Positions 1 to 64,000 of a stretch of DNA of 64,000 bases are shown here, in pieces (within the stretch, counting starts at the first letter, position 1; every line of letters starts with the position of its first letter). Below the pieces are notes generated by a model. That model ran no database searches, was not told where the DNA came from, and was given only the letters and a program-made list of their open reading frames with translations. This stretch comes from a virus. Lineage: Duplodnaviria; Heunggongvirae; Uroviricota; Caudoviricetes. The position numbers and the translations under genes are program-made. Location: the IMG/VR virus record IMGVR_UViG_3300033070_001565. One strand, given 5' to 3'.

Positions 1-694
1 AGAGTATGTAATTGTCTCTGATCCTCCATACGGGAACGTTGTCGATGACCCATGGGATTACTGGCCTAGCGATGATGCAACATTCGCTGCTTGGCTCTTC
101 ACATGTTTCGATGGATGGTCTCGGTGGTTGCCAGATGGCGGAGCAATGTACGTTTGGGGAGGTCTGGGTTCAAAAGGATTCAGACCATTTCCGAAATTTA
201 TCGATCTGATCGAAAGGCATACTGATTTTACTTGTCACAATCAGATTGTTTGGTCAAAGCGTCGAGCGTATGGTGTGAGCCACAATTATCTCTTCACACG
301 TCAGGAGCTCGCGTATTTCGTAAAAGGAGATCCAAAGCATCCAAGAGTGTTCAACGTTCCGCTACTTGACAAACTCAGAGGGTACGAGGGATTCGATCCA
401 GATCACCCTGCAAAGAGCGAATTCTATCGTAGAACGAATGTTTGGACTGATTTCAATGAAATCTTTCAAGGAAAGGTTCACAAGGCTCAGAAACCCGATA
501 AGGCATACGAGATTCCGATCGCTGCGTCTTCGAAAGAGGGAGATGTTATTATCGATCCGTTCGGAGGTTCTGGAGTTGCAGGGTGGGTTTCTGCCAGCAT
601 GGGAAGGAGATTTCTGATTATCGAGAAAGATCCTGTTTCGTGGCAGAATATCTGTAACAGAGTGGGAAAGCAACTTGGAGTACTGAATGTCTGA
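1..694 (+). CDS. DNA methyltransferase (beta-class, N6A/N4C type); 5'-partial, continues upstream of the window
   Basis: The frame is open from nt 2 with no upstream stop. Motif IV VIVSDPPYG lies near nt 14-40 and motif I DPFGGSGVAG lies near the C-terminus, giving the permuted beta order. Confidence 0.75.
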   Translation, partial: EYVIVSDPPYGNVVDDPWDYWPSDDATFAAWLFTCFDGWSRWLPDGGAMYVWGGLGSKGFRPFPKFIDLIERHTDFTCHNQIVWSKRRAYGVSHNYLFTRQELAYFVKGDPKHPRVFNVPLLDKLRGYEGFDPDHPAKSEFYRRTNVWTDFNEIFQGKVHKAQKPDKAYEIPIAASSKEGDVIIDPFGGSGVAGWVSASMGRRFLIIEKDPVSWQNICNRVGKQLGVLNV

Positions 695-1496
695 GGGAGA
701 GAGAGTAGTTGGAGACGCATTCGAATGGATGAGATTTTTCGCGAAACCAGCATCCTACCAGTTTGCGTACATTGATCCGCCATTCAATACTGGTCTCACG
801 CGGGTTGGAGATGCTGGTTCGTATAACGATTACTATGCGCACGAGGATTACCTCATGCAGATGCGCAGAATTCTCGTGTATCTGAGAGAGTGTCTCACCG
901 TCGATGGAGCCGTTGCAGTACATCTCGATTGGAGAGAGTGTCACTATGTCAGAGTGATTCTCGATGAAGTCTTTGGTCGAGATGCATTCATCAACGAGAT
1001 AATCTGGTCTTACGATTTTGGAGGGAGAGGAAAGCGCTGCTGGCCGAGGAAGCACGACAACATTGCTATTTATGCCCGTACACCTGGGAAGCATTATTTC
1101 GACTGGGATTCCGTTCCAAGAGTACCGTACATGATGAAACCCGGAAAAAATCCGAGATTCGTTACTGCTGAAAAGGCAGCAAAGGGAAAGGCTCTCACTG
1201 ATGTGTGGTGGAGATCTGTCATTGGAACCAACTCGTACGAGAGAACGGGATATCCAACACAGAAGCCCGTTGACATTATTCAAAGGCTCATCTCGGTGCA
1301 CTCTGGACCCGGTGGTAAGGTACTTGATGTGTTCGGTGGATCAGGTACAACAGGGGCAGCCTGCGAGGCTCTAGGGCGTCCTTACACTCTGGTTGACAAG
1401 TCCCTCCAGGCTCACGCTGTGATGGAAAAAAGATTGCAGAAATGTGCAAGCGTGACTTATCTGATTGAAAATACTGACGTCGTATCAGATATTTGA
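687..1496 (+). CDS. DNA methyltransferase (beta-class, N6A/N4C type)
   Basis: Motif IV YIDPPFNTG is followed by motif I LDVFGGSGTTG. There is an 8-nt overlap with the upstream MTase. Confidence 0.8.
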   Translation: MSEGERVVGDAFEWMRFFAKPASYQFAYIDPPFNTGLTRVGDAGSYNDYYAHEDYLMQMRRILVYLRECLTVDGAVAVHLDWRECHYVRVILDEVFGRDAFINEIIWSYDFGGRGKRCWPRKHDNIAIYARTPGKHYFDWDSVPRVPYMMKPGKNPRFVTAEKAAKGKALTDVWWRSVIGTNSYERTGYPTQKPVDIIQRLISVHSGPGGKVLDVFGGSGTTGAACEALGRPYTLVDKSLQAHAVMEKRLQKCASVTYLIENTDVVSDI

Positions 1497-1502
1497 TTTG
1501 AA

Positions 1503-1859
1503 ATGACCACCAAAAAGCTCGGTCCCACTGGTAAAAGCGCAGGTCCCAAGCTCACCCCCCGAGAAAGGTGGGCGGTGATGTTGACAGAGAGTTTCGATCG
1601 TGCAAAACGTGCTGGTAGGATCGAGCCTGAAACTGAGTTCGATGGCTTCTTGCAGTGGGTTCGCATGTCGGATGTTGAACGGTTCCAGTCAGCATGGCAA
1701 ACAGCTTGCGATAAGATTGTAGCATGGAAAAATCCTCCCCCGCCTACGACTCCTGGTACTCCCGTGGCAATGGCTGCGTTATATTCGTGGCATGGAGCCA
1801 CTGAATCCAAACGTACCACAGCCGATTCGTTTCGCAGCAAAATACAAAGATGCTGCTGA
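1503..1859 (+). CDS. hypothetical protein
   Basis: ATG ORF of 118 aa that packs tightly after the MTase. Confidence 0.35.
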   Translation: MTTKKLGPTGKSAGPKLTPRERWAVMLTESFDRAKRAGRIEPETEFDGFLQWVRMSDVERFQSAWQTACDKIVAWKNPPPPTTPGTPVAMAALYSWHGATESKRTTADSFRSKIQRCC

Positions 1860-2076
1860 AGGAGAATTCTCGCTCGACGTCGAACTTTACGTTTACGAGC
1901 CAGAGGTTAAGAAACATCTTGGGCACTTTCATGGGGGTGAGATAACGCACATTCCAATCTCTACTGAGACTCCTGTGCTCATTCTCATGCCATACGTTCG
2001 CGTTAACACGCTCGATCTCGAAAAGAAGCGTGTCTTGCGTAGTGCACTGGGCCTTGAAAACAAGACAGTGAAGTGA
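1792..2076 (+). CDS. hypothetical protein
   Basis: ATG ORF of 94 aa. It overlaps the 3' end of the previous ORF in another frame. Confidence 0.3.
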   Translation: MEPLNPNVPQPIRFAAKYKDAAEGEFSLDVELYVYEPEVKKHLGHFHGGEITHIPISTETPVLILMPYVRVNTLDLEKKRVLRSALGLENKTVK

Positions 2077-2384
2077 ACCCTCTCTGGTTTGCTCCCGTTA
2101 TAGCACTGATTGGTACGTGCAGTGCTGTAATCAATTTTTATGTCAGAAATGGTAAACTAGGAATTGCATCGAGCATAATTGCTTCGATTTTTACATCTGC
2201 TCTTTGGGTTTGCATGGTAAAATATGCAAATGGAAAGGTCATAAATACGTCTTTCATATACGATGTGTTTATGACATCGAGCTATGTTGTAGTTCTTTTC
2301 GTGCTTGAGGGAGTAAAACCAATCCAATTTATTGGAATCGCGGTGGCTTGTTTCGGCGTATATTTGATGCAACAAGGAAAATAA
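2073..2384 (+). CDS. small multi-pass membrane protein (SMR/EamA-like size)
   Basis: Strongly hydrophobic protein of 103 aa with about 4 predicted TM segments. The start codon is GTG. Confidence 0.4.
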   Translation: MNPLWFAPVIALIGTCSAVINFYVRNGKLGIASSIIASIFTSALWVCMVKYANGKVINTSFIYDVFMTSSYVVVLFVLEGVKPIQFIGIAVACFGVYLMQQGK

Positions 2385-2614
2385 TGAAACCAAAATACGG
2401 TAATGTCGTTGACATGAACGATGGCAGCGAGATAAAAGTTGTCAGTGTCGAATTTTATCAGAGCATGATTGGCAAGAAATACACTGGTGAGGTCGTATCT
2501 GCATACTCGCAAGATTGTGGAGAGTACATTGATTTCATTGTCATTTCGAAACTTCCTCTCACCACCCGTGCAAGGATCGAGTTCGCAATTGCAAAGGACA
2601 AGTGGAAGAAATGA
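2384..2614 (+). CDS. small protein, paralogue A (EFYxxxxGxKYxG motif)
   Basis: The ATG overlaps the previous TAA. The product is 76 aa and shares an EFYQSMIGKKYTGE core with the next ORF. Confidence 0.45.
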   Translation: MKPKYGNVVDMNDGSEIKVVSVEFYQSMIGKKYTGEVVSAYSQDCGEYIDFIVISKLPLTTRARIEFAIAKDKWKK

Positions 2615-2910
2615 AAAAGATCGCCGATGTACATCTTGTTACCGATTTTTCGAAAGACGGAAAACCAAGAGCGCGTACATTCGTAACCGATGAGTTTTAC
2701 TCAAAGACTTTTGGACGAAAGTATAGTGGAAAGTACGATTATATTACTTTCTACTGTCGCTATGACATGAACTTTGAAAGGCGTAAGGTAATATCGACGA
2801 GCGAAATTCCACAGTGTGATCAAGAGAGACTTCAAAAGTCAATTGAAGTTTACAAGCGGCAGCGCTTGAGCGCGCGCAAGAAGTTACGTTTTAGCTCGCA
2901 AGATCACTGA
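2611..2910 (+). CDS. small protein, paralogue B (EFYxxxxGxKYxG motif)
   Basis: ATGA overlap with the previous gene. The core is DEFYSKTFGRKYSGK. Confidence 0.45.
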   Translation: MKKIADVHLVTDFSKDGKPRARTFVTDEFYSKTFGRKYSGKYDYITFYCRYDMNFERRKVISTSEIPQCDQERLQKSIEVYKRQRLSARKKLRFSSQDH

Positions 2911-2983
2911 ATGGCGGGGATTCCCTGCCATTGCTGCATTTACGAATGAAAATTGATTCTAGCAGGAACGATAATAGAAAAGA

Positions 2984-5900
2984 ATGACCGCCCCAAAACA
3001 ATTTGTTGGTCTTCATGCACACTCGAACTTTTCAACGTTCGATGGGCTTGGATATCCTGATGAGCACCAGGCATTTGCAGTTGAGAACGGACTCGATGCT
3101 CACGCTCTCACAGACCATGGAAACATGAATGGGTTTCCTCATGCTGAGCAAAATGCTCGAGCGCTGAACAAGAAAGGTGTGAAGTTCAAGTTTCTGCCTG
3201 GTGTTGAGGCGTATTACCACCCTGATCTCTCTGACTGGCGCAAGTCTCACGCGGCAGCTGCAGAGGCCCGTAAGGCTGCGAAGAAATCTGAGATTCTCGA
3301 AGAGGACGCCGGCGTCACCGTCGAGAACGAAGAGGAGACGAAGGACACATCTCGCCCCGCTGATCCTATCAGGCGGAGGCATCACATGGTTCTCCTCGCA
3401 AAGTCTCGGCGTGGGTTGCAGAACATGTTTCAGCTCGTCTCACGCTCGTACAATGAGGGATTCTACAAGTTTCCCAGGATTGATCGTGCAATGCTGAAAG
3501 AGCATGGCGAGGATATTGTCGTCACGTCTGCATGCATTGGCGGTGCACTTGCGTACGATGTTAACGAGGCACTCAGGGGCTGCGCAACACGCGGGGCTCA
3601 CGAGCTCGATGATCCTGCAAGGATGGAAGCAGCTCTCAGATCGATTGGAAACACTGTCGATCAGATCACTGATGCTGTTGGCGTTGAGAATTTCTTTCCT
3701 GAGATTCAGTTCAATAAGCTGGACATGCAGCACACTGTGAATCGAGCTCTGCTCGAGTTCTCAAAGCGCAATGGTCTGAAGCCCGTTGCAACTGCAGACT
3801 CTCACTATTGCCGCCCAGAACTCTGGATCGAACGCGAGATCTACAAGAAGCTCGGCAGATTGAAGTTCGAGCAGATCGATCCCTCTCTGATGCCAAAGGA
3901 TAAGTCTCAGCTAAAGTGCGAGCTCTATCCAAAGAACGCACATCAGATGTGGGAAACGTACAACGAGGTGAAGCAAGAATACGATTGGTACGACGATGAA
4001 GTGATCTGCGGTGCAATCGAACGCACGTGGGATATTGCTCACAGTCTGATTGGTAACCCGAGTCCAGATACTTCGATGAAGCTTCCGAAGTTTCTTGTGC
4101 CGGAGGGAATGACTCCCCTCGCATATCTCATCGAACTCTGTAAGACAGGAATCAAAGAGAAAGGTCTTCATACAAAGAAAGAGTATGTTGACCGCTTGCG
4201 CATGGAACTTGAAACGATCAAGACGAAAGACTTTGCTCTCTACTTCATTACGATGAAATCAATCATTGACATTGCAAAGTCAAAGATGATTGTCGGGCCT
4301 GGCCGTGGATCGGCTGCAGGTTCACTGATCTGCTATATATTGGGCATTACGTCAATTGACCCAATTAAGTACAAATTGTTGTTCGAAAGATTCATTTCAC
4401 CTTCGCGAAAAGACTCTCCAGATATTGACAATGACCTATCTGATCGAGATACTCTTGTAAAATCGCTACGTTTGTCATATGGCGAAGAGAACGTGTATCC
4501 AATTCTCAATATCAACACGCTACAATTGAAGTCTCTCGTGAAAGACATCTCAAAGATGCACGGGATACCGTTCGAAGAAGTGAACGAAGCAACGAAGCGC
4601 CTCGATGAAGACGTGCGTCACAAGGCAATGCCAGAGGGTGAGAACAAGTCTCTCTTCATGCTGAAGTACGATGACTGCATGCAGTACTCTGAGCCCTTCC
4701 GCAAATTCATCACTGAGCACCCTGAAGTTGGCGATCATGTCAAAGTACTTTATCGTCAGCCCCGCGGGTTGGGTAAACATGCAGGTGGAGTCATTGTGAC
4801 TCAAGATGCCAGCAAACATATGCCTCTGATTGCAGCTGGAGGTGAAATGCGTACTCCTTGGGTTGAGGGTATGAATAGGAAAGATCTTGAGGTCTATGGG
4901 CTCATCAAATTCGACCTGCTCGGTCTCGAGACTCTGAGAATCATCGAGAACTGCGCGAGACTCATTCTCAAACGTCATGAGGGCGTCAAAAATCCAACAT
5001 GGGATCAGGTGCGTGGATGGGTTGAAAAGAATCTCGATCCCGAGACGATGGATCTCAATGATCAACGCGTTTATGAGAACGTGTTCATTGACGGGAAGTT
5101 TGCCGGCACGTTCCAGTTTACGGCAAAGCACACGCAAAAGTTTATTAAGGCGCTGCAACCGCGTTCGATTGGCGATCTGTCTGTTGCAACTTCGATCTAC
5201 CGGCCCGGTCCTCTTGCGGCAAAGGTCGATAAACTTTATATTGAAAAGAAACGCAGAGCTGAGTCTGGTGAAATTTTCAAGTATGATCACCCTGCGATTG
5301 AGAAAGTACTCGGCCGCACATACGGTTATTTGGTTTTCCAAGAACAGCTCATGCATCTTGCTGCCGAGCTTGCAGGATTCAATCCAGATGAGTGCGATAA
5401 ACTGCGTAAAGTAATCCTTAAGCGTTCAGTACAAGCCCAGGCCGGTCAGAAGGGTGAGGTCCAGATACTTGAGGACAAGTTTATTGACGGCGCTGTTGCA
5501 AACGGACTTAAACGAGAAAAAGCTGTTGCGCTTTTTGACGAAATCGCCGCAATGTGTTCATATGCATTCAACGAAAGTCACGCTGTGTGCTATAGCATTG
5601 ATTCATATCACTGCGCATGGCTCCTAACGTATTACGAGGCCGAATGGCTCTGTGCTTATGCAGAGACAATGATCGGTAATAAAGAGAACCGTGAGATCAT
5701 GATGTCAGAGGTAAAGTCTCTCGGATACACGATTGGAAACGTTGATATCAACCTCTCGTATCCAGAGTGGACAATCGACGATGTGAACAGGCGTCTCATT
5801 CCGTCATTCAAAACAGTCACAGGGATTGGTGATGCTGCAATCGAAGAGATCATGCAAAACCGCCCATACAAGGATCTCAGAGATTTGCTCTGGGAAAATG

Positions 5901-6496
5901 GCGAATGGCGTCATGCGAAGATGAACAAGCGCGTTCTTGATGCTCTGATCAAGATCGGCGGTCTCGAATCGCTGGGAATGATTGGCAAGGGTAAGCTCTT
6001 CGAGCACTCTCGACACTTGCACGAGATCGTGATTGGAAATTTCGATCTTCTACGTAAGAAAAATGGCTTCACGACGCTCATCAATCTCATCGCATCTGAA
6101 CCAGTACCGAAAGATTGGTCTCAGCAAGAGAAGCTAGAAATGATGAGATCGCTCGTCGGAAATGTCAATGTCGACGATCTTGTGTCGCAGTCAATGGTTA
6201 CAAAGCTCGCAGAGAAGGGAATTCCCTCGATTGATGAGCTCGAGCCCGGCGAGAAGCAAATATCTTGGTTCCTTGTTGCAGGATGCGAGGTAAAAAAGAC
6301 AAAAACGGGTAAGAATTACCTTAAGATATCAGCGTACGGTTCGACCTCTACTGCACGCACAATCATGTGCTGGGGTTACAAGTCGGAAGCTCCGCCAGAG
6401 ACGGGTGGTCTCTGGCTTGCAGAGGTAGAACGAAATGAGACCGGGTGGTCAACGGTCGCCTGGCGGATGAGATCAATCACTCAGTCTGCGAATTGA
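2984..6496 (+). CDS. dnaE: DNA polymerase III alpha subunit (DnaE-type, N-terminal PHP domain)
   Basis: The N-terminal PHP motif is GLHAHSNFSTFDG. The core shows PDIDNDLSDRD (catalytic Asp cluster), FDLLGL and FQEQ motifs over 1170 aa. Confidence 0.9.
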   Translation: MTAPKQFVGLHAHSNFSTFDGLGYPDEHQAFAVENGLDAHALTDHGNMNGFPHAEQNARALNKKGVKFKFLPGVEAYYHPDLSDWRKSHAAAAEARKAAKKSEILEEDAGVTVENEEETKDTSRPADPIRRRHHMVLLAKSRRGLQNMFQLVSRSYNEGFYKFPRIDRAMLKEHGEDIVVTSACIGGALAYDVNEALRGCATRGAHELDDPARMEAALRSIGNTVDQITDAVGVENFFPEIQFNKLDMQHTVNRALLEFSKRNGLKPVATADSHYCRPELWIEREIYKKLGRLKFEQIDPSLMPKDKSQLKCELYPKNAHQMWETYNEVKQEYDWYDDEVICGAIERTWDIAHSLIGNPSPDTSMKLPKFLVPEGMTPLAYLIELCKTGIKEKGLHTKKEYVDRLRMELETIKTKDFALYFITMKSIIDIAKSKMIVGPGRGSAAGSLICYILGITSIDPIKYKLLFERFISPSRKDSPDIDNDLSDRDTLVKSLRLSYGEENVYPILNINTLQLKSLVKDISKMHGIPFEEVNEATKRLDEDVRHKAMPEGENKSLFMLKYDDCMQYSEPFRKFITEHPEVGDHVKVLYRQPRGLGKHAGGVIVTQDASKHMPLIAAGGEMRTPWVEGMNRKDLEVYGLIKFDLLGLETLRIIENCARLILKRHEGVKNPTWDQVRGWVEKNLDPETMDLNDQRVYENVFIDGKFAGTFQFTAKHTQKFIKALQPRSIGDLSVATSIYRPGPLAAKVDKLYIEKKRRAESGEIFKYDHPAIEKVLGRTYGYLVFQEQLMHLAAELAGFNPDECDKLRKVILKRSVQAQAGQKGEVQILEDKFIDGAVANGLKREKAVALFDEIAAMCSYAFNESHAVCYSIDSYHCAWLLTYYEAEWLCAYAETMIGNKENREIMMSEVKSLGYTIGNVDINLSYPEWTIDDVNRRLIPSFKTVTGIGDAAIEEIMQNRPYKDLRDLLWENGEWRHAKMNKRVLDALIKIGGLESLGMIGKGKLFEHSRHLHEIVIGNFDLLRKKNGFTTLINLIASEPVPKDWSQQEKLEMMRSLVGNVNVDDLVSQSMVTKLAEKGIPSIDELEPGEKQISWFLVAGCEVKKTKTGKNYLKISAYGSTSTARTIMCWGYKSEAPPETGGLWLAEVERNETGWSTVAWRMRSITQSAN

Positions 6497-6503
6497 GCTA
6501 CAA

Positions 6504-7064
6504 ATGGCAAAGCAAAAGAAAAAATCTTCAGATCCCAATCAGCTTAGAACTCTTGTTGTCGATGCGTCGTACCAACCAATTCGTCTGTGCCCATCAATCA
6601 GGGCGTTCTTGCTCCTCATGAGGAATGCAGGAGAGGTTGTCGAATCTTGGGATGTCGAGCTCGCTCCGGGTATCTATGCGCCCGCCGTTATCCGTCTCAA
6701 GCGTACAGGTGCTGGGATCTGGCTCCGCGCAAAACGTACAAAGTTCCGCCGTGAGGTTGTCTTCACTCGCGATTCGTGGACTTGCCAGTATTGTAGCGCA
6801 AGCGTTACGAACAAGAATGCCACAATCGATCATGTGCTTCCACGTAAACACGGGGGAGATACTTCATGGCAAAACTGTGTCACATGCTGCCTTTCTTGTA
6901 ATTCGAAGAAGGGATCAAAACTTGGAATGCAGCCGCTCAGGAAGCCTGCAACTCCGGATCCTCTTCACTTTCACGGCGCAAAGGGTACAAAACGTCACCC
7001 TGCATGGAAAGATTACGTCAATGAGGATGTACTTAAGGCAGTATGCGGAACAATGACCGTCTGA
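6504..7064 (+). CDS. HNH endonuclease
   Basis: The HNH zinc-finger-like motif is CQYCSA...TIDHVLPRKHGG...WQNCVTCCLSCNSKKG. Confidence 0.8.
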   Translation: MAKQKKKSSDPNQLRTLVVDASYQPIRLCPSIRAFLLLMRNAGEVVESWDVELAPGIYAPAVIRLKRTGAGIWLRAKRTKFRREVVFTRDSWTCQYCSASVTNKNATIDHVLPRKHGGDTSWQNCVTCCLSCNSKKGSKLGMQPLRKPATPDPLHFHGAKGTKRHPAWKDYVNEDVLKAVCGTMTV

Positions 7065-7339
7065 TCGACTCTTACGTGCGAAGAATCGTCGCAGAAGCAG
7101 TCGATACTGATAAGAAATTTTCTAAAGTCGATTACGACAGGGTTGCTCATGAGCTTGTGAGCAAGTATGGCAAGACCACCGAAGTTGGCTGGGAGGTTGT
7201 TGCTGTCAAAACTTTCGTAAAAGCTGAGCACAGCGTTGGCAATGAGTGGGACGAAAAGAAGCTCATTGACGCTGTACGCAAATGCCATGAGGAGAACATG
7301 GAGGCAGTGGCCGATGCCAACGTTCAAAGAATTTATTAA
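7043..7339 (+). CDS. small protein with YVRRIVAEAV N-terminal leader (capsid-targeting-like)
   Basis: N-terminus is MRNNDRLIDSYVRRIVAEAVD, the same leader as the 8-paralogue family. Confidence 0.4.
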   Translation: MRNNDRLIDSYVRRIVAEAVDTDKKFSKVDYDRVAHELVSKYGKTTEVGWEVVAVKTFVKAEHSVGNEWDEKKLIDAVRKCHEENMEAVADANVQRIY

Positions 7340-8042
7340 TGAGATTTCGACGACTCCTGTAAAAGTGCTCGTTCACGATGAGATGAACGATACTGATACT
7401 GAGATCGTTGGATCTGGAGACGATGAAGAATTCAAACTGCCGCTTCCGCAGAGATTCGCAGGTCACCAAGCAAAGTTCGCAGGGTGCGTTTCATCTCATC
7501 TCTGCGTTCTTGCAAGTTTTGCACGTGCAATACATCTTTACGCTCACAGCGCCCACGTGAGCGTAAAGGGACAAACCTTCATGCAAGATCACGAATTTCT
7601 TGGAGATGTATACTCGGCGGCCGGGGATACTGTCGATTCTCTCTTTGAACGTGCGATTGGAACAGGCGGAGACGGTCCCGGTCATGTCCTAGCTCACATG
7701 AAGGTGTGCGCAGAGATACTCAGAGAGCACTGTTGCGACACATGCTGCGGAGTTGGAGTCAATTCGATTCTCTCACGCACCGAGTCTCTCATCAAAGAAT
7801 TCGTTGAGATGATCTCTCACGTCAGAGAATCTTGTGAACTATCTGACGGTACCGATAATCTTCTGTGTGATATCGCAGACAAGTACGAAGTAACTTTGTA
7901 TAAGCTGCAGCAGCGTCTGGCTTTACAGGGATACTCAATCGTTTCCTCCTCGAGCGTTTACCGAGGAGCCCATACTCAATATCGATCGAGCTCAAAGGCG
8001 GCCCGAAGAGCTCAGCCATGTCATATTGAGTCTGCACAATGA
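7314..8042 (+). CDS. Dps/ferritin-like protein (start uncertain)
   Basis: The segment AIHLYAHSAHVSVKGQTFMQDHEFLGDVY resembles the Dps ferroxidase helix pair. The ATG at 7314 is in frame with the longer ORF starting at 7236. Confidence 0.4.
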   Translation: MPTFKEFINEISTTPVKVLVHDEMNDTDTEIVGSGDDEEFKLPLPQRFAGHQAKFAGCVSSHLCVLASFARAIHLYAHSAHVSVKGQTFMQDHEFLGDVYSAAGDTVDSLFERAIGTGGDGPGHVLAHMKVCAEILREHCCDTCCGVGVNSILSRTESLIKEFVEMISHVRESCELSDGTDNLLCDIADKYEVTLYKLQQRLALQGYSIVSSSSVYRGAHTQYRSSSKAARRAQPCHIESAQ

Positions 8043-8073
8043 AAATAAGTGTTTCCATGGAGATAATGTAAGT

Positions 8074-9129
8074 ATGAAAATTGCCATCACGGGTGTTGCA
8101 GGTCTCATTGGTTCTTGGCTTTCTCGTCACGCTCTGGATCTCGGTGACTCTGTCGTTGGATTCGATGACCTTTCTTCTGGCTACCAATCGAACATTGACA
8201 ATAGAGTAAAATTCATCCAGACGAATGTTGCGAGTGCGGCAAACAGTACTCTTTCAAAGGACTTGTTCGGTTGTGATATTGTGTACCACGCCGCTGCAAC
8301 TGCTTATGAGGGCCTGTCTGTTTTCTCTCCAACAACAATTACGAATAACATTATCACCGGCACTACGAATCTCATTACCGCAGCAGTAAATGCCCGAGTT
8401 GGCATGTTCGTGAACATGTCATCAATGGCACGTTATGGACACGGAGATGGTAAATCGTTTTTCAAAGAGACTGATGATTGTCACCCCGTTGATCCGTACG
8501 GAATGGCAAAGTATTTTGCAGAACAGCAAATGCAGATGATTGCATCTCTACACGGGATCAAGTGTATTACTGTTGTGCCTCACTCTGTGAATGGTCCCGG
8601 ACAGAAGTACGATGACCCTTACAGGAATGTTGTGTCGATCATGGCGAACCTCATGCTACAGGGGAGACAGCCATTCATCTATGGCACTGGTGAACAGAAA
8701 CGTGGTTTCTGTGATGTCAGAGATGTCGTGCCAATGATCTATCAGCTTGGATTGTTGAGGTCAGAGATGTCAGATCATGACAACAGCGAAGTGTACAACG
8801 TTGGATTCGACCGACCTGAGGATTTTGTAAGTATCAATGAACTTGCGAGGCTCGTGGCTGCCGAAGTTGGATTTAGTGATCTTAGACCCATTTACATGCC
8901 GGGCCGGCCGGCTGAGGTAAAGATCGCGAATTGCTCATCTGATAAGATCAGAGCGTACTTTCGCGGAAACATCGAGAGAAATATTACTCTCCATGAATCC
9001 GTGCATGATATTGTAGAATCAATCAAAGCGACTGGAGTAAAGCCATTCAGCTACAAGCACATTGGTGTTGAGATTGAGAATTCGAAAAAGCTGAATTGTC
9101 CCGTGACTTGGAAAAATAAGATGTTCTGA
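8074..9129 (+). CDS. NAD-dependent epimerase/dehydratase (extended SDR)
   Basis: Rossmann motif MKIAITGVAGLIGSWL and catalytic YGMAKYFAE (YxxxK). Confidence 0.8.
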   Translation: MKIAITGVAGLIGSWLSRHALDLGDSVVGFDDLSSGYQSNIDNRVKFIQTNVASAANSTLSKDLFGCDIVYHAAATAYEGLSVFSPTTITNNIITGTTNLITAAVNARVGMFVNMSSMARYGHGDGKSFFKETDDCHPVDPYGMAKYFAEQQMQMIASLHGIKCITVVPHSVNGPGQKYDDPYRNVVSIMANLMLQGRQPFIYGTGEQKRGFCDVRDVVPMIYQLGLLRSEMSDHDNSEVYNVGFDRPEDFVSINELARLVAAEVGFSDLRPIYMPGRPAEVKIANCSSDKIRAYFRGNIERNITLHESVHDIVESIKATGVKPFSYKHIGVEIENSKKLNCPVTWKNKMF

Positions 9130-9145
9130 GATATGATGCGAGTAC

Positions 9146-11209
9146 ATGATTATCGGTTACTCGTACCATGGTTTCTGCCAGCACATTACTAATGCGAACG
9201 TAGCAAAAACGCCTGACAGCCAACGTCTCATGCGGATGCAGTTCGTTGATGAGCTAGAGAAGCTCGGATGTAAAATCGTTGCCCTCCAGCCCCAGCGTGA
9301 GGAGGCTGGATCTCTTTACAAGATTACGAACGAGCATGGAAAATTTCCTGAGATTGATGCTCTCTTTCTTGAGTGGCGCTGGCCCACGTGGAAGAACACA
9401 ACAATCAGCGATCCTACCGGGTGGAGCGAGGATCTCGATTCGTTTAAATCGTGTCAAGAGCGTGACTGGGTCGAGCAGAGGAAGCTCATTCAGTACTACA
9501 CAATCGAGCGTGATATTCCGACATTCATTCACGATCTTGATTACAAGTTTACGCAGCAAGATGCAAACGCACTCTTGAATTCGTACTTGAAACATACAAA
9601 TCAGGAGATTAGTTACGAAGCATATCGGCAAGAGATATCGATTCCTAGAATCACGATTCTCGATCCCGGTCTCTCTCCATCATCCCATACCGGACATTTC
9701 AAGCGTATCTCTGTTCCCAATTACAGTAGCTACGATCCTGAGTTTATCAGTGAGTTTCGCAAGTTCTTCCCGCCTGATCCTAACCCACTCATGTACGGGT
9801 ACATTGGAAACAATTACGAAAGAGATCAGCAGTTCGAGCGTTACTATGGTAACCCATCACGTAGGCTGCGTAGAGAGGGAGTGCAGACGATCGTCTACGG
9901 TAACTGGACCTCTCGAAGTCCAGAACGTTGCGATCCCAGCACGACTTTCATCAAGTATCCCAGCATCGCCTTTCCAGGAAGGGTTGGCTTCTCAGATGCA
10001 ATGCACAGGCTCCGTGAGTTTGGATGTGTGACTCACATTGGAAAGGATGAAAAGTTTGCAGAGAATCACGTGATCACAATCAGGTATCACGAGGCGGCTC
10101 TCTGCGGAGTTCCTGCATTCGTTCCCTCTTGTTACAAACATGCAGACATTCTTGGAAAACAGTGGGTTGTGAGCGATGAAAAAGATGTTCTTGACCGCGT
10201 ACGATATGTGAGAGGCATGACGCTTCAAGAACGCCTCCGCGTTGTGGACGATCAAATGGAATCAATGCGTCTCAAGTGTGTTGAACTCAAGACGAGCGTC
10301 GATGTGAGAGACATCACAAAAAGAATTGTACGAATTGTCAATGATGATGATTTCAAGCAGACAATGACGCTATTAGGAGAAAAAAAGATGATAATGCTAT
10401 TCGAAGGTCCTGATCGCTGCGGTAAGACAACAATCGCGAAGTCTGTTTCGCTAGCGACACGCATTCCTTATTTCAAGTCTCGCGGAGAAAGAAAAGCAAT
10501 CTCATCGCGAGATAACGGTGCAGAGTGGTTCAAAAATACGCTTCTCTACTCAGGTCAGTACTTTGCAGATTACATCGAACAAACGAAACCGAGCATTATC
10601 ATTGACCGTGGGTACCCTTCTGAACGCGTGTACTCAAAGTTCTTTGCTCGTGAGACTCTTGAAGACGTACACAAGAAGATTGACGCAGCTTATAACCGCG
10701 CAAACGTTCGGATCATTGTCTGCCGTCGCAAATCTTACAAGGGTATCAAAGACGATGTGCGTCCAGACATTATCAATAGCGAGTCTCTTGAGCGAATCGA
10801 CTCGCTGTACGATGAGTTTGCAAAATGGACAACCTGCCCTGTACACACCGTTTGGGTGGATGATCACGATCTTGCTCGACAGACTGCAGATGTGATCGAG
10901 TTTGCTTGGAATGTGAAGGCATTATGCAAAACGTTCTTGTCACCGGTGGATATGGATTCATCGGCTCTCGCATGTGCAGGTTCCTGTCTCAAAATGGGAT
11001 TCAGTATGACATTGCAGACGATATGTCATTCGCACTGTACAAGCCAAAGTCAGATCACTCGAGCTCGATTAATTTCGGTTCGTGCGATTCTCCGGCTCTT
11101 CTCGCAAGGATTGCATCTGGTTACTACGATACGATCTTTCACTTTGCGGCTTGGGGACGTGTTGGAATGTGCACGAGTCAACCAATCGAGTCTCACGCTT
11201 CGAACGTAA
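9146..11209 (+). CDS. GT-B-like glycosyltransferase fused to a P-loop (dNMP-kinase-like) domain
   Basis: RYHEAALCGVPAFVP is GT-B-like (EAxxxGxPxx). The Walker A motif LFEGPDRCGKTTIAKS lies near residue 410. The tail is low-complexity and overlaps the next gene by about 285 nt. Confidence 0.5.
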   Translation: MIIGYSYHGFCQHITNANVAKTPDSQRLMRMQFVDELEKLGCKIVALQPQREEAGSLYKITNEHGKFPEIDALFLEWRWPTWKNTTISDPTGWSEDLDSFKSCQERDWVEQRKLIQYYTIERDIPTFIHDLDYKFTQQDANALLNSYLKHTNQEISYEAYRQEISIPRITILDPGLSPSSHTGHFKRISVPNYSSYDPEFISEFRKFFPPDPNPLMYGYIGNNYERDQQFERYYGNPSRRLRREGVQTIVYGNWTSRSPERCDPSTTFIKYPSIAFPGRVGFSDAMHRLREFGCVTHIGKDEKFAENHVITIRYHEAALCGVPAFVPSCYKHADILGKQWVVSDEKDVLDRVRYVRGMTLQERLRVVDDQMESMRLKCVELKTSVDVRDITKRIVRIVNDDDFKQTMTLLGEKKMIMLFEGPDRCGKTTIAKSVSLATRIPYFKSRGERKAISSRDNGAEWFKNTLLYSGQYFADYIEQTKPSIIIDRGYPSERVYSKFFARETLEDVHKKIDAAYNRANVRIIVCRRKSYKGIKDDVRPDIINSESLERIDSLYDEFAKWTTCPVHTVWVDDHDLARQTADVIEFAWNVKALCKTFLSPVDMDSSALACAGSCLKMGFSMTLQTICHSHCTSQSQITRARLISVRAILRLFSQGLHLVTTIRSFTLRLGDVLECARVNQSSLTLRT

Positions 11210-11979
11210 CTGCAACACTGAAATTGCTCGATGCATGCTCAAAAGTTGATGGGAAGAAACCGACGGTGATTGTCTCATCCTCTTCTGCTGTGTATGGGAA
11301 TGCACAGTCCGGTGAGCTTGGAGAGGATGGTCCAGTGGGCCCCATTTCACTCTATGGTCACCAGAAACTTACAGTTGAAGGGTATTGCCGTCTCTTTACA
11401 CAAACTCATGGAGTACCAACCGTGTGTCTCCGGTACTTCAATGTGTACGGATCAGGGCAACTTGCAAGAGGACCGTACACGACGGTAATGGCAGCGTGGG
11501 TCGATGCCCATGTAAGAGGTGAGCAGCTCAGGTGGGATGGCGATGGTGAACAGAGACGAGATTACGTGAATGTTGATGATGTCATCAACGCAAACATTCT
11601 CGCTGCAAAGAATCCCACCGGTAAGGTGTACAATGTTGGTACGGGATTTGATTACTCAAATTCTCAGCTGAGAGCAATGCTTGGTGATCTCGGCGTGAGA
11701 TTCGATAACGTCCGCATGGCTCCTGCAAGGATTGGTGACCCAGCAAAGACATGTGCAAATATCGACAGGATAGGTAATGATCTTGGCTGGAGGCCTCTGA
11801 TTCTCCTCAAAGAGGGTCTGAGAAATATGACAGTGATGGCTCTCATGAATAAAAGCCCAAAGAAAGAAGTGTTAAATGGAAGTAACAGGACGAAACTTTA
11901 CAGAAGTTTATGGCAAGCTGGCGAATGCTCTCATCAAATATCGTTACTTGCCCTCTCCAAGGGGATCCGAATCCCGTGA
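10924..11979 (+). CDS. NAD-dependent epimerase/dehydratase (second copy)
   Basis: MQNVLVTGGYGFIGS Rossmann motif, a YGHQK YxxxK motif, and a C-terminal GLRNMT region. Confidence 0.75.
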   Translation: MQNVLVTGGYGFIGSRMCRFLSQNGIQYDIADDMSFALYKPKSDHSSSINFGSCDSPALLARIASGYYDTIFHFAAWGRVGMCTSQPIESHASNVTATLKLLDACSKVDGKKPTVIVSSSSAVYGNAQSGELGEDGPVGPISLYGHQKLTVEGYCRLFTQTHGVPTVCLRYFNVYGSGQLARGPYTTVMAAWVDAHVRGEQLRWDGDGEQRRDYVNVDDVINANILAAKNPTGKVYNVGTGFDYSNSQLRAMLGDLGVRFDNVRMAPARIGDPAKTCANIDRIGNDLGWRPLILLKEGLRNMTVMALMNKSPKKEVLNGSNRTKLYRSLWQAGECSHQISLLALSKGIRIP

Positions 11980-12886
11980 GCTGCTGGGGGTTAATTTCGA
12001 GATCGAAGACCCGCTTGATCGTCTCCCAAGAATCCAGTCAAGGAATTTCAATCTTGCGTACTGTATTGCAGAGATTATCTGGTACCTCTCTGGTTCCAAC
12101 TCTGTCAAATGGATTGCACGGTACTCTCCATTCTGGCTCGGCGTGTCAGATGATGGTGTGACAGCGAATTCGGCTTATGGTAGCAGAATCTTCAGGCAGA
12201 ACGATGCTCTTGGATTCGATATCGTTCAATGGGAGACTGTAAAACAACATCTCATTGATGATCCATTTACACGCAGAGCAGTGATTCACATCAAAACTCC
12301 TGCAGATAATGATCCCTCGAGCAAGGACATTCCTTGCACTCTAGATCTTCAATTCATTTTGAGAGAGGGTCGTCTCAACATGTTTGTCAACATGCGTTCG
12401 AGCGATCTCATCTTTGGGATTGGAAACGACATTCCTGCATTCACATTCTTCCAAGAACTCATGGCAAATGAACTTGGAGTCGAAGTAGGGACGTACTCAC
12501 ACAAGAGCAACTCTCTGCACGTTTACCCGCGTCATTATGCTCTTGTGAATAGCATGGTGAACGAGCTCGATGCTGAGATTCCAACGTTCGTAAGAATGCC
12601 TAAATTGCCTCGAGGCGATGTTCCCATTGTCGATCTTGTGAAGGCTGCAGACGGTCTTGAGAGGAGAGATATCTCTCCCGATGAAGTGAAGGCGATCGTC
12701 GATTATTTCTCGATACTACCGTACTTCAGAGATTGGGTTTCAATCCTTGCTCTGCGGACAATCAAGAGCAGACTTAACAATCTGTCATTCGTGCTTGGCG
12801 CATATGAAATGAGAGCTGATTTTCTGAGTCTCCAGGAAGATCTCATCAAGAGTCTCCATACCGCTTACAGGTGGTATTATGCTTGA
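11876..12886 (+). CDS. thymidylate synthase-fold pyrimidine (hydroxy)methylase (ThyA/dNMP hydroxymethylase family)
   Basis: DIPCTLDLQFIL (catalytic Cys) is followed by MRSSDLIFGIGNDIPAF and SLHVY, matching the ThyA core order. His is absent after the Cys (PCT, not PCH). Confidence 0.6.
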   Translation: MEVTGRNFTEVYGKLANALIKYRYLPSPRGSESRELLGVNFEIEDPLDRLPRIQSRNFNLAYCIAEIIWYLSGSNSVKWIARYSPFWLGVSDDGVTANSAYGSRIFRQNDALGFDIVQWETVKQHLIDDPFTRRAVIHIKTPADNDPSSKDIPCTLDLQFILREGRLNMFVNMRSSDLIFGIGNDIPAFTFFQELMANELGVEVGTYSHKSNSLHVYPRHYALVNSMVNELDAEIPTFVRMPKLPRGDVPIVDLVKAADGLERRDISPDEVKAIVDYFSILPYFRDWVSILALRTIKSRLNNLSFVLGAYEMRADFLSLQEDLIKSLHTAYRWYYA

Positions 12887-13331
12887 TCGTCCGGACTGGG
12901 ACAGCGTGTGGATGCATATGGCACAGACAATTGCTCTGAGGGCCTACGATGAGAAGCTGAAGGTGGGATCCGTAATCGTCTCTGACGATAACACACGGGT
13001 TCTTGCGATCGGGTACAATGGAAATTACAAAGGTGGTCCAAATACCCGAGATTCGTTGGAGCCCGGTCAGAGTGGAATGCTCCACAGCGAGCTAAATGCT
13101 CTGTTGAAACTGAACTATCACGATCCAGTTCGCAAGAAGTTGTATGTGACTTCATCTCCGTGCAAGGACTGTGCAAAATGTATCATACAATCAGCGATTG
13201 ATGAAGTGATATTCTTGAATGTCTTTGCACGAGATCCGAGCGGAATTAGCTTGCTTAGTTCGAACGGGATTAAAGTTAGACAACTGGTGACTACTTACTT
13301 GAGTGATCCTGAACAGAAAGAAGCTCATTGA
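12879..13331 (+). CDS. dCMP deaminase (cytidine/deoxycytidylate deaminase zinc-binding)
   Basis: HSELNAL (HxE) and SPCKDCAKC (PCxxC) motifs. Confidence 0.8.
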   Translation: MLDRPDWDSVWMHMAQTIALRAYDEKLKVGSVIVSDDNTRVLAIGYNGNYKGGPNTRDSLEPGQSGMLHSELNALLKLNYHDPVRKKLYVTSSPCKDCAKCIIQSAIDEVIFLNVFARDPSGISLLSSNGIKVRQLVTTYLSDPEQKEAH

Positions 13332-13560
13332 GGGCATACACACTGCGTACGTTAGCTCAAGGGGGAAACTGCTCGAAGCTCTGTCACTTCAGTCTGACAC
13401 TGCCAAGATTGCTCCAGGCTTGAAAGTATCGCACGAGAGTTCAGGTCTCAGATACGATGTAGTAATCGTCGGATCTGAGGGCGTGAAACTGCGCGCTCCC
13501 GATGGTGGAGAGTTCGTTGTGAGACGTCAAGATTTTGAAAGGGAGTACTCAATTGGCTGA
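13303..13560 (+). CDS. hypothetical protein
   Basis: ORF of 85 aa. Confidence 0.3.
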   Translation: MILNRKKLIEGIHTAYVSSRGKLLEALSLQSDTAKIAPGLKVSHESSGLRYDVVIVGSEGVKLRAPDGGEFVVRRQDFEREYSIG

Positions 13561-14245
13561 TATTAGAGACGTGATAGACATTGAGGAAGTGCTCAGAGAA
13601 GCGGGAGTACCTGTAAAGTCTCGTTCTAAGATTATTACAGAGGCAACTGTTGCGCAGCCGAAGAAATTTCGTGTTGCTAGCGAGTCTGTATCTCAGAATA
13701 CAAAAGACGAGCACGCAGAGCTCTATGAAATGTACGTAAACACGTACAACAAGCTTTCGATCGAACTCGACTCTGAGAAGTCAACAGGCATCAGAAAACG
13801 CGAGTTGAAAATCGATGAGACTTATAACAGAAACGGAATCTACCTCCACGAGCTGTATTTCGCGAATTCGTTTGACGTAAAGTCACAGATATTCGCAGAT
13901 ATGCTATGCTGCGTACGATTTGAGCGTGATTGGGGGAATTTCGACGCATGGCAGAGAGATTTCTTCTCTTGTGCAATGTCTGCGAGAGAGGGCTGGGCAT
14001 GCACTGGATACGGGTTGTGGGAGAAGAAGTACGTAAACTTCTTCATTGATGGTCACGATGCTCATGTTCCGCTAGGCATCATTCCCGTCCTTGTAATCGA
14101 CATGTGGACTCACGCGTCAAAGGATTATGGGAATAACAAGAAAGAGTACTTGACATCACAGCTCAAGGAAATTAATTGGGACGTTGTCGAAGAGCGTGTT
14201 CAAAAATGTGAAAAATTCGAGATCGCATTATGTCATACACTCTAA
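13535..14245 (+). CDS. Fe/Mn superoxide dismutase-like protein (start TTG or GTG, uncertain)
   Basis: DEHAELYEMYVNTYNKL, GIYLHELYFANSF and IDMWTHASKDYGNNKKEYL align with SOD ligand motifs (HHxKHH, HxxFW, DVWEHAYY), with partial ligand conservation. Confidence 0.45.
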   Translation: MKGSTQLADIRDVIDIEEVLREAGVPVKSRSKIITEATVAQPKKFRVASESVSQNTKDEHAELYEMYVNTYNKLSIELDSEKSTGIRKRELKIDETYNRNGIYLHELYFANSFDVKSQIFADMLCCVRFERDWGNFDAWQRDFFSCAMSAREGWACTGYGLWEKKYVNFFIDGHDAHVPLGIIPVLVIDMWTHASKDYGNNKKEYLTSQLKEINWDVVEERVQKCEKFEIALCHTL

Positions 14246-14694
14246 AAAATTTGATAGAAAGGGTTGATCCCGATCTCGGGCAGGGAAACGACTCTCTTGA
14301 TGCAGAGGTAGACCGTCTGCTAACGACATTCTTGCAAGATGCGAAATCAAAGCAGCTAGAATCTCGTTCTCGAATCAAAGAAGCAGAATCACGCAGATTC
14401 GAAAAGCCTGCAGATGGAAAGCAAAAGGGAATCGAGCAAGTCGACTGTGCAAGACTGGCACAGTCAATGCAGCGGCTTATCGAGTCTCCTGAAGATATGC
14501 TCGATCTCAAGGGTCTTGTACTAAGGAGGTGCGTATCTTTCATTTCTCAACGATACGATGAACCGACCGTTGAGGCTCTCAAAAGACAGCTTGCTCAGAG
14601 GGGCATAGATTTCAATGACGTACATGGAAATAATGCAGACCTTGAACATCCTGCTCCTAGGGCAGATCGAGCAGGCCCTGGCGGGGGCTTATGA
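14230..14694 (+). CDS. hypothetical protein
   Basis: ORF of 154 aa, charged and helical. Confidence 0.4.
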   Translation: MSYTLKNLIERVDPDLGQGNDSLDAEVDRLLTTFLQDAKSKQLESRSRIKEAESRRFEKPADGKQKGIEQVDCARLAQSMQRLIESPEDMLDLKGLVLRRCVSFISQRYDEPTVEALKRQLAQRGIDFNDVHGNNADLEHPAPRADRAGPGGGL

Positions 14695-14993
14695 AGCCTG
14701 ATTCGAATCTCGTAGAGGGAAATAAGATACTCAACGTTTCTGTTCCAATAACATGTTACGTTGAAGCACGAAAGAAGCTCGTTGAGAAAAAAATTCCATT
14801 TCAACGCGTCATCGCGCATTTCTTGTACGAGATATCGATCGGATCCTCTGAGGCAAACGAGATAATAGCGAGAACTCACGAAACAAGAGTCGAACAAAAA
14901 ATATCTGAATCAAGATTCAAACTTGATAACATGAATGATGAAGATATGAATTCGCTATATTCGTTGCTTGAAAAAGAACAGAGAAAAAGTTAG
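14691..14993 (+). CDS. hypothetical protein
   Basis: ORF of 100 aa with a 4-nt overlap. Confidence 0.4.
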   Translation: MKPDSNLVEGNKILNVSVPITCYVEARKKLVEKKIPFQRVIAHFLYEISIGSSEANEIIARTHETRVEQKISESRFKLDNMNDEDMNSLYSLLEKEQRKS

Positions 14994-15181
14994 AATACTG
15001 ATATGGCTGCCAAGAAAAAATCAAAAGAAGATACTCAAGTTGAACAGCTCACAGCTGAGATTATCAATCTCAAGGCAAAGATTCTCGCTCTTTTTAATTT
15101 GGCATCGGTCTCACAGCAAAATGATCTCAAACTTCTGCAGCTTTACTCGCAGCAGGCACAATCAAATATGCTGAAAACAAC

Positions 15182-15607
15182 GTGGCCAAAACTTGGTTCT
15201 CTTGGGAAGAGGGAAGAGTACAATTGATTGACTTCATAAAGCTAAAATGGAAACAGATCATGCAATGGGGAATCTTTGTTGCCGGGATTGTCGCTCTAAT
15301 TGCCGCTCGGCTCCTCGTAAAGAAGAGTTCTGATGATTTTAACTCTCAACTTGAAAAAAGCATTGAAAGTCACAGGCTCGAGCTCGAAAATCTGAGAATC
15401 TCTCTCGAGAGAGAGAGGGCAGAAAAAGAGCAAGCGCAGAAGCTATACGAGCAGCAAAAGGCAGACATCGAAAAGAAATACGCCGCAGAACTTGCAAGAT
15501 TGTCAGAAGCTGAGCGTGGAAGAATCGACGATCTCATAAAAGAAAACGCTTCAGATCCCGTGAGTCTTACAAAAAAATTGGCAGACATTTATGGATTCTC
15601 ACAGTGA
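15182..15607 (+). CDS. membrane-anchored coiled-coil protein (i-spanin-like architecture)
   Basis: N-terminal TM segment WGIFVAGIVALIAARLLV followed by a long coiled coil (ELENLRISLERERAEKEQAQ...). Confidence 0.35.
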   Translation: MAKTWFSWEEGRVQLIDFIKLKWKQIMQWGIFVAGIVALIAARLLVKKSSDDFNSQLEKSIESHRLELENLRISLERERAEKEQAQKLYEQQKADIEKKYAAELARLSEAERGRIDDLIKENASDPVSLTKKLADIYGFSQ

Positions 15608-16032
15608 AACGTGTACTTTCTCTGATCATAATTCTTCAAATGCTCGCACTGCCAGTACATGCGCAAGAAAATGGTCGAGCAGTGTACCTTGAGAAGGGCT
15701 CGTCTGCTCCATACACTGGTACGCTGCTCGATGACGCAGCAACAGCAAAGATAATTGCAGATCGAGAGAGACAGGCTGCAGAATCTCGTGCTCTTGCAAA
15801 GAAGCTCGTTGATGAGTCGGCTGCGAAATGGTCGCTTGAGCGAGCAAACCTCATAGCATCACAGAGATCTGATATCAGCATACTCTCAACTCATGCAGCC
15901 GTACTCGAGGAGGATCTCAAGAAACAAAAACAGATCTCAGAGTCCAAATTTTCTTGGACAACTCTTGGACTGACTGGACTTGTTGGCATATCACTTGGGG
16001 TTCTAACAGCACTTTTCGTGCAGAAGAGATAA
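15604..16032 (+). CDS. secreted or membrane protein (N-terminal signal peptide plus C-terminal TM)
   Basis: MKRVLSLIIILQMLALPVHA signal peptide. The C-terminal TM segment is LGLTGLVGISLGVLTALFV. Overlaps neighbours by 4 nt. Confidence 0.35.
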   Translation: MKRVLSLIIILQMLALPVHAQENGRAVYLEKGSSAPYTGTLLDDAATAKIIADRERQAAESRALAKKLVDESAAKWSLERANLIASQRSDISILSTHAAVLEEDLKKQKQISESKFSWTTLGLTGLVGISLGVLTALFVQKR

Positions 16033-16040
16033 TTACAGTT

Positions 16041-16334
16041 ATGAGCGAAGTAACTGAACCGCTGCCAACGCCAGCACCAAGTAGATTTTGGATCAATGAC
16101 TCTGCAGGTCATCCATCAATCACGGTAACATTTCTTACGATTGCATTCGTCGTTACGACAATTGCATACGCTGGAGCGATGTTTGATTCGATTGGACCAC
16201 TACACTTCAGAGCGTTCGATTCTGCTGCATGTGCCGCCTACATGTCTCCTGTAATGGCTCTTTATCTCGGCCGCCGTTACACTGACGCCAGGTATGGAAA
16301 TCCAAATGCTCCACAGGTAGCACCAGGTGGCTGA
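16041..16334 (+). CDS. small TM protein (holin-like size)
   Basis: Product of 98 aa containing ITVTFLTIAFVVTTIAYAGAMF. Confidence 0.3.
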   Translation: MSEVTEPLPTPAPSRFWINDSAGHPSITVTFLTIAFVVTTIAYAGAMFDSIGPLHFRAFDSAACAAYMSPVMALYLGRRYTDARYGNPNAPQVAPGG

Positions 16335-17154
16335 TCACATTAACGATCTCGCATCTGATGTTCTCGATGGTGCAAAACGTAACCCTGTCGTCGGGAATAC
16401 TGCGCCGACAGGAAACGTTCAAAAACCTCGAAATAAGCAAGATGTAAAGAACGCTGTTTCATCTACGCTTGACTCGCAAGAGCTAGATAGTAATGATGCT
16501 CTACGCATATACAATGCAGTACAGCTTGCACTCTCAGACGATAATTCATCAGGTACAGAAATGAAGAACACAAAATCGAATCTCTCAGGCGGAAAAGCCG
16601 CAACACAGTCTTCTTCTCAAAAGAAGCTTGAAGCTCTCGTTCGTGAGAGTGTACGACGTCAACTCAAGAAGTTGAAGGAAGCAGGTCTCTCATTTTCCGG
16701 TTGGGATACGGGATCTGAAGAAGATACGGATGAGTTCGGAACACCAATCCGCGCAAAACGGAAGCACATCGTAGGAAACGAGGAGGAAGGCACATTCGAT
16801 CTTGAATCGATTGGAAAAGAGTTTGGTTGGAAGCCAAGCATGGCGAAGAAAGCCGTGCAACAGGCTCTCGCAAAGCTTCGCTTTCTCGTTGGTGAGATGT
16901 CAGAAGAAGAGAGAGATTCTCTCGTCGCTTCTGCAATCGCGGATTATATCAAGTATCTGAACGCATCTGGTGAGGTCACACCCGAAGAGTTGAAGCTGCT
17001 CAAGGATCACCCTGATCTCGTCAGCGAGCTCGACGGCTTCAGAGAGTTCGCTTCTGATTACATCAAGAAAGAAATGCGCAGAAATGGTGCTCCGGAGATT
17101 ATTGGAAACGCGCCAGGCGACTCAGATATTCCGCTCTTAGTTTGCTCTAATTAG
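16327..17154 (+). CDS. acidic, low-complexity protein (scaffold- or internal-protein-like)
   Basis: Product of 275 aa, rich in D, E and S, with no catalytic motif. Confidence 0.4.
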   Translation: MADHINDLASDVLDGAKRNPVVGNTAPTGNVQKPRNKQDVKNAVSSTLDSQELDSNDALRIYNAVQLALSDDNSSGTEMKNTKSNLSGGKAATQSSSQKKLEALVRESVRRQLKKLKEAGLSFSGWDTGSEEDTDEFGTPIRAKRKHIVGNEEEGTFDLESIGKEFGWKPSMAKKAVQQALAKLRFLVGEMSEEERDSLVASAIADYIKYLNASGEVTPEELKLLKDHPDLVSELDGFREFASDYIKKEMRRNGAPEIIGNAPGDSDIPLLVCSN

Positions 17155-17157
17155 AGC

Positions 17158-17895
17158 ATGATCGTTTCAATCGCTCAGACGCAGCCAATCTCAGACCAGA
17201 GCAAATCAGTTGGTGATGGCTGCAGACTCGTGATTGAGGCTGCGAGAAAAGGAGCTCAGTCAGTTTTTCTGCCTGAGCTTTCGTTCATTTACCGTTTGCC
17301 AACGAACAGACGAGAGGCGGCGGTACTCGCTCACACGAATGAGAGTCTTCCATTCTCGACAATGGCACTTGCATGCACCGGAAAGTGTTATGTTGGATTT
17401 GGATACGTTGGTCTTGAATCGGGCGAACTTTACAATGCTTACAGTATTCTCGACCCTCATGGAAAAATTATCAAAACTTGGAAAGTTGCTGATCTCAAGG
17501 GTCTCGAAGCAAATTGGTGTTCTGTGCCCGTAGTATCGCCAGAGAATGATACTGTGATAATACCAGGGTTGGGCAGGGTTGGATGTCTGATATCAGGACT
17601 GTCAAGAAAAGTCAGATATCAGGATGGTAGTGTTGACACACTTCTGGTGCCAACAAGGGAACGTCACACTGACGCTTGGCCACCAAAGGCTCAATATCTC
17701 TCAAACCTCTTTGATTGCAATCTTATCTATGCGAATATTGTTGATCCTGTCTGCAATGGAGGATCATACGTTAGTAACAGAATGGGCCAGACACAATCAT
17801 ACGGATCGTCTTTTAGCTCAGAAGCGCTAGTCGGAGCAATCATTGAAACATTACACATTCGAGCAATTCAAAAAAGATTCTTCAGAACCGATTGA
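17158..17895 (+). CDS. carbon-nitrogen hydrolase (nitrilase superfamily)-like
   Basis: E-K-C triad candidates in VFLPELSF, GKIIKTWKV and GRVGCLISG, in the canonical order. Confidence 0.45.
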   Translation: MIVSIAQTQPISDQSKSVGDGCRLVIEAARKGAQSVFLPELSFIYRLPTNRREAAVLAHTNESLPFSTMALACTGKCYVGFGYVGLESGELYNAYSILDPHGKIIKTWKVADLKGLEANWCSVPVVSPENDTVIIPGLGRVGCLISGLSRKVRYQDGSVDTLLVPTRERHTDAWPPKAQYLSNLFDCNLIYANIVDPVCNGGSYVSNRMGQTQSYGSSFSSEALVGAIIETLHIRAIQKRFFRTD

Positions 17896-18434
17896 CGTAT
17901 ATCCCGAGAGAGTAAAGCCTCCAATAGAAATTGTGAATCGCTGGGTGCACATTGGAAAATGGATTCAGCAAAGACAGTTTGATCTACCAACGCCAAAAGC
18001 TACTCAAAAATTTGTTCTTGAATGCATGCAAGAACTTGGAATTAAAACAAGCAAAATTACGATCGAGGGGCTCAGGGTCACAGTACAGCTGGGTTCAGAA
18101 CAAAATCCCGATACAGAGTGGTGTTTCTCATCAAGAGAGATCATTGATGATATTTATCGCGACACATTTTACTTGCGGGGCGGTTGAACCGACTAATTTG
18201 AATTATGCATAACGAGATACCAGTAATCGAAGCAGATGATGCAGAGGTTGCTCTGAGAGAGAAGATGATTTTTGAGAGGCTTCTCGGTTTTAGTCTGGAC
18301 TCTCCAGATGAGCCAGAAGTGATCAATGAAACTGTCAAAAAGAAGCCTGTGAAGCAAAAGGAACAACTCACCTGGGCACAAATGCGTGCTAGGAGAATGG
18401 CATCCTGGACTCCTCACGGAATGGAGTACCACAG

Positions 18435-19163
18435 ATGAAGTCAACGCTTTCAATGTCTGAGTGGATTGACAGTATTCTCTGCGAGCAACAGGATACTGAT
18501 ATTCATTCAAGAGAAATGAAAGCGCAAAAGTCTTTTGCAAAACCGCAGAGAGAGGCAGATCTTCCAACACCCCCACGTGGGAATCAGCCAAAACAGCAAA
18601 AGCAGCAAGCGCCAGCTCAGACTCCACCTCCAGCACCTGCAGATCAGCCACAGCAGAATCAAACGGCCCAAACAGAGCAACCGCCTCCGGAGCAGCCTGA
18701 TCAAACAACTGCTCAAAAACCAGAGCAAACATCTCCTGATGTTGATGATGTTGTCGACAAACTGAATCAGATCAGAGCAGGTAAGTCTTTCAAAGACGAT
18801 AACATCAACGCAGCTCTGAGAGTTTACTTCAACGGGCTTCAACCTGATCAGAAAGAAAATCTTCTACAACACCTTAGAGGGATATCACAGATTGTTTCTG
18901 GAGTTGGTGACACTCCAAACGATCAGCAGAACCAATCTCCACCGGCGGATCAGACGGCCCCTGCCCCTCCCGCTGAGCAGCCACAGCAGAATTCTCCCCC
19001 TACGCAGCCTGCGCCGACACCTCCCATTGAGCCGGCTCCACAAGAGAAGCCAAAAGACACGCGTAAGGTTAAAAAAATCAATCCTGCTGTCATTCACAAA
19101 GGAAAATCGCGTGGGATTGAAGACTACAGCCCGCCGACACCGATCTCAATAAAAAAGCGTTGA
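18435..19163 (+). CDS. Pro/Gln-rich intrinsically disordered protein with internal repeat
   Basis: The QTPPPAPADQPQQN and QTAPAPPAEQPQQN blocks are repeated. Confidence 0.45.
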   Translation: MKSTLSMSEWIDSILCEQQDTDIHSREMKAQKSFAKPQREADLPTPPRGNQPKQQKQQAPAQTPPPAPADQPQQNQTAQTEQPPPEQPDQTTAQKPEQTSPDVDDVVDKLNQIRAGKSFKDDNINAALRVYFNGLQPDQKENLLQHLRGISQIVSGVGDTPNDQQNQSPPADQTAPAPPAEQPQQNSPPTQPAPTPPIEPAPQEKPKDTRKVKKINPAVIHKGKSRGIEDYSPPTPISIKKR

Positions 19164-19201
19164 AATAAAGAGTATACTGAAATAAAATGTAAGTAATACT
19201 C

Positions 19202-20383
19202 ATGGGCGGCGCAGCTGGGCACCTCAGTCATGTTGTTGAAGACTATTCTCTAACTTTTTCGCAGGTGTACCAACTGTGCTCGGGAGTTGGGAGGGGAATT
19301 CTTGAGGATGTTAGCGAAAAAATCGACGGAATGAACATCGTGTACACTGTATCAGACAGTGGACAGATTCGCTGTGCAAGGAATGGTGGAGATATCGCTC
19401 GCGGTGGAATGACCGCAGATGAGCTAGCTGCCAAGTTTTCTGGTAGAGGAAATCTTTCGATTGCTTTTAACGAAGGATTTCAGACTCTTTCAGATGTTTG
19501 CTCCGATCTTTCACCTGAGATTATCGATACAGTCTTTCTTGGTGGTAAGAGGTGGTATTCTGCAGAAATCGTATATTCGAATAATCCGAATGTGATCAAT
19601 TACGATGGAAATCACATCGTGTTTCACAGGAGTCCCATTTTCGAATTCAATCCCGAAACAGGTAAAACAGCTCCTGCAGCCGACTCTGCGTGGGCAGATA
19701 AGATTAATCAGCTAGCAAGGAGGTTCGAACAAAAGAAAACATCTACAGGCTGGCATGTGCACTCTGCGCTGAAAACATCACTAAAAGCGATGGCCGATGA
19801 ATCTTCTCTAAATGCTCTTAAGAGCACTCTCAATGAGATGGCTTCTTCTGTTGGAAAGACAGAATCGATTACTCTCGGAGAGTACGTACAGATCTCGCTT
19901 ACTGATATTGTAAAAGGTCGTCTCGGAGATGCAGCGCTGGAGCAGATCGTAAAACGTATGATGGAGATTCCAGGGTGTCTTACGCTGACTCAGATCAAGA
20001 AACTCATCCCTCCAGAAGCATACACGCAAACGAAGGCTCTTGTCGAATCTTCTCCAAAACTCATCAAATCGATTCTAAGACCGCTCGAAATTGCGATTCA
20101 CAAATTCTCTGTTGATCTCCTTAGAGGTATGGGATCCGTCCTCGTAAAGGATCACCGTCAAGAAGTAGAGCGGCTCAGAATGGCCGTTTCTTTCGCTGTC
20201 GATTCAGTAAAAGACAGAATGAATGACAGCATCAAAACTCAGCTTGAAAAGCTTGGTGACATCTCGAACATCTCGTCATCAATGGAGGGCATTGTGGTAA
20301 TGTTCGAGGGTAACGCTTACAAGTTCACAGGAGCATTTGCTCCCGTTAATCAAATTCTAGGAATGGGCCGCTATGCCAAGTGA
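19202..20383 (+). CDS. hypothetical protein (possible nucleotidyltransferase, KxDG-like motif)
   Basis: SEKIDGMNIVY resembles ligase motif I. This is a weak signal. Confidence 0.4.
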   Translation: MGGAAGHLSHVVEDYSLTFSQVYQLCSGVGRGILEDVSEKIDGMNIVYTVSDSGQIRCARNGGDIARGGMTADELAAKFSGRGNLSIAFNEGFQTLSDVCSDLSPEIIDTVFLGGKRWYSAEIVYSNNPNVINYDGNHIVFHRSPIFEFNPETGKTAPAADSAWADKINQLARRFEQKKTSTGWHVHSALKTSLKAMADESSLNALKSTLNEMASSVGKTESITLGEYVQISLTDIVKGRLGDAALEQIVKRMMEIPGCLTLTQIKKLIPPEAYTQTKALVESSPKLIKSILRPLEIAIHKFSVDLLRGMGSVLVKDHRQEVERLRMAVSFAVDSVKDRMNDSIKTQLEKLGDISNISSSMEGIVVMFEGNAYKFTGAFAPVNQILGMGRYAK

Positions 20384-21980
20384 TCAATCGATTCTTTCAA
20401 AAGTACAAGCAAATCAAAAATCTGCACAAACGAATCTTGCTCAAGCAACACAAGAGTACGTTACAGCGCTGATTTCGAGTCTCAATGCAAAACTTCGTAC
20501 AGCGTGGAAGTCGAAATACGATCGATGGTACAGTCAGAACGAAGCAAGTATCAAAGCTCTCAAATCAAATTCAAAATCAAAGAAACTAGTTGATACTGCT
20601 TCGATCAAACGTTCGCTCGATGCATCTTACCCAAAGCTTTATCAGATTCAGCCTCCTGGAGTCTCTGATCGATCGAAAGTTCCACTTAGCGGGGTACAGG
20701 AGAAAATCTATACTCCTGAGCTCTTTACATTCGACGGAATTCGTGTAATGGCGGGTCACATTCCTCCTGCGTTTTGGAGTGCGCCGGCAGTGGAATTTGG
20801 ACCGTCTGATGAAAAGTACGGCTCAGTTCTAAAATCTGATGAGATCAAGCCTTACACTCGTGCGTATCGTCGTAGCTTGGTAGATGTTAAACAGCAGTAT
20901 GATGCAGCACGTGCAGAGGTGCAGTCATTTGTAAAGTATACAAAATCTTCACTTTCAAAGTCTGCCGAAGTTTCACAGACATACGATGCGTCTGTTTACA
21001 TTGACGAGTTGAAATCGCTCGAGAAATATTCTTGGACTGATCCAAGACTTGCCGTAAATCAAGATGCATATGCCGATTACACTGATTTTATTGCAAGAAA
21101 TCCTTACAATCCCGCTCGAGCATCGTCTGGATCTACAGGGACCGGCCCAGGAGAGACTTGGCTCGGAAGACTGTTTGGTGGATCGCTTCAGGGCACGAAG
21201 CAATCTTTTGATCTTGTTCTGCCTACGACTGACGGTCGTAATGTTCGCTATGAAGTAAAGGCGATCGAAAAAGATTCTCGTTCAATCAGAGCTGGTGCTG
21301 CTCACGGCTTGAGAGCGTATCACAGCGTAAGAGAAAAATTGAACGACATATTCAATTCAATGAATGCTTTTTGTTCAATTATTGAGAAACACGAAAGCGC
21401 GTTTAAACTTCTTTCAACAATCAGGCTGCACAAGCTGTATTCAGATGTAAAGAACTTCTATGACGAAAGAAGAGAAAATATGGTGATGAATGGAAACATC
21501 ACAATAGAATCAATCAAGCAGCTTCGCGCAATATTGCATCAGGTTCTTTCAGTACGTTCGCAGATGAGTACTGTAGACTCAGATGTGGAAATTACGTACG
21601 GTGGTAAAACAGTCAAAGTTTCACCACAAAAGCTACGAAGAATTCTTGTTTTGCTTGCAGATGATGACGACGATGGATCATTCGAGTATAATCCAATTCA
21701 GCTTGCATTCGCTGCGATTGGATCATCAGAAGCATTTTCAAATCCTGATGGGTTCATAACCGAGATGATTGATTCTGTTGATATATCAACAGTATTTCCA
21801 GGAGTCGATGGAATCATCGTGGCATCTCCAGATGGATTTACAATCATTAACGCTAAAGATTTCAATTCGGCATTCGTTCTTGGAGGATTTAGAGAAGGCA
21901 GACCTGCATACAACTTTGTTCTATTAGCTTCTCAGAAGCTTCCAGTACGCCACCGGGTCAATACTTGGTGGCGTTCCTGA
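20373..21980 (+). CDS. hypothetical protein
   Basis: Product of 535 aa with an 11-nt overlap with the upstream gene. Confidence 0.45.
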   Translation: MPSDQSILSKVQANQKSAQTNLAQATQEYVTALISSLNAKLRTAWKSKYDRWYSQNEASIKALKSNSKSKKLVDTASIKRSLDASYPKLYQIQPPGVSDRSKVPLSGVQEKIYTPELFTFDGIRVMAGHIPPAFWSAPAVEFGPSDEKYGSVLKSDEIKPYTRAYRRSLVDVKQQYDAARAEVQSFVKYTKSSLSKSAEVSQTYDASVYIDELKSLEKYSWTDPRLAVNQDAYADYTDFIARNPYNPARASSGSTGTGPGETWLGRLFGGSLQGTKQSFDLVLPTTDGRNVRYEVKAIEKDSRSIRAGAAHGLRAYHSVREKLNDIFNSMNAFCSIIEKHESAFKLLSTIRLHKLYSDVKNFYDERRENMVMNGNITIESIKQLRAILHQVLSVRSQMSTVDSDVEITYGGKTVKVSPQKLRRILVLLADDDDDGSFEYNPIQLAFAAIGSSEAFSNPDGFITEMIDSVDISTVFPGVDGIIVASPDGFTIINAKDFNSAFVLGGFREGRPAYNFVLLASQKLPVRHRVNTWWRS

Positions 21981-22472
21981 TTTAAACGATTCAAAATCGT
22001 CATTCATCAGAGCTCTACGCATCTCAGTACCGGAGATTCCACCAGTTTCTTCCCTACTGATATCTTTCACTTCTATCATACCGTTTGAAAGCAGTTCACC
22101 ACCGTGTTTCTGTATGTATGCAGGTCTAAAACGATCGGATGCATCTGCGGGATCTGCATACAGCTTTATTGCCGGATGTCCAGCAGCATTCGCTGACTTG
22201 ATTTTTTCGTACGTTGCTGTCACTGGATTCGCTACGTAATGAACAGAAACATTGTGAGGTAGAGCTGGCAAAATGAGATTTTCCCAAGCACGTCTCATTT
22301 TTTCCCATGTCATTGGAAACTCTCCTGGCTTGACTCTGTTTCCTGTCGAGACATATACAATCACGCTCTCATTCTCCCGTGATGCAATTTCGATAATATG
22401 CTCGTGTCCCTTATGGAAGGGTTTCGCAGCCATTGGTATTATTCCGATTGAATCTTGTACGAATGATGACAT
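21924..22472 (-). CDS. nicotinamide/nicotinate mononucleotide adenylyltransferase-like (cytidylyltransferase fold)
   Basis: PMAAKPFHKGH (HxGH) and GGISGTEMRRAL (ISxT) motifs. The start is an internal Met of the longer track ORF. Confidence 0.55.
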   Translation of the reverse strand: MSSFVQDSIGIIPMAAKPFHKGHEHIIEIASRENESVIVYVSTGNRVKPGEFPMTWEKMRRAWENLILPALPHNVSVHYVANPVTATYEKIKSANAAGHPAIKLYADPADASDRFRPAYIQKHGGELLSNGMIEVKDISREETGGISGTEMRRALMNDDFESFKSGTPPSIDPVAYWKLLRS

Positions 22473-22490
22473 CTGTGATAACCTAATGGT

Positions 22491-23156
22491 ATGAAAACCA
22501 CTATTAAGTACATTGAAGAACACTGTGCCGGGTGCATTGTTCACAGAACTGGTGAAAATGGTACAGAGATCCTCATGATACAGCCTCAAGCAGGATCTGC
22601 ATGGGGACTTCCAAAAGGTCACATTGAAAGAAATGAGTCTTTTGAGACAGCCGCAATCCGAGAAACACGAGAGGAAACCGGTATAAAGGTAAAGATTAGC
22701 GGAACTGTACCGTTTCCGGCAGTGTTTCGAAACAGCAAATTGAAGAAAGAAGTATGGTTCTTTGTAGCAGAGCCCATTGATCCCAACGAAGCACTCGTTA
22801 ACTCTCACGAAACAGTGTGTGTTGCATGGTGGCCAATCTCAGCGCTTCCACCAATCCACGCATACCAACGCGGAGTTGTCGGGTGGTTCCTAGGGCAGCT
22901 CGATGCAAAAGAAATCCCTCATGCTCTTCCGATCGAAATCGAAAAGCAAATGCAAATTGCTGAAAATCTTTTTCCCCCTGACGTGAACTGGATGGAACTC
23001 AAGAAAGAAATCATGTTTCACAGTCCGATCCACGTGAGATGCTTCTTTTCGAGAAGAGATCCGAGAACAAAGAAGCAACGTATGAACTCTTTCGAGAAAT
23101 TGGTATCTGAGGGATGGAAAGCACGTACGGGAGAGTATCCCATATTCAGACCATAA
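22491..23156 (+). CDS. Nudix hydrolase
   Basis: Nudix box GLPKGHIERNESFETAAIRETREETGI. Confidence 0.8.
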   Translation: MKTTIKYIEEHCAGCIVHRTGENGTEILMIQPQAGSAWGLPKGHIERNESFETAAIRETREETGIKVKISGTVPFPAVFRNSKLKKEVWFFVAEPIDPNEALVNSHETVCVAWWPISALPPIHAYQRGVVGWFLGQLDAKEIPHALPIEIEKQMQIAENLFPPDVNWMELKKEIMFHSPIHVRCFFSRRDPRTKKQRMNSFEKLVSEGWKARTGEYPIFRP

Positions 23157-23166
23157 TTTATTTAGC

Positions 23167-24156
23167 ATGCCATCTTTGATCGAACAATACGTAAAAGCCG
23201 TGATCGCTGAGGATAGCGTAGCGGCAGAGGCGGGTGTATCTGGCTACACAGCTGGAGGTGGTATGGGATATGGCGTACAGAGGCTAGGTGGGCCCTCTGT
23301 AGCCCAGATATTTCTCAAACCATTCGCCAATGCATTCAAAGTTGCGGCCTCTGAGGGTGGTCAGACGATCAGCAGAGTGATGTCTCTCATAAAAGCCCAG
23401 GTAGCGACTGTCATATCGAAAGATCTTGCTCTAGAGTACACAAAGATCTGGAAAGATCACGCAACAGCTGTACAGCAATTCAAGCAGAAATACGCGGAGG
23501 CATACAAAGATATCGATCGTGTTACGACAGGAAACGAAGATTTTCTTTTCGTTGCATTCATGCTCGAACCTGGCGCGATGCTTGCAAGTTACATTCTTCC
23601 AAAATCTCCAAAGGTAGGAGTATCAATCGCGAATTGGCTCTCGGGAGGATCTCTTGGGAAGCAATGGGAACGTGAGAAGAGAAATGTGCAGCAAGACATT
23701 GGTCATGCATCGTATCGTTCAAGGAGCGAAGAACTGTCGTTCTATGACTGGCTCAGAAAGAGAATGACGAGAGTATCAGACGTTCTCGATGACAGTCAGG
23801 TTGGATCTGAGATGGCGCACGATGCTCAGAGAATCATCAAAGAGCAAGCTCGAAGAATCAGAGAGATGGTCGTATCTGTCGCAGTTGCACAGACTCCACA
23901 AGATATCGTAAGGGCGCTGCATTCATCAAGACAGATCGATATGAGGGAGATCATCAAGACGCTTAGCGGAAAGATGAATCAGCAACAGATCGACGCTCAG
24001 ATGCTCCATGCAATGAAAGAATCTGTAAAAATGTACGTTCTCACTCAGATCAATACACACATCAAATCAGTTCGTGCAAGTGGAATGTCTGCAGACTCTT
24101 TGTATGTAAAGTCATATACGAAGCTATACCATGAGATTGAACAGGTGAAAATCTAA
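23167..24156 (+). CDS. hypothetical protein with YVKAVIAED N-terminal leader
   Basis: N-terminus is MPSLIEQYVKAVIAEDSV, the same leader class as the 8-paralogue family. Confidence 0.45.
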   Translation: MPSLIEQYVKAVIAEDSVAAEAGVSGYTAGGGMGYGVQRLGGPSVAQIFLKPFANAFKVAASEGGQTISRVMSLIKAQVATVISKDLALEYTKIWKDHATAVQQFKQKYAEAYKDIDRVTTGNEDFLFVAFMLEPGAMLASYILPKSPKVGVSIANWLSGGSLGKQWEREKRNVQQDIGHASYRSRSEELSFYDWLRKRMTRVSDVLDDSQVGSEMAHDAQRIIKEQARRIREMVVSVAVAQTPQDIVRALHSSRQIDMREIIKTLSGKMNQQQIDAQMLHAMKESVKMYVLTQINTHIKSVRASGMSADSLYVKSYTKLYHEIEQVKI

Positions 24157-24425
24157 TGTCAAAAAAGAAAGAATCTCCGCAACTTGATGGTGTGTCTTCC
24201 GAGGATACAAAACGTTACGTTAGAGAGTTTGTTGCTGCAATTGATGCAATCGATAGTGAGATCGAAACTCTGAAGGAAGATCGTAAGGATACGATCGAGG
24301 ATTACAAAGAGAAGCTCGATATGAAGACTCTCAAGGCCGTTCTCTCTGTCATGAAGATCATGAAGCGTGTTGATAATAAGGGAACCTTCGATGAGTACAA
24401 AGAAGCGATCTCAACGGACGTCTGA
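24156..24425 (+). CDS. small acidic coiled-coil protein
   Basis: Product of 89 aa with an ATGA-type overlap. Confidence 0.4.
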   Translation: MSKKKESPQLDGVSSEDTKRYVREFVAAIDAIDSEIETLKEDRKDTIEDYKEKLDMKTLKAVLSVMKIMKRVDNKGTFDEYKEAISTDV

Positions 24426-25119
24426 GACGCTGGTAGGATTGAAGCTTACTAAGAAAGAGCTGAAATTTCTTTATAGGCTTTCATCGGTCTACGTTAATGA
24501 GAGTACTGCTGTGTCAGAGCTGCTTGCGCATTCTTTGAAGTGTACAAAATCAGAGCAAACTCTTGTTAACAAGATCGTCGAAGCATGTAAGAGATCGGGA
24601 ATTCCTGCAGGTCAGTCCGCACCTGATTTCTTGCTCGTTCCTAACGGGATTGTTCCTCTTGGAATCGTACAAGCAAAGAGAGAATTAACAGTGACAGTTC
24701 TGTCAATATCTCCTGGCGAGCTTGTATACGTTTACGAGCTCAAACGTGCTGCAATCATTCTCGGACTCTGTACAGAGCGTATCACACGGGAGAAAAAAGA
24801 TGGCACGCACACGTATCACACAGTTAAATTGCACGATCGTGCTCCGGTCGCACTTGAGGATCTCAAACCAGAAGAATTCTACTGGACGAAGGACAGAGAA
24901 GCATTCACGAATAAAATTCTGAGTATGGTGAAGGAAAAATTGAACGTCACAATAGATACTCAGACAGCTTCACTGAATGTGGGAGAAAACGATCACGAGA
25001 GTGATAATTTAACATGTGCCAAAACCACCAGAAGCCCCAGACGGCGCGCCCCTAGAAAAATGGGCGTGGGCGCCCCAACGCTCAGACGGTGTACCCGAGG
25101 AGGCGAATACCGAACATGA
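24391..25119 (+). CDS. hypothetical protein
   Basis: Internal Met start. The tail reads through a GC-rich island. Confidence 0.35.
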   Translation: MSTKKRSQRTSETLVGLKLTKKELKFLYRLSSVYVNESTAVSELLAHSLKCTKSEQTLVNKIVEACKRSGIPAGQSAPDFLLVPNGIVPLGIVQAKRELTVTVLSISPGELVYVYELKRAAIILGLCTERITREKKDGTHTYHTVKLHDRAPVALEDLKPEEFYWTKDREAFTNKILSMVKEKLNVTIDTQTASLNVGENDHESDNLTCAKTTRSPRRRAPRKMGVGAPTLRRCTRGGEYRT

Positions 25120-25612
25120 GAAACAGCTGCTAGGACAGATAGCAGCTTTTTTGAATTATTCGAAGCCACTTCCTCCAGAGACTATCAAAGAACTCAATAT
25201 GTACCTCAAAAAGGGCTGGTACAGAGGAGTGTTGAAAACGCCTGATTCCAAAAAAGTGTACAGAGGAATTTATTTGCCATCTGATTCATTCAGACAGGCT
25301 TACAGGATTCCTCCGGACGTTTCTGAGGGAGTGATTACAAACAATCAGTGGTACACCGCTCCAAATGGTTGTTCGTCATGGACAACGAATAAAACCGTTG
25401 CATCAATCGGCGCGAAACCAAGACCATTTCGCCCAGCACCAGGTCTTGCTCAGGTAGTTCTGCATGCTTATACAGCACAGAATCAATTCAAGTTCGTCGT
25501 TTGCAGATCGGGTCTCTATAAGATTGCTGGTCTTGATTCGAACGATGAAAAATCAGAGGTCATTGGACTCGGTAGAATCGAAATCTTCAAAATAGAGTAC
25601 GAGATTGGCTGA
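25016..25612 (+). CDS. hypothetical protein (GTG start or later Met)
   Basis: Product of 198 aa, upstream of the paralogue array. Confidence 0.35.
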   Translation: MPKPPEAPDGAPLEKWAWAPQRSDGVPEEANTEHEKQLLGQIAAFLNYSKPLPPETIKELNMYLKKGWYRGVLKTPDSKKVYRGIYLPSDSFRQAYRIPPDVSEGVITNNQWYTAPNGCSSWTTNKTVASIGAKPRPFRPAPGLAQVVLHAYTAQNQFKFVVCRSGLYKIAGLDSNDEKSEVIGLGRIEIFKIEYEIG

Positions 25613-26226
25613 TGTTCGAATCATACGTTCGTTCAATCGTCGAAGCTGCAGTCAAACCAATGCAAGCTGCCGAAAATGGTCTCGCTCTGTGCAAGAAGCA
25701 AGGCAGCATTACTCTGTACGATCCTGCAAAGCTCCTGAGCGATCCCACTGGCTCTCTCCCAAATATCGGTCAGTCTTATTCAAAAATTGTGATGGCTCAC
25801 TTGAAGTACGTAACGAAATCAGCGGGAGGTGAGAAACTCAATCAAGTAAAATCTGCAGCAGCGAAACACGGATACGGGCCCGTGATCTATGACGCTCTGC
25901 TGAATACAGGGTGGACAATGCCAGACAGACTCTCTGTATCTCACGAGGCCCTACGCGTTTGGAACTATTACGCGAATAAACGCGGAGATGTTTCGATGAA
26001 GCCTCTGCCTCCAGCATTCTGTGTACCAGATGATGATGTGTACAATGACGAACAGTTGAAACTCGTAAACTCTGCGTACTTTGTACCAGATCTACAATCG
26101 GGTTACTCTGAACTGATCGATGCGCACGAGGAATTTGTACGCGCTCTCCGTCCGTATCACACAGCAAATTCTGTCGAAACGTACCTGTCAAAGGCAGGAG
26201 ATCTTCTATTCGGTGAGCTGTACTGA
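25612..26226 (+). CDS. tandem paralogue 1 of 8 (YVRSIVEAAV leader; GYGPxxYD / PDRxSVS / RVWxYY core)
   Basis: MFESYVRSIVEAAV...HGYGPVIYD...PDRLSVSHEALRVWNYY. Confidence 0.6.
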   Translation: MFESYVRSIVEAAVKPMQAAENGLALCKKQGSITLYDPAKLLSDPTGSLPNIGQSYSKIVMAHLKYVTKSAGGEKLNQVKSAAAKHGYGPVIYDALLNTGWTMPDRLSVSHEALRVWNYYANKRGDVSMKPLPPAFCVPDDDVYNDEQLKLVNSAYFVPDLQSGYSELIDAHEEFVRALRPYHTANSVETYLSKAGDLLFGELY

Positions 26227-26846
26227 TGATCAACACTTATGTAAAGAGGATCGTAGAAGCAGCTGTACAACCCTCTCGTGCGCTTTCGGAGGGTCTCGCT
26301 CTTTGCTTCTCTCAACCACTTGATATTATCGTGCTGTACAAACCATCCGTGTTTGGAAATCCGGATGAAGGATTGCTGAAGACTTCACACAAGGGAGTTG
26401 TCTTTGGATACCTCTCGTACAGAGATAGAAGCGTTGACGATTATCACATCAGAGAGGTAACGGCCTCAGCAGCAACTCATGGGTATGGTCCGATTCTGTA
26501 CGATACTCTCCTACACAGTGGCTGGGCGATACCTGATCGCGGAAGCGTTTCAAAAGCAGCTCTCAGAGTTTGGGAGTATTACGCAAAATCACGACCCGAA
26601 ACTGTGATCAAGAAGATTCCAGATCCACTCAGAGATACGTCAGACAACTTGCAGTTTGATGAAAGAAAAAATCATCTTCTCAACTCAATGTACTCTCTCC
26701 CAAGCATTGATCAGAGATATGACGATCTGCTCGCAGAACACGAGAAATTCGTTGAGTCAATGCGTCGTTACAGACAACAGATCGTAATAGAGAAGAAGCT
26801 CGACGATCTTGGACAAGACTTCTTTGCGGAGAAATACAGTGGTTGA
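26226..26846 (+). CDS. tandem paralogue 2 of 8
   Basis: MINTYVKRIVEAAV...HGYGPILYD...PDRGSVSKAALRVWEYY, joined by an ATGA overlap. Confidence 0.6.
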   Translation: MINTYVKRIVEAAVQPSRALSEGLALCFSQPLDIIVLYKPSVFGNPDEGLLKTSHKGVVFGYLSYRDRSVDDYHIREVTASAATHGYGPILYDTLLHSGWAIPDRGSVSKAALRVWEYYAKSRPETVIKKIPDPLRDTSDNLQFDERKNHLLNSMYSLPSIDQRYDDLLAEHEKFVESMRRYRQQIVIEKKLDDLGQDFFAEKYSG

Positions 26847-27459
26847 GAGGTATGTACGTGCAATTGTTGAGAAGGCCATTGTACCAGAGAAGGCTCTGCA
26901 ACATGGTCTGTCACTCCTAAAAGGAAAGGACTGTCTGGTCCTCTACAATGGGTGGGAGGCCACCAACAGGGCCCGGGCCTCGAAGGGAGGTATTCCACCT
27001 GCCAGTGTCATTCCCATCATTGGATTCTTGCAGTGGTACGACCGCCTGGGCACTCCGGCAGTGAGAGAGATCAAAGCTTCGTTTGCAGTACACGGATGCG
27101 GACCGCTTCTTTACGATATTGCAATGTCTGGTTGCGAGTGGATGATGGCTGACAGATTTTCAGTTTCTGCAGCTGCAGAGCGTGTTTGGTTGTATTACTA
27201 CTCAAAACGTAGCGATGTTGAGCACGCTCCTCTTCCAGAGAAATATCAGAAAGATCCCGAAGAACTTACTGAGCGGGAGAGAACAGTTCTCAATTCGATG
27301 TATAGAATCAAAGACAAGATCGACTCACACGAACTTGAAGCTGCTCACAGAGATCACTGTGAAGAAATCGCGCGGATTTCTGGTGAGGCAGGAATAAGAA
27401 AATTCGAGAGACAGATTGTCCTCGCTGGCGAACAAAAGTTTTCGGATGCATTCACATGA
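26839..27459 (+). CDS. tandem paralogue 3 of 8 (GTG start)
   Basis: VVERYVRAIVEKAIV...HGCGPLLYD...RVWLYYY. Confidence 0.5.
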   Translation: MVERYVRAIVEKAIVPEKALQHGLSLLKGKDCLVLYNGWEATNRARASKGGIPPASVIPIIGFLQWYDRLGTPAVREIKASFAVHGCGPLLYDIAMSGCEWMMADRFSVSAAAERVWLYYYSKRSDVEHAPLPEKYQKDPEELTERERTVLNSMYRIKDKIDSHELEAAHRDHCEEIARISGEAGIRKFERQIVLAGEQKFSDAFT

Positions 27460-28073
27460 TTATCAAAGAAGCAGCTAGCACAATATCAGACGCAATAGGC
27501 GATGGTCTGGCACTGTACGATTCAGATCCTGGTAACATCAGCGCGAGTATTATTCTGTACGATCCGGTCATCGCTAGACTGAGACCGACCGCAGAGTGTA
27601 TTACTGCTTACGTTGGCGTCGATAATGATCCATACATTGCTGGAAGATTTGGGATGGTTTCGTCATCAGTGGCAGAGTCGGGTTATGGACCTCTGACGTA
27701 CGATTACGCTCTCTCGAGAGGATTCAAAATCATCTCTGACAGATCGTCAGTCTCGTCATCTGCTCAGAGAGTATGGGTGTACTACTATCTCAAGCGTAGC
27801 GATGTCATGAAACAGCGAATCATTGCTCCTGACACGAAACCGGTAATAAAGGCTTGGACATATCCATCTTACAAGATTGAAGATGACGATACGAGAGATG
27901 CTCTCAATCATGCTTACTGGATTCCGAACGGAGAGGAAAAATTCGTAGATCTCCTCGAGGCCCATGATACGCGTTTGAACAGTATCAAAGGTCAGGCAGC
28001 CAAGAGACAGTTCCTGCAGTCTCTCCGTAGTGCGGCACTGTCGTTTTTCCACGCTAATTACAAGGACGAGTGA
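27456..28073 (+). CDS. tandem paralogue 4 of 8 (diverged leader)
   Basis: MIIKEAASTISDAIGDGLALYD...SGYGPLTYD...RVWVYYY. Confidence 0.55.
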   Translation: MIIKEAASTISDAIGDGLALYDSDPGNISASIILYDPVIARLRPTAECITAYVGVDNDPYIAGRFGMVSSSVAESGYGPLTYDYALSRGFKIISDRSSVSSSAQRVWVYYYLKRSDVMKQRIIAPDTKPVIKAWTYPSYKIEDDDTRDALNHAYWIPNGEEKFVDLLEAHDTRLNSIKGQAAKRQFLQSLRSAALSFFHANYKDE

Positions 28074-28732
28074 TGTCTCTCCAAGCGTATGTAAGAAAAA
28101 TTGTCGAGGCGGCGCTGACATCATCTGATGCAGAGAGTTCAGGTCTTGCCCTTTGCGTTGTTAACAGAGACGGTACGCTTGCGATACTTTACAACGTTAG
28201 TAAAATGAAAGACGCTCTTTGGCATCACAAGGGAAGAGACGTTGACGCAATTGTCGGGATGATTCACGTAACTTCGGCTGAGTATAACGTTCATGGACCG
28301 AGTTACGGTGGGCTTGAGGTTGTGGCAGCTGCGGCGGAGAAAGGTTACGGCCCACTACTTTACGATTTTGCACTGAGTTTGGGAAAACCGATTATGCCAG
28401 ATCGTGAGTCGGTTTCGAAAAAAGCTTCTGCAATATGGGATTACTTCTATTCAAAGAGACCAGATGTCAAGAAACTGAGGCTTGACAACAAGTATGATCC
28501 AAAAACGCCAGACCCGTATGATGATTCGTGGTATCACAAAGAGACTGGAAAGGAGAATCCACTAAATTTCGCATACGTTGGCGAGGGAAATCCTTGCACG
28601 TCACTGATTGCTGCTCATGATCGTCTCTGCGAAACATTCGAACGTCTCGGTGTTTGCAAGAAAGAAAACTTTGTCAACCTACTGAAGATTGTTGGAGACA
28701 GATACTTCATTGGGAGATATAGACACGGATGA
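28073..28732 (+). CDS. tandem paralogue 5 of 8
   Basis: MSLQAYVRKIVEAAL...KGYGPLLYDFALS...IWDYFY...LRLDNKYDPKTPDPYDDS. Confidence 0.6.
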   Translation: MSLQAYVRKIVEAALTSSDAESSGLALCVVNRDGTLAILYNVSKMKDALWHHKGRDVDAIVGMIHVTSAEYNVHGPSYGGLEVVAAAAEKGYGPLLYDFALSLGKPIMPDRESVSKKASAIWDYFYSKRPDVKKLRLDNKYDPKTPDPYDDSWYHKETGKENPLNFAYVGEGNPCTSLIAAHDRLCETFERLGVCKKENFVNLLKIVGDRYFIGRYRHG

Positions 28733-29478
28733 TCGCTGAACAGTACATCAAAAGTCTCGTCGAGGCTGCAGTGACAGCAGACGCTGCGCAGTCTGCAGGA
28801 ATGGCTCTCATGATCACTGCCACTGGTGACAAGATGGATATTGTCCTCTATGATCCAAAGAAATTCTTGAGATTTGCGCAAGAGAATCTTCAAGGGGAGG
28901 ACGCGCATTCTGATTCAGACTGTAGCGATTGCATCTATGGCCATGTTCAGATGAGACCTGTACCGCAGAGTTATGGACAGAGCTATGGAGCCTATGTCAT
29001 CAATACGACGTCGTCTCTCAAGGGATACGGTCCTCTCATGTACGATATTGCTCTTGGGCTGGGTCGACCCGTAATACCAGACCGTTCATCTGTTTCTCCC
29101 GCTGCGAAGAAGATCTGGACAGTTTACAAACTCAATCGTTCAGATGTGAAGAAGCTTCCACTGGATAACAAGGACGCTCCAAGAACGCCTGATCCAAAAG
29201 ACGATTCTGTCATTTATCCTGGCGATGACGAGCTCACGAATCCGCTCAACTTTGCGTACATCCGTCCGGGTTCGAACGCACAGTACTCCGGAATGCTCGA
29301 GAAGCACAGGAAAGTTGCGAGAATCGTGACGGCAAAGGTCCCAAGCATCACTGTGAAAGACGTTGAAGAGATGCTGAGACACGGTGGCGGAGAGTTCTTC
29401 TTCAGGAGATACGCAAGTGAAAACTTACGTGAAGCTCATTGTAGAGGCTGCAATGGGAGTCGACTCTGCAGCCTCTGA
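28729..29478 (+). CDS. tandem paralogue 6 of 8 (no stop at the family end, reads about 60 nt into the next copy)
   Basis: MIAEQYIKSLVEAAV...KGYGPLMYD...LPLDNKDAPRTPDPKDDS...FFFRRY, then an extension. Confidence 0.55.
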   Translation: MIAEQYIKSLVEAAVTADAAQSAGMALMITATGDKMDIVLYDPKKFLRFAQENLQGEDAHSDSDCSDCIYGHVQMRPVPQSYGQSYGAYVINTTSSLKGYGPLMYDIALGLGRPVIPDRSSVSPAAKKIWTVYKLNRSDVKKLPLDNKDAPRTPDPKDDSVIYPGDDELTNPLNFAYIRPGSNAQYSGMLEKHRKVARIVTAKVPSITVKDVEEMLRHGGGEFFFRRYASENLREAHCRGCNGSRLCSL

Positions 29479-30079
29479 GGGATACGCCCTCTATTCGAAC
29501 GACTATGGTCGAGGTCAGACAGCACTCCTGTACGATCCCGAATACGTGTGGAGAGTCTCGTCTTCTGGAAAGCTCCCACAACAATCCTCGGGACCCGTAG
29601 TTGCGTATATCAACACGCGGAAGAGAGAGAATATCAAGGGTCACATGTACGGAGCTCGCGCAATTGCGTCTGCAGCTGCTCGTAAGGGATGGGGACCCAT
29701 GCTGTACGATTTCATCATCTCTTCAGGAAAAGTCGCACCAGATCGTCTCTCTGTTTCATCTAGCGCAGAGTCTGTTTGGTCGTATTACAAAAACAAGCGT
29801 CCTGATGTAGAAAAAGAGAAGATAGACAATGTTCTCGCACCGAAGACACCGACACCAGTCGACGATGGCGAGGTCTATGATAAGGGAAGTGATGAGAATC
29901 CTCTCAATTACGTGTACTCAATGAAATCAGATATCGCGAGTCAGTACTCTCCGCTCATCAGATCTCACAGCGAATTTTGCGATAGGATGCAGCAGAAGAG
30001 AGGAATCTCACGAGATGATCTCGAAGCGTACCTCAAGAAGTGCGGAAGCATGTTCTTCATGAAGAAATACGAAGGATAA
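29417..30079 (+). CDS. tandem paralogue 7 of 8 (GTG start)
   Basis: VKTYVKLIVEAAMG...KGWGPMLYD...VWSYYKNKRPDV. Confidence 0.5.
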   Translation: MKTYVKLIVEAAMGVDSAASEGYALYSNDYGRGQTALLYDPEYVWRVSSSGKLPQQSSGPVVAYINTRKRENIKGHMYGARAIASAAARKGWGPMLYDFIISSGKVAPDRLSVSSSAESVWSYYKNKRPDVEKEKIDNVLAPKTPTPVDDGEVYDKGSDENPLNYVYSMKSDIASQYSPLIRSHSEFCDRMQQKRGISRDDLEAYLKKCGSMFFMKKYEG

Positions 30080-30080
30080 A

Positions 30081-30773
30081 ATGATCGGGTCTTATGTCAA
30101 ACGTCTCGTTGAAGCTGCACTCGGAATCGACTCTGCACTAGCTGCAGGTCTTGCACTCTGTGTAAATAAAGGTTCAGGTGGAGCTTACATTGTGCTTTAC
30201 GATGCAAAGGAGTACGTTAAACACGCTCTTGCGAATGCGAAACACATTGGCGAAATGACAGATCCCCGTACGGCTGAATGTGTGTACGGGTTTATCAGAA
30301 TGCATGTGGTCGATCCAAGCAACGGAGAGAGTTACGGTTCATACGAGATTGCGAACTCAGTTGCAAGGAAAGGGTACGGACCGTTCATGTACGATGTTGC
30401 AATGAGTCTTGGAAAACCCGTCATATCAGATCGCGGATCTGTTTCTCCAGATGCACAAAAAATTTGGAAATACTACAAAGATAACAGATCTGACGTGAAG
30501 AAGCTTCCGCTCGATAACAAATCTGCACCGAGAACACCAGAAACTTTTGATGACTCGATTGTATTTGACGCCGGAAAGGAATCTGAACTCACGAACCCTC
30601 TTAATTTTGCATATAAGAGTGGTGGAATCGATTTTTCAAAATTGACTCAGAGACACGAAAAAGTCTTGCAGCTGCTGAAAACGAAAATACCAGAACTGAC
30701 TCCTGACAGAGTAGAGTCAAGTCTTAATCATTTTGCTGAAGATTACTTCATCAAGAGATATCACGGAGTCTGA
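30081..30773 (+). CDS. tandem paralogue 8 of 8
   Basis: MIGSYVKRLVEAAL...KGYGPFMYD...LPLDNKSAPRTPETFDDS. Confidence 0.6.
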   Translation: MIGSYVKRLVEAALGIDSALAAGLALCVNKGSGGAYIVLYDAKEYVKHALANAKHIGEMTDPRTAECVYGFIRMHVVDPSNGESYGSYEIANSVARKGYGPFMYDVAMSLGKPVISDRGSVSPDAQKIWKYYKDNRSDVKKLPLDNKSAPRTPETFDDSIVFDAGKESELTNPLNFAYKSGGIDFSKLTQRHEKVLQLLKTKIPELTPDRVESSLNHFAEDYFIKRYHGV

Positions 30774-30809
30774 GCAACTTTTCTGATTTGTCTCTCCATA
30801 CTTACGTGT

Positions 30810-31853
30810 ATGGGAACAAAAGTAACGCCTGAAAAGATACAGTGGGGATCTTATGGGGGAACGTCTGGTCCAATGCACTTGGGTTTGCTACGTTATGAGC
30901 TTCCAAAGACTGCAGATGTTCAAGATCGCTGTCTCTATGTCGTTACGTCGACAGAGGGTGCAACGTACGATGCCGTGAACATGTACGATCAGTGTATTGT
31001 ATCTCTCGGTCTCATTCAGTGGGCAGGTGCGTCTGTCGATAGGTTGCTGGGACAGATCGTGGACAGCTGCGGATACTCTGTAATCGATTCTGCGCTGGGC
31101 GAGACCTTCCATGAGTATGGAGTTGGTTTCGTGAAACATGGAGACGGTAAGTGGGGCTTCATAGAATCTGAAACAGGTAAGGCCATTGTCACTAAGCAAG
31201 ACAGGCAGAGAGTGTTCTGGGGCTGCGATGGAGTCTCGTGGACACCAGATGCAAAGAAGAGAGCAAAGTCCTGGGCTGCGGCTTTTGCTAACGTGTGGCT
31301 CGATCCCGGAGCAAGACAGATCCAAGTACAGTGGACAAAACCGAAGCTAAAAGATTTTCTTCTTCCTCAAGTGGAAAAAGTCTTGTTTGACGGTTCACAG
31401 GGACCTGATCGCGATGCTTTCAGAGCTGCTTGCATGTCTTATGCAGCAAATAACCCCGCAAAGCTAGGAGAGATGTTTGCTGCTGGCCTCAAGAGAGCAG
31501 AGTCTGCAGAGCTCGCGAAATGGTCTCACGATTGGATTTGCAGCATTTTGAAATCGATTGTCGTCGAATCAACTTGGAAAATCTGGCCGGCTCGGTGGAC
31601 AAAGGTTCAGCCTGCGTGTAAAATAGCGTTTGGAATTGAACTTCCACTCTTTGAGCTGATCAAAGAGTGGAATCCTCCAGCAAAAGAAGAAGAGAAAAAG
31701 TCACCAGACCCAGTGAAAGAGACCGTCGTTGAGATTCCCGTTACGGTCGAGCCTCCACCACCCACTGAGGTAATAGTCACGCCAGAGCCCGTACAGTCTC
31801 AGGGCTGGGTAACACGGTTGCTAAAGTGGATCGCTTCTCTTTTTTCGAAATAA
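30810..31853 (+). CDS. hypothetical protein (C-terminal Pro/Glu/Val-rich linker)
   Basis: Product of 347 aa. Confidence 0.45.
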   Translation: MGTKVTPEKIQWGSYGGTSGPMHLGLLRYELPKTADVQDRCLYVVTSTEGATYDAVNMYDQCIVSLGLIQWAGASVDRLLGQIVDSCGYSVIDSALGETFHEYGVGFVKHGDGKWGFIESETGKAIVTKQDRQRVFWGCDGVSWTPDAKKRAKSWAAAFANVWLDPGARQIQVQWTKPKLKDFLLPQVEKVLFDGSQGPDRDAFRAACMSYAANNPAKLGEMFAAGLKRAESAELAKWSHDWICSILKSIVVESTWKIWPARWTKVQPACKIAFGIELPLFELIKEWNPPAKEEEKKSPDPVKETVVEIPVTVEPPPPTEVIVTPEPVQSQGWVTRLLKWIASLFSK

Positions 31854-32597
31854 TCGATTCATCATCAGAGTCCCGCGCGGGCCTCTCTTCGGCTTCTGAT
31901 TCTGAAGCGGAAGTGCCGTGTTTGTGCGCGTTTGTGCTGCGCCTGCTTGCTGTGTTGACGAAACGGGTGCCTCTGCTGACTTCTGAGCACCGGGGCCCAT
32001 TGTCTGCGCATTCGGATCATTGACTGGAGGAGTTGCTCCCGTTCGGCTGAGCTGATTCTTTGCTCTATTCGCTTTCGCTGTGTTACCTACAGAGTTGCCT
32101 CCCTTCTGATGAGTGATCGCATCTTGCTTCAGAGTTTGCATCTGCTGAGGAGTCTTTCTCTGCATGTACGTGTCGCATGCCATGTTGATTGCAGATACTG
32201 CAGATAGGACAGCACCGTAAGCTGTGAACTCAGGGCTTGGGTGACCGTTCTTCTGTGCATGCGCAAGCGCAATACCGTGGACTTGATCGAGCAGTTTGAC
32301 GAGATATTTTGTTGTCTGACCCCTGAGTGTCTGAGTCATGTTCACGTATTCAGATTCCTGCTCATCTTTTAGATTTGCCTTCACTTGTTGCGAGAATTCA
32401 TCTGCGGCTTGTTTTACACTGCTGGTTGCCTTCTGAGCAATTGCTTTGACACCCTTTACGAGAGCTGATGGGGCAGCTGTCGCTTTCTGTCCAAGGGTCT
32501 TGAGCATTGCGCCAATGACAGACGCCTCGTTAAGCTCTTCGTAACCCTCGTCGAGTTTGATCTCGTTGAGAATATCCTCGAGAGTATAATCGTTCAT
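31821..32597 (-). CDS. hypothetical protein (Gln/Ala-rich C-terminus)
   Basis: Product of 258 aa on the minus strand. Confidence 0.4.
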   Translation of the reverse strand: MNDYTLEDILNEIKLDEGYEELNEASVIGAMLKTLGQKATAAPSALVKGVKAIAQKATSSVKQAADEFSQQVKANLKDEQESEYVNMTQTLRGQTTKYLVKLLDQVHGIALAHAQKNGHPSPEFTAYGAVLSAVSAINMACDTYMQRKTPQQMQTLKQDAITHQKGGNSVGNTAKANRAKNQLSRTGATPPVNDPNAQTMGPGAQKSAEAPVSSTQQAGAAQTRTNTALPLQNQKPKRGPRGTLMMNRLFRKKRSDPL

Positions 32598-33139
32598 AAC
32601 TTGCTCCTCATCGGTACTGTTTTATTCTGCTTCTTTGGCATTACCGTCGTCTTTGCGGCGGGTTGCTTAATACGCTCCTGTACTGGAGCTCGCGATTTTA
32701 CGGGATCGGCTGGTGGTTGACCGGGACCGTGAGGCGTTTCAGGTACCGGTTTTTCCATGGCAGGGTGTGGCTCTTTTGTCTGAGTTGGCGTCGCCTCTGT
32801 CGAATCTTCTGCAGGGGCGTGATTCACTGCATGCGCCCTGTATGCTAGCGCGAATGCGTAGAGCGCATCATCAGCCGTTCCACCCAGCTTTTCAAATTCT
32901 GCAGTGTACTTTGCTATGAGCTTATCAATCTCTGCAGTCATCTTCTTCGCGGCATTCGAACGAGCTCGCGAGACATACTTGTTTTGCATGTCAACGTGCA
33001 GTCCTCGTACCATGTCTGACGCCGCACCGAGAAGCGCTCTGACATCGAATTCTTTGATGAGCTGAGCTCTCGCAGCTTCTCTTATGATCTGTTCGACACT
33101 CGGTTCGAGTTTGTGCATGTATTTATGTATATGACACAA
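32594..33139 (-). CDS. hypothetical protein
   Basis: Product of 181 aa with a 4-nt overlap with the downstream minus-strand gene. Confidence 0.4.
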   Translation of the reverse strand: MCHIHKYMHKLEPSVEQIIREAARAQLIKEFDVRALLGAASDMVRGLHVDMQNKYVSRARSNAAKKMTAEIDKLIAKYTAEFEKLGGTADDALYAFALAYRAHAVNHAPAEDSTEATPTQTKEPHPAMEKPVPETPHGPGQPPADPVKSRAPVQERIKQPAAKTTVMPKKQNKTVPMRSKL

Positions 33140-33922
33140 CCTGTGCTAGGTGGGTATAAAAGTGATTCAGCGTCAGCAACTGGTTCTGGCGGTCTATATA
33201 CGAGCGCGACAGAGCTAGCTCCGCTTGCAAGCTCGATTGATGGAGCAGAAATCGATCTCCGCAAGTGGGACTCTCCCGTAGAGAGACAGTTGAGGACGAG
33301 CTCTTGCACTGCGAATGCAACAGTTGCAGATCTCGAGCATCTCAGAATTGCGGCAGGAAAGTCGCACGTTGATCTCTCGAGACTCTTTCTCTATTACAAT
33401 GCTCGAGCGCAGCATCAGGCCACGTCGATTGACGATGGAACGTACATCTCGCTCGCATTTGACACACTGAGAACTCTTGGAACCTGTAGAGAGGCAACGT
33501 GGGCATTCGATCAGAGCAGAGTGAATGTGAGACCCTCATGGGACTCGTACAGAGAGGCCTACACGCACAAGATCTCTGAATTCTACAGAATTCAGGACAC
33601 AGACTCTGAGAAATTCAGACTCATTGATGAGTCACTTCGCCGGGGCCATCCGATTGTATTCGGGTGCACAGTCGATGAGGTCTTCATCAAGGGCACTGGG
33701 TCATCCGGTATTGTCGCTCCTCCCGCAAAGGTCAGAGTGAACACAGGAGGGCACGCAATGCTCATTGTTGGTAAGCTTAGATCCGGATGCTACATTGTCA
33801 AGAACTCATGGGGGACTGACTGGGGTGACGAGGGATACTGCTACATGCCTCAGGCATACCTATCAGAGGAGAATGCACATGATTTTTGGGTTTCGACAAT
33901 CGGATGGGAAAATGCTTCGTAA
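33113..33922 (+). CDS. papain-like (C1 family) cysteine peptidase
   Basis: Cys candidate in RTSSCTANATVADLEHL. The His/Asn region GGHAMLIVGKL...IVKNSWGTDWGDEGYCYM matches the papain signature. Confidence 0.65.
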   Translation: MHVFMYMTQPVLGGYKSDSASATGSGGLYTSATELAPLASSIDGAEIDLRKWDSPVERQLRTSSCTANATVADLEHLRIAAGKSHVDLSRLFLYYNARAQHQATSIDDGTYISLAFDTLRTLGTCREATWAFDQSRVNVRPSWDSYREAYTHKISEFYRIQDTDSEKFRLIDESLRRGHPIVFGCTVDEVFIKGTGSSGIVAPPAKVRVNTGGHAMLIVGKLRSGCYIVKNSWGTDWGDEGYCYMPQAYLSEENAHDFWVSTIGWENAS

Positions 33923-34235
33923 GTTTATTGCTCTCGTTGCATTCTGCATAGTCTTCATTGTGCAGATTGGATGCTCTGGCTGCTCTGGTAGCAAGATCAC
34001 CCCCGTACCGAATCCAGCTGTGATCTCTGACACGAACATGTGCGAGCCGGCATGCAATCATTTGAGAGAGCTGCACTGCGCGCAGGGAGAGCCGCTCTCT
34101 GACGGAACATCTTGTGAGACCGTCTGTGTGAATACTCAGAAACACGGTGTCTGGCTCAATCCAACATGTGTGATCACACTGAAAACATGCGAACAGCTCG
34201 AGCCGGTGTGCGCTGAGAGTCATCCACTAGAATAA
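33912..34235 (+). CDS. Cys-rich small lipoprotein
   Basis: MLRKFIALVAFCIVFIVQIGC lipobox-like signal and 10 Cys in 107 aa. Confidence 0.45.
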   Translation: MLRKFIALVAFCIVFIVQIGCSGCSGSKITPVPNPAVISDTNMCEPACNHLRELHCAQGEPLSDGTSCETVCVNTQKHGVWLNPTCVITLKTCEQLEPVCAESHPLE

Positions 34236-34275
34236 AGAGGGTGCAAAAAATCTGGGTTGGTGGTATAACTGTTAT

Positions 34276-35148
34276 ATGCCAATCCCACCTGACACTGGGT
34301 TCACGCCCCCACAGTCCCCTGAGCCTCTCTTGCAGGAGCTCTTTGTGGGTTCGGAGGCATGGCCTTGGCGCATTCTCGTTCTCTGTGTGATGCTTAATCA
34401 GACATCACGCAAGCAAGTTGAGCCCGTGTGTCACAAGTTCTTCGCTGCATTTCCGAATCCCGAGTCTCTGCTTAGCGCTGACCACGAGGACATTCACAAG
34501 ATTGTCCGCCCGCTCGGGTTTGGTAATAAGCGTGCGAAGACGATCAAGAAGATGTCGATCGAGTATCTCACAGACGCCTGGGAGGATGTGAGCGAGCTCT
34601 TCGGGGTTGGCAAGTACGCAGTCGATGCGTGGAGAATCTTTGTCGAGGGACGGTGGAATGACGTCACTCCCGATGATCACGCCCTCTGTGATTATCACCG
34701 CTGGGTCACTGGAGCGAAACCCAAGCCGAAAGTCGATCCCGATGATGTCTCTTGGGATGAGATGATCCGCGCGAAGCGAGAGTGGTGGAGTCAATTCAGC
34801 GAAGATGATCAGCCAAACCGTACATGGTCCTCTGGCGCGACTCTCTGGTTGAGCTCTCAGCAGTATCTCGCGAACGTCGGTCTCGCTCACTCAGATGAGT
34901 GGGTTGAGTCTCTCAGAATCGCTTGCGATAGCAAACTGCGCCGCGCTGTTCCAAGCGAGATTCCTCCCGGTACTCCCGTTTTCATTCTGCTCCCGCACGA
35001 GAGGAGACTTGCAGAGGCAGTGTGGTTTGGTAAACCCCCGCACGATTCATGGGGTGCCTGGCGCGATATCGGCACTGGCGAGATCTACACTCTCATTGAG
35101 AGAATCGTGAAAGATGTGGGAGTGCAGGTCTGGTACAAAGAGTGTTGA
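34276..35148 (+). CDS. HhH-GPD DNA glycosylase, MBD4-like (mismatch/uracil-type)
   Basis: PWRILVLCVMLNQTSRKQV...GFGNKRAKTIKKMSIEYL...GVGKYAVDAWRIFVEGRWNDVTPDDHAL parallels the MBD4 glycosylase domain. Confidence 0.65.
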   Translation: MPIPPDTGFTPPQSPEPLLQELFVGSEAWPWRILVLCVMLNQTSRKQVEPVCHKFFAAFPNPESLLSADHEDIHKIVRPLGFGNKRAKTIKKMSIEYLTDAWEDVSELFGVGKYAVDAWRIFVEGRWNDVTPDDHALCDYHRWVTGAKPKPKVDPDDVSWDEMIRAKREWWSQFSEDDQPNRTWSSGATLWLSSQQYLANVGLAHSDEWVESLRIACDSKLRRAVPSEIPPGTPVFILLPHERRLAEAVWFGKPPHDSWGAWRDIGTGEIYTLIERIVKDVGVQVWYKEC

Positions 35149-35261
35149 AAATAAAAGATCGGCGACTTACAAATAACACATGATCGAAACTCGAAGCGAA
35201 AAAAGATGAGGGTACCCATATCACACAAGCGGATCTCAAGACAGCTCTCGCAGGTGCAGCT

Positions 35262-35759
35262 GTGACAGTGACCCGGTTGACAGACCGTACAACTGATGAT
35301 GAGTGGCCGACTGGATATCGTGGTCCGCGTGATCACGGTATGATTGTTGCAATGTATGGGATCCCTCCCACGCCGAATTTCGATTACCCGGAAACTCCAT
35401 GGGCTCCTGTACCCGTTGCTCCTGTGCAGCCTCTCATTCCACGTCCAAAGAAAGATTTGCTAGACAAGCTTGTTCCCGAGGACAAGAAAGACACAGATCC
35501 ACCTCCCACTGATCCCAACGGTTATCACAAGCGCAAGATTGCTCGTGGTAAGCTCGGCGAGATCTCGAAGGTGAAGGAGGAGTGCGAAGAGTTCGAGGAT
35601 GCGATCGAACAGGGAATTGTCATCATGGCTCACGCAGAGCTGGCAGATATCTACGGTGCACTGAAAGCTCTCGCAGCTGCACACGGTCTCAAGATGTCTG
35701 ATCTCGAGAAGATGGATTCAGCGACTGAACGAGCGTTCAATTCGGGCCGGAGGAAGTGA
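35262..35759 (+). CDS. MazG-like nucleotide pyrophosphohydrolase (start uncertain)
   Basis: KEECEEFEDAIEQG...AHAELADIYGAL gives the EExxE...ExxD pattern. Confidence 0.4.
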   Translation: MTVTRLTDRTTDDEWPTGYRGPRDHGMIVAMYGIPPTPNFDYPETPWAPVPVAPVQPLIPRPKKDLLDKLVPEDKKDTDPPPTDPNGYHKRKIARGKLGEISKVKEECEEFEDAIEQGIVIMAHAELADIYGALKALAAAHGLKMSDLEKMDSATERAFNSGRRK

Positions 35760-36326
35760 ATGAAAGATATTCGCTGGGATCTCATTACACAAGCTGTCAC
35801 ATTCTACAAGATAAAATCGTGGGACTACTACGAGCTCCCATGGCACATTCAAGAGAGCACTCACTCTCTTATTTCGCAAAAGACTCCTCACCGCACAGTT
35901 GATGGGTGCTTTGTCGGTTCTGCTGAGCAGTCATTCGTTCAGCTCATGATCGATGGAAAGCTCCCGACTGTGCACGGGATGGGAGTCACACCTTGTCTGA
36001 GAGATGACACTCCTGATCCTCTACACAAGAGAGAGTTCATGAAAGTTGAACTCTTCTGTGGAGGATTGAGAGAGCATTTCGATACGGGAAGTTGCATTCC
36101 GCTCTCTTGGCTCGAGATGATTCTCCGTAGCGCAAAAGAGTTTTTCTACGAGATAGACACACAGAAGCTTCGTGTTGAAGAGACTGAAGAAGGGTACGAT
36201 ATCACTTCGAACGGAATTGAGATTGGCTCTTACGGGATTCGAAGGAGCGAAAAGTATGTCTGGGCCTATGGTACTGGACTTGCTGAGCCACGGTGGTCGA
36301 CGGCTCAAAAGGAGATTACTTACTAA
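35760..36326 (+). CDS. hypothetical protein
   Basis: Product of 188 aa with a 1-nt gap after the previous gene. Confidence 0.4.
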   Translation: MKDIRWDLITQAVTFYKIKSWDYYELPWHIQESTHSLISQKTPHRTVDGCFVGSAEQSFVQLMIDGKLPTVHGMGVTPCLRDDTPDPLHKREFMKVELFCGGLREHFDTGSCIPLSWLEMILRSAKEFFYEIDTQKLRVEETEEGYDITSNGIEIGSYGIRRSEKYVWAYGTGLAEPRWSTAQKEITY

Positions 36327-36877
36327 TGATTACCGTTTGGTGGATGATAGCAACTGCGATCATTACCTTCATCGCGACAAGTCATTTTTTCGATTTTTGG
36401 AAGAATCGAAAAGAATCAAAAGATAATGTCCGCGCGCAACTCAGACGCGCTCTCGAGTCAGATGATCACAAGCAGATCAGGGCCGCAGCGGTGCAGCACA
36501 AACCAGATATCGAAAAAGAGACGTTCATTTTCATGATCAATCGTGCAGATTCTCTCGAAGCAGGAGCCGTGTTCGCTCGTGAAGATCACAGTAAATTACT
36601 CGCTCACGTGTTCGACTGGAAGTTACTCAGCAAAGATCGATGGCGATCAGGTTCAGGTGCCATTCAGAATCGCATCTCTTGCACGTCATTTCTCGAAGCG
36701 TGATGATGCTGATGTGTTCATCGTAGCTGCATACAGTTTCCCGAGCACTGTTGCAGAGCATACCGGGTGGACAGACAGAGAAGTTGCTCGAGCAAATCAA
36801 GAGCTCTACGATACCCTGAGACCTCATCTGAGTTCAGAGTGTCAGTCAATGATCAACCTCGCAAAACTCAAAGCAAA

Positions 36878-37180
36878 ATGACAAAACAAGAACGCATTGC
36901 TGTTGTAAAACAAAAAATTTCGAACGTTGAGCCAGAATACGAACGTTTGAGAGTTCAACTCGCATCTCTTAGAGATGAACTCGAATGCGAGAAAAATTCG
37001 TTTGATGTCGGAGAAAGCGTATATCTCATCGTGAGTTCTTGTGATCGTGGGTGTTGTAACAACACGTACCCTTGCAAAATTCTCAAAAGAATCGACATCA
37101 AAAATTACTTGATTGCTCTCGATAAAATTGGAACAGAGCGAGATGCAAGTTACAAAGAGCTCTCGCGTTATAACTGCTGA
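36878..37180 (+). CDS. hypothetical protein
   Basis: Product of 100 aa with an internal ATG start. Confidence 0.35.
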   Translation: MTKQERIAVVKQKISNVEPEYERLRVQLASLRDELECEKNSFDVGESVYLIVSSCDRGCCNNTYPCKILKRIDIKNYLIALDKIGTERDASYKELSRYNC

Positions 37181-37211
37181 AATCTAAAACATAGAGACAT
37201 ACACTAAGAAC

Positions 37212-38129
37212 ATGAATATCCGATCAAATCTGATTGCGGCCATTCTCGCTATCTCGTCTCTCATGACAGCTGGCTGCGATACAGACGATGTTCCTGCCTC
37301 ACATGTTGGCAGGAAGTTTGCGCGTACTGGTGCAGCTGCACTGTACCTTGGCGATACTGGCTTCGTAGGAGGCATTCTTCCTCCTGGAACCTATTACACG
37401 GGTCTGTACGATGAGATTCGTCTCGTGGAATGCGGTCAGCAGACGAAGAAAGAGACAATGCAAGCCCTCACAAAGGATGGGGTGCAGTTCAACATTGATC
37501 TCTATATCTCATTTGGGATTAAGTGCGATGATCCTAAAACTGTCGCAAAGCTCTTCTCGACTGTTGGACCTGCGCCCACTCAAGCTGGAAATCCTTCGAA
37601 GTACATTATGGGCAGTCAGATGTACGATATCTTCTTGAAGCCATCGCTTTCTGAAGCCGTACGCTCTGCTGTGTCTCCCTACATTGCAAATGCGATCAAT
37701 GCCTCACGCGAGGAGATCTTCAAGTCAATCCGCGATCAGTTCACACTTTCTCTCAAAACTCGTGGAGATGAATTCGTAACCGTACACCAGATCTCGATGT
37801 CGAATCTCGATTTTCCAGATGCAATGGACACTGCGAATACAGATCGTGCCGTTCAAGATGTTCTGAAAGACAAAGCCGTTGCAGAACGTGCGAGGGTCGA
37901 GGCAGAGATTGAGACGACCGTCATGAGGAAGAAGCTCTCTGCATCAAAGGGCGAAGCCATTGCAGCTGAGATTGACGCTGTTGGTGCTGCCCTCTCACGT
38001 CACCCTGAGTACACAAACTACATGCTCTACCAATCTCTACCTGATGTCTACATCAAAGCAGCAGAAAAGGGGAACATGGTGATCGCCGCTCCAAATCCGT
38101 ATACCATTACACCGAAGGTGAAGTTATGA
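37212..38129 (+). CDS. SPFH/band-7-like lipoprotein
   Basis: LMTAGC lipobox and an Ala/Glu-rich coiled-coil tail KAVAERARVEAEIE. Confidence 0.45.
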   Translation: MNIRSNLIAAILAISSLMTAGCDTDDVPASHVGRKFARTGAAALYLGDTGFVGGILPPGTYYTGLYDEIRLVECGQQTKKETMQALTKDGVQFNIDLYISFGIKCDDPKTVAKLFSTVGPAPTQAGNPSKYIMGSQMYDIFLKPSLSEAVRSAVSPYIANAINASREEIFKSIRDQFTLSLKTRGDEFVTVHQISMSNLDFPDAMDTANTDRAVQDVLKDKAVAERARVEAEIETTVMRKKLSASKGEAIAAEIDAVGAALSRHPEYTNYMLYQSLPDVYIKAAEKGNMVIAAPNPYTITPKVKL

Positions 38130-38470
38130 TCCGCGTCGTCGAAATAATCGTTTTCCTGTCAATCGCTTATTTCGGCGTTGGCGGAATGAGAGCGTTTTTC
38201 GCATATCTCTCATCGAGAACTAGCAAGAAGCAGAGTGCATACAACGAGTGCGCTGCGGCTCTCTCTTCAAAAGATCCAATGGAAATCTGTTCAGTTGCAA
38301 CACGAAATGCTGAGATCGTGAATTCTCAAACACTCTCACACATGTATGCAGAAGCAGCTCGATTGTCAGATAATCTTGAGAGAGAATCTCTTTATGAGAG
38401 AGCTCGCCAAGTTCACTTGCAGATTGATAGCAAATTCGAAACCCGAAAGAAAGAGATTCTTCATCAATGA
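38126..38470 (+). CDS. small membrane protein
   Basis: N-terminal TM segment VEIIVFLSIAYFGVGG with an ATGA overlap. Confidence 0.4.
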   Translation: MIRVVEIIVFLSIAYFGVGGMRAFFAYLSSRTSKKQSAYNECAAALSSKDPMEICSVATRNAEIVNSQTLSHMYAEAARLSDNLERESLYERARQVHLQIDSKFETRKKEILHQ

Positions 38471-39840
38471 GTGATCTGAAAAATTTGTACTCGTCCCTGC
38501 GCTCGAAGCTTGCTACGATCAATCGTTCAAAACTGTTTAGTAGTGCTCAGCAAGTGGGAGACATTTTCAATTCCGTTTCGGATTTCAGAGATAGCCCTGG
38601 ATTCCTTACGGGCGGGCAGGCAGCATTCAGGCTGATTGCGTTTGCCGATCAGATGCTGCAGCCTGACGATGCAGACGAGTTCTTCAAGAATGAATTCAAA
38701 GGAAAGACCTGGGTACAGATCTACTCTAATGACGTTCAGTCTCTGATCGCAAAAATGCTTGCAAAACACGTTGTCGAGCAGCATACGACAAAATGGACTT
38801 GGCAAATGGTTGACATTGCTCAAGTCAATGGGATCACATTCGGCTGGCTCCGTGAACAATCTTTCGCAAGCGGGAATGAGAAGTATCAGATGCTTCACGT
38901 TCTGCACGACGAAGTGCAACAAGCGAAAGACATCGTCAAGTCAATGGTGTGGAAGGCCGCTGGCTGCGATAACATAATCGCGTACAAGCTGAATGTACCA
39001 ACGAGCGAGTACGATGACGGCGATCAGATGAACGTCAGAAGGGATGATGAATATGAGTGTCACGAGAGTCTCCGTGCAACTCGTTGTGCAGCAAGGATCA
39101 AGAAATACATCTCGAATGGTAAGACTCGTTCGATCATGTTTTACGGTCCTCCGGGTACTGGCAAATCGACCCTCATCAGAACAATCGTAGCGAAGCTCAA
39201 GCTCAGAACTCTCAGAATCAACGTCGAACACATTAGAAATACAGAGACAATTCGTCAGCTCTGCGAGCTCTTCATGCCAGATGCCATCATCTTTGATGAT
39301 ATCGACAGAACAAACACGAGCGCAAGCTTGCTTGCACTCCTTGAGCAGCTGAGACATATCGTGAAGGTAATGCTCACATCTGCGAACTGGACATCCGAGT
39401 TTGATTGTGCCACCATCCGCCCTGGTCGAATTGACGAAATCGTACCAGTGATCAGGCTTGATAAGATTGCTCTGATGAAAATCTTGGGTGAGGAGAACAT
39501 CGATCTTTACTCGAGAGTGAGACGGTGGCCCATGGCTTACATCCAAGAAGCCTGTCTCCGGAGGAAGATCGAATCTGCAAAAGCGTTCGAACGTTCAATG
39601 AGCGAACTTGCACAGAGATGTGCTCATGATACCGAAATCTTTGAAGAAAAAGATCCCATTGGCCTAGGTACGAATCCTGCACGCAGGAAGCTCGCAAAGA
39701 AGCGCGCAAAAGAAAAGAAGCTCGTCGCTAGCGCTCCAAAAAATGGAACTTTCACGAGTGAACCACCAGGAAGAATTGCAAGACGCGGGGCTGCAATGCG
39801 TAGACTAGAGCGTATCAATCGGCGCCGCCTCTTACGATAA
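38467..39840 (+). CDS. AAA+ ATPase
   Basis: Walker A motif FYGPPGTGKSTL and Walker B motif IIFDDIDR. Confidence 0.75.
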   Translation: MSDLKNLYSSLRSKLATINRSKLFSSAQQVGDIFNSVSDFRDSPGFLTGGQAAFRLIAFADQMLQPDDADEFFKNEFKGKTWVQIYSNDVQSLIAKMLAKHVVEQHTTKWTWQMVDIAQVNGITFGWLREQSFASGNEKYQMLHVLHDEVQQAKDIVKSMVWKAAGCDNIIAYKLNVPTSEYDDGDQMNVRRDDEYECHESLRATRCAARIKKYISNGKTRSIMFYGPPGTGKSTLIRTIVAKLKLRTLRINVEHIRNTETIRQLCELFMPDAIIFDDIDRTNTSASLLALLEQLRHIVKVMLTSANWTSEFDCATIRPGRIDEIVPVIRLDKIALMKILGEENIDLYSRVRRWPMAYIQEACLRRKIESAKAFERSMSELAQRCAHDTEIFEEKDPIGLGTNPARRKLAKKRAKEKKLVASAPKNGTFTSEPPGRIARRGAAMRRLERINRRRLLR

Positions 39841-39881
39841 TGGTTCGGTGCAACACTCCTTACGAGGTGGTATGATGTCAT

Positions 39882-40793
39882 ATGGGCCTAGGTCTTGTAT
39901 GTCACCATGTCACTCTAGTGCGCGGTAAGCCTGTTAATTCGCTGTCTCCTCGTGCATTGCGAGTTTGTGACTTGCGAAGCGGCAAGCTTACAACAAACCA
40001 GATTCTTGCTGTCTGGCACGAGAATATCTCGTCTCACCGCGGCCTGCCAGCCAAGCTCTCTGCTTGCGGTGCTTCCACGTATCGCATTTCATCATCTCTG
40101 CTCCCGCTGTGGGATCTTGTTGACGATTCTGTGAAATACGATGCATCTGTCTCGGCTGCGCTAGCGCAAATTGGCTCAGAACTGGCTGGCATCCGCTGCG
40201 TCATGCATCCTGGCCAGTTCGTCTCGCTTTCATCTCAAGATCCCCGTGTGCAAGCATCGTCTCTTGGCGATCTCGCAATGCACGCGTACATTCTTGACTG
40301 TATGGGTTTTCCACGGTCTCAGCACGCTGCGATCAATATCCACGGTGGCTCGAAAGCTGGTCTCTTCGACACTATCGATGCTATCAACCGGCTGCCCGCT
40401 TCCATCAAGTCTCGCATTACTCTCGAGAACGACGAGCTCTGCTTCGCTACCGAACATCTCTTGTTTGCTCATTCCGAGACTGGCTGCCCCATCGTTTTCG
40501 ATTCTCACCACCACTCTCTCAATCCTGGCCGGCTCTCCACGCAGGATGCCTACGATGTTGCAGTATCGACTTGGCCATCTGGTATCCGCCCTCTTCAGCA
40601 CATCTCGTCATCCCGTCCCGAGTCAGTTGGCGGTACTCTGTCTCAACTCCGCGCGCACGGTGATTACATTACACACATCTACGAGTGTCAGGCGGCCGGT
40701 GTTATCTCGAACTCGATCGACCTCGAGATCGAGGCGAAAGCCAAGAATTTTGCCGTTGCCCGTGTACGTGATAATCTCTTTCCGGGAGCATAA
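39882..40793 (+). CDS. uvdE: UV damage endonuclease (UvdE family)
   Basis: LGLVCHHVTL N-terminus and VMHPGQFVSLSS...AAINIHGGS, typical of UvdE TIM-barrel nucleases. Confidence 0.65.
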   Translation: MGLGLVCHHVTLVRGKPVNSLSPRALRVCDLRSGKLTTNQILAVWHENISSHRGLPAKLSACGASTYRISSSLLPLWDLVDDSVKYDASVSAALAQIGSELAGIRCVMHPGQFVSLSSQDPRVQASSLGDLAMHAYILDCMGFPRSQHAAINIHGGSKAGLFDTIDAINRLPASIKSRITLENDELCFATEHLLFAHSETGCPIVFDSHHHSLNPGRLSTQDAYDVAVSTWPSGIRPLQHISSSRPESVGGTLSQLRAHGDYITHIYECQAAGVISNSIDLEIEAKAKNFAVARVRDNLFPGA

Positions 40794-40802
40794 TATGGGT
40801 GT

Positions 40803-42413
40803 ATGCAAGAACATGAAACAGAGCTCCCGAGCCAGAACACGGCACAGGGACCAACCCGTGTGCTCTTTGGAGACGAAGCTCGCGCAGCAGTACTCGTTGG
40901 CGTTGAGATTGCTGGCCGCGCAGTCGGCGCGACCATGGGCCCCGGTGGCCGCACAGTCATCATCGAAAATAAGGGGAAGTCACCAACCGTAACAAAGGAC
41001 GGAGTGACAGTATGTGGGTTTGTGAACCCCAGAGACCCCTTTGCGCGGCTTGGGGCTGACTTGGTGAAGGAAGCAGCGCAGAAGACGAATGAGATTGCGG
41101 GAGATGGAACGACGACGGCATCTGTCCTTGCCTCTGCACTCTGTACCCGTGCGAGGAAGCATCTCTCTGTTGGAGTAGATCCCGTTGCTCTGAGAACAGG
41201 ATACGAGAAGGCTGCTCAAATCGCTCTCGAATATGTTGAGAAGCTAGCTCGACCCGTACAGACGAATGAGGATCTTGCACACGTTGCGAGGATCTCTGCG
41301 AATGGTGATAAGTTCGTCGGAGATCTCGTTGCACGTGCTCTTGCAAGGGTTGGAGCTCACGGAATCGTCACTGTAGAAGAATCACGTGGGGTACAGACAG
41401 AGCTCGAGGTTGTTGCGGGTACCCGGATTGATAGAGGGTATGCATCGCCGTATTTTGTGACATCTGGATCCGATCGTACGGCGAGACTTGAGCAGCCATT
41501 CGTCTTTCTCACAGACAGAAAGATCACGTCTTTCAAGGAGATTATGACAATTCTCGAGCACGTGAATAACTCGAGACGCTCCCTTCTCATTGTCGCAGAT
41601 GATTACGATTCTGATGTTTTGCAGGCTCTCGTTCTCAACAAAACACGTGGGGGATTGAAGGTATGCGCGATTAAGGCCCCCGCGGCTGGAGTGATCAGAG
41701 CCCAGCTTCTCGAGGATCTTGCGGTGCTTACTGGAGCTACAGTACTCATGGGGTCTGATAGCTGGGAGAGTCTAAAGCCCGATCACCTGGGTCAGTGCGA
41801 AACAGTCGTTGTCGATGCAAAGAAAACGACATTCATAAGAGGAAAGGGTACTCCAGAAGCGATTGCAGGAAGAGTTGCCGATCTCACTCTCAGAGTGAAT
41901 AATCCTGTTCTTACAGACATGGAGAGGAACTTTGTGAGAGGCAGACTTGCAGGATTGACTGCGGGAATTGGAGTTATCAAAGTCGGAGGGTACACTGATG
42001 TTGAGATCGGTGAACTCAAGCATCGCATTGAGGATGCTCTCAATGCAGCTCTCGGTGCTGCTGCTCAGGGAGTTGTTCCTGGAGGTGGAAGAGTACTCCA
42101 GCTCGCTTCAGGGGTCGTAAGTGCAGCGCGCAGACTGAACGATAACGAGGATGAGGCACTCGGAATGGCACAGTTTGCAGATGCTCTCCTCGATCCTGCA
42201 CGCAAGATTCTTGAAAATGCCGGGATGAAGACGATCGTATTTGACACTGAAGATGAGTGGTCGACTTACGATATCTCAGCAAAGAAAGCCGTGAATGCCT
42301 ACACTGCAGGTCTTCTCGATTCTGCGCGGGTTACTCTGGCTGCAATTGCAAATGCAACATCGGTTGCAAAGGCATTCGTATCTCTCGATGTTGCAATCAT
42401 CTCAGAGACATAA
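40803..42413 (+). CDS. groL: chaperonin GroEL (Cpn60)
   Basis: ATMGPGGRTVII, TKDGVTV and AGDGTTTASVLA motifs. Full length is 536 aa and the GGM tail is absent. Confidence 0.9.
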   Translation: MQEHETELPSQNTAQGPTRVLFGDEARAAVLVGVEIAGRAVGATMGPGGRTVIIENKGKSPTVTKDGVTVCGFVNPRDPFARLGADLVKEAAQKTNEIAGDGTTTASVLASALCTRARKHLSVGVDPVALRTGYEKAAQIALEYVEKLARPVQTNEDLAHVARISANGDKFVGDLVARALARVGAHGIVTVEESRGVQTELEVVAGTRIDRGYASPYFVTSGSDRTARLEQPFVFLTDRKITSFKEIMTILEHVNNSRRSLLIVADDYDSDVLQALVLNKTRGGLKVCAIKAPAAGVIRAQLLEDLAVLTGATVLMGSDSWESLKPDHLGQCETVVVDAKKTTFIRGKGTPEAIAGRVADLTLRVNNPVLTDMERNFVRGRLAGLTAGIGVIKVGGYTDVEIGELKHRIEDALNAALGAAAQGVVPGGGRVLQLASGVVSAARRLNDNEDEALGMAQFADALLDPARKILENAGMKTIVFDTEDEWSTYDISAKKAVNAYTAGLLDSARVTLAAIANATSVAKAFVSLDVAIISET

Positions 42414-42662
42414 TGATCTCACCTGGCTCTCTCGTAAGCTCGACACTGCGTGATGGTCATGGTGGATTTGGTATGGGACCTGTTTTCAAGTGCGGAATCG
42501 TTTACTGCATGCGGCCTTCTCCTCGGTCTGTACTTGAGCAGATGTACTGTTATGTCATCACACACAACAACATATACTGGTTGCCAATGACACCGGGAGA
42601 GCTTCACGCTATTGTGTTAAAAGCATTGAAAATTGTGCACGTTTTGATAAGAATGTGGTTAC

Positions 42663-44225
42663 ATGGCACGCGATTGGACTGCATTCTTTCCACATCCCAC
42701 TCCTCGCCCGGAACAGATCAAGACGCTAGACGCAATTGCAGATGCCTATGAGGCTGGTCACACGCATTTTATTGCAGCGCTGCCGACAGGAACAGGCAAG
42801 TCTGCAATTGCGCTTGCCTTTGCTCGGTGGTTCGACTCCCGTACAGCGGGTGGTGCTCACATTCTCACATCCCAGAGAATCTTGCAGGATCAGTATGCAA
42901 AAGAATTTACCGGAGCTGTCTCTGACATGAGATCGTCCGGAAATTTTACTTGCAATGGAAAACCCGATCACACGTGCGGTCAAGTTTCTCGCTTGAGGCA
43001 GTCGCTCCCTAAGGTTGGCTGGGTGAAGGGAATCTCTTGCAAAGTTTGTCCCTATCAGGTCAAAAAAGAGGAGTACATCAACAATCCGATTGGCTGCACA
43101 AATTACTCGTTCTTCCTCTCAGAAAGAGTCTATGCCGGTAAGCTCCCCCTGCGCGGACTCATGATCTGCGATGAGGCTCACAATGTCGAGGATGAGGTTC
43201 GTCGTTGGGCAACAGTGAGTATTAACAGGAAGTTCGCCGTTGGAAAGCTAAAACTTGACTGGCCCACCGAAGCAGATCTCCCTGCGTGGATTCTCGATGT
43301 GTACCGGCCGGCAGTCATGAAGTACTACGAGAAGCTTGTTCTCAAGGTCAAGAAAACTGGTGAAGGACCTCACCAGGCAAACATGCCCTCTCTCGTAGCG
43401 GAACTCGATTTCATGGACAAGCATCGGTGTCAGCTGAACCGAATGGATCTCGTCGATGTATCTTATGTGTACACGTACGGATTCGATGAGGCTTCTGCGA
43501 TTCCTCTCGATGTCACTGTCGAGATTAACGAGAATCTTTGGAAGGGTACTTCGTTCGTTCTCTTGATGACAGCGACAGCCCTAGATCGACGTCTGTTCAT
43601 CCAATCAACTGCGGTACCTGATACCACACCATATTTTGAGCTGCCCTCTCCATTCGAGGCCTGGAGGTACGGAATCACATATACGGCAACGGCAAGGATG
43701 TCCGGTGGTGGGATCAAGCTTCACGGAGACAAGATCAAACGCGCAATCAAGGAGATTCTGCGTCTCCACCCGAACGATAAGGGAATTATCCACGCAAACA
43801 GCTACGAGATCACTCGAGTGATCGAAGAGCTCAGGGATCCGAGGTTGCTCATTCAAAAGACGGGAGCAGATCGAGAGGGAATGCTCGAGAGACACAAGAT
43901 GAGCTCTCAGCCAACAGTGCTCGTATCTCCCGGTATGACAGAGGGAGTTGATCTCAGGGGAGACATGGGAAGGTTTCAGGTGATTGCAAAGATCCCTTAC
44001 CCGTACTTTGGAGATCCCGTTGTATCTGCTCACGTAAAATCAGACCGTGAGTGGTATGCATGGCAGACAATTATGACGCTTGTTCAGGCGGTTGGCCGCT
44101 GCGTGAGGAACAAGGAAGACTGGGCAAAAACGTACATTCTCGATCAGTGCTTTGTCGATCTTCTCAATCAACACCCGAAATTCTTTCCTGAATACTTCGA
44201 ACATCTGGAAGTGATCAGCTTGTAA
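42663..44225 (+). CDS. SF2 DEAH-box helicase (DinG/Rad3-like)
   Basis: Walker A motif LPTGTGKSAIALA and Walker B motif LMICDEAHNVED. Confidence 0.7.
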   Translation: MARDWTAFFPHPTPRPEQIKTLDAIADAYEAGHTHFIAALPTGTGKSAIALAFARWFDSRTAGGAHILTSQRILQDQYAKEFTGAVSDMRSSGNFTCNGKPDHTCGQVSRLRQSLPKVGWVKGISCKVCPYQVKKEEYINNPIGCTNYSFFLSERVYAGKLPLRGLMICDEAHNVEDEVRRWATVSINRKFAVGKLKLDWPTEADLPAWILDVYRPAVMKYYEKLVLKVKKTGEGPHQANMPSLVAELDFMDKHRCQLNRMDLVDVSYVYTYGFDEASAIPLDVTVEINENLWKGTSFVLLMTATALDRRLFIQSTAVPDTTPYFELPSPFEAWRYGITYTATARMSGGGIKLHGDKIKRAIKEILRLHPNDKGIIHANSYEITRVIEELRDPRLLIQKTGADREGMLERHKMSSQPTVLVSPGMTEGVDLRGDMGRFQVIAKIPYPYFGDPVVSAHVKSDREWYAWQTIMTLVQAVGRCVRNKEDWAKTYILDQCFVDLLNQHPKFFPEYFEHLEVISL

Positions 44226-44236
44226 TTATCCACAGC

Positions 44237-45004
44237 GTGGAAAAGAAAATAAAGCTGTTTCGTAGGCTTGAGATTGAAACGCAATCGACTTGTAACCGTC
44301 ACTGTGTTACATGCTTGCGTAATTCAATACCAGACAGGGAGTCTGTAGCTCCATGGTTCACGAAGAACCAGCTCTCGCTGCAAGATATCGAAAGGATCTT
44401 GCAAGAATCCAAGGCGATTGGATTCAGCGGAGAGGTGTGCCTGTCTCATTACAATGAGCCTCTGCAAGACGAGAGAATTATCGACATAGCAAAACTCGTG
44501 AGGTCTCTTGGCTTCTCGAGACTTTTCTTTTGTACGAATGGCGATTATCTCACAGACGAGATTGCAGAGAGCCTCGATGGTCTCTTGAACGACATCGGTG
44601 TTGCGCTATACATGGAAGATCCCGTACGTGGGAAGCGCGAGAAATGGATCAGAGGTCTTTTCAAGAAAACTCGTCTCAATCTCTCACACGGTGAGCACAT
44701 GGTCACACACTATAGTCCGCTCATCGAAACTGGAAATCTCGTCAAATCGAACAGGGGTAATCCGTGTCACCATCCGACGGTACGTATGATTGTGAATCAC
44801 AGGGGTCAGATGCTCCTATGCTGTGATGATCTGACTGGTAACTTTGATCTTGGAACGATCCATGAGAAATCGGTCGAAGAGCTCTGGTTCGGCGAGAAGC
44901 ACCAAAATTATGTGATCGAGCTCTCACAGAGGGGAGGAAGAAAGATTCATCCTCACTGTCTCTCTTGTCCGAGGGCTGGATTATGGGCACACCAAGAAAG
45001 CTAG
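44237..45004 (+). CDS. radical SAM protein with a C-terminal Cys cluster (SPASM/twitch-like)
   Basis: CNRHCVTC (CX3CX2C) plus C-terminal CHHP...LLCCDD...HPHCLSCP. Confidence 0.6.
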   Translation: MEKKIKLFRRLEIETQSTCNRHCVTCLRNSIPDRESVAPWFTKNQLSLQDIERILQESKAIGFSGEVCLSHYNEPLQDERIIDIAKLVRSLGFSRLFFCTNGDYLTDEIAESLDGLLNDIGVALYMEDPVRGKREKWIRGLFKKTRLNLSHGEHMVTHYSPLIETGNLVKSNRGNPCHHPTVRMIVNHRGQMLLCCDDLTGNFDLGTIHEKSVEELWFGEKHQNYVIELSQRGGRKIHPHCLSCPRAGLWAHQES

Positions 45005-45564
45005 CGAGAAGATCAGACAAGAAAGAAGTGAGAGTTGGTACTCATGTTCCTGTTCTTGAGATCTGTTTTAAATCTGCAAACATACGGAGAGTACTCGAAC
45101 ACGGAATGGGTAAGGTGAGCACAGGATTCTTTCATGAAATGCGAGGTCTTGATCTCGTACTGTCTCTCGAGGATGATCCCGCATGGAAGAAGTGCGATCA
45201 CTGCGGTCTTTTGAGTCCATTCCACACAGTTGCGAGTTACACGAACAAAAGTGATATGGAGCTCCTCATGGCGACTGCATTCGATCCAGCCGAGACTCTC
45301 GTTTTCTTGGACGGCCCTCACAAACAGAGAGGAGAAATATTCGAGCTAGCGATCTCAATGGGATTCGAAAACATTGTCGAGCACGATACAGAGTCTCTGA
45401 GCGATACGGAGATGAGACAGAGATGTAAGATTGCCGGCGATGCTGGTTACGAGTCTCTTGCATACATCCAGCTCAACCCCGAAACCACCCTCTACACGCT
45501 GAGTGGAATCTCTCACGAGCACCTCATTCCAGTACACAAAATAAGGTCGTTAGTTGGCCACTGA
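44983..45564 (+). CDS. hypothetical protein
   Basis: Product of 193 aa. Confidence 0.35.
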   Translation: MGTPRKLARRSDKKEVRVGTHVPVLEICFKSANIRRVLEHGMGKVSTGFFHEMRGLDLVLSLEDDPAWKKCDHCGLLSPFHTVASYTNKSDMELLMATAFDPAETLVFLDGPHKQRGEIFELAISMGFENIVEHDTESLSDTEMRQRCKIAGDAGYESLAYIQLNPETTLYTLSGISHEHLIPVHKIRSLVGH

Positions 45565-45681
45565 GTGTCACCAGGACACACCACAGTACACTTTCTAAAA
45601 GTCAGTGCCAGTCCCTAATGAAAGTGTACGTAGACAGTCCAATGTGAACTAAGCCAGCAAGAGCGCTCCATACATATACTC

Positions 45682-47412
45682 ATGAGAGCGCTTCGTGAGT
45701 ATATTCGTCTTCATATTCAAGATATCCTTGTGGAGGGACGACTTGAAGATGCAAAGAAGAAGTACGCAGATCGTGTTGACGATCAGATATTTCAACTGAT
45801 TGTTGCGAATGATCCATCTGGAAATCACAAGTATCTCGATTGGGCATGCAGAGAGATTGTCGCAGGAGCGAAACCAGATGATGTCATCCCAACGTTTAAC
45901 GAATGGGAAAGAGTCGGAAAAAATCTGCCTCAAAAAGACATCTATAAGTTCTCAGCAAAACAAGCAGAGGATGCTCTCAAGGATTACGATGCAAAGCAAG
46001 CTGGTAAGAGAAAACAGAAATATGGGAACATTTCAGGTGCCACACCGATTGGAGAGACTGAGAGATATCTTGTCTACAGAATTACATCGCATGAGGCATC
46101 ACAAACGCTTGGATCTGGTACGAAGTGGTGTATCACAATGAGTACCGATCGATACTGGAACATGTATACTGAAGAGAAGGGTGGAAAGTTTCACTTCTTC
46201 ATACCAAAGAGTTCATCTAACGAAAAGCTTGCATGTCTGACTTACAGAAATGGTTCTCAAGAAGTTTATGCCGAAGATGATTCGATTGTAGATCTTGCGC
46301 TGACGCCTCAGCAAGAGTGTCGTATTGCGTGGACTGATGTTGACAATAGCGTCAGAAAACTTTTTCTGTCTCAAGATATCGAGAAATACGATAGTAATAC
46401 TCTGAGATGGATTCTCAGCGGAGATCATCTAAAAGATCAGCAAATCGTCGACGAACTCATCAAGGCTCTCTACGATGACAGTCTTGATCTCAACGATGCG
46501 AAAAATATTGTTGACGCTCTCTCGAAGTCACAGGGCAACATTCAACGTTTGCGAGAATTGCTGAGAAATGAACGTATCAATACATCACGTATGATGGCAC
46601 TCTGTTCGCTGATTATCAAGCATCTCGGTGATGATCTGCTTGAAGACGTTGCACTCCATGATGAACTATCTCGTGGAGCAAGATTCGCATTTTCGCATGT
46701 TTACGAGAAACTTGCTAGAAAAGCAGACCAGAATAACGATGAGCATCTCAAACGAGCTCTTATCTCGATGCTCGATAAGCCAGGAATGAACTCATCTGCA
46801 ATCGTTCAAATTTCGTTGTTGCTTCCAGCAGAGACTCTTCTCAAAATTGCTAGCGATCCATCCGCCGAAGTGTTCTCTCTTATCGCAGCGTCGAAATACT
46901 ATCCAAAACAAGTCGTTAACAATCCTGCATTCAAAAAAATAGTTGAGGCCGACCGTGTAGACCTCTGGCACACGATATCACAGCGAGAATTGATCCGCCA
47001 AAACGTAATGCTCAACGAGGACACGTCAATGCTTCTCATCGAGAATAGCAATGAACCTGTTTGGTTTGATGAAATAATCTACACAGATAGAACTGTAACT
47101 GCAACTCTCGAACGGTGGCCAGAGGTGCTCCGTTATGCGACTAATGATGCAATCGAAAGATTGAAAAAATCAAATATTTCTTGGAATACGTGGAAATACG
47201 TCATTGAAAACTCTCAAAGCTTTCAAAATCAATTCAAGAATGCATCTGTCCTCCTTAAAAAGGGTCTCGTATCACAATCTGACATCATGCAGTGGATGCA
47301 TTCTATTCCTGTGAGAAATGTACAGAACATGCTACTTGCATGGCACAAGTACGGGATTAACGACGCTGCTATGAAATCACTAGCGCAGCAATATGCTGAG
47401 TCTGCTGACTAA
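45682..47412 (+). CDS. large paralogue 1 (LREYIRLxIxxILxEGRLEDAK leader)
   Basis: Product of 576 aa. Shares MRALREYIRLHIQDILVEGRLEDAKKKY and KDYDAKQAGKRKQKY with the next gene. Confidence 0.55.
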   Translation: MRALREYIRLHIQDILVEGRLEDAKKKYADRVDDQIFQLIVANDPSGNHKYLDWACREIVAGAKPDDVIPTFNEWERVGKNLPQKDIYKFSAKQAEDALKDYDAKQAGKRKQKYGNISGATPIGETERYLVYRITSHEASQTLGSGTKWCITMSTDRYWNMYTEEKGGKFHFFIPKSSSNEKLACLTYRNGSQEVYAEDDSIVDLALTPQQECRIAWTDVDNSVRKLFLSQDIEKYDSNTLRWILSGDHLKDQQIVDELIKALYDDSLDLNDAKNIVDALSKSQGNIQRLRELLRNERINTSRMMALCSLIIKHLGDDLLEDVALHDELSRGARFAFSHVYEKLARKADQNNDEHLKRALISMLDKPGMNSSAIVQISLLLPAETLLKIASDPSAEVFSLIAASKYYPKQVVNNPAFKKIVEADRVDLWHTISQRELIRQNVMLNEDTSMLLIENSNEPVWFDEIIYTDRTVTATLERWPEVLRYATNDAIERLKKSNISWNTWKYVIENSQSFQNQFKNASVLLKKGLVSQSDIMQWMHSIPVRNVQNMLLAWHKYGINDAAMKSLAQQYAESAD

Positions 47413-47420
47413 TTTACTAT

Positions 47421-49148
47421 ATGAGCTATCTCCGTGAGTATATTCGTCTTTGCATTCCAGAAATTCTGATAGAGGGTCGGCTCGAGGATGCAAAGGCGAA
47501 GTATCGCAAGAGACTCAGTCCTTCAACAATCGACGGTCTTGCAAGTCACGATCCAACTCCAAACAAGAAATATCTTGATTGGATGTGTAGAGAGCTAGCT
47601 CTTGCAGGAGAAGCATCAGGCAGAGTATTCGACATTACAGCGACTGCAAACGAGTGGGAGAGGGTTGGAAGCAATCTTCCAGAACGAGACATTTACAAGC
47701 TCACTGCAAAAGAAGCAGAGGATGCTCTCAAGGATTACGATGCAAAGCAAGCCGGCAAGAGAAAGCAGAGATACAAAGATGTTTCAGGAGCTGCTTTCGT
47801 AGGCGAGACCGACGAGCACATTGTGTATCACATTACCACTCACGCGGCAGCCCAGGCGCTTGGAACTGGAACGAAGTGGTGCATCACAATGTCTACAGAT
47901 CAGTACTGGAAGATGTATACAAACGGATCGAATGGCGACGCAAGATTTTATTTCTTGATACCCAAATCAAGCACTGCTGTCAAGTACGCACTGCTCGTTG
48001 AACGGTATCCAACAGACCCGCCAATCTTCAGATTCGAAGCGTACAATCCTCCAGATGAGAATCTTGGAGACAGCGAGCTACCAGAGATTGTAGCTGCAAA
48101 ACCAATTGTGCGGAGACACTTCGCTGCAACGGGAGGACCTCTCAAACTGACTTCGATGGAAGCAGCTGAGAAGACGATCTACCGTGCAAGCGAGCAAGGA
48201 TACGATATTACGTTCGATGCTCTCAACACCGTCGAGCCCTCACCAAATGAATCGCCTTCTCGCATGTATAGTGTTGGAATCGCAATCAACAACAAAGTTC
48301 ACACGCTCGATGATAGAAAGGCGATGCTTGATCGTGCAAAGACTCCCGAGGCCAGAAGGATCATCGAATTCTATCTTACGCACACAAAGAAAAATGATCT
48401 CATAAACATTGTAGGAGTTGAGAGACTCAATGCACTGCTCGCGAATCCCGATACTCTGAAGGCTCTAAAGGCAGTAGGGCTAGCTGAGCAGATGATGAGT
48501 GCGAACGAACTCATTACGGGTGAGCTCATTCCATTCGTGACAGCTGTCGATGATTTCCCAAGTCAGAGAGTGAACGAGCTCGTTCTTGAGTACGCAGCTT
48601 CAAGTATTCCTCAGCTTAACTGGATTGCTGCTGCATATCTTCCTGTGTGTAGGGACATATGGAAACAGTGCAGAACTGTAACAGACTCGCCGGCAGTTAA
48701 GGGCTGCGCAGATATGCTCATCAATGCTCGACTTGGTGATCTCCCTGATTGCATCCCGCCAGTTGAGGATTATTTCAGAGACACAATTATGAACTCGCGA
48801 GTTGCTCTCATGCACCAGAAGCTACCAAAGCATGCAATGTCAGTTCGCGCATTCGCGGCAAATGTTGCGAATGTTTACTTTCAGCGTGTTAACGAACTGT
48901 ACACGCCGGCAGATGCACTAGCGACAGTAAATGATGCAATGGTACACTTCAGGAAGAACCCACGTACAATTGAGTACTTCAACTATTTCGCGGACATTCA
49001 GCAGAGATACATTGCGGCCTGGAAGGCCGGCCACAAGTACGGATTAGTGCTGCATCTTTCTGCGCCAGAAAGCATCCTCGGCACGTTGAGCCAGTTTCGC
49101 GTTCAGGGCTCCGATCGGATTTCCTCCGCCCCATCCCGATTTTGCTAG
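47421..49148 (+). CDS. large paralogue 2
   Basis: MSYLREYIRLCIPEILIEGRLEDAKAKY...EAEDALKDYDAKQAGKRKQRY. Confidence 0.55.
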   Translation: MSYLREYIRLCIPEILIEGRLEDAKAKYRKRLSPSTIDGLASHDPTPNKKYLDWMCRELALAGEASGRVFDITATANEWERVGSNLPERDIYKLTAKEAEDALKDYDAKQAGKRKQRYKDVSGAAFVGETDEHIVYHITTHAAAQALGTGTKWCITMSTDQYWKMYTNGSNGDARFYFLIPKSSTAVKYALLVERYPTDPPIFRFEAYNPPDENLGDSELPEIVAAKPIVRRHFAATGGPLKLTSMEAAEKTIYRASEQGYDITFDALNTVEPSPNESPSRMYSVGIAINNKVHTLDDRKAMLDRAKTPEARRIIEFYLTHTKKNDLINIVGVERLNALLANPDTLKALKAVGLAEQMMSANELITGELIPFVTAVDDFPSQRVNELVLEYAASSIPQLNWIAAAYLPVCRDIWKQCRTVTDSPAVKGCADMLINARLGDLPDCIPPVEDYFRDTIMNSRVALMHQKLPKHAMSVRAFAANVANVYFQRVNELYTPADALATVNDAMVHFRKNPRTIEYFNYFADIQQRYIAAWKAGHKYGLVLHLSAPESILGTLSQFRVQGSDRISSAPSRFC

Positions 49149-49769
49149 CAACTTACCAGCTTGTTGCAGCGTCTGCTTGTGTGCAGCTTGAAAACTCTGA
49201 AGCGCTTCTTTATCTCCTGGCATGCTATACGAGTAGTTTAGAGAGTCGCTTCCCTGCCCACCGTAGAGGCGAGAATCATCATTGGGATCCTTTGTCTTGG
49301 GAGCCTGCATGTTATCAAGAGCTTTCTTTGGAGTGTTGTCCTGAAACCTCTTCTGCCAGTGAGACTTTGCATCTCCTGTCATTGACGCTCTGTCAGAGAT
49401 CAGAGTTCCATTTGGAGCTAGAGCGAATGCAAGTGCATACATTCCTCCGATCTCGTTCGTTGTCTTTGCGATCTTGGTAACCTCCCAAGCACCATTCGAT
49501 GGACCGTCTCCGGCAGACTTTGCAAGCGTTATTTCGATTGCTCCCCGCATGCACTCTAGAGCACAGTCTTCAATAGCTTCTGCAATATCTGCTTTTGACT
49601 GAATTGCCCGTTGGATGCCCTGAAGAAGCACCTTCGGATCATACAGAGCGCAGATTCTCTGATTTCCCCCGTTCTGAAATGCAACATAGGCGGCGAGACC
49701 CTCGCCACCCTTGATAGCTTCTGTCAGAACGATTGTTCTGACGAACTTTGCCAGATTCGTAAGTTTCAC
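49044..49769 (-). CDS. diverged ninth member of the 8-paralogue family (reverse strand, GTG start)
   Basis: KFVRTIVLTEAIKG leader-like N-terminus plus GMYALAFALA...SDRASMTGDAKSHWQKRF...KKALDNMQAPKTKDPNDDS. Confidence 0.45.
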   Translation of the reverse strand: MKLTNLAKFVRTIVLTEAIKGGEGLAAYVAFQNGGNQRICALYDPKVLLQGIQRAIQSKADIAEAIEDCALECMRGAIEITLAKSAGDGPSNGAWEVTKIAKTTNEIGGMYALAFALAPNGTLISDRASMTGDAKSHWQKRFQDNTPKKALDNMQAPKTKDPNDDSRLYGGQGSDSLNYSYSMPGDKEALQSFQAAHKQTLQQAGKLLAKSGWGGGNPIGALNAKLAQRAEDAFWRRKMQH

Positions 49770-50695
49770 ATCATAAATAACTTACCCGGTACCCTTGTGA
49801 GGATCGTTGTATCATCTGCGTAAGATACGAACTCACGGATTGCGTCATTACCCAGTGCATCTGCAAGTGCAGTAAGATCGAAGTCGCAGATCTCATCGAT
49901 CCAATCTCCGATGATGTAAAGCTTGTTCTGACCGCGAAGCACTCCAAACAGGATGGGATCTTTCTTTGCTTGTTTCTGTGCATTCGTGAGTTCGAATGAC
50001 TTTCCATCGGGATCAAAATGTAGCACACAGTAGTTATCGAAGAGTCCGAGTTCGTCTGCTCTCTGCTTCTTCGCAAGAATAGCATCAGGAATCATCCGCG
50101 TGTAATTCTTGACCCAATCGAGTCTAAGAGCACCGATCTTTCTCTGCGAGTATCGTTTCGTAACAGGAGAGAGCTTGTACAGTCGTATCATATCGTCTTC
50201 CGTGACATATTTCGTGATTCCGACTGAAATCATCTGCGACTCATATTTGTATGCCCTTAGCGCATCCGTGAGTCTCTCGTACAAAGCTTTCTGGCCGGAA
50301 GACTTTGCAGCCACCAGAGCACGCTCATATCCATCTGCTCGAGCAGTGATGATCTCAAGTTCTTTTACAGAAGCTTTTACGTTTGAAAAATACTCTTGTA
50401 TCGTAAACTTTCTTCGAAAAATGCGATCGTAAGTGAACCCTAGAAACTCCGCAATTCGCATGAAGATACGTCTGAAGAATGGAAGCCGCCGTTCTCTCGG
50501 CGAAAGCATTACTCTTCCGTCAGAAGAGACATCGAAATCTGCTGCACCTCCCATTGACATGTCGTCATCGAATTCTTCTCCTGGAAAGCGAACGAGAGTG
50601 GCGCCCTTCCTCTTCTTCTTGTCTTCTGCAAACTTTGGAAGACTTCTGTCTGTGACGAAGTTTTCAAGAATGCTGAGTCGATTTCCATCAAGCAT
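49766..50695 (-). CDS. hypothetical protein (RNA-ligase neighbour)
   Basis: Product of 309 aa with an internal Met start. The 8-nt overlap with the ligase suggests translational coupling. Confidence 0.45.
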   Translation of the reverse strand: MLDGNRLSILENFVTDRSLPKFAEDKKKRKGATLVRFPGEEFDDDMSMGGAADFDVSSDGRVMLSPRERRLPFFRRIFMRIAEFLGFTYDRIFRRKFTIQEYFSNVKASVKELEIITARADGYERALVAAKSSGQKALYERLTDALRAYKYESQMISVGITKYVTEDDMIRLYKLSPVTKRYSQRKIGALRLDWVKNYTRMIPDAILAKKQRADELGLFDNYCVLHFDPDGKSFELTNAQKQAKKDPILFGVLRGQNKLYIIGDWIDEICDFDLTALADALGNDAIREFVSYADDTTILTRVPGKLFMM

Positions 50696-51728
50696 ATTCA
50701 ACACCGGCTTCCACTTGTTCGAGATACCAAACTTTTGCGTATTTCTGCGCAGTCGAGATTGCGACTTTCTGATTGCAGCCCGATGCCTCGATCTCTGCTT
50801 GCGTTTCACGCTCGAGATCAGCCGCCAGCCACTTCATGAATGCACCGATATGTTTCATTGAGATTGAACCATCCGACGAGGCGGCTGCAGCTCCCTGCCT
50901 CAAGCGAGAAATCGTACACACGAGCTTTGCGTACTCATTTGCACCCTCTGTTTTTGTGGCATCGGCTTGAGCTGGTTTCGTATGAGCAACAACCTGATGC
51001 TCTTCACCTTTTGCCTTGAAGGCATAGGATTCGAAGTGCTCGTAATCGCTGAGAGTCGGATTGCACGGGTAGAACACGAGACCCTCTCCAATCCCAGAGA
51101 TCCCGTATGTCTCTTTCACCCAGGGATCGCACGCTTCGACGAGCTTCACTTGTTCATTGATCCAATCAATCTCTGATTGGAGATCTTCTGCTGGCGAGTC
51201 CCAACTGATATCGACCTCGCTTCCACCATCGTACCAGGGAAGAACATGAAGCTGCGGGCAGACTGCCTTGTACTGTGAGTGCTTCAGATAGAGCTCAATC
51301 TCACGTGGATCTTTGATGAAGATCTCGTGATTCCCCCTGTATAGTCTCATTGCAAAGACGGCAAAGATCTTGTGAGGAAGCTGAGATACTGCGACTCCAC
51401 GTTGAATCTTTGGACCTGCCCACTCGCCAAACACGATCAGCTTCTCATCACTGTGTAGAGAGTTCGATATCTCATTGAACGTGGCACGATTCTGCTCAAC
51501 CCACCCAGCAAAGCCCATGTTATCCACCGCAGGAGTGAGAATCGAATCTCGAGACTGCACCACAGGAGGCTTTCCATTCTCGAGCTGGATTGCTGCATTC
51601 GATCCATGCAACTTCACTTTTGCCATGTACCGCACGCAGACGGGAGGGAGCCACTCGGGATTCTTTTTCAAATCCCGCCTGAGCGTATGAAAGTTTCTGA
51701 TGGATGCCCAACGTACGTGATTTGCCAT
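50688..51728 (-). CDS. RNA ligase (Rnl2-like nucleotidyltransferase)
   Basis: Motif I AKVKLHGSN (KxHGxN), motif III IVFGEWAG, motif IV GEGLVFYP and motif V AFKAKG. Confidence 0.6.
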   Translation of the reverse strand: MANHVRWASIRNFHTLRRDLKKNPEWLPPVCVRYMAKVKLHGSNAAIQLENGKPPVVQSRDSILTPAVDNMGFAGWVEQNRATFNEISNSLHSDEKLIVFGEWAGPKIQRGVAVSQLPHKIFAVFAMRLYRGNHEIFIKDPREIELYLKHSQYKAVCPQLHVLPWYDGGSEVDISWDSPAEDLQSEIDWINEQVKLVEACDPWVKETYGISGIGEGLVFYPCNPTLSDYEHFESYAFKAKGEEHQVVAHTKPAQADATKTEGANEYAKLVCTISRLRQGAAAASSDGSISMKHIGAFMKWLAADLERETQAEIEASGCNQKVAISTAQKYAKVWYLEQVEAGVEYA

Positions 51729-51776
51729 TTGATTCAAATCTATATTTGTTGTTGCGTGTTTTCAGCTAATTGATTT

Positions 51777-51977
51777 ATGAAGATCGAAAGGATACCAGTG
51801 AAGGGACCCCTGTCAAAGGGAACGCTCGCTGGTGTGAGAGCAGAGGCTGCCGGCAAGCCGTACGACAGATTCGGTGTTGTTCTCAGTGTAGAGAACGGCA
51901 GACTGTTTTTGATAACTGCAGCAGGACCAACGTGGTGGCCCTGGCGTATGTCCTACGTGGCTCTTGGCATGTCATAG
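51777..51977 (+). CDS. small ORF, possibly related to the microgene family
   Basis: ATG ORF of 66 aa. IPVKGPL...VVLSVENGRLFLI...WWPW resembles the family. Confidence 0.2.
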   Translation: MKIERIPVKGPLSKGTLAGVRAEAAGKPYDRFGVVLSVENGRLFLITAAGPTWWPWRMSYVALGMS

Positions 51978-52144
51978 TGCCACCGCGCGTACCTTCTGAT
52001 TGAACTAGCAGCCATCCATTTAGAAAATTCGTTGAAATGGGCGTCAATCCTACGAGTACGTTCGCAGACTGCAATTGCAATATACAAGTAATACGAATCG
52101 TCAAGACTGTCTGCAAAAAGAGTTCCCGGTGTTACGGCTTCCAC
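51953..52144 (-). CDS. microgene array member (MET-PG...WKP family), most downstream copy
   Basis: GTG-EAVTPGTLF. The junction GTGGAAGCCGTAA is shared with the upstream copy. Confidence 0.4.
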   Translation of the reverse strand: MEAVTPGTLFADSLDDSYYLYIAIAVCERTRRIDAHFNEFSKWMAASSIRRYARWHYDMPRAT

Positions 52145-52317
52145 AATACCTCGCGATTCATGAGATCAGCTCTTTCAAAGAACAATCCCATGTGAACGTA
52201 TCCATCGTTATCAATGATATACGTCCCTCTTATACAGCATGACACGATGATTCTTATCTTATCTCGATCGATTTGAGCTCTGTACACGCAGCCTGGAATG
52301 AGATCAGCTCGTTTCAC
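52132..52317 (-). CDS. microgene array member
   Basis: MKRADLIPGCVY...IRIIVSC...VLWKP*. Confidence 0.5.
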   Translation of the reverse strand: MKRADLIPGCVYRAQIDRDKIRIIVSCCIRGTYIIDNDGYVHMGLFFERADLMNREVLWKP

Positions 52318-52321
52318 AGGA

Positions 52322-52519
52322 TTAAGTACATTTCCACAGAGTTACTCGTTTATAGGCGCCGTTAGAGTCTATCGAATCTGGCGTACGGACGATCTTGCCA
52401 GCGATAAACACGTAACGAGTTCCGATTAGAACAGATATTGAACTGAGCATTTCCTCGTAAAAGAAATCAGCTCTCAGAGATCCTGATACATCACACTCTC
52501 GCGAATCTGATCGACTCAT
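52322..52519 (-). CDS. microgene array member
   Basis: ...VSGSL...ISVLIG...TLWKCT*. Confidence 0.4.
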   Translation of the reverse strand: MSRSDSRECDVSGSLRADFFYEEMLSSISVLIGTRYVFIAGKIVRTPDSIDSNGAYKRVTLWKCT

Positions 52520-52742
52520 GAGTGTATCTCAAGTTTCTTTTTGCAATTTTTGATCGTGCTGTGAGAGTTTTGCCATTCACACCTCTACCTGGGTAGTACA
52601 AAACGATCTGCACTGTTATTTGCGGGTCAACGGTTGGCCATACTTGAACTCTCAGATCTCCTACGCCTGGAGCAATATCAATCGCCTCCTCTGTGTGGGT
52701 TTTGAGAATTTGTTTCATTTCCTGAATTGCGATTTTTCTCAT
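52491..52742 (-). CDS. microgene array member (diverged)
   Basis: IAPGVGDLRVQVW...ITVQIVLY. Confidence 0.3.
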   Translation of the reverse strand: MRKIAIQEMKQILKTHTEEAIDIAPGVGDLRVQVWPTVDPQITVQIVLYYPGRGVNGKTLTARSKIAKRNLRYTHESIRFARV

Positions 52743-52972
52743 GCCGGCTCGATGTAATAGCAGTGTGGAGTCCTACGACACACGAGATACATTTTTGTTT
52801 CGCATACGATTCCCGTTGAGACGAGATGTATCAATTCTTCATTGTGAATTGAAAGTGTCACGCCCATGTAATACCTGATGAATCTGTCCCCTGGGCGCAG
52901 CGACTTTTCCTTGCTTACGAGAAGCGATCCATTTGGAATCTTGTTTGCAGAGAGTTCGTCAATGATGAGCAT
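52739..52972 (-). CDS. microgene array member
   Basis: KIPNGSLLV...VTLSIHN, with an ATGA junction. Confidence 0.4.
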   Translation of the reverse strand: MLIIDELSANKIPNGSLLVSKEKSLRPGDRFIRYYMGVTLSIHNEELIHLVSTGIVCETKMYLVCRRTPHCYYIEPA

Positions 52973-53225
52973 TCTTTTTTGGGTTCCAGATGAGCTTGTG
53001 TTGTGCTACATAGTAGATTCTTACTGGCAAAAAAACATAATTTTCGATTGCGTGCTGAGACAGGGTACGAATTTCACCCTCTTTGAAATTTACGCCAATA
53101 ATCGCAGAAACACGTAGTGATCTAACATGTTTGCAAACAGAGAGCTGGCCTGGCTGCGGTGTCGGAGTCCATTTCGGACGATCCTGTCTTACAGCACGAT
53201 CAAGATCTTCTACAATATCTCTCAT
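52959..53225 (-). CDS. microgene array member
   Basis: PQPGQLSV...LRVSAIIGV...LIWNP plus an extension. Confidence 0.4.
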   Translation of the reverse strand: MRDIVEDLDRAVRQDRPKWTPTPQPGQLSVCKHVRSLRVSAIIGVNFKEGEIRTLSQHAIENYVFLPVRIYYVAQHKLIWNPKKNAHH

Positions 53226-53452
53226 ATCTTTGGAGCAAAGATAACACGTGGCAAGCAGAATTGAGTTTGAAGCATGCTACCAATCTTCACTTCTGTGCTT
53301 GCGAGCTCAACGAGTCCTCCTTGCACAGTGATCTCGAGTCTCACGGAGTTGGCTCCTTGCTTGTAACCAGGCAGAAACTGGAGAAGCGACCCTGGCAGTG
53401 ACATGTCATGCATCTGAGTCAGAAATGACAATTTGGTATTCATCATAGCCAC
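53222..53452 (-). CDS. microgene array member
   Basis: MSLPGSLLQF...VRLEITVQ, with an ATGA junction. Confidence 0.4.
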   Translation of the reverse strand: MAMMNTKLSFLTQMHDMSLPGSLLQFLPGYKQGANSVRLEITVQGGLVELASTEVKIGSMLQTQFCLPRVIFAPKI

Positions 53453-53545
53453 CTGATGTTAGCTGTTTTACTGATGCAATGTCGTCATCAAGATCTACGT
53501 GCCAGCCTACGAGAATGTAAACATTTGCTACACCGTTATCGTGCG

Positions 53546-53770
53546 TTAGCCAACCGATGGTACCCGGTAGCTTAACTTGCATGTGTACAATACATTGGCA
53601 TCGCGCGAGATAATTCTATTTCTCAGTCCGTCTGAAGTCAGAGTAATAGTGTGCGCTTGTACACACTCTACAATACTAGAACTGATGATAATGTGGAGCA
53701 GACGATTAGTACTGGCCGGATGATATGCGTAACGTCTTATATTTCCTGGATGCATGTAGCTATTTTCCAT
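53546..53770 (-). CDS. microgene array member
   Basis: MENSYMHPGNIRRYAY...LLHIIISSS. Confidence 0.45.
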   Translation of the reverse strand: MENSYMHPGNIRRYAYHPASTNRLLHIIISSSIVECVQAHTITLTSDGLRNRIISRDANVLYTCKLSYRVPSVG

Positions 53771-53993
53771 TTGTCAGTTCCTCGAGCGTTGTGATACCTT
53801 TCTTCCACATTGAATATGATATTGAAAATCCGACAACGCCATGAACGTTCTGCAGAACAGTGACCCAGAAATCTTTCTTTTTGTGACGTTTTATAGCTAT
53901 GCACAGCATTGGCATACAAGAGTTGTTGATCTTGTTATAGCGCATAGCAAGTCTTAGCTGTCCAGTTACAGGCCCACGATATTTTGTTTGCAT
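53760..53993 (-). CDS. microgene array member
   Basis: GPVTGQLRLAM...MLCIAI...SMWKKG. Confidence 0.35.
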   Translation of the reverse strand: MQTKYRGPVTGQLRLAMRYNKINNSCMPMLCIAIKRHKKKDFWVTVLQNVHGVVGFSISYSMWKKGITTLEELTNGK

Positions 53994-54172
53994 ATCAGAG
54001 CTTTATGTTCGTACCAGGGAATCGAGAGATTTACATTTTTTGCAACACCTTCGGCTGACAGCATGTAAGCATCGAAAGATGTCTGCGATTTCTGTTTGCA
54101 CGATATGATAATGAACGGATACTTCGTAACGATCGCATATAGGCAGCCAGACTCAATTTTCATGGGTGTCAT
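53966..54172 (-). CDS. microgene array member
   Basis: MKIESGCLYAIVTKYPFIIISC...IPWYE. Confidence 0.4.
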   Translation of the reverse strand: MTPMKIESGCLYAIVTKYPFIIISCKQKSQTSFDAYMLSAEGVAKNVNLSIPWYEHKALICKQNIVGL

Positions 54173-54587
54173 GATTGAGTCTCTCCTCGACGAGGCGTAG
54201 ATGCTCAGATGGGAATGTCACATGAACTACTTGCTTGAAATCATCGTGAACAAGCTTCCACCGCCAGGCTTTGCTCTTTCGTGTTCCAAATCCTTGCATC
54301 CAATCTTTGACACGATCGGAATCAGAGTCTCTCTTCACAAGCTTGAGAAATTTTTGTGCTGATCGTGAGTCGGAGAATACGATCCAGATCCTGTCTCGGC
54401 ACGCCAGCGGCACTCGATGCTTGTGACTCACTCCGCAGATTCCTCCGCAGCTTCCCTGACAAGAATTACGGGTCGCACATCCCAGTTCGTTTAGTAGAAC
54501 AATGAGCTTCGATATTTTCTTATCGACACTCACGATCTGGCCACCGAGAGCGATCTTGTCTTTTCTGTGACGCTTCAATTGCACCAT
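54153..54587 (-). CDS. array-embedded larger Cys-rich ORF (144 aa)
   Basis: LGGQIVSV...CATRNSCQGSCGGIC...WRWKL. The N-terminal junction is ATGGTGCAATTGA. Confidence 0.35.
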   Translation of the reverse strand: MVQLKRHRKDKIALGGQIVSVDKKISKLIVLLNELGCATRNSCQGSCGGICGVSHKHRVPLACRDRIWIVFSDSRSAQKFLKLVKRDSDSDRVKDWMQGFGTRKSKAWRWKLVHDDFKQVVHVTFPSEHLRLVEERLNHDTHEN

Positions 54588-54757
54588 ACTTCTTCGAATC
54601 CAGTGAAATGGTGAGAAAATTCGATAAATTTCGGACCAGCCATAATTCGAAGTTGTTTTCCGTATGCTATGCTGATCACGATTAGAATTTGACGTTTGTG
54701 ACCGTTGAGGCCGGCTGTCACTTCAATGTTTCCCGGGGCCGGCGAGATCTTATTCAC
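54575..54757 (-). CDS. microgene array member
   Basis: MNKISPAPGNIEV...ILIVISIA...EEVWCN*. Confidence 0.5.
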   Translation of the reverse strand: MNKISPAPGNIEVTAGLNGHKRQILIVISIAYGKQLRIMAGPKFIEFSHHFTGFEEVWCN

Positions 54758-54930
54758 GATTTTACTTCTATGTAATGTTGCTTACGGCACCACAAGTCAC
54801 TGCTAAATCCAGCAGACGAGAGTCCCTGAAATGTGTACAAATACTGATTTATTGAGAAATTCAAATGTTTCTCAGCTAGCGCGATTCTTACGCACGTAAA
54901 CGTTTCTCCTTCAACATTCCTGACATAGAA

Positions 54931-55167
54931 TCATAATTTCATATTACACCGAGTTGAGCCTGGTTGCACCAACGTACGGAGTGATCGGAATTCTCGTGTT
55001 TCCCACCAAGTGTTGTTGCTAAATTCGGTGGAACCAATCCATGAGATTGTGTGATCGGGAGAGTACTCTGACATTCGACTTTTTTTATGACTTGTTATCG
55101 TTGAAAGAGTAATGAAATACCTATTGCCGATTTCAACAAGGCACCCTGGTACAGGATCACAGTTCAT
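54931..55167 (-). CDS. microgene array member
   Basis: MNCDPVPGCLVEI...FITLSTI...ISWIGS plus an extension. ATGA overlap with the upstream copy. Confidence 0.45.
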   Translation of the reverse strand: MNCDPVPGCLVEIGNRYFITLSTITSHKKSRMSEYSPDHTISWIGSTEFSNNTWWETREFRSLRTLVQPGSTRCNMKL

Positions 55168-55349
55168 TGTGGACTCCACAGAACATCACGTGCAGAGTTA
55201 CGGTACCTGTCATCTAGTCTCGTGCAAGTACCATTTGAAAATATTACAAGGTTGAGATGATTTTTTCTATGAATCGTAATATACGTTTGAGTCGTCCACC
55301 GACTTTCGTAGTGTATGATCGAACCTGGCAGAATATTCGTGTCAGACAT
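55164..55349 (-). CDS. microgene array member
   Basis: MSDTNILPGSIIHY...YITIH...VLWSPQ*. Confidence 0.5.
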   Translation of the reverse strand: MSDTNILPGSIIHYESRWTTQTYITIHRKNHLNLVIFSNGTCTRLDDRYRNSARDVLWSPQ

Positions 55350-55352
55350 ATC

Positions 55353-55553
55353 TTATGTGATACTATATTTTTTCACAGTGTCGTGAAATAGCGTCGTACG
55401 TCGAATCGTACCTTCAGAATGAAGAAAGATAAATTTTTTTCTTTTGTAGCCAGTAACATCTTCGCAACTCAATACCACTGAGAGTTTAAGTTCGTTTCCG
55501 GAAAATTCATTGTATAGAGATCCAATCGTCCCTAGAGGAATAAACGTGACCAT
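55353..55553 (-). CDS. microgene array member
   Basis: MVTFIPLGTIGSLY...LKLSVVLSC. Confidence 0.4.
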   Translation of the reverse strand: MVTFIPLGTIGSLYNEFSGNELKLSVVLSCEDVTGYKRKKFIFLHSEGTIRRTTLFHDTVKKYSIT

Positions 55554-55741
55554 ATCAATTCCTTTCTCATGCTCAGATGTGGAAAATCTGAGAACGAGTT
55601 ATCAATCCCGTGTGGTGTAATGTATTTTGATTGTGAATCTGTTGATGATAGAACGATTGCAAGAATTTCGAACGATTCATCTCCGCTGATCGCGCCAGCA
55701 AAGCAGATCGAATCTTTCATCAGTGCGCCTGGACGATTCAT
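55532..55741 (-). CDS. microgene array member
   Basis: MNRPGALM...FEILAIVLSS...ELIWSR. Confidence 0.45.
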   Translation of the reverse strand: MNRPGALMKDSICFAGAISGDESFEILAIVLSSTDSQSKYITPHGIDNSFSDFPHLSMRKELIWSRLFL

Positions 55742-55944
55742 ACGAGAATTTTCACTCCGCTTACATCACCTTTTAGACTGATTCTTTCGAATTTGTGAGA
55801 TTGCAGAAAGTAAAAATATCTGTAATCAGGATTATCAGACGGCGTGATTGCAACCGTCAACCAAAGATTTGCTGTCATTCCTTTGGATCGAACGTTTGAT
55901 TTGAAGATTATCACGCATCCCAACCCGAGCCCAAGAACACTCAT
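55738..55944 (-). CDS. microgene array member
   Basis: LGLGCVIIF...LWLTVAIT, with an ATGA junction. Confidence 0.4.
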   Translation of the reverse strand: MSVLGLGLGCVIIFKSNVRSKGMTANLWLTVAITPSDNPDYRYFYFLQSHKFERISLKGDVSGVKILV

Positions 55945-56147
55945 GTTACAGAATGGCTTGCAAAGCAGTCAAATTCATCATCGTCCATTCGTGATACCCT
56001 TACACGATGATTTCCACCGATCGTAACGATTTCGTAAATCTTCTCATCTTCGAGATAGACGAATGAAAGCAAGATTCTCGAGTAACAAGGATTATCTTGT
56101 TTGATGTCTCGATATGTGTAAAGCCGGCCGATCGTTACATCGCTCAA
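55941..56147 (-). CDS. microgene array member
   Basis: MSDVTIGRLYTY...ILLSFVYL...IVTIGG, with an ATGA junction. Confidence 0.4.
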   Translation of the reverse strand: MSDVTIGRLYTYRDIKQDNPCYSRILLSFVYLEDEKIYEIVTIGGNHRVRVSRMDDDEFDCFASHSVT

Positions 56148-56410
56148 TAGAGAATCTTTCTTCCGCCTCGCGGTCCAACTGCGTACAGGGATGTAGCGTA
56201 ATTCTCGACTCCTCCCAATCTCAAAAGCTTCTCTAGAATTGTTTTCATAAACTCCCGTGCTTCCGGCTCGCTATCGAATGAGTACTCACGTACGTTTTCA
56301 TCAGCGTTTGGATCGAGCCAATCATCGTGGTACGTACCGTCTGTCATCATGTCTGCAAATTCATCACGATTCTGGTACACGCCGACAATATACGATTTTA
56401 CATTCTTCAC
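56144..56410 (-). CDS. array-embedded acidic ORF (non-family, 88 aa, GTG start)
   Basis: Rich in D and E, with no PG or WKP motif. ATGA overlap with the downstream member. Confidence 0.35.
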   Translation of the reverse strand: MKNVKSYIVGVYQNRDEFADMMTDGTYHDDWLDPNADENVREYSFDSEPEAREFMKTILEKLLRLGGVENYATSLYAVGPRGGRKILY

Positions 56411-56450
56411 TTTTGAATTGTACGCTTTCGTGACAGTGATTACACGTCAG

Positions 56451-56609
56451 TTACATCACAAGTTTCGTGAGTCTGTTGTTAGTTCTGAGGCATAGGAAGT
56501 ATCGCACGCCGCTAATGTTAACACAAGATAGAACGATTGCGCTGTAAGAAATCTCAGCATGATAGTCGATTTCAATGATTTTGCCGGGCTCCATCACTAC
56601 ACGCTCCAT
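56451..56609 (-). CDS. microgene array member (52 aa, below the ORF-track cutoff)
   Basis: My translation gives MERVVMEPGKIIEIDYHAEISYSAIVLSCVNISGVRYFLCLRTNNRLTKLVM*. The upstream 13-nt junction is ATGGAGCGTGTAG. Confidence 0.45.
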   Translation of the reverse strand: MERVVMEPGKIIEIDYHAEISYSAIVLSCVNISGVRYFLCLRTNNRLTKLVM

Positions 56610-56794
56610 GTACACATTTTTGTATACTCTCGTTGCAAATCAAGAATGACCCCGCGGGCTGAAACTTTAAAACAACGTTTCCATGATCTTGGAGATCTGT
56701 AATCATTCACAGATATGATGACGTCAACATACGAACGTTTCTGTTCCTTCGAGAATGTTGACACCAGAATTCCCTGCACTGTCAGAGCTTCCAT
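56597..56794 (-). CDS. microgene array member
   Basis: MEALTVQGILVS...YVDVIISV...CTWSV*. Confidence 0.45.
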   Translation of the reverse strand: MEALTVQGILVSTFSKEQKRSYVDVIISVNDYRSPRSWKRCFKVSARGVILDLQREYTKMCTWSV

Positions 56795-57000
56795 TCTGCT
56801 GTTATCCCAAAGGGAAGTTTGAATTCGTAGGCGCTCAGAGCAATCGCTCTCTTTTGCATTCCGTGGTACGAAATATACTTGTAGTATCTGAATCGCTCGT
56901 CTGAGTCAGCTGACAAAACGATTGACAGTGAGAGAAAATTGTCATGTTCCTCTCGTGCAAAAGACACGATCGAACCCGGGTTACTCAAGCAGGAATCCAC
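56782..57000 (-). CDS. microgene array member
   Basis: MDSCLSNPGSIVSF...LSLSIVLSA...AEWKL*. Confidence 0.5.
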   Translation of the reverse strand: MDSCLSNPGSIVSFAREEHDNFLSLSIVLSADSDERFRYYKYISYHGMQKRAIALSAYEFKLPFGITAEWKL

Positions 57001-57215
57001 CGTGCTTCTATCGCCGATAGTTCGAATGAGTCATGAGGAAGTTCGCTCGGCTCTGATACGCCCTCAGGAAATGCCACAGAGATAATATCAAATTTGTCGC
57101 AAAACTTTACAGACACTACAATTCGAATCTGAGCTGAATTATCATGTGGGAGCAAGTCATAGCTATAGATCATCCCAGGACAAGATAGCTTTCTTTCGAA
57201 GTTCACGGTTTCCAT
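56985..57215 (-). CDS. microgene array member
   Basis: METVNFERKLSCPGMIYSY...IRIVVSV...ARWIPA*. Confidence 0.5.
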   Translation of the reverse strand: METVNFERKLSCPGMIYSYDLLPHDNSAQIRIVVSVKFCDKFDIISVAFPEGVSEPSELPHDSFELSAIEARWIPA

Positions 57216-57418
57216 ATCACACGCTGTCCTTCTAGCGCTTCAGTACTCCATCTGGATTGACTCAGCCTATGTGGGCCCAAAAATGTGAATATCGAAACGT
57301 TCCCTCTGTATGTATCCCTATTTTTCTTGTTCTGCACGACAACGTAAATGTGTATTTGAGATGTACCTGAACAGTTCGCAGATGTGAAATTGCTTATGAA
57401 CACCGTGCCAGGATTCAT
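57203..57418 (-). CDS. microgene array member
   Basis: MNPGTVFISNF...IHIYVVVQ...RVIWKP*. Confidence 0.5.
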   Translation of the reverse strand: MNPGTVFISNFTSANCSGTSQIHIYVVVQNKKNRDTYRGNVSIFTFLGPHRLSQSRWSTEALEGQRVIWKP

Positions 57419-57624
57419 CTACGCTTCCACACAACGAGAGTTTCGTTGATATTCGGTATAACATTCAGTTCGCGTATTTCAGAGTCAGATCCAATCATAT
57501 ATGCACGGTTTTGTGCATCAACGCAGATTGACAACCATATCACCGGTGCATCTGGATAATGCGCATTCATCAGCATTCCAAACCACAACGTATTGTGTAC
57601 TTTTCCATCCATTCTGATCTCCAA
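57415..57624 (-). CDS. microgene array member (diverged, no PG)
   Basis: ...PVIWLSICV...LVVWKRR*. Confidence 0.4.
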   Translation of the reverse strand: MEIRMDGKVHNTLWFGMLMNAHYPDAPVIWLSICVDAQNRAYMIGSDSEIRELNVIPNINETLVVWKRR

Positions 57625-57767
57625 TGCTGAGATTTCGGTCTACCATCTGACTCAAGCGTTATCAATTTGTAATCGTACGAGATCAGATCAGATACTTGGA
57701 TCGATAGAATTATCGAAGGATATGTTCCGACGAATATGATCATCCCTGGACTTTGTTTGCACTCCAT
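57570..57767 (-). CDS. microgene array member (stop lost at the junction)
   Basis: MECKQSPGMIIFV...IILSIQV...HWRSEW, then reads into the next copy. Confidence 0.4.
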   Translation of the reverse strand: MECKQSPGMIIFVGTYPSIILSIQVSDLISYDYKLITLESDGRPKSQHWRSEWMEKYTIRCGLEC

Positions 57768-57913
57768 ATCAGAGATCTCTCTATTCTTGCATTTGAAATT
57801 TCGAAAGAAATCGATATTCCGCGCGTTTCGAGCATTCTGAGCTCCATGATTGTATCATTCATCACTGATTTTGCGCTGATGATGATTCCTCCGCAAGAGA
57901 GGCTTCCGATCAT
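57740..57913 (-). CDS. microgene array member
   Basis: (VEP)MIGSLSCGGIIISA...SLIWSAN. Confidence 0.45.
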   Translation of the reverse strand: MIGSLSCGGIIISAKSVMNDTIMELRMLETRGISISFEISNARIERSLIWSANKVQG

Positions 57914-58077
57914 GGGTTCCACACGCTTTTCGCTGATGCACCCTTACTCTTAAGCATCTTCTCAAATCCAATTTTGTTACGTGAAACTCCGGTCGACCAC
58001 CCTCCAGAAAGAAAAATGTTATCCGTACCGAGTCTGATTTGGAGTTTCATGAAGAAGCTCTGACTGATCATGATCAT
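57910..58077 (-). CDS. microgene array member (55 aa, missing from the ORF track)
   Basis: My translation gives MIMISQSFFMKLQIRLGTDNIFLSGGW...KSVWNP*. ATGA overlaps with both neighbours. Confidence 0.45.
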   Translation of the reverse strand: MIMISQSFFMKLQIRLGTDNIFLSGGWSTGVSRNKIGFEKMLKSKGASAKSVWNP

Positions 58078-58277
58078 TTCACCTGGCATGGTGACTCATC
58101 ATAGTATCGTATAATCTCATTTTCATGTATCTTTACGATAGAATCGTGATCAAGAATCATGCAATGCGACCCCATTCCTCCGAGGTCAATACGAGATATG
58201 ACGATCATGAGTCCGCGAGATATTGCGTTAACCCAACGTATCTGACCAGGAGCAGGCCGATTCAGTGACTTTTCCAT
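58074..58277 (-). CDS. microgene array member
   Basis: MEKSLNRPAPGQIRWV...LMIVISRI. Confidence 0.5.
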   Translation of the reverse strand: MEKSLNRPAPGQIRWVNAISRGLMIVISRIDLGGMGSHCMILDHDSIVKIHENEIIRYYDESPCQVK

Positions 58278-58430
58278 ACAGATTTCATTTGAATTTTAAT
58301 AAATTCACCTTGCACTGAGAAAATCTTTGATCCTGAGCCTATGACTGAATATTCCATTTTTGCTGCGATAGAACGAAATACATCATTGCAGAAGTTCCAA
58401 GGTAATCTTTGATGCAGATCAGATCTCCGC

Positions 58431-58637
58431 TCATTGACATTCTGAATTCCACACTTCTTCGAAGAACACGCTCATTGATAGATCAGAAAACCAGCCCAAC
58501 GACTTCCCGTTCAATACGACTTGAGTAATCGGACCATTTGAAATGTACTTTGCGATTACAATTCTGAAATCTTTTTTGTGATCGCCAGAAGCAATACTTC
58601 CGGGTGCATAGTTCACACTGTCCACACGACCTCCCAC
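58431..58637 (-). CDS. microgene array member
   Basis: MGGRVDSVNYAPGSIA...FRIVIAKY...EEVWNSECQ*. Confidence 0.5.
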   Translation of the reverse strand: MGGRVDSVNYAPGSIASGDHKKDFRIVIAKYISNGPITQVVLNGKSLGWFSDLSMSVFFEEVWNSECQ

Positions 58638-58843
58638 TTGTCCGTAACGTACGCTACTGAAATTCTCTTCTCAAATCCGTTTACCTGAAGAATTCCAACG
58701 TACGCTCGTTCGAATCTTGAGATGATAATGACAGGGTAACCGTAATCGCTTGAACTCATATCGAAGTGTGTTATGAGATCTCCCGGTTTGGGATCACTGC
58801 ACGTAGTCACTTGTCGTGCTCCAAAAAGTTTCATGTTTGGCAT
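58613..58843 (-). CDS. microgene array member
   Basis: KPGDLITHF...YPVIIISR...KWEVVWTV*. Confidence 0.45.
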   Translation of the reverse strand: MPNMKLFGARQVTTCSDPKPGDLITHFDMSSSDYGYPVIIISRFERAYVGILQVNGFEKRISVAYVTDKWEVVWTV

Positions 58844-58951
58844 CGATGAGCAACTCAGTTACAATTCTGTGAACTGTTTTCGATGTGAGTGTGTTTTCGG
58901 TCCGCATTGAGCGAGATCGAAATATAGAAAAGATTGCCAGTGTAATTCATA

Positions 58952-59176
58952 TCACCCGGGATGTGCTGAGGCTTCTTCAACTGACCACTCCAGCAGATTG
59001 TAACGAGAGTATATGGACCCTGTACCAACAGTCGTCCCTCGTACAGAGAGAATCATGTACTTGTTCTCGTATCGACCAAGTGCAATGTACAGTCTTTTAC
59101 CCACGCTGGTCTCAGTTGAGAGCACGATTCCGGGTATCACGCTGATGTATATACCGCTATTAGAATAGTCTGACAA
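58952..59176 (-). CDS. microgene array member (TTG/GTG start)
   Basis: VIPGIVLST...RLYIALG...LLEWSV. Confidence 0.4.
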   Translation of the reverse strand: MSDYSNSGIYISVIPGIVLSTETSVGKRLYIALGRYENKYMILSVRGTTVGTGSIYSRYNLLEWSVEEASAHPG

Positions 59177-59333
59177 TCTCGGCCCCCGCGCTTTTCATGT
59201 TCTCTCTCCAAGCAAAACTGTGCAAAAATATACCATTCGTATAAAGAAATTTATTTTCTCCAATGTGAATGTGAATCGTTCTGCTTGCTCTAATCTTTGT
59301 GTGCTCGAGTGTCCCAGGCTCGTCGTCTTGCAT
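59160..59333 (-). CDS. microgene array member (57 aa, missing from the ORF track)
   Basis: My translation gives MQDDEPGTLEH...TIHIHIGE...FAWREN...LF*. Confidence 0.4.
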   Translation of the reverse strand: MQDDEPGTLEHTKIRASRTIHIHIGENKFLYTNGIFLHSFAWRENMKSAGAEIVRLF

Positions 59334-59376
59334 GCTGATTCGATAAAATGTACGTTTTACTACCGTTGATTACACA

Positions 59377-59562
59377 TCATCGTGGCTGCCAAATCGCAAT
59401 TGCAGCAATTTTTTCTGTTAGCGATCGAGCGATGTGTCCGCGTTCGTGGAGACTCAGAAATGAACTGTCATTGCGCAAATACTGATTCGATAGTGCAACG
59501 TGCAAGATTCCTGATTCGAAAAATTTGAAAATCTGTCCTGGCGGGATTCTAATGGAGTCCAT
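59377..59562 (-). CDS. microgene array member
   Basis: MDSIRIPPGQIFKF...ILHVALS...AIWQPR*. Confidence 0.5.
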   Translation of the reverse strand: MDSIRIPPGQIFKFFESGILHVALSNQYLRNDSSFLSLHERGHIARSLTEKIAAIAIWQPR

Positions 59563-59744
59563 AGCGCTCCCTCACTAATCATGTAAGATTTTCTGAGATC
59601 TATTTTAGAGACGCCATCATATGAAATCAATCTCAGTGTGCTCCACTCTTTCTGCTCTGAATCTCGGCAAGATATCACCAGTCGTATTCGACAACCTGCG
59701 AATGAGAATGCGACTCCCGGTACGAATGACTTAACGGTTTCCAC
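59454..59744 (-). CDS. microgene array member with read-through (stop TGA to TTA)
   Basis: VETVKSFVPGVAFSF...IRLVISC...ALWTP-L, then an extension. Confidence 0.45.
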   Translation of the reverse strand: METVKSFVPGVAFSFAGCRIRLVISCRDSEQKEWSTLRLISYDGVSKIDLRKSYMISEGALWTPLESRQDRFSNFSNQESCTLHYRISICAMTVHF

Positions 59745-59944
59745 TGCACTCCTGCACCCGCGGCCGGCGCGTAATCGAACCCAATCCCGATGTCTTCGAT
59801 TCTGAATACAGACACAGAGAAAACACGATTCATGTTATTATTCTCGTCTCTGATGACCGCAAGAATCGCGTAAAGAGTACCGTGTTTTCTGAATGTGAAG
59901 ACTCCTCCTGGGACGAGATCAGCTTTCACTATTTGCATCTCCAC
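59675..59944 (-). CDS. microgene array member with read-through
   Basis: (VE)MQIVKADLVPGGVFTF...LYAILAV...VQWKP-L, then an extension. Confidence 0.45.
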   Translation of the reverse strand: MEMQIVKADLVPGGVFTFRKHGTLYAILAVIRDENNNMNRVFSVSVFRIEDIGIGFDYAPAAGAGVQWKPLSHSYRESHSHSQVVEYDW

Positions 59945-60180
59945 AAGAGATTTTCATTTTCATTTTCACTGTCATTGTCAGTAGAATCGTGTTTTACGTG
60001 CCATATCTTCATGCCAGTATACGAGATCATTGTCTTTTTGAGGAGATCATCCCACCGATCATGTACACGTACTGCTATTGATACGAATAGCGAGTCTCCG
60101 AGAGACACGATATCGCCTGGAATATGACGTACGTTAACGGAATCCAAGATATCTCTCCACTGTCTGAGAGTCGTCTCCAC
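59929..60180 (-). CDS. microgene array member (TTG start at the junction; N-terminally fused frame)
   Basis: ...LDSVNVRHIPGDIVSL...VSIAVRV...LLWRCK*. Confidence 0.4.
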   Translation of the reverse strand: METTLRQWRDILDSVNVRHIPGDIVSLGDSLFVSIAVRVHDRWDDLLKKTMISYTGMKIWHVKHDSTDNDSENENENLLWRCK

Positions 60181-60359
60181 AGTTTACGTGTTATTCCGTT
60201 AGACTGCAGACGTAGTACTGAATCTATCATTCTGTTCGGATCTCTTGTCGATATCCTGCAAGGAGATAGAGTGATGTAACAGCTGGTCACTCTACAATCG
60301 TGCGTGACAAAATAAATGCCACCGTGAATTGTGTCGAATCTATCGCTCATGGTGACCAT
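60075..60359 (-). CDS. microgene array member with read-through
   Basis: MVTMSDRFDTIHGGIYFV...EISWIP-L, then an extension. Confidence 0.45.
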   Translation of the reverse strand: MVTMSDRFDTIHGGIYFVTHDCRVTSCYITLSPCRISTRDPNRMIDSVLRLQSNGITRKLWRRLSDSGEISWIPLTYVIFQAISCLSETRYSYQ

Positions 60360-60538
60360 GAAACGTCATCATCGCAGATCATTCCCTCTTTTCCTTCGTA
60401 AACGCTACGATTGCTAATTCTCACGAAATTTTGCTCTCCACGTTGCGCTACGAGAATGTGTGCAGAGAACACGACGTCTCCGGCCAGCAAGAACCGAATT
60501 GTGCCAGATACTCTCTTGTGGTGCTTCAAGGTTTCCAT
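60347..60538 (-). CDS. microgene array member
   Basis: METLKHHKRVSGTIRF...VSWSP*. The junction ATGGAAACCTTGA was verified. Confidence 0.55.
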   Translation of the reverse strand: METLKHHKRVSGTIRFLLAGDVVFSAHILVAQRGEQNFVRISNRSVYEGKEGMICDDDVSWSP

Positions 60539-60717
60539 ATTGCTTGCGGTACTCTATTCGTCGTTATGCGTTTCTTGATACCACAGCTGTACAGCACGAG
60601 TACGATGTTGTTGCTCGCCAGCCCTGTGAACGCATCCAGAGATCTTCCGATAGATATCGAACACACTCCGTTTGCGTTTTCAAAAAGACACCCTGGAATC
60701 TTGTTAACGAGTTCCAT
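60526..60717 (-). CDS. microgene array member
   Basis: MELVNKIPGCLF...VCSISIG...AIWKP*. Confidence 0.55.
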   Translation of the reverse strand: MELVNKIPGCLFENANGVCSISIGRSLDAFTGLASNNIVLVLYSCGIKKRITTNRVPQAIWKP

Positions 60718-60902
60718 TTGTAGCGACTGATGTGCAATTTCTTTTGCATCTCTCTATCGTAGAACCCATGTACTGTACCGAAGCTCCACAATCTCATGCA
60801 ATGCGTGTACCCTTCCTCGATTCCACCAGATAGAAAAAGTACAACATATGGGTGATTCTCCCAAGTTACGAGTTCTCCAGGAGTAAGATCTGCGGATTCC
60901 AC
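60564..60902 (-). CDS. microgene array member with read-through
   Basis: MESADLTPGELVTW...YVVLFLSG...RYKWNS-L, then an extension. Confidence 0.45.
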   Translation of the reverse strand: MESADLTPGELVTWENHPYVVLFLSGGIEEGYTHCMRLWSFGTVHGFYDREMQKKLHISRYKWNSLTRFQGVFLKTQTECVRYLSEDLWMRSQGWRATTSYSCCTAVVSRNA

Positions 60903-61093
60903 ACGATATCCTTTTGCATCTCGTGATACACATAAGACTTTCGAACTCTAAGTTGCTCGCCAAGCCTAAAATGAGAGCCGACATACAGTGATTGTAGGTG
61001 ACCGTGACCGAATACGATGTAAAGCGCAGTTGATCGATCGTTTCTTCGGCCATAACTGTAAATGCTTCCTGATATCATCGTTACTGACTCCAT
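60866..61093 (-). CDS. microgene array member with read-through
   Basis: MESVTMISGSIYSY...ALYIVFG...IVWNP, then an extension. Confidence 0.45.
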   Translation of the reverse strand: MESVTMISGSIYSYGRRNDRSTALYIVFGHGHLQSLYVGSHFRLGEQLRVRKSYVYHEMQKDIVWNPQILLLENS

Positions 61094-61269
61094 TTGATGA
61101 AATTCTTCTCTTCAGACGCCCATATCATGTACAGATGCGCAGCTCTCGAATTTAGTGTGAGAGATGGTTTGCCCGATGAGACTCTCGAGATGATAACGTA
61201 AGGGTACGTTGAGCAATCAACAGTGAAGCCAGCGTGAGAAATCAAGCAACCAGGAGTAATGATCTCCAT
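61081..61269 (-). CDS. microgene array member
   Basis: MEIITPGCLISH...YVIISRV...IKWSQ*. Confidence 0.5.
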   Translation of the reverse strand: MEIITPGCLISHAGFTVDCSTYPYVIISRVSSGKPSLTLNSRAAHLYMIWASEEKNFIKWSQ

Positions 61270-61311
61270 TCGTTCTAATATCATCATACAAAATTTGTGA
61301 AATCTATACAA

Positions 61312-61494
61312 TCACGCGTGTGTCCATATCATTCCATCTTTGCTAGCCCATCTGAGACCACATACACCACTTTTCGTTAGTTGACGAACTGTCTGAGTGA
61401 ACTTTCCATATGAAACGAAGATCGGAATGTACACGAAGCAAGATCCGTTAAACTTTTTAACTGAATGAAGACACCCTGGCGTAACGGTTCCCAT
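61312..61494 (-). CDS. microgene array member
   Basis: MGTVTPGCLHSV...FVYIPIFV...MIWTHA*. Confidence 0.5.
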   Translation of the reverse strand: MGTVTPGCLHSVKKFNGSCFVYIPIFVSYGKFTQTVRQLTKSGVCGLRWASKDGMIWTHA

Positions 61495-61676
61495 TCGTTC
61501 ACCGCGTCGTCATCGTCCCACACTGATTCTTCTTGTATCGTACCATCAGAGAGCGTGAACAGCGCAGATGCAATACTGAGATGCGAAGATGATATCACGA
61601 CCCTTAGCCACAGTGTTCCTCTGGGCCGGTAGCAGACACCACTCAAGATCGCTCCTACTTTCACTGTGAGCTCCAT
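61377..61676 (-). CDS. microgene array member with read-through
   Basis: MELTVKVGAILSGVCY...LRVVISS...NEWEP-L, then an extension. Confidence 0.45.
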   Translation of the reverse strand: MELTVKVGAILSGVCYRPRGTLWLRVVISSSHLSIASALFTLSDGTIQEESVWDDDDAVNEWEPLRQGVFIQLKSLTDLASCTFRSSFHMESSLRQFVN

Positions 61677-61915
61677 ATTTCATCACCGTGGATGAGAACG
61701 CATATGTGAACCCCAGTATGATCGAGTTTGTATCTCAACTGAAATCTCATCGCTTCGTACACTTCATTTTTTACGTAAGAAATACAAATCTGTACGTGAG
61801 AAGAATTTTCGCCGAGTATTGAATACATGCATCCGGGAATTATCTTTTCCATAGTCTTATGTCGTACTTCGTAACCTTTCACCCGCCCGGGCTGGTACAT
61901 AAATTTGGTACCCAC
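61661..61915 (-). CDS. microgene array member (two N-terminal modules: MGTKFMYQPG and MEKIIPGCMY)
   Basis: ...VQICISYV...EIWSSQ*. Confidence 0.45.
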   Translation of the reverse strand: MGTKFMYQPGRVKGYEVRHKTMEKIIPGCMYSILGENSSHVQICISYVKNEVYEAMRFQLRYKLDHTGVHICVLIHGDEIWSSQ

Positions 61916-62252
61916 AGGACTGGATCGTCTTTGGGATCGAATCTGATGCAGTGACGATAACCCACCGATGTGATTCGATTCTCGGATTCAAAAGCAATCT
62001 GAATCGACATACGAACAATTCCGTTTTGATCTGTTCTCGGACGGATATTTCGGAGCGTGCCAGACGTAATTGCTGTTCCCAAAGTATCCACGGTTCAATC
62101 AGCTCCCTGTCCCATGATTCGATCTCGTTTACACCACGATGAGTGAGAATGGCTGTATTTTCTTTTTGCTTCCATGAGATTGTCACATTCACCGCAGCAG
62201 AACACTCCGTGAGTTCGAACGATACAAGCATACCTGGAGTTACGGTTTCCAT
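61857..62252 (-). CDS. microgene array member with long read-through
   Basis: METVTPGMLVSF...AAVNVTIS...PWILWEQQ, then an extension. Confidence 0.45.
   Translation of the reverse strand: METVTPGMLVSFELTECSAAVNVTISWKQKENTAILTHRGVNEIESWDRELIEPWILWEQQLRLARSEISVREQIKTELFVCRFRLLLNPRIESHRWVIVTASDSIPKTIQSCGYQIYVPARAGERLRSTT
61879..62091 (-). CDS. microgene array member (GTG start)
   Basis: VDTLGTAITSGTL...IVRMSIQIA...VLWVP, then an extension. Confidence 0.4.
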   Translation of the reverse strand: MDTLGTAITSGTLRNIRPRTDQNGIVRMSIQIAFESENRITSVGYRHCIRFDPKDDPVLWVPNLCTSPGG

Positions 62253-62422
62253 GCAATGATCTTTCCGTCGATCACCACGTAAGCATCGATTGTACCGATT
62301 CTGTATTTCGAAAGAGTCGTGACATCGTTAAACTGATGAGCATGTTTCAGCACAAAGCAGAGATGTCGCTTGCCTTGAAAGCTAGAGAAACATAGGAGAC
62401 TTCCGGGTGGAACTGGATTCAT
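62240..62422 (-). CDS. microgene array member
   Basis: MNPVPPGSLLCF...HLCFVLK...IIAWKP*. Confidence 0.55.
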   Translation of the reverse strand: MNPVPPGSLLCFSSFQGKRHLCFVLKHAHQFNDVTTLSKYRIGTIDAYVVIDGKIIAWKP

Positions 62423-62610
62423 GATCCCTTTGGACAGTACAAGATACACTCTTTGTAACCTTGCGTCCACGAGTGAAAACCGACAGAGCACAGTCTTACG
62501 GATACATTTTTTACAATGCTCTTGTGCTGTACAAGTATTGTTAGCTTTGCGCATTTATCGTGCTTGATGTTGACCCTTGCGATAATCGATCCTGGCAACA
62601 CACTTTTCAT
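62419..62610 (-). CDS. microgene array member
   Basis: (ME)MKSVLPGSIIAR...KLTILVQ. The ATGA overlap was verified at 62607-62610. Confidence 0.55.
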   Translation of the reverse strand: MKSVLPGSIIARVNIKHDKCAKLTILVQHKSIVKNVSVRLCSVGFHSWTQGYKECILYCPKGS

Positions 62611-62798
62611 TTCCATATAACTTTATCTCCTTTTGCAAATGTCCACGTGAAAATTCCAACCTGTGAGATTCCCACGTACCGAAACGTATTTTCACTCTCA
62701 CGTGAGATGTACAGTTCAACGTTGCTGATATTTGCTCTCAAATTAGAATTGTTGTACAGAGATATCAGCGAGCCTGAAAGGAATGCGTTATCACTCAT
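62607..62798 (-). CDS. microgene array member
   Basis: MSDNAFLSGSLISL...VELYISR...KVIWK*. Confidence 0.5.
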   Translation of the reverse strand: MSDNAFLSGSLISLYNNSNLRANISNVELYISRESENTFRYVGISQVGIFTWTFAKGDKVIWK

Positions 62799-62961
62799 CT
62801 TGAGCACTCCAAACGATTCGATCGCTATCACTGCAAATCCATGTACGAACTTGCCCCCGCACGAAGTATTTGTAGTCTCCGAGATACAATACGGGTACTT
62901 CGTGACTCATGAACCACGGACACACGAGAGCTCCTGACGTTGGAAATTTTACGGTTTCCAC
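62791..62961 (-). CDS. microgene array member (GTG start)
   Basis: VETVKFPTSGALVC...PVLYLGD...IVWSAQDE*. Confidence 0.45.
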   Translation of the reverse strand: METVKFPTSGALVCPWFMSHEVPVLYLGDYKYFVRGQVRTWICSDSDRIVWSAQDE

Positions 62962-62966
62962 ATGAC

Positions 62967-63131
62967 TCAATCGTTCTCCCACAGTATCCATTGTTCGATT
63001 CCCTCTGACGAAATACACGTAAATTTGAAGCGCTTCCCAGCTTTAAATTCTGAGAGATATATGCAAGCTTTTGCTTGATTTTCTATATCTGTGACTGCTT
63101 CGAACAGCATACCTGGTACGCAGCCTTTCAT
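62967..63131 (-). CDS. microgene array member
   Basis: MKGCVPGMLFEAV...ACIYLSE...WILWEND*. A remnant MWKP* follows immediately. Confidence 0.4.
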   Translation of the reverse strand: MKGCVPGMLFEAVTDIENQAKACIYLSEFKAGKRFKFTCISSEGIEQWILWEND

Positions 63132-63147
63132 CTGATGAGGTGCTATT

Positions 63148-63327
63148 TTAGCCACTCTGCGACCTCCATATGGCCCGTACGGGCATCTTTGATGACCAGA
63201 TGCCAACTCCTCCGACGCTAATGCACAGTGTACCAGAACTCAACCTGGGTGTCAGAAATATGAGCAGTTTTCCATTAAAATCAGCCCATACGGCCGGTGG
63301 AGAAATGGAAAAAAGACCTCCGATCAT
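63148..63327 (-). CDS. microgene array member
   Basis: MIGGLFSISPP...LLIFLTP...AIWRSQSG*, with an ATGA junction. Confidence 0.5.
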   Translation of the reverse strand: MIGGLFSISPPAVWADFNGKLLIFLTPRLSSGTLCISVGGVGIWSSKMPVRAIWRSQSG

Positions 63328-63551
63328 GGTTTCCACAGTGCACCTCTCATTCCAATCTGTCTGTGATGCCATGTGTAGCACCCATCCCAAGAGAGTCTCA
63401 AGTCTCCTCCCTCCCATCCTGAAAGTACAATCACGAGAAAGATCTTACCTATTCTTTCTTTTACGGGAGAAGAAGAAACGAGACACCCTGGAATATCGTA
63501 AACTGAACGGTTGTTCATCTTTATCTCCCCAGAGCAGACCAAGATCTCCAA
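63324..63551 (-). CDS. microgene array member
   Basis: ...SVYDIPGCLVSS...IFLVIVLS...ALWKP*. Confidence 0.5.
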   Translation of the reverse strand: MEILVCSGEIKMNNRSVYDIPGCLVSSSPVKERIGKIFLVIVLSGWEGGDLRLSWDGCYTWHHRQIGMRGALWKP

Positions 63552-63744
63552 TTGTCCTGTTGTACCATAGCTGCATACATCTTGTATGAAGTCTCAGATC
63601 GCCAATTATCTCGCTACCTGGAATACTCTTAGGACCAAGCACAATCGCTAGCACCGGTGCTCCTTGCGATTCGCTGTACCAAGAAATAGAGATCAGATTT
63701 CCAGGAATATCATACACAGACGGTCCGATCACGTGGCTCGCCAT
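63445..63744 (-). CDS. microgene array member with read-through
   Basis: MASHVIGPSVYDIPGNLISI...VLAIVLG...LLWG, then an extension. Confidence 0.4.
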   Translation of the reverse strand: MASHVIGPSVYDIPGNLISISWYSESQGAPVLAIVLGPKSIPGSEIIGDLRLHTRCMQLWYNRTIGDLGLLWGDKDEQPFSLRYSRVSRFFFSRKRKNR

Positions 63745-63926
63745 AGTACCCTCTCCAGAACGCTTTTCCCATAGATGTATGACACACCCTTTACTGAAAT
63801 CCTGTAATGTGCGTCAGATGCCCAGATGGGAGAAGATGAGATGACAACCGAGAGCTCGATCTTCTTTCTATTGCCTATATGTTTGAACTCAAGCAGTATC
63901 ACGCTTCCAGGAGTCATGTTTCCCAT
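63729..63926 (-). CDS. microgene array member
   Basis: MGNMTPGSVILLEF...ELSVVISS...VLWRAT*. Confidence 0.5.
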   Translation of the reverse strand: MGNMTPGSVILLEFKHIGNRKKIELSVVISSSPIWASDAHYRISVKGVSYIYGKSVLERVLWRAT

Positions 63927-64000
63927 ACGATCATCTGAGTTTTATCTGAAAATGTTCCTATTCCAACTCTTCTATACGTGAGCATGGTATGCTCGTACCA
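63914..64000 (-). CDS. microgene array member, 5'-partial (continues beyond the window)
   Basis: Open frame from the window edge. ...VGIGTF...MIVWET* with the junction ATGGGAAACATGA into the next copy. Confidence 0.35.
   Translation of the reverse strand, partial: WYEHTMLTYRRVGIGTFSDKTQMIVWET

What the first reader, a model, noticed from the sequence alone, without database searches (positions are those of the whole stretch)
7043..30120. A shared N-terminal leader Y-V-[KR]-x-[IL]-V-[EA]-[EA]-A on otherwise unrelated proteins, resembling a T4 internal-protein capsid-targeting sequence
The same roughly 10-residue N-terminal motif appears on the 8+1 paralogues and also on unrelated proteins at 7043..7339 (DSYVRRIVAEAV) and 23167..24156 (EQYVKAVIAEDSV). 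As I recall, T4 internal proteins (IPI-III) and Alt carry an N-terminal capsid-targeting sequence (for IPIII, MKTYQEFIAE) that is cleaved by the prohead protease after [LI]-x-E. Paralogue 7 here begins V/M-KTYVKLIVE-AA, which matches closely, including an I-V-E cleavage-type site. This predicts that these proteins are packaged into the head, N-terminally processed and injected with the DNA.
Basis: partly seen in the sequence, partly recalled or inferred. Interest (0 to 1): 0.8.

Follow-up and report, generated by a model that had tools for sequence, protein, structure and literature searches.

The report
Capsid-targeting-like leader on phage proteins
Twelve genes from four unrelated protein families in this uncultured jumbo-phage fragment begin with the same short helix ending in a hydrophobic-x-Glu site, and comparison with hundreds of related phage contigs suggests it is an address tag like the one phage T4 uses to load proteins into its head for injection, though packaging and cleavage were not shown.

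Summary
Twelve window genes in four unrelated families carry [YF]-[VI]-[KR]-x-x-Φ-…-Φ-x-E within 3-10 residues of their start codon. They are eight of nine GNAT-like paralogues, the ORFs at 7043 and 23167, and two 576-aa paralogues at 45682 and 47421. The strict motif occurs 7 times against 0 in 1000 shuffles.

The conservation is at the protein level. The leader lies outside the predicted GNAT-like fold (pLDDT below 50), and 27 of 150 family representatives naturally lack it.

Related leaders head tandem arrays of up to about 13 genes in other viral contigs, on 47 BLAST-distinct cargo clusters that include ART-PolyVal, NUDIX, HD, RNase_T and GNAT domains. Leader sequence follows the genome, not the cargo. 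Leader-like N-termini cluster next to T4 gp21-type (Peptidase_S77) prohead proteases, and some of those proteases begin with the leader themselves.

The window holds no protease. A 23-kb contig with the window's composition (tetranucleotide r = 0.96) and the window's leader flavour encodes TerL, portal, an S77 protease and a Gp23 capsid protein.

Best reading (about 0.55): a T4-CTS-like prohead-targeting propeptide cleaved after Glu. Packaging and cleavage are inferred, not shown.

The parts
7043..7339 (+). 98-aa ORF with an N-terminal leader, MRNNDRLIDSYVRRIVAE|AV. The leader spans about 7043-7096.
   Evidence: Strict regex hit. 17.5 bits with the window-lineage leader HMM. No Pfam family; weak match to phrog_24501.
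23167..24156 (+). 329-aa ORF of unknown function with the leader MPSLIEQYVKAVIAE|DSVAAEAG. The leader spans about 23167-23211.
   Evidence: 10.0 bits. The L001 orthologue begins MQSVIEQYVRAVISEE. The L018 homologue carries that genome's own flavour, PLRILIRDLIKED.
25612..26226 (+). GNAT-like paralogue 1, leader MFESYVRSIVE|AAV.
26226..26846 (+). GNAT-like paralogue 2, leader MINTYVKRIVE|AAV.
26839..27459 (+). GNAT-like paralogue 3 (GTG start), leader VVERYVRAIVE|KAI.
   Evidence: The start is taken from the 206-aa orthologue called in L001.
27456..28073 (+). GNAT-like paralogue 4. The leader is truncated to MIIKE|AAS: the aromatic half is missing and the I-x-E site is kept.
   Evidence: It resembles the 'short' family members.
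28070..28732 (+). GNAT-like paralogue 5, leader (V)MSLQAYVRKIVE|AAL.
28729..29478 (+). GNAT-like paralogue 6, leader MIAEQYIKSLVE|AAV.
29417..30079 (+). GNAT-like paralogue 7 (GTG start), leader (f)MKTYVKLIVE|AAM. This is the closest match to the T4 sequence MKTYQEFIAE.
30081..30773 (+). GNAT-like paralogue 8, leader MIGSYVKRLVE|AAL. This is the protein that was modelled.
45682..47412 (+). 576-aa protein of unknown function, leader MRALREYIRLHIQDILVE|GR.
   Evidence: No Pfam family. The L022/L023 homologue begins MLLRECIRLLVVEG.
47421..49148 (+). 575-aa paralogue of the previous gene, leader MSYLREYIRLCIPEILIE|GR.
49044..49769 (-). Ninth GNAT-like paralogue, leader VKLTNLAKFVRTIVLTE|AI.
   Evidence: P0005; 9.8 bits.

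Best explanation
The motif is a detachable N-terminal leader of 11-18 residues, an amphipathic helix that ends in a hydrophobic-x-Glu site. It works like the capsid targeting sequence (CTS) of the phage T4 internal proteins and Alt.

Proposed steps:
1. During head assembly the helix docks the protein onto the scaffolding core of the prohead.
2. The gp21-type (Peptidase_S77) prohead protease then cuts after the Glu: IVE|AA in the paralogues, VAE|AV in the 7043 protein, IAE|DS in the 23167 protein, and LVE|GR and LIE|GR in the 576-aa pair.
3. The mature cargo stays in the head and enters the host with the DNA.

The cargo in the window is nine GNAT-like putative acyltransferases and three other kinds of protein.

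Shown:
- The leader exists at N-termini on unrelated proteins.
- It is selected at the protein level.
- It lies outside the predicted fold.
- It is genome-specific.
- It is associated with T4-type head modules and S77 proteases in related phages.

Inferred:
- Docking to the core.
- Cleavage after Glu.
- Packaging and injection.
- That the window's own genome encodes the protease.
For: 1. **Position.** All 12 window leaders lie 3-10 residues from a start codon. Across 90 loci, 72 of 76 distinct leader-HMM hits lie within 14 residues of a start codon. At 8 bits or more there were 81 hits against 3 decoys.
2. **Unrelated cargo.** There are four BLAST-unrelated families in the window and 47 BLAST clusters among 80 leader-bearing proteins. 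Pfam finds ART-PolyVal, NUDIX, HD_4, RNase_T and Acetyltransf_1 among them.
3. **Not a DNA element.** Leu and Arg codons vary freely between copies.
4. **Not part of the fold.** AF2 pLDDT is below 50 for residues 1-11, against 86.5 overall. Of 150 family representatives, 27 lack the full-length leader: 23 start near the Φ-x-E site and 4 have almost no N-terminal segment. Of the 116 full-length ones, 111 have Φ-x-E at the boundary.
5. **The leader follows the genome, not the cargo.** Identity is 0.48 for the same genome with unrelated cargo and 0.34 for different genomes with homologous cargo, p = 5e-15.
6. **Link to the T4-type head.**
   - GNAT-like homologues lie beside the Gp23-type capsid protein or between portal and protease in L019, L021, L039, L076 and L081.
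   - 13 of 74 family loci hold head genes.
   - In 80 loci chosen only for an S77 protease, 14 of 17 leader-like hits lie within 1.2 kb of the protease (4.0 expected, p = 6e-7). Two of these hits are the protease's own N-terminus, MKLLREYYEL.
7. **Protease in the lineage.** L338 has a tetranucleotide correlation of 0.959 with the window and 0.953 with L001. These are the top ranks among 308 loci; the next unrelated locus is at about 0.80, and parts of the window correlate with each other at 0.84-0.93. L338 also has a ...RRYIRAIVENE leader. It encodes Terminase_6N, Portal_T4, Peptidase_S77 (6.4e-23) and Gp23.
8. **Precedent.** The T4 CTS MKTYQEFIAE is cleaved once and is sufficient to package foreign proteins (PMC8442874; PMC9026906). 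T-even internal proteins are diverse and share only the CTS (PMC3012670).
9. **Bridging cases.**
   - A leader-bearing ART-PolyVal protein (L052) has homologues in Ackermannviridae that begin MKTFLDFLREE. That group has a Peptidase U9 (gp21-family) protease (PMC3220722).
   - Cyanophage S-RIM8 has an ORF in its structural module that begins MKSYNEFISE.
Against: - No protease, capsid or portal gene lies in the 64-kb window.
- L338 is tied to the window only by composition and leader flavour, not by physical overlap.
- Two capsid-protein searches did not return a protein from the 255-kb relative among the 120 hits listed.
- The window's leader-bearing genes sit among replication and nucleotide-metabolism genes. 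No T4 late promoter TATAAATA is present.
- In some relatives the GNAT-like genes lie in neck/sheath or baseplate regions (L032/L173, L022). A tail rather than a head destination is therefore possible.
- In the GNAT-like family the residues just after the Glu (AAVxxxxAxxxGLAL) are conserved, so Φ-x-E-A-A could be a helix cap of the domain rather than a cleavage site.
- Similarity to the T4 CTS itself is short and cannot be given a meaningful E-value.
- No proteomic data exist for any leader-bearing protein studied here.
Confidence: 0.55

Rival explanations
1. The leader is a shared docking or address helix for some destination or partner other than the prohead core. Candidates are the tail or baseplate lumen, a membrane, the phage-encoded GroEL-like chaperonin (40803..42413), or a common regulatory or oligomerisation hub. 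In this reading it need not be cleaved.
For: - The helix is amphipathic, genome-specific and independent of the cargo. That fits any trans-acting receptor.
- GNAT-like genes and a leader-bearing NUDIX gene are embedded in tape-measure/baseplate and neck/sheath regions in L022 and in L032/L173.
- Leader-like small proteins lie between the sheath and tube genes in L185.
Against: - Leader-like N-termini are concentrated next to the S77 prohead protease and occur on the protease itself.
- The Φ-x-Glu site at the leader's end is nearly invariant, which a pure docking helix does not need.
- The T4 precedent has matching spacing.
- Nothing links the leader to the chaperonin or to membranes.
Confidence: 0.22
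2. The conserved 5' end is mainly an evolutionary by-product. It would act as a recombination or cassette-shuffling junction, or be kept alike by intragenomic gene conversion, or serve as a favourable translation-initiation region. New genes would be slotted behind it, without any targeting function for the peptide.
For: - The genes form tandem, often overlapping arrays (ATGA junctions) with a conserved start.
- Leader identity is higher within a genome than between orthologues, as conversion would produce.
- Modular shuffling in hyperplastic regions is known in T4-type phages (PMC2839356, PMC4122927).
Against: - Synonymous codons differ freely at conserved Leu and Arg positions. There is therefore no long identical DNA tract for recombination and no RNA motif.
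- The amino-acid pattern is kept across very distant genomes and across GC contents from about 30% to 65%.
- The leader also occurs on dispersed genes (7043, 23167, 45682) and on head-module proteins.
Confidence: 0.1
3. The motif is simply the first helix of the GNAT-like domain. Its presence on the other window proteins would reflect small partial duplications or chance.
For: - In P0009 the helix is internal and directly precedes the domain.
- The residues after the Glu are conserved with the domain.
- The N-terminus of the 23167 protein resembles that of the paralogues over about 23 residues, so a copied module is possible.
Against: - AF2 gives the helix pLDDT below 50 and places it outside the confident core.
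- 27 of 150 family representatives lack it.
- The same leader heads HAD-like, HD, NUDIX, ART, exonuclease and many unknown proteins that have no GNAT-like domain.
- Chance is excluded.
Confidence: 0.06

Closest known systems
Capsid targeting sequence (CTS) of the phage T4 internal proteins IPI/IPII/IPIII and of Alt, cleaved by the gp21 prohead protease
   Same: - It is a short N-terminal peptide shared by otherwise unrelated proteins.
- It has hydrophobic or aromatic positions followed by [LI]-x-E at its end. Paralogue 7 (MKTYVKLIVE) matches MKTYQEFIAE at M1, K2, T3, Y4, I8 and E10.
- The genes are clustered in variable loci.
- The cargo includes enzymes of the host-modifying kind: T4 Alt is an ADP-ribosyltransferase, and here the cargo is GNAT-like in the window and ART-PolyVal in relatives.
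- It is associated with Gp23, Portal_T4 and Peptidase_S77 head genes in the lineage.
   Different: - The consensus is different and longer: [YF]-[VI]-[KR]-x-x-Φ-(x)-x-E, or M-K-x-L-R-x-Y-I-R-x-x-L-x-E in relatives.
- It has genome-specific flavours.
- The arrays are far larger: 8 tandem genes plus others here, and about 13 in L054.
- The replication module is of the DnaE type, not T4-like.
- Copies also occur internally in fusion proteins.
- No experimental packaging or cleavage data exist.
Propeptides of inner-body and ejection proteins of phiKZ-like giant phages (phiKZ, 201phi2-1, SPN3US), cleaved by a gp21-related protease at S/A/G-x-E
   Same: - These are giant phages with paralogous families of head-internal proteins.
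- Cleavage is after Glu.
- N-termini are conserved between diverged paralogues. SPN3US gp53 and gp54 share 15 identical N-terminal residues (PMC5694885).
   Different: - Those propeptides are mostly longer than 100 residues and the site is A/S/G-x-E, whereas here the leader is 11-18 residues with [LIV]-x-E.
- The capsid protein in this lineage is Gp23-type, not phiKZ-type.
Polyvalent proteins of phages and conjugative elements, with ART-PolyVal and GNAT domains, that are injected with the DNA (Iyer et al. 2017, as cited in PMC7824862)
   Same: - The effector repertoire is the same: ART-PolyVal, GNAT, NUDIX, HD and nucleases.
- P0009 fuses ART-PolyVal to the GNAT-like domain through an internal leader-like helix.
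   Different: Polyvalent proteins are single giant multidomain polypeptides. Here each effector is a separate small gene with its own tag.
Cargo-loading peptides of encapsulins (from my own knowledge, not tested here)
   Same: A short terminal peptide on unrelated enzymes directs them into an HK97-fold shell.
   Different: - Encapsulin peptides are usually C-terminal.
- They bind the shell protein.
- They are not removed by a maturation protease.
- They do not serve injection.

Membership tests
T4-type capsid targeting sequence (CTS) propeptide | The peptide lies at the extreme N-terminus, within about 10-20 residues. | tested here: met
   The aromatic residue of all 12 window leaders is 3-10 residues from a start codon. 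Across related loci, 72 of 76 hits are within 14 residues.
T4-type capsid targeting sequence (CTS) propeptide | The peptide is shared by proteins that are otherwise unrelated within one genome. | tested here: met
   Four BLAST-unrelated families in the window and 12 clusters in L054. Pfam and PHROGs find nothing in common.
T4-type capsid targeting sequence (CTS) propeptide | The peptide ends in the gp21 cleavage motif [LI]-x-E. | tested here: met
   The sites are IVE, LVE, VAE, IAE, LVE, LIE and LTE in the window. They are kept in all nine L001 orthologues compared (eight paralogues and the 23167 protein). 111 of 116 full-length family representatives have the site. This is a test at sequence level only.
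T4-type capsid targeting sequence (CTS) propeptide | The same genome encodes a gp21-type (Peptidase_S77) prohead protease. | tested here: inconclusive
   None is present in the window. The protease is present on L338, which matches the window in tetranucleotide composition (r = 0.96) and in leader flavour. It is also present in related double-sheath contigs (L262). There is no physical link to the window.
T4-type capsid targeting sequence (CTS) propeptide | The peptide shows recognisable sequence similarity to MKTYQEFIAE. | tested here: inconclusive
   Paralogue 7 is identical at 6 of 10 positions, and the others share only Y...[IL].E. The stretch is too short for statistics. The leader HMM does not score the S-RIM8 T4-type CTS MKSYNEFISE.
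T4-type capsid targeting sequence (CTS) propeptide | The proteins are present in virions, their N-termini are removed, and the peptide is sufficient to package a foreign protein. | not testable with these tools
   This needs virion mass spectrometry and fusion experiments.
GNAT (acyl-CoA N-acyltransferase) superfamily, for the nine paralogues | The protein has the GNAT fold and an acetyl-CoA-binding motif A. | tested here: inconclusive
phiKZ-type inner-body propeptides | The propeptide is long (over 100 aa), is cleaved at S/A/G-x-E, and occurs with a phiKZ-type capsid protein. | tested here: not met
   The leaders are 11-18 residues with [LIV]-x-E. The lineage's capsid protein is Pfam Gp23.

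The most novel reading that the evidence does not exclude
The leader is a general address tag that defines the injected effector set of a very large clade of uncultured jumbo phages with T4-type heads. The GNAT-like cargo family alone has 2551 clusters at 50% identity. Each genome would carry its own tag flavour, co-evolving with its scaffold or protease. Tandem arrays of up to about 13 tagged enzymes (GNAT-like, ART, NUDIX, HD, nucleases) would be delivered with the DNA. The injected proteome of uncultured phages could then be read directly from sequence.
Probability: 0.4. Interest if true: 0.8.

Novelty: new variant of a known kind. Interest (0 to 1): 0.68.

Why it matters
Proteins injected with phage DNA act before any phage gene is expressed, and they include anti-restriction and host-takeover factors. 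Outside a few cultured phages they can be found only by virion proteomics.

If this leader is a packaging tag, three things follow. The injected effectors of thousands of uncultured jumbo phages could be listed from sequence alone. The tag would point to many new effector families, including a GNAT-like family expanded to nine copies here. It would also offer new short tags for loading foreign proteins into large capsids, as the T4 CTS already does.

The genome-specific flavours would give a natural data set for studying how a targeting signal co-evolves with its receptor.

Tried and rejected
- **Cultured-phage searches.** blastn and tblastn of the array, of paralogue 8 and of P0008 against 50,697 phage records gave no match. 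The DnaE gene matches only at 31% identity or less.
- **Family libraries.** Pfam and PHROGs found nothing above their thresholds for the leader-bearing window proteins.
A narrower alignment (A3) worked.
- **Reaching beyond the window.** Looking up edge proteins showed replication genes upstream and nothing new downstream.
- **Looking for the 255-kb relative's capsid protein.** I checked the longest-contig column in two capsid-protein searches. It was not among the 120 hits listed.
- **Walking along IMG/VR contigs** gave two links. The relative L025 is linked to a double-sheath tail module. A contig from JGI sample 3300020576, a sample that also holds window-identical contigs, is linked to TerL, portal, S77 protease and Gp23. 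That contig's composition (r = 0.69) shows it is a different phage.
- **The metagenome scan** with the L338 capsid protein found no near-identical copy. L368, from the same ENA assembly as L001, is an unrelated AT-rich phage.
- **Promoters.** The T4 late promoter TATAAATA is absent from the window, and the sigma-70 and terminator scans were uninformative.
- **AF2 of the 7043 protein** without an alignment gave pLDDT 60.6, which says nothing about its leader.
- **An error of mine.** I use that result only as the lead that took me to cyanophage S-RIM8, not as evidence.
- **Rejected: a DNA-level element.** Codons vary between copies.
- **Rejected: chance**.

Full report
**What the window is.**

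The 64-kb window is a densely coded fragment of an uncultured large phage. Pfam recognises a DnaE-type polymerase (2984..6496), a Cpn60/GroEL-like chaperonin (40803..42413), UvdE, an AAA ATPase and a DinG-like helicase. By eye it also holds thymidylate-synthase-like, deaminase and epimerase genes.

Its proteins recur on JGI and Logan contigs. Orthologues at 62-94% identity lie on a 255,832-bp ENA contig (L001). No cultured phage is close: the array gives no blastn or tblastn match, and the DnaE gene matches only at 31% identity or less.

**The observation.**

Eight tandem genes (25612..30773) and a ninth on the minus strand (49044..49769) form one family. Its invariant motifs are GLAL, LYD, G-Y-G-P-x-x-Y-D, P-D-R-x-S-V-S and W.

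Seven of the tandem copies begin x(3-5)-Y-[VI]-[KR]-x-[IL]-V-E-[AK]-A. Copy 4 keeps only MIIKEAA. The ninth copy has KFVRTIVLTEA.

The strict pattern has 7 six-frame matches, all at ORF starts. It has none in 1000 shuffles. A lineage HMM scores these 12 genes at 9.8-19.5 bits, against a decoy maximum of 6.5 and a next-best real hit of 3.7. The HMM was built from these same genes together with seven leaders from related contigs, so that separation is partly circular. The shuffle test and the independent data sets described below are not.

**The leader is a protein-level feature outside the fold.**

Copies use different synonymous codons at the conserved Leu and Arg positions. An RNA or DNA element, or a long recombination tract, is therefore unlikely.

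An AlphaFold model of paralogue 8 is confident overall (pLDDT 86.5, pTM 0.86). The leader helix (residues 1-11) is below 50, and the confident core starts at about residue 12.

A full HMMER search finds 2551 clusters (at 50% identity) of this family. Of the best 150 representatives:
- 116 have a full-length N-terminal segment, and 111 of those have hydrophobic-x-Glu at the boundary;
- 23 start near that site (for example MKRKLNE-KAV), and 4 have almost nothing before the domain;
- 7 carry long N-terminal extensions.

The aromatic half of the leader is therefore dispensable for the domain.

**The phenomenon is general.**

The distant homologue P0008 lies in a marine contig (L008). There about 12 consecutive genes start M-K-x-L-R-x-Y-I-R-x-x-L-x-E, on HAD-like, HD and unknown domains.

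Seventy-four IMG/VR loci encode the family, many on contigs of 100-390 kb. A 17-residue leader HMM finds 81 hits at 8 bits or more against 3 decoys. In 40 of 76 distinct hits the aromatic residue is exactly 6 residues after a start codon, and in 72 of 76 it is within 14.

The 80 leader-bearing proteins that I clustered fall into 47 BLAST clusters. Pfam recognises ART-PolyVal, NUDIX, HD_4, RNase_T and Acetyltransf_1 among them. Arrays reach about 13 genes (L054) and 8 genes (L044, L052).

A few copies are internal. They follow N-terminal regions of roughly 100 to 1200 residues (P0009, L044, L008, L054, L042).

Leader sequence tracks the genome rather than the cargo. Mean identity over 12 positions is 0.48 for unrelated cargo in one genome and 0.34 for homologous cargo in different genomes. 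The pairs are not independent, so the p-value of 5e-15 is only indicative. This pattern is what a signal read by a genome-encoded partner would show. Intragenomic conversion would also produce it.

**Link to T4-type heads.**

I used the portal, protease, capsid, terminase and sheath proteins of cyanophage S-RIM8 as probes. With them, 26 of the 74 family loci hold a T4-like structural gene, and 13 hold head genes.

The GNAT-like gene lies directly downstream of the Gp23-type capsid gene in L019, L021, L076 and L081, and between portal and protease in L039. Small neighbouring head-module proteins have leader-like N-termini.

I also examined an independent set of 80 loci chosen only for a Peptidase_S77 protease:
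- The leader HMM gives 18 hits of 7 bits or more against 1 decoy.
- 14 of 17 distinct hits lie within 1.2 kb of the protease gene (4.0 expected, binomial p = 6e-7).
- Two hits are the N-terminus of the protease itself (MKLLREYYELCEGG), and one heads the 490-aa ORF directly downstream of the protease, where T4 has its scaffold gene 22.

**Does this phage have the protease?**

None is in the window. I walked along IMG/VR contigs and found three things.
- The relative L025 shares 16 window ORFs, including DnaE, and has GNAT-like genes that begin LLREYVxLVVEAAV. On the same 85.8-kb contig it carries a T4-like double-sheath tail module.
- Contigs with that double sheath carry TerL, portal, an S77 protease, scaffold and Gp23 (L262).
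- One such contig comes from JGI sample 3300020576, a sample that also holds window-identical contigs, but its composition differs from the window's (r = 0.69).

A different contig, L338 (22.9 kb), matches the window's tetranucleotide composition at r = 0.959 and L001 at 0.953. The window-lineage loci take its top eight ranks among 308 loci, and the next locus is at 0.80. Parts of the window correlate with each other at 0.84-0.93.

L338 encodes Terminase_6N, Portal_T4 (with an intein), Peptidase_S77 (6.4e-23), a scaffold-sized protein, Gp23, neck proteins and a sheath. It also has a 240-aa ORF that carries ...DVRRYIRAIVENE, the window's own leader flavour.

I take L338 as the probable head module of this phage lineage. 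This is inference from composition, not a physical link.

**Comparison with what is known.**

The T4 CTS is MKTYQEFIAE. It is cleaved once by gp21, and it suffices to package foreign proteins (PMC8442874). Residues 4 and 7 matter for targeting, and residues 8 and 10 for processing (PMC9026906). T-even internal proteins are diverse and share only the CTS (PMC3012670).

Giant phiKZ-like phages use longer propeptides cleaved at A/S/G-x-E (PMC5694885).

The window leaders share with T4 the position, the aromatic residue, the [IL]-x-E end, and the clustering of variable genes. Paralogue 7 matches the T4 sequence at 6 of 10 residues. In the L001 orthologues the aromatic residue can become Leu, while [IL]-V-E never changes.

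Two bridging cases support continuity:
- A hypothetical ORF in the structural module of cyanophage S-RIM8 begins MKSYNEFISE.
- A leader-bearing ART-PolyVal protein (L052) has homologues in Ackermannviridae that begin MKTFLDFLREE. Those phages have a gp21-family protease (PMC3220722).

A jumbo-phage genomics review mentions injected ART and GNAT polyvalent proteins (PMC7824862). The passages my term searches returned did not mention such a leader, and my other literature searches found no description of it. These searches cover open-access text only.

**Verdict.**

The most likely mechanism, at about 0.55, is a CTS-like prohead-targeting propeptide removed after Glu by an S77 protease, which marks the nine GNAT-like proteins and three other protein families as packaged and probably injected cargo.

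The main rival, at about 0.22, is a docking helix for another destination. This could be the tail, because in some relatives the genes sit in neck or baseplate regions.

The remaining rivals are a recombination or conversion by-product (about 0.10) and a plain structural helix of the domain (about 0.06).

I rate the finding a new variant of a known kind. The principle is T4's. The consensus, the genome-specific flavours, the size of the arrays, the enzyme cargo and the clade are not.

Noticed in passing
window 52000-64000, minus strand (also the right end of L016, 19350-20178): There is an array of more than 25 small ORFs (about 57-144 aa) that look paralogous. They share a hydrophobic-P-G-x-L/M motif near the N-terminus, for example ITPGCLIS, VTPGMLVSF, LTPGELVTW and IIPGCMYS. 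Contigs of this lineage tend to break in or near this region.
   Followed up: no
window 25016-25612 (+): A 198-aa ORF lies directly upstream of the paralogue array and is conserved in L001. It has no Pfam hit. By eye it has YRG...SSWT stretches that recall R-S-E ADP-ribosyltransferases. It has no clear leader.
   Followed up: no
P0009 (396 aa, metagenomic protein): An ART-PolyVal domain (Pfam 6.7e-22) is fused to the GNAT-like domain through an internal leader-like helix (...ALLRRVIRSTLLNEA...). This suggests a polyprotein, or an intermediate between polyvalent proteins and separately tagged effectors.
   Followed up: partly
L185 6904-13054; L186 475-6564; L173 6823-13057: This phage lineage carries two tandem tail-sheath paralogues of about 1000 aa each. 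Both match the T4-like sheath.
   Followed up: partly
L338 1956-5600: The T4-type portal gene carries an intein (Pfam Intein_splicing, 4.9e-19). The ORF as read also includes, at its N-terminus, a leader-like small protein that is a separate 97-aa gene in L262.
   Followed up: no
L090 12480-12806 (Synechococcus phage S-RIM8, NC_020486 94105-94431): An annotated hypothetical protein between gp114 and a virion structural protein begins MKSYNEFISE. This is nearly the T4 CTS, so the classical CTS is conserved in a marine cyanophage.
   Followed up: partly
L019 2155-2577, L021 4091-4522, L262 6230-6742, L338 7090-7524: A conserved small protein lies between the S77 protease and the scaffold gene (directly after the protease in L019 and L338). 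It begins M-K-x-x-R-x-E-L-K-x-[LI]-[IV]-[KR]-E-C-L-[IV]-E-I-L-x-E-G and has two stacked [LI]-x-E sites. It is a likely prohead-core protein.
   Followed up: no
L262 5739-6233: By eye, an ORF inside the head module, between the protease and the scaffold gene, looks like a peptide deformylase (GVGIAAPQIG). This was not checked against Pfam.
   Followed up: no
window 19202-20383 (+): A 393-aa ORF conserved in L018 and L066 has an E-K-I-D-G-M-N stretch. By eye this looks like the KxDG motif of ligases or nucleotidyltransferases. No Pfam hit.
   Followed up: no

Follow-up and report, generated by a model that had tools for sequence, protein, structure and literature searches.

Five contiguous genes on the plus strand, grouped in an earlier note as a candidate DNA base-hypermodification module, form the core of the locus described here (Table 1). 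They lie in a window—the whole stretch of viral DNA that was analysed—of 64,000 nucleotides. The other genes that the note called nearby are all present: two DNA methyltransferases, an HNH protein, a glycosylase and a UvdE protein. The last two are 21–27 kb away, however, so for them the word is a loose one. The polymerase of the window is no more than ~31% identical to that of any GenBank phage.

Table 1. Features of the cassette and of its surroundings, numbered from the first nucleotide of the window
Feature	Coordinates	Strand	Size and assignment
SDR epimerase 1	8074..9129	+	351 aa; Pfam Epimerase 4e-41; UDP-hexose/HexNAc/HexA C4-epimerase-like
GT-B fold glycosyltransferase domain	9146..10381	+	412 aa; predicted acceptor 5-hydroxymethylcytosine
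A7 homopolymer joining transferase and kinase frames	10380..10386	+	within kinase ribosome-binding region (AGGAG-A7-G-ATG)
Tmk/YorR-like nucleotide kinase	10388..10923	+	178 aa; predicted 5-hm-dCMP to 5-hm-dCDP
Read-through tail of kinase ORF	10924..11209	+	95 codons; overlaps epimerase 2 in another frame
SDR epimerase 2	10924..11979	+	351 aa; Pfam Epimerase 9e-47; UDP-glucose 4-epimerase-like
Thymidylate-synthase-fold enzyme	11876..12886	+	336 aa; Pfam Thymidylat_synt 7e-24; predicted dCMP 5-hydroxymethylase
Zinc-dependent dCMP deaminase	12879..13331	+	150 aa; Pfam dCMP_cyt_deam_1 7e-19
DnaE-type DNA polymerase III alpha	2984..6496	+	1170 aa; context, outside the pathway proper
Two N6_N4 MTases	128-694, 687-1496		ORFs in window
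HNH	6504-7064		gene in window
HhH-GPD glycosylase	34276-35148		gene in window
UvdE	39882-40793		gene in window
NUDIX protein	22491-23156		sole dCTPase candidate in window

The cassette and its relatives

The same genes occur together, their order varying, in 61 loci of IMG/VR and in several further metagenomic contigs, a clustering that is far beyond chance. More than 60 contigs from uncultivated phages, which reach 280 kb, have the cassette next to a DnaE-type polymerase; PolIII alpha flanks the cassette in nearly all relatives, and its surroundings there make up a block of replication and nucleotide-metabolism genes (PolIII alpha, thymidine kinase, dCMP deaminase). In the 47 close loci—IMG/VR loci whose transferase is at least 29% identical to the window's over the best segment—kinase and transferase are immediate neighbors, whichever comes first, except in L057, where ~3 kb lies between them. 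The thymidylate synthase (TS) homolog lies within 7 kb in these loci wherever the contig allows, and the dCMP deaminase follows it in most related loci. Epimerase 2 corresponds to the epimerase kept in nearly all related cassettes; epimerase 1 is a lineage-variable second enzyme, with orthologs at the same position in L005, L010 and L031. Beside the transferase in ~24 related loci there is a UDP-galactopyranose mutase.

The transferase and kinase share one ORF (9146-11209), in which an N-terminal domain of ~412 aa is followed by a P-loop domain at aa 415–592. The earlier note described a GT-B transferase fused to a P-loop kinase. Both domains are there, but the fusion is one homopolymer base away from being two genes, and owes its existence to one extra A in a run of seven: TTAGGAGAAAAAAAGATGATAATG. 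Two close relatives from different samples, L010 and L011, whose transferases are ~90% identical to the window's, have A6 instead; their transferase ends ...E-K-R-stop, at a TGA that overlaps the start of a kinase gene with an AGGAG and ATG of its own. In L005 (transferase ~70% identical), a stop and a 13-nt spacer separate the two genes. The far end of the ORF, codons ~593–687, is read-through from a TGA that has become TGC, and that L005 keeps as TGA. Where tail and epimerase 2 overlap, the window differs from L010 by 3 synonymous and 20 non-synonymous changes in the tail frame, versus 20 and 2 in the epimerase frame. Judged by these codons, the 95-codon tail is probably unconstrained, rather than a functional domain.

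The thymidylate synthase homolog and the predicted modified base

The TS homolog has P-C-T where canonical enzymes have P-C-H, as the earlier note observed, and it is not a canonical ThyA: it carries D143, T147 and D177 (E. coli ThyA numbering, as throughout), and scores 71 bits against the NCBIfam thymidylate synthase model, for which the cut-off is 327. Its full set of residues is E58, Y94, R126, R127, D143, C146, T147, R166, S167, D169, D177, H207 and Y209. The nucleophile, Cys146, is kept in three alignments and in 49 of 49 relatives. In the PDB the TS homolog matches the CMP hydroxymethylase MilA at 7e-40, T4 dCMP hydroxymethylase at 2e-15, and canonical thymidylate synthases at 4e-17 to 5e-12 (~1e-13 for E. 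coli-type entries); the flavin-type entry 9iqu follows at 2e-8. One related locus, L006, has a short, T4-gp42-like homolog (S-D-F-M-C-T-N) in the same slot of the cassette.

Substrate and product can be called from residue signatures in this family, although the rules are empirical. Change of Leu143 to Asp or Glu gives access to water, and a product other than methyl; Asn177Asp goes with cytosine rather than uracil as substrate; and Asp169Asn marks the 5-hydroxy-dCMP synthases, of which RB69 gp48, DLP3 gp80 and RL38J1 gp216 are the type (PMC13326640). Ser167 together with Arg126 specifies deoxyribose instead of ribose (PMC5175136). The window enzyme reads K-D-I-P-C, that is, Leu143Asp. Position 177 is Asp (G-N-D), as in T4 gp42, MilA and RB69 gp48, whereas SPO1 gp29 (G-A-N) and E. 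coli ThyA have Asn. Its deoxy signature is R-S-S-D with T-R-R, versus R-A-N-D with S-K-R in MilA, and at position 169 its M-R-S-S-D keeps the Asp, where RB69 and RL38J1, aligned alongside, read M-R-S-Q-N. The controls in these alignments fit the published rules: Asn177 in SPO1 gp29, and Asp169Asn in RB69 gp48 and RL38J1 gp216. Among 49 distinct TS homologs that stand beside members of the transferase family in phage loci, D177, D169, S167 and T147 are common to all, and D143 to 46. Because Asp occupies the Asn177-equivalent position in the window and in all 49 related phage enzymes, the predicted product is 5-hydroxymethyl-dCMP (5-hm-dCMP), not 5-hm-dUMP, and the enzyme is predicted to be a cytosine-specific hydroxymethylase.

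The earlier note had favored the other base, with the deaminase feeding an SPO1-like dUMP hydroxymethylase. Worked out, that model has 5-hydroxymethyl-dU (5-hmdU) incorporated, possibly phosphorylated on DNA by a 5-HMUDK-like kinase, and then glycosylated to a base-J-like product. The TS homolog is, indeed, 36.6% identical to SPO1 gp29 over 65% of its length, has Asp143 in common with it, and is adjacent to a dCMP deaminase. Nevertheless, SPO1 gp29 retains the Asn at position 177 that the window enzyme and its relatives have as Asp, and since T4 likewise has a deaminase alongside a dCMP hydroxymethylase, the presence of one fits either model. Nor does the kinase fit the role of a 5-hmdU DNA kinase: when its profile was compared by hhalign with M6 gp54, the sole 5-HMUDK family member compared, the match was confined to the 22-residue P-loop (probability 42%), and the cassette is without an aGPT-Pplase-like gene. 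We consider the 5-hmdU route very unlikely.

Much the same small weight falls to a third base, 5-hydroxycytosine, made by a flavin-dependent 5-hydroxy-dCMP synthase of the RB69/RL38J1 type and bearing its sugar in ether linkage at C5. The triad of kinase, transferase and TS homolog is found in phages with glycosylated 5-hydroxycytosine, too, as is the UDP-galactopyranose mutase of the window's relatives, and the RB69/RL38J1-type enzymes likewise find their best PDB match in MilA. Asp169Asn, however, which both the RB69 and the RL38J1 control show, is absent from the window enzyme and all 49 relatives, and the folate-side Trp80, missing in RB69 and RL38J1, is Trp in three of four alignments. 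The 9iqu/9iqc chains, which we take to be the flavin-type enzyme of phage HY126, match at 2e-8, versus 7e-40 for MilA.

The dCMP deaminase was correctly identified in the earlier note. It scores 68.1 bits with Pfam dCMP_cyt_deam_1 (cut-off 25 bits) and 2e-38 with PHROG 174, and it has H-S-E and P-C-x-x-C motifs, the second zinc motif reading P-C-K-D-C. If the TS homolog makes 5-hm-dCMP, as predicted, then the role of the deaminase would be that of its T4 counterpart, and not to feed a dUMP hydroxymethylase. TS homologs and dCMP deaminases co-occur on metavirome contigs with modified cytosine (PMC8670742). One might suppose, instead, that the deaminase acts on the product of its neighbor and converts 5-hm-dCMP to 5-hm-dUMP, so that the sugar ends up on a uracil derivative after all. 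The deaminase gene comes directly after that of the TS homolog, which it overlaps by 8 nt, and is retained in most relatives. This route is without precedent among known phages, though; the thymidine kinase of many relatives, together with the deaminase, fits ordinary supply of dTTP, and a brief look at the deaminase sequence gave no sign of altered specificity. We give the idea scarcely any credence.

Kinase, transferase and possible sugar donor

The P-loop domain gives a weak match to AAA_28; with PHROG 761 ('thymidylate kinase') the match is at 1.5e-9. The domain is homologous over its full length to RB69 gp45 (probability 96.5%), with a thymidylate-kinase-like fold, and also to RL38J1 gp214 (probability 77%). 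A further homolog is the protein of 167 aa that neighbors TS-GT-GLF in Lactobacillus phage ATCCB. Glycosylated cytosine is known from the DNA of RB69 and RL38J1, and in both phages the homologous 'nucleotide kinase' adjoins transferase 1 and the TS homolog. With the T4 gp1 dNMP kinase, hhalign aligned 20 columns (probability 8.7%) and no homology beyond the P-loop. The kinase is thus Tmk/YorR-like, and a homolog of RB69 gp45, rather than a 5-HMUDK, and we predict that it converts 5-hm-dCMP to 5-hm-dCDP. RB69 also has a T4-gp1-type dNMP kinase, which is experimentally active, and a gene of RL38J1 is annotated as one, so the Tmk-like kinase may have a task other than the phosphorylation of modified dCMP.

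The transferase domain has no Pfam match. Two Rossmann-like domains and a C-terminal helix that crosses back give it a GT-B fold, with structural matches to GT-B enzymes, and the beta- and alpha-glucosyltransferases of T4 are in its top eight matches among 48,164 chains. The GT-B fold is generic, and the T4 enzymes are equaled in score by many transferases for lipids or small molecules. By sequence, the domain has no detectable similarity to characterized DNA glycosyltransferases, and belongs to neither GT72 nor GT63; nor has it a relative in 50,697 phage records. The family is one not previously seen in sequenced phages. It has a bacterial branch, in an actinomycete gene cluster with a TS homolog (Gly167), a carbamoyltransferase, a methyltransferase, an APH and a phosphatase, which looks like a small-molecule nucleoside pathway. 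The window's transferase is predicted to act on 5-hydroxymethylcytosine (5-hmC).

For its donor there are the two SDR enzymes. The earlier note called them epimerase/dehydratases, of which the first half is the better fit: both have the N-terminal glycine-rich NAD(P)-binding motif and a Ser/Tyr/Lys triad, and both look like 4-epimerases more than dehydratases, their best matches being UDP-Glc, UDP-GlcNAc and UDP-GlcA 4-epimerases. Epimerase 1 (SS-x-A-x-YG ... Y-G-M-A-K, dehydratase acid pair absent) matches Thermotoga UDP-Glc 4-epimerase 4zrm at 1e-29 and the UDP-GlcNAc 4-epimerases WbgU and WbpP at 1e-26 to 1e-22; its best NCBIfam models, TviC and then galE, are both far under their cut-offs. 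Epimerase 2 (S-S-S-S-A-V-Y-G ... Y-G-H-Q-K) matches GDP_Man_Dehyd at 1e-39 and 4zrm at 3e-41. Against TIGR01179 galE, epimerase 2 scores 147.5 bits (4e-43) and epimerase 1 scores 70.4; since neither reaches the curated cut-off of 262.3 bits, the exact sugar is a guess. If one or both 4-epimerase-like enzymes supply it, the donor is probably a galacto-configured hexose, HexNAc or hexuronate rather than glucose. There is a single transferase in the cassette for the two epimerases. Phage DNA glycosyltransferases that act on 5-hmC and need a partner epimerase have a precedent (bioRxiv 10.1101/2023.12.21.572611).

That these genes form a DNA base-hypermodification module, which places a sugar on a hydroxymethylpyrimidine, is very probably right, with cytosine as the predicted base. 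From the genes, their folds, signatures and homologies, and their conserved linkage across many loci, we infer the catalytic activities, at what level the transferase works, which sugar it uses and how far cytosine is replaced, and we think that the window probably carries a T4-like, two-stage cassette for cytosine hypermodification, in a phage unrelated to T4. In the first stage, before replication, the TS homolog would use methylene-tetrahydrofolate to convert dCMP to 5-hm-dCMP, the Tmk/YorR-like kinase would phosphorylate this to the diphosphate, a host enzyme would yield the triphosphate, and the DnaE-type polymerase of the phage would incorporate the modified nucleotide. The deaminase, meanwhile, would divert dCMP to dUMP, feeding dTMP synthesis and lowering the dC pool, like T4 cd. 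The only gene in the window that could fill the role of a dCTPase is that of the NUDIX protein, and no dCTPase was found there otherwise, so replacement of cytosine may be less than complete. In the second stage, on DNA and after replication, the GT-B transferase would move the sugar from a UDP-sugar, furnished by one or both epimerases, to the hydroxyl of 5-hmC. DNA so modified would withstand restriction enzymes and other defenses that target nucleic acids.

Might the transferase act on something other than DNA? It could place the sugar on a free nucleotide (5-hm-dCMP, -dCDP or -dCTP), or it could glycosylate a surface or virion component and be merely syntenic with the rest. The adjacency of transferase and kinase, the nucleoside-like setting of the bacterial branch, and the lipid and small-molecule enzymes that score on a par with those of T4 can all be read in this way, and a related 5-hmC carbamoyltransferase accepts 5-hm-dCTP, too (PMC8670742). 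Against this, all phage DNA glycosylations characterized so far take place after replication (PMC13326640), and the cassette sits in the replication block, away from structural and lysis genes. Linkage to the TS homolog, moreover, outlasts repeated changes in gene order, which argues against mere synteny and so against the surface or virion version. A non-DNA acceptor is unlikely, in our view. Slightly less weight still goes to one specific form of it, in which 5-hm-dCMP or 5-hm-dCDP is glycosylated before polymerization and the DnaE-type polymerase incorporates dCTP that is already glycosylated. It is suggested by the near-invariant pairing of transferase and kinase—one exception in 47 close loci, and a fusion in the window. 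If true, it would be the first pre-replicative pathway of DNA glycosylation, with an evolutionary tie to a widespread, undescribed actinomycete cluster that is based on the same transferase together with a cytosine hydroxymethylase.

Comparison with known systems

If the two-stage reading is right, sugar-decorated 5-hmC DNA occurs outside the T-even-like phages, too, in a large, uncultivated, ~140–280 kb clade with DnaE-type polymerases. These phages would have transferases of a family that sequenced phages lack, and sugar donors, probably of galacto type, of their own making. With a galactopyranose mutase or a second epimerase brought in by relatives, there might be new glycosyl-5-hmC chemistry, perhaps of several kinds, and the new DNA-modifying transferases might find use in 5-hmC labeling.

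T4 itself has a hydroxymethylase with the identical signature (D143, C146, T147, S167, D169, D177), a dCMP deaminase, a nucleotide kinase and a GT-B transferase, and its b-gt likewise adjoins gene 42. The window phage differs in its unrelated lineage and DnaE polymerase, in a kinase that is Tmk/YorR-like rather than gp1-like, and in a transferase without sequence similarity to AGT or BGT. The 4-epimerases of the window and the galactopyranose mutase of its relatives suggest a donor other than the UDP-glucose of T4; the TS homolog, at 336 aa and with a C-terminal extension, is nearer MilA than gp42, and the window yielded no dCTPase. MilA, of the mildiomycin pathway (PMC5175136), comes closest in sequence among solved structures, with the A/P-C-T-L motif, Asp143 and the cytosine-specifying Asp in common. 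MilA belongs to an antibiotic cluster, however, not to a phage, and its Ala176 and Lys133 favor ribo-CMP, whereas the window has Ser and Arg, as deoxy-specific enzymes do.

The 5-HMUDK systems (M6, ViI, SP10; PMC8989533) also start from a hydroxymethylpyrimidine handle made by a TS homolog, and have a P-loop kinase in the cluster. They differ in base, which in the window is predicted to be cytosine, and in kinase, and the window cassette is without their amino-acid:DNA transferase, PLP and radical-SAM partners. The epimerase-dependent 5-hmC glycosyltransferases resemble the window in pairing a transferase with an epimerase that supplies the right UDP-sugar, but their 5-hmC arises after replication, through a methyltransferase and a dioxygenase, instead of before it through a TS homolog, as predicted for the window; neither methyltransferase nor dioxygenase (TET) genes are in the window's cassette. 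The same study noted GT-B enzymes associated with TS homologs in metagenomes (bioRxiv 10.1101/2023.12.21.572611).

RB69, DLP3 and RL38J1 (PMC13326640) have the same triad of kinase, transferase 1 and TS homolog, with a homologous kinase and a phage-encoded supply of NDP-sugar, and RL38J1 has the UDP-galactopyranose mutase of the window's relatives. Their transferases are not detectably related in sequence to the window's, and they use an arabinose-5-phosphate route where the window has SDR epimerases. Without Asp169Asn, the window's TS homolog is predicted to hydroxymethylate rather than hydroxylate, and its signature lends itself to a clean test of the rules published for telling the two kinds of TS homolog apart. 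The cassette is a further data point, as well, for the company that a Tmk-like kinase keeps with the first sugar transferase in every known cytosine-glycosylating lineage.

The cassette and its neighbours

Five tightly packed plus-strand genes make up the cassette (see the table), and the contiguity claimed in the earlier note is borne out by the ORF listing and by Pfam and PHROG scans. Upstream lie a DnaE-type polymerase, two adjoining DNA methyltransferase ORFs, an HNH endonuclease and a ferritin/Dps-like protein. In the first methyltransferase ORF the Pfam profile is covered in its C-terminal two-thirds only, and the gene may be truncated or split. The same note had placed an HhH-GPD glycosylase and UvdE nearby; both are present, but they sit at 34-41 kb. 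A gene resembling the C-terminal domain of superoxide dismutase (Sod_Fe_C) occurs 3' of the dCMP deaminase throughout the phage clade, usually with small ORFs between. By blastn, the module has no DNA similarity to phage records. A promoter and terminator scan of 6400-14400 gave chance-level results, so operon boundaries could not be set, and a scan of the entire window found zero tRNA genes.

Features of the window, by position
Feature	Coordinates	Strand	Basis
N6_N4 DNA methyltransferase ORF	128-694	+	
N6_N4 DNA methyltransferase ORF, adjoining	687-1496	+	
DnaE-type polymerase, 1170 aa	2984-6496		
Epimerase 1 (SDR 'Epimerase' family)	8074-9129	+	ORF listing, Pfam/PHROG
687-codon ORF (transferase, kinase, tail)	9146-11209	+	ORF listing
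Epimerase 2 (second SDR protein)	10924-11979	+	ORF listing, Pfam/PHROG
TS homolog (thymidylate-synthase fold)	11876-12886	+	ORF listing, Pfam/PHROG
dCMP deaminase	12879-13331	+	ORF listing, Pfam/PHROG
C-terminal domain only of Fe/Mn superoxide dismutase	13535-14245	+	Pfam 1e-13
NUDIX hydrolase, possible dCTP-clearing candidate	22491-23156		
Eight tandem paralogs, 204-249 aa	25612-30773	+	
Papain-family protease	33113-33922		
SPFH/Band 7 protein	37212-38129		
GroEL-like chaperonin	40803-42413		
Radical-SAM/SPASM protein	44237-45004		
RNA ligase	50688-51737		

Elsewhere the window encodes an XPD-like helicase and six auxiliary genes unusual for a phage, namely those for the NUDIX hydrolase, the protease, the SPFH/Band 7 protein, the chaperonin, the radical-SAM/SPASM protein and the RNA ligase. 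The eight tandem paralogs share 28-47% pairwise identity (blastp E 1e-9 to 1e-72), and none has a Pfam match. Within 48000-64000, genes turn to the minus strand at about 49 kb, which is also the peak of cumulative GC skew; the stretch 51.7-64 kb holds little else than short ORFs (70-140 aa), a pattern typical of early genes.

A predicted dCMP hydroxymethylase

The solved structure closest to the TS homolog is MilA CMP 5-hydroxymethylase (7e-40). Canonical thymidylate synthases score 4e-17 to 5e-12 (E. coli-type entries ~1e-13), T4 dCMP hydroxymethylase 2e-15, and chains 9iqu/9iqc, which we take to be the flavin-type enzyme of phage HY126, 2e-8. The NCBIfam thymidylate-synthase models score no more than 71 bits, their cut-off being 327.

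In enzymes of this fold (positions in E. coli ThyA numbering), Asp in place of Asn177 makes cytosine rather than uracil the substrate, Asp or Glu in place of Leu143 accompanies non-methyl products, the flavin-dependent 5-hydroxy-dCMP synthases are marked by Asn where others have Asp169, and Ser167 with Arg126 selects deoxyribose, MilA having Ala and Lys instead (PMC13326640; PMC5175136). Aligned with E. coli ThyA, T4 gp42, RB69 gp48, SPO1 gp29, MilA, RL38J1 gp216 and the enzyme of Lactobacillus phage ATCCB, the TS homolog has Asp143, Cys146, Thr147, Ser167, Asp169, Asp177 and Arg126/127. The controls came out as published: Asn177 is kept in SPO1 gp29, RB69 and RL38J1 read M-R-S-Q-N, and T4 reads M-R-S-N-D. 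Folate-side Trp80, found in three alignments and one column off in a fourth, was given little weight. Among 49 distinct TS homologs from phage loci, each encoded beside a transferase-family gene, Asp177, Asp169, Ser167 and Thr147 are invariant, and Asp143 is present in 46. At one related locus (L006) a short enzyme bearing the T4 motif S-D-F-M-C-T-N occupies the slot, which argues that the function of the slot is dCMP hydroxymethylation.

We predict, then, that the TS homolog is a dCMP hydroxymethylase. As far as sequence allows, both the earlier proposal of a dUMP hydroxymethylase, with its uracil base, and the 5-hydroxycytosine alternative can be rejected, Asp177 and Asp169 being present in the window's enzyme and in all 49 relatives. 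A gene next to the TS homolog in one related locus (L004), with a secondary FMN_dh match, was considered as a source of reduced flavin for a hydroxylase; the idea was dropped because the gene encodes an IMPDH/GMP-reductase-domain protein (340 aa, Pfam 8e-92, L004:10750-11772) and the adjoining TS homolog retains Asp169. This further nucleotide-pool gene, absent from the window's cassette, lies within or near the cassette also in L015, L017, L034 and L073.

Transferase, kinase and the long ORF

The 687-codon ORF is three things: a transferase, a P-loop kinase and a read-through tail. The transferase (residues 1-412) has no Pfam match, although PF13524 is present in some of its 29 database homologs, which are standalone proteins of 339-414 aa save for one 851-aa carbamoyltransferase fusion. 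Foldseek against viral models finds phage transferases at TM ~0.5, including two from Bacillus phage SP-15 and proteins named DNA alpha/beta-GT. Sequence comparison shows no meaningful similarity to RB69 gp47 (which is the N-terminal portion of a split transferase, gp46:47), RL38J1 gp215 or the 'beta-glucosyltransferase' of ATCCB; a tblastn search of phages with the transferase-kinase protein found nothing, and NCBIfam and PADLOC have no match for either domain.

The kinase (residues 415-592) shares G-P-D-R-C-G-K-(T/S) and D-R-x-Y-(P/A)-(S/C)-E with 17 homologs, all of 167-193 aa. An arginine in the P-loop (G-x-D-R-x-G-K) is typical of class I thymidylate kinases. Against PDB its profile matches SPbeta YorR (7.6e-8) and a deoxyguanosine kinase (2.5e-4). 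It also matches RB69 gp45 (BLASTP 3e-7 over 173 residues; hhalign probability 96.5%), the 167-aa protein encoded upstream of the ATCCB TS homolog (probability 94%) and RL38J1 gp214 (77%, 161 columns); tblastn of the kinase alone against phages gave two marginal Pelagibacter phage matches only. Similarity to M6 gp54, a 5-HMUDK and so one of the kinase types named in the earlier note, is confined to the P-loop, as it is with T4 gp1, and the resemblance is rather to YorR and RB69 gp45. Phosphorylation of 5-hm-dCMP is the simplest role for this kinase. RB69 and DLP3 additionally own a gp1-type kinase that phosphorylates their modified dCMP (PMC13326640), so the family may have another substrate.

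The fusion of the two is one homopolymer base away from two genes. The junction reads TTAGGAGAAAAAAAGATG: AGGAG, then a run of seven A (10380-10386), then the kinase ATG. The run falls inside the ribosome-binding region of the kinase and sets one protein versus two. In two contigs from separate samples, with transferases ~90% identical, six A replace seven and the transferase ends E-K-R-TGA, the TGA overlapping the kinase ATG; a relative with a ~70% identical transferase has a stop and a 13-nt spacer ahead of the kinase, and all other relatives encode two proteins. The two-gene state is thus ancestral, and the fusion may stem from a sequencing or assembly error, may be a real allele, or may mark a site prone to slippage that gives both forms. 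Whichever holds, the kinase can be translated separately.

At the other end, the kinase of a related locus, L005, ends in a TGA that forms an ATGA overlap with the epimerase start. The window has TGC there, so its ORF continues for 95 codons into epimerase 2. Compared with the related locus L010, this tail shows 3 synonymous and 20 non-synonymous changes in the kinase frame versus 20 and 2 in the epimerase frame; the kinase proper shows 48 and 5. An additional C-terminal domain of 95 aa is ruled out by this pattern, which is that of unconstrained read-through.

Transferase-homolog contigs and 61 IMG/VR loci from a transferase-profile search were screened by phmmer with the window's proteins. 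Among the 47 close loci (transferase at least 29% identical over the best segment), kinase and transferase are immediate neighbours, in either order, with the one exception of L057, where ~3 kb separates them. Contigs that extend far enough all carry, in addition, the TS homolog, an epimerase-2 ortholog, DnaE polymerase, dCMP deaminase and the Sod_Fe_C-like gene; thymidine kinase is frequent. The place of the TS homolog varies: one group has it upstream of a UDP-galactopyranose mutase, whereas in others it follows the kinase or epimerase; the mutase lies beside the transferase in about 24 of the 61 loci. Linkage kept through such reshuffling argues for function rather than inherited synteny. 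The cassette belongs to an uncultivated lineage of large phages: related contigs reach 140-280 kb at longest, and no GenBank phage has a polymerase with more than about 31% identity to this one. In eight loci (L018, L019, L021-L023, L027, L028, L055) the DnaE match comes in two pieces ~0.9-1 kb apart (about 3300-4200, locus coordinates), which suggests an intein, an intron or a homing-endonuclease insertion.

Beyond phages, 259 full-length relatives of the transferase (27-30% identity) occur in species-representative bacterial genomes, the best 80 almost all in Streptomyces and other actinomycetes. Of those 80 loci, 74-76 have the nine-gene neighbourhood of contig L009 (4315-12655): TS homolog, carbamoyltransferase, transferase, 174-aa P-loop protein, SAM methyltransferase, APH-like kinase, histidine phosphatase, 280-aa protein and SDR epimerase. 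The genera include Streptomyces, Planomonospora, Nonomuraea, Nocardia and relatives (L077-L156). PADLOC defence models find nothing in the cluster bar one methyltransferase match, and we found no paper on it. In bacteria too, then, the transferase family is linked to cytosine-hydroxymethylating enzymes: these TS homologs also carry Asp143, Thr147, Asp169 and Asp177. Position 167 is Gly in 64 of 78, recalling the small residue that permits ribo-CMP in MilA, and the cluster may represent a nucleoside pathway, not yet described, that is based on 5-hydroxymethyl-cytidylate. It is possible, given such a context, that the family acts on nucleotides and not on polymers, but the Ser167 of all 49 phage enzymes suits a DNA-precursor role.

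Sugar, pathway and precedents

In both SDR proteins a glycine-rich motif for nucleotide binding lies at the N-terminus and a Ser...Tyr-x-x-x-Lys triad is present, while the acidic pair of 4,6-dehydratases is missing. Their best solved relatives are C4-epimerases (Thermotoga UDP-Glc 4-epimerase, 1e-29 for epimerase 1 and 3e-41 for epimerase 2), others being WbgU/WbpP, MoeE5 and a UDP-GlcA epimerase; the top NCBIfam models, TviC/galE and galE respectively, all fall under curated cut-offs. Both are 4-epimerase-like in sequence. The genes between the two epimerases in cassettes of the L018 type match no Pfam family and give no clue to the sugar.

The pathway that we infer, all of its activities included, would run as follows. 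The TS homolog would turn dCMP into 5-hm-dCMP, the Tmk-like kinase would make the diphosphate and a host enzyme the triphosphate, and the phage polymerase would incorporate it; the deaminase would supply dUMP, draining dCMP. The epimerases would convert host UDP-sugars to their C4 epimers, and the GT-B enzyme would place the sugar on 5-hmC in DNA. The earlier note was right about the kind of modification, a glycosylated hydroxymethylpyrimidine, and wrong about the base (cytosine, not uracil), the type of kinase and the nature of the fusion.

A similar row of four genes is found in a cultured phage, Lactobacillus phage ATCCB (L075; MK504445, 5828-9392): a kinase-like protein (167 aa), a TS homolog, the annotated 'beta-glucosyltransferase' and UDP-galactopyranose mutase. 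The TS homologs of ATCCB and the window share 44% identity, and that of ATCCB has the hydroxymethylase/cytosine signature (R-S-N-D, P-Y-D). ATCCB is a tractable phage in which to ask about galactofuranosyl-5-hmC.

T4 is a precedent for the pathway proposed here. The triad of kinase, transferase and TS homolog has one in the 5-hydroxycytosine phages (PMC13326640), epimerase-dependent 5-hmC glycosyltransferases occur in TET-type clusters (bioRxiv 10.1101/2023.12.21.572611), and cytosine-modified metavirome contigs are associated with TS homologs and dCMP deaminases (PMC8670742). Precedents exist for every component; the novelty lies in how they are combined, in the transferase family, in the phage lineage and, probably, in a sugar other than glucose.

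Follow-up and report, generated by a model that had tools for sequence, protein, structure and literature searches.

Our analyses favor a nucleic-acid end-processing module over NAD+ recycling as the setting of a divergent nucleotidyltransferase–Nudix gene pair in an uncultured jumbo phage, since the transferase family travels, and is fused, with RNA-ligase-like and nuclease-like proteins. In the reading we favor, to which we give a probability of roughly 40% on the basis of sequence motifs and gene associations, the transferase would serve as the adenylyltransferase of a ligase- and nuclease-linked end-processing module, with the Nudix enzyme as an accessory pyrophosphohydrolase. The pair lies in a 64,000-nucleotide stretch of DNA (IMG/VR record IMGVR_UViG_3300033070_001565), all of which was analyzed and is referred to here as the window.

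A head-to-head transferase and Nudix gene pair

The transferase gene occupies positions 21924..22472 on the minus strand and encodes 182 aa. Its open reading frame as listed is longer (21924..22808, minus strand), with the best start at the ATG at 22470-22472, from which the protein begins MSSFVQDSIGIIPMAAKPFHKGHEH...; some gene callers begin at M14 instead, which cuts off part of the fold, since strand beta-1 (IGIIP) is conserved in the family alignment. A spacer of 18 nt (22473..22490) separates this start codon from that of a 221-aa Nudix-X fusion protein (22491..23156, plus strand). A promoter and terminator scan found none in or beside the spacer, and no sigma-70-like site within it. The same head-to-head layout recurs in relatives whose Nudix proteins are 76% and 31% identical to that of the window, so the pair is not a chance juxtaposition; in one locus (L004) the spacer measures 39 nt. 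The preliminary description had reported an HxGH/ISxT nucleotidyltransferase encoded divergently from a Nudix-box protein about 18 nt away, and motifs, models and coordinates all confirm this. At its 3' end the transferase gene runs 57 nt (21924-21980) into ORF B, which lies upstream on the plus strand and is not conserved at its tail.

The transferase is a HIGH-superfamily (HxGH) nucleotidyltransferase. It carries the motifs KPFHKGH (HxGH) and ISGTEMR (ISxT-type, SGT), has a Rossmann-like fold and passes the generic HIGH-domain model TIGR00125 (33.7 bits, cut-off 27.7), the only curated model that it passes; several HIGH-family Pfam models also match. An AlphaFold2 model built from 86 sequences reached a pLDDT of 94.4, compared with 45 for an unusable model from 3 sequences. 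Its best viral fold matches (BFVD) were multidomain 'cytidyltransferase-like' phage proteins and cyanophage cytitidyltransferases, annotated viral NMNATs appearing only at ranks 44-48.

The divergent gene encodes a member of the Nudix hydrolase superfamily. Its box has the form GX5EX7REUXEEXGU and is intact (G-HIERN-E-SFETAAI-RE-T-R-EE-T-G-I), and Pfam NUDIX (PF00293) matches residues 15-129 with E = 1.3e-16 (61.3 bits, cut-off 21.1). This Nudix domain (approximately aa 15-129, nt 22533-22877) is followed by a conserved C-terminal domain, X (approximately aa 150-221, nt 22938-23153), and three proteins (P0004-P0006) are orthologues over the full length of the fusion. Among solved structures, Ndx1 and NUDT2-type Ap6A/Ap4A hydrolases are nearest (E 2e-7 to 1e-5; Ndx1 2e-7, NUDT2 6e-7), followed by DIPP and Dcp2. 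An assignment as an ADP-ribose pyrophosphatase did not hold up: neither best match nor signature places the protein in that subfamily. The ADP-ribose pyrophosphatase structure 3o8s matches marginally (E = 0.007), the corresponding models TIGR00052 and NF008003 give E = 0.01-0.1, and the box reads LPKGH where NatV of Acidovorax phage ACP17 has the LPGG form instead.

A phage-specific transferase family and its partners

A word-indexed search returned just 3 close homologues of the transferase; an exhaustive profile search retrieved 437 family representatives (clusters at 50% identity), 329 of them with E <= 1e-10. Its family, a large 'cytitidyltransferase' group specific to phages (phrog_395-like), carries source annotations no more precise than 'cytidyltransferase-like' or 'citrate lyase synthetase'. 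The family as defined here includes the cyanomyovirus core 'cytitidyltransferase' that recurs in virions: S-SCSM1 ORF91 and S-SM2 SSM2_161 reciprocally match the family HMM (positions 4-189), at the high divergence expressed by ~24% identity.

Fusions were clustered from the extra regions of the 47 members longer than 300 aa among the best 150 of the 437 representatives. Thirteen such regions are homologous to ORF A of the window (E down to 1e-72), nine members carry a B-like N-terminal domain, and one cluster comprises 10 regions, of which the two scanned members (P0067 and P0091) match PF09414 RNA_ligase. Two further fusions contain DUF6267 and two a C-like region (P0050 and P0104), the domain order in P0050 being B-like, transferase, C-like. 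A transferase–ORF A fusion is also encoded by Microcystis phage Mel-JY01.

ORF A itself (19202..20383, plus strand, 393 aa) is a putative Rnl2-like ligase-like protein, as judged from its motifs (EKIDGMN, AEIVY, EGIVV and YKFTG) and from recurrent sub-threshold matches. K40, D42, G43 and N45 (EKxDGxN), E122, E362-G363 and K374 are invariant in the family (alignment A6). PF09414 is matched weakly and below threshold by 6 of the 15 family members (best E = 0.004) and RNA_lig_T4_1 by one, with no other family matched by more than two; hhalign of ORF A against the PF09414-type cluster and DUF6267 gave probabilities of just 3-12%. A PDB profile search with ORF A found no meaningful match, and a PHROGs search with family members nothing relevant. 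A separate, canonical Rnl2-like RNA ligase is encoded by the same phage at 50688-51737, and we count it against the module reading.

ORF B (20373..21980, plus strand, 535 aa) shows, on alignment, a PD-(D/E)xK-like pattern in its C-terminal half: GxGE and ExK are invariant in the family, and the D between them is retained in most rows. This nuclease-like motif is a pattern and thus putative; neither ORF B nor its family members had a Pfam match, and a PDB profile search gave nothing meaningful. In two loci (L004 and L018) ORF B and ORF A form one protein, and elsewhere ORF B is found fused to the transferase. ORF C (23167..24156, plus strand, 329 aa) follows X in all contexts.

These associations are also visible as synteny. 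ORF A, the transferase and ORF C lie within 6 kb of each other in the window and in L001, L004, L007, L009 and L018, and L017 has ORF A and the transferase. L008 and L019 carry a kinase-like ORF, the transferase, X and ORF C, with X as a separate ORF between ORF C and the transferase operon. The transferase gene is always head-to-head with X–C, and in this subclade a Nudix domain is fused ahead of X. What is conserved opposite the transferase is X plus C; the Nudix domain is an addition to X peculiar to this subclade. None of 50,697 phage records matched the 20-26 kb segment at the DNA level.

By its motifs, the transferase appears catalytically intact, and it would most likely use ATP to transfer AMP to a phosphate-bearing acceptor, rather than act as a NadM/NatV-type NMNAT. 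Together with the Rnl2-like ligase-like ORF A, ORF B with its PD-(D/E)xK-like motif, the small X and ORF C, it would make up a module that processes or joins nucleic-acid ends, probably of RNA, during infection. We infer that a 5'-5' pyrophosphate-linked adenylate is either product or substrate of the transferase, for example an App-N end, a cap-like donor or an ApnN compound, and that the Nudix domain may hydrolyze such 5'-5'-linked adenylates or by-products. To our knowledge, no NMNAT/PPAT-like HIGH transferase has yet been described that acts on a polynucleotide end. Distant cyanophage homologues of the transferase occur in virion proteomes (PMC9602691, PMC10665884), which could reflect a different role and speaks against the module reading.

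Competing readings of the pair

The preliminary description had taken the pair for an NAD+-recycling unit, in effect a NatV split into two genes: the transferase as an NMNAT and the Nudix protein as an ADP-ribose/NAD+ pyrophosphatase would, with a NadV elsewhere, rebuild NAD+ against an NAD+-depleting defense (NARP2-like). Phages with fused or paired NMNAT–Nudix proteins and NadV are established, and the separate HIGH transferase and Nudix genes are real. NMNATs are also the best matches of the transferase-family profile among solved structures (9x6f, E = 1.2e-6; MJ0541, E = 1e-5), NadM 2qjo tops the Foldseek matches (TM 0.66), phrog_3462 'NMNAT' matches residues 9-156 (1.5e-5), and the Nudix-box regions of the window protein and of ACP17 NatV, a genuine phage NatV, share 42% identity across 57 aa. 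However, the NMNAT matches are limited to the HxGH region (~40-50 residues), the ACP17 NatV matches the transferase-family HMM at positions 10-58 only, PPAT ties with NMNAT in the structural comparison, and phrog_395 'cytidyltransferase' outscores the NMNAT phrog (8.3e-9, residues 6-172). The transferase falls far below the cut-offs of every curated NMNAT or NadM model (NF002243, 19.1 bits against 127; TIGR01527, 17.4 against 181.2; PRK05379 models, 12-15 against 397-418), with alignments that span ~30-45 residues around HxGH. After strand beta-3 the family consensus reads NVxVxY..PV...Y, a segment presumably unlike the PIxDxxxNxxW segment of archaeal NMNATs. An identity as a NadM/NatV-type NMNAT is not supported.

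The NAD+ reading also lacks its partner enzyme in the DNA searched. No NAPRTase (NadV/Nampt) was found among the 56 window ORFs or the called genes of the ~10 kb upstream (L012), which include DnaB, RNR, ThyX, dUTPase and methylases and no NAD genes, nor in any related locus; tblastn with the ACP17 NadV against the window and the retrieved loci that were searched (L001-L019) gave no match at E <= 1. Downstream, the source contig yielded no sequence beyond the window. Of the estimated 255-kb genome ~74 kb were covered, and this limited coverage counts in favor of the NAD+ reading. A 687-aa ORF (9146-11209, weak AAA_28) was considered as a NadR-type NR kinase and rejected: it showed no NadR/RNK match in the PDB and generic P-loop kinase similarity only. 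In addition, only one subclade has a Nudix gene beside the transferase, while the conserved or fused partners are A, B, C and X. The preliminary interpretation is supported in part, and we regard NAD+ recycling as unlikely. With the PPAT model TIGR01510 the transferase reaches 12.7 bits, the cut-off being 103.

The transferase may instead activate a small molecule, converting a phosphorylated metabolite to an NDP- or ADP-linked donor in the manner of the Kennedy pathway (kinase, then transferase) for decoration of DNA, virion or host surface, with the Nudix enzyme trimming the pool. In L008 and L019 the place of ORF A, immediately before the transferase, is taken by a protein-kinase/APH-like ORF, which would fit such a role as well. 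Modification of DNA or sugars is also suggested by the gene content of the window, which includes NDP-sugar epimerase/dehydratases, a radical SAM enzyme, a dCMP deaminase and a ThyA-like enzyme. A search of the window for tRNA genes gave none. An APH/ChoK-like kinase and the 'cytidyltransferase' both occur repeatedly in cyanophage virion proteomes (PMC10665884). We hold this reading to be improbable, and think no better of the proposal that the two genes are unlinked, the Nudix protein being an independent housecleaning or RNA 5'-end enzyme (RppH-, NUDT2- or MutT-like) that sits beside the transferase by chance. The latter proposal draws on MutT1 as the best curated Nudix model and 'MutT/NUDIX hydrolase' as the best PHROG, on the transferases without an adjoining Nudix in L007-L009 and L017-L019, and on the second, separate Nudix gene of L004. 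Yet the Nudix domain is covalently joined to X, a module component that stands alone in L008 and L019, and both the fusion and the head-to-head layout persist at 31% identity.

There is a slim chance that the transferase, A, B, X(-Nudix) and C constitute a previously undescribed phage system built around an NMNAT/PPAT-like HIGH transferase that acts on polynucleotide ends. The transferase might then 5'-adenylylate or cap RNA or DNA, or give an AMP donor to a divergent Rnl2-like ligase; delivery from the virion would be possible, with the Nudix enzyme possibly a de-adenylase or decapping partner. Were this true, the long-orphan cyanophage core 'cytitidyltransferase' would gain a function.

Relation to known systems

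NAD+ salvage genes are now of interest as phage counter-defenses, and a 'split NatV' label for this pair would probably be a false positive in catalogues. The fusions and synteny provide a concrete lead instead, tying the family to Rnl2-like ligase-like domains, a domain with a PD-(D/E)xK-like motif and two orphan proteins. If the ligase link of the module reading holds, it would make a new step of RNA/DNA end processing in phages accessible to experiment and would explain a gene conserved in marine cyanophages and uncultured jumbo phages.

The cyanomyovirus 'cytitidyltransferase' or virion 'NMNAT-like' protein (T4-GC 190; S-SCSM1 ORF91, S-SM2 SSM2_161) aligns with the family profile along the entire domain (positions 4-188, 38.8 bits). 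It shares the HxGH and SGT-type motifs and the phage-specificity, and is among the best viral fold matches. It differs in being longer, at ~400 aa, with additional regions at both termini, and none of its neighbors is homologous to A, B or C; it has been found in virions (PMC9602691). NadM/NatV proteins (ACP17 ASD50455, PDB 2qjo and 2qjt; paired with NadV, NARP2) likewise combine a HIGH transferase with a Nudix domain. NatV, however, is a bifunctional fusion, adjoined by NadV in ACP17, whereas the window has two divergent genes with no adjacent NadV, and its Nudix domain carries the unrelated C-terminal X. Unlike CoaD/PPAT, the window transferase has no CoA-pathway context, and it remains far below the TIGR01510 cut-off. 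The NUDT2/Ndx1 Ap4A/Ap6A hydrolases (1vc8, 3u53, 1xsa, 3i7u) share the W-x-x-PKGH-x-E form of the box with the window Nudix, although identity is low and the window protein has the extra domain X. Compared with Rnl2-type RNA ligases (PF09414), ORF A keeps the motif order (EKxDGxN, an acidic motif III, EG(I/V)V and the motif V lysine) but has an insert of ~200 residues between motifs IIIa and IV and falls below every curated threshold. DUF6267 shows the same pattern (HxxHxED, KxDG, PNVI(T/N)Y, EGFV), and the transferase family has members fused to a PF09414 or a DUF6267 domain.

A divergent transferase and Nudix gene pair

The window, from an uncultured jumbo phage, is densely coded and nearly all on the plus strand, with genes for a DnaE-type polymerase (2984-6496), GroEL (40803-42413) and a DEAD/ResIII helicase (42663-44225). 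None of 50,697 phage records matched it at the DNA level; a 255.8-kb contig carries a relative whose proteins are 76-79% identical. As the preliminary description had reported, an HxGH/ISxT transferase is encoded divergently from a Nudix-box protein, and we found both genes, their motifs and an 18-nt gap between the two ATGs. The transferase gene (21924-22472), the lone minus-strand gene there, encodes 182 aa with KPFHKGH and ISGTEMR motifs; it is correctly begun at MSSFVQ, given the family-wide conservation of strand beta-1 (IGIIP). The Nudix gene (22491-23156, plus strand) encodes 221 aa with an intact Nudix box (Pfam NUDIX, E = 1.3e-16). The transferase and ORF B genes overlap convergently by 57 nt (21924-21980), in the non-conserved C-terminal tail of ORF B; in the related locus L004 they merely abut.

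Elsewhere, eight tandem paralogous ORFs (25612-30773; 204-249 aa, pairwise identity 28-47%), none with a Pfam match, form an array also present in the 255-kb relative, L001. About 50 small minus-strand ORFs of 60-100 aa, without Pfam matches, occupy 51700-64000, where GC skew flips sign; blocks of this kind are characteristic of the early or host-takeover genes of phages. It is bordered by a canonical Rnl2-like RNA ligase (50688-51737, minus strand; PF09414, E = 9e-13), separate from ORF A. Two NDP-sugar epimerase/dehydratases, a ThyA-like enzyme, a dCMP deaminase and, further on, a radical SAM/SPASM enzyme (8026-13331 and 44237-45004), with ThyX and dUTPase just upstream of the window, suggest DNA base or sugar hypermodification. 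Also encoded are a superoxide dismutase (13535-14245), a papain-like peptidase (33113-33922), an HhH-GPD glycosylase (34276-35148), a Band-7/SPFH protein (37212-38129) and a UvdE UV endonuclease (39882-40793); the repair and stress gene set is unusually rich for a phage.

Family and fold of the two enzymes

The only model passed by the transferase was the generic HIGH-domain TIGR00125 (33.7 bits, curated cut-off 27.7). The specific models scored well below theirs: 17-19 bits for NMNAT (127-181 required), 12-15 bits for NadM (397-418) and 12.7 bits for PPAT (103). A Pfam Citrate_ly_lig match covers just 34 residues, at HxGH. A word-indexed search returned three close homologues only, and an exhaustive profile search 437 cluster representatives (329 at E <= 1e-10), all metagenomic, whose sole labels are of the kind 'cytidyltransferase-like'. 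Using an AlphaFold2 model (86-sequence alignment, pLDDT 94.4), Foldseek matched NadM (2qjo, TM 0.66) as well as archaeal NMNAT and PPAT (TM 0.5-0.6). Among predicted viral structures, multidomain phage 'cytidyltransferase-like' proteins and cyanophage cytitidyltransferases matched best, and annotated viral NMNATs appeared at ranks 44-48 only. The transferase belongs to a phage-specific family, annotated before but uncharacterised. This family is distinct, about equally far from NMNAT and PPAT, and nearer to adenylyl- than to cytidylyltransferases.

For the Nudix domain, the top curated model was MutT1 (1.4e-8), followed by RppH, NadM and NudE (~1e-5), all aligned over the box region. The best solved-structure matches were Ndx1 (Ap6A hydrolase) and NUDT2-type Ap4A hydrolases (E 2e-7 to 1e-5), ahead of DIPP and Dcp2, and no subfamily could be assigned with confidence. 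For the proposal that this protein recycles ADP-ribose, no positive sign of an ADPRase was seen, and an ADP-ribose pyrophosphatase structure matched just marginally (E = 0.007).

Partners linked by fusion and synteny

Among the best 150 of the 437 representatives, 47 are multidomain. Their regions outside the transferase domain were excised and clustered for comparison with the window. The largest cluster (n=13) is homologous to ORF A (19202-20383, plus strand; E down to 1e-72), and an N-terminal cluster (n=9) is ORF B-like (20373-21980, plus strand). In representative P0050 the transferase domain is flanked by an ORF B-like N-terminus and a C-terminus like ORF C (23167-24156, plus strand), and P0104 has an ORF C-like tail. 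In another cluster (n=10) the scanned members, P0067 and P0091, match the RNA ligase family PF09414, which 5/47 multidomain proteins match at E <= 0.001; DUF6267 occurs in 2/47. From the sizes of the ORF A-like, PF09414-type and DUF6267 clusters, a ligase-type cluster domain thus lies beside the transferase in 25 of the 47.

Invariant residues of ORF A comprise EKxDGxN (K40, D42, G43, N45), E122, E362-G363 (EGIV) and K374, an arrangement that matches RNA-ligase motifs I, III, IV and V in both order and form; Rnl2-type enzymes typically have an asparagine following motif I. Sub-threshold PF09414 matches occur in 6/15 family members and RNA_lig_T4_1 in 1/15, other Pfam families recurring in at most two, and DUF6267 shares the pattern HxxHxED, KxDG, PNVI(T/N)Y, EGFV. 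Weighing these motifs and the recurrent PF09414 against weak profile-profile support from the ligase-type clusters and the lack of a PDB match, we infer with moderate strength that ORF A is ligase-like. In ORF B, GxGE and ExK do not vary and most alignment rows have a D in between, a putative PD-(D/E)xK-like pattern that database searches with ORF B did not back. ORF C and domain X are both orphans.

In a synteny tally made with HMMs across related loci, ORF A, the transferase and ORF C occur together in the window, L001, L004, L007, L009 and L018, with ORFs A and B forming a single polypeptide in L004 and L018. The transferase precedes ORF A in L017 and is fused to it in Microcystis phage Mel-JY01, and L008 and L019 have the order kinase-like ORF, transferase, X, ORF C. 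All these loci place the transferase gene head-to-head with the (X-)C operon, and therefore the conserved divergent partner is X-C, not the Nudix. Domain X, which extends the window Nudix protein by ~80 residues at its C-terminus, is a separate ORF in L008 and L019, and the Nudix domain is confined to the window subclade (L001-L006), fused N-terminally to X. This fusion still links the Nudix to the module.

The protein-kinase/APH-like ORF of L008 (5170-6000) and L019 (5178-5999) directly precedes the transferase homologue, with which it is translationally coupled, and ORF A is absent nearby; this order recalls the kinase and 'cytidyltransferase' pairs of cyanophage virion proteomes. Clade-wide, a conserved CN_hydrolase gene precedes the module by a few kb (window 17158-17895; L004 3338-4500; L018 10170-11305); in relatives the gene after it encodes a pterin-4a-carbinolamine dehydratase. 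In the distant relative L009, a protein with a NADAR domain, which is linked to NAD and ADP-ribose, is encoded ~600 nt from the transferase homologue (4892-5389), the sole NAD-related neighbour in any context examined. A 687-aa ORF considered as NadR was rejected, its weak AAA_28 match not being NadR-like.

Possible functions and comparison with known phage enzymes

The window encodes an intact Nudix and an intact HIGH transferase of a phage-specific family, with fusion and synteny links to A, B, C and X. In the mechanism that we propose, the transferase would draw on ATP to place a pyrophosphate-linked adenylate on an acceptor phosphate, a chemistry common to its nearest relatives, NMNAT, PPAT and FAD synthetase. 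It may act in concert with the ligase-like and nuclease-like proteins at nucleic-acid ends, probably RNA, and the Nudix could cleave 5'-5' adenylates, be they App-ends, ApnN by-products of ligase-type enzymes, or caps. We hold this whole model of end processing tentatively, at a probability of roughly 0.4.

A split NatV, with the transferase and Nudix serving NAD+ salvage, seems unlikely. The Nudix is 42% identical to that of the NatV of Acidovorax phage ACP17, over 57 residues of the box region only. Known phage NAD+ routes (NARP1, NARP2, NARP3) use NadM, NatV or NadR-type enzymes, and the transferase falls below the membership thresholds of all of these. No NAPRTase/NadV was found among the 56 window ORFs or in ~10 kb upstream, of a genome estimated at ~255 kb, and tblastn with ACP17 NadV gave no match in the window or any related locus. 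Small-molecule activation through a kinase and the transferase, which would draw on the gene order of L008 and L019, is similarly improbable. We also doubt that the Nudix is an unlinked housecleaning or RNA-end enzyme, since its fusion to X connects it to the module.

The two domains are of known kinds; the literature searched, which held no papers on DUF6267 or 'cytitidyltransferase', did not describe the module of five components or its Rosetta-stone links. The comparative surveys of phage NAD+ routes in that literature discuss HIGH transferases of the NadM and NadR types only. Our result corrects an attractive but unsupported NAD+ story and offers a concrete starting point for this orphan family of phage enzymes. 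Cyanophage homologues of the transferase are repeatedly found in virion proteomes, where 'NMNAT' is an annotation label only (PMC9602691, PMC10665884). Cyanophage S-SCSM1 ORF91 matches the transferase-family HMM over its full length (positions 4-188, 38.8 bits), whereas the NARP2-type NatV of ACP17, whose gene adjoins NadV, matches at positions 10-58 only (25 bits), a difference that, like the low ranks of the annotated viral NMNATs, speaks against the NMNAT-like identity first proposed for the transferase.
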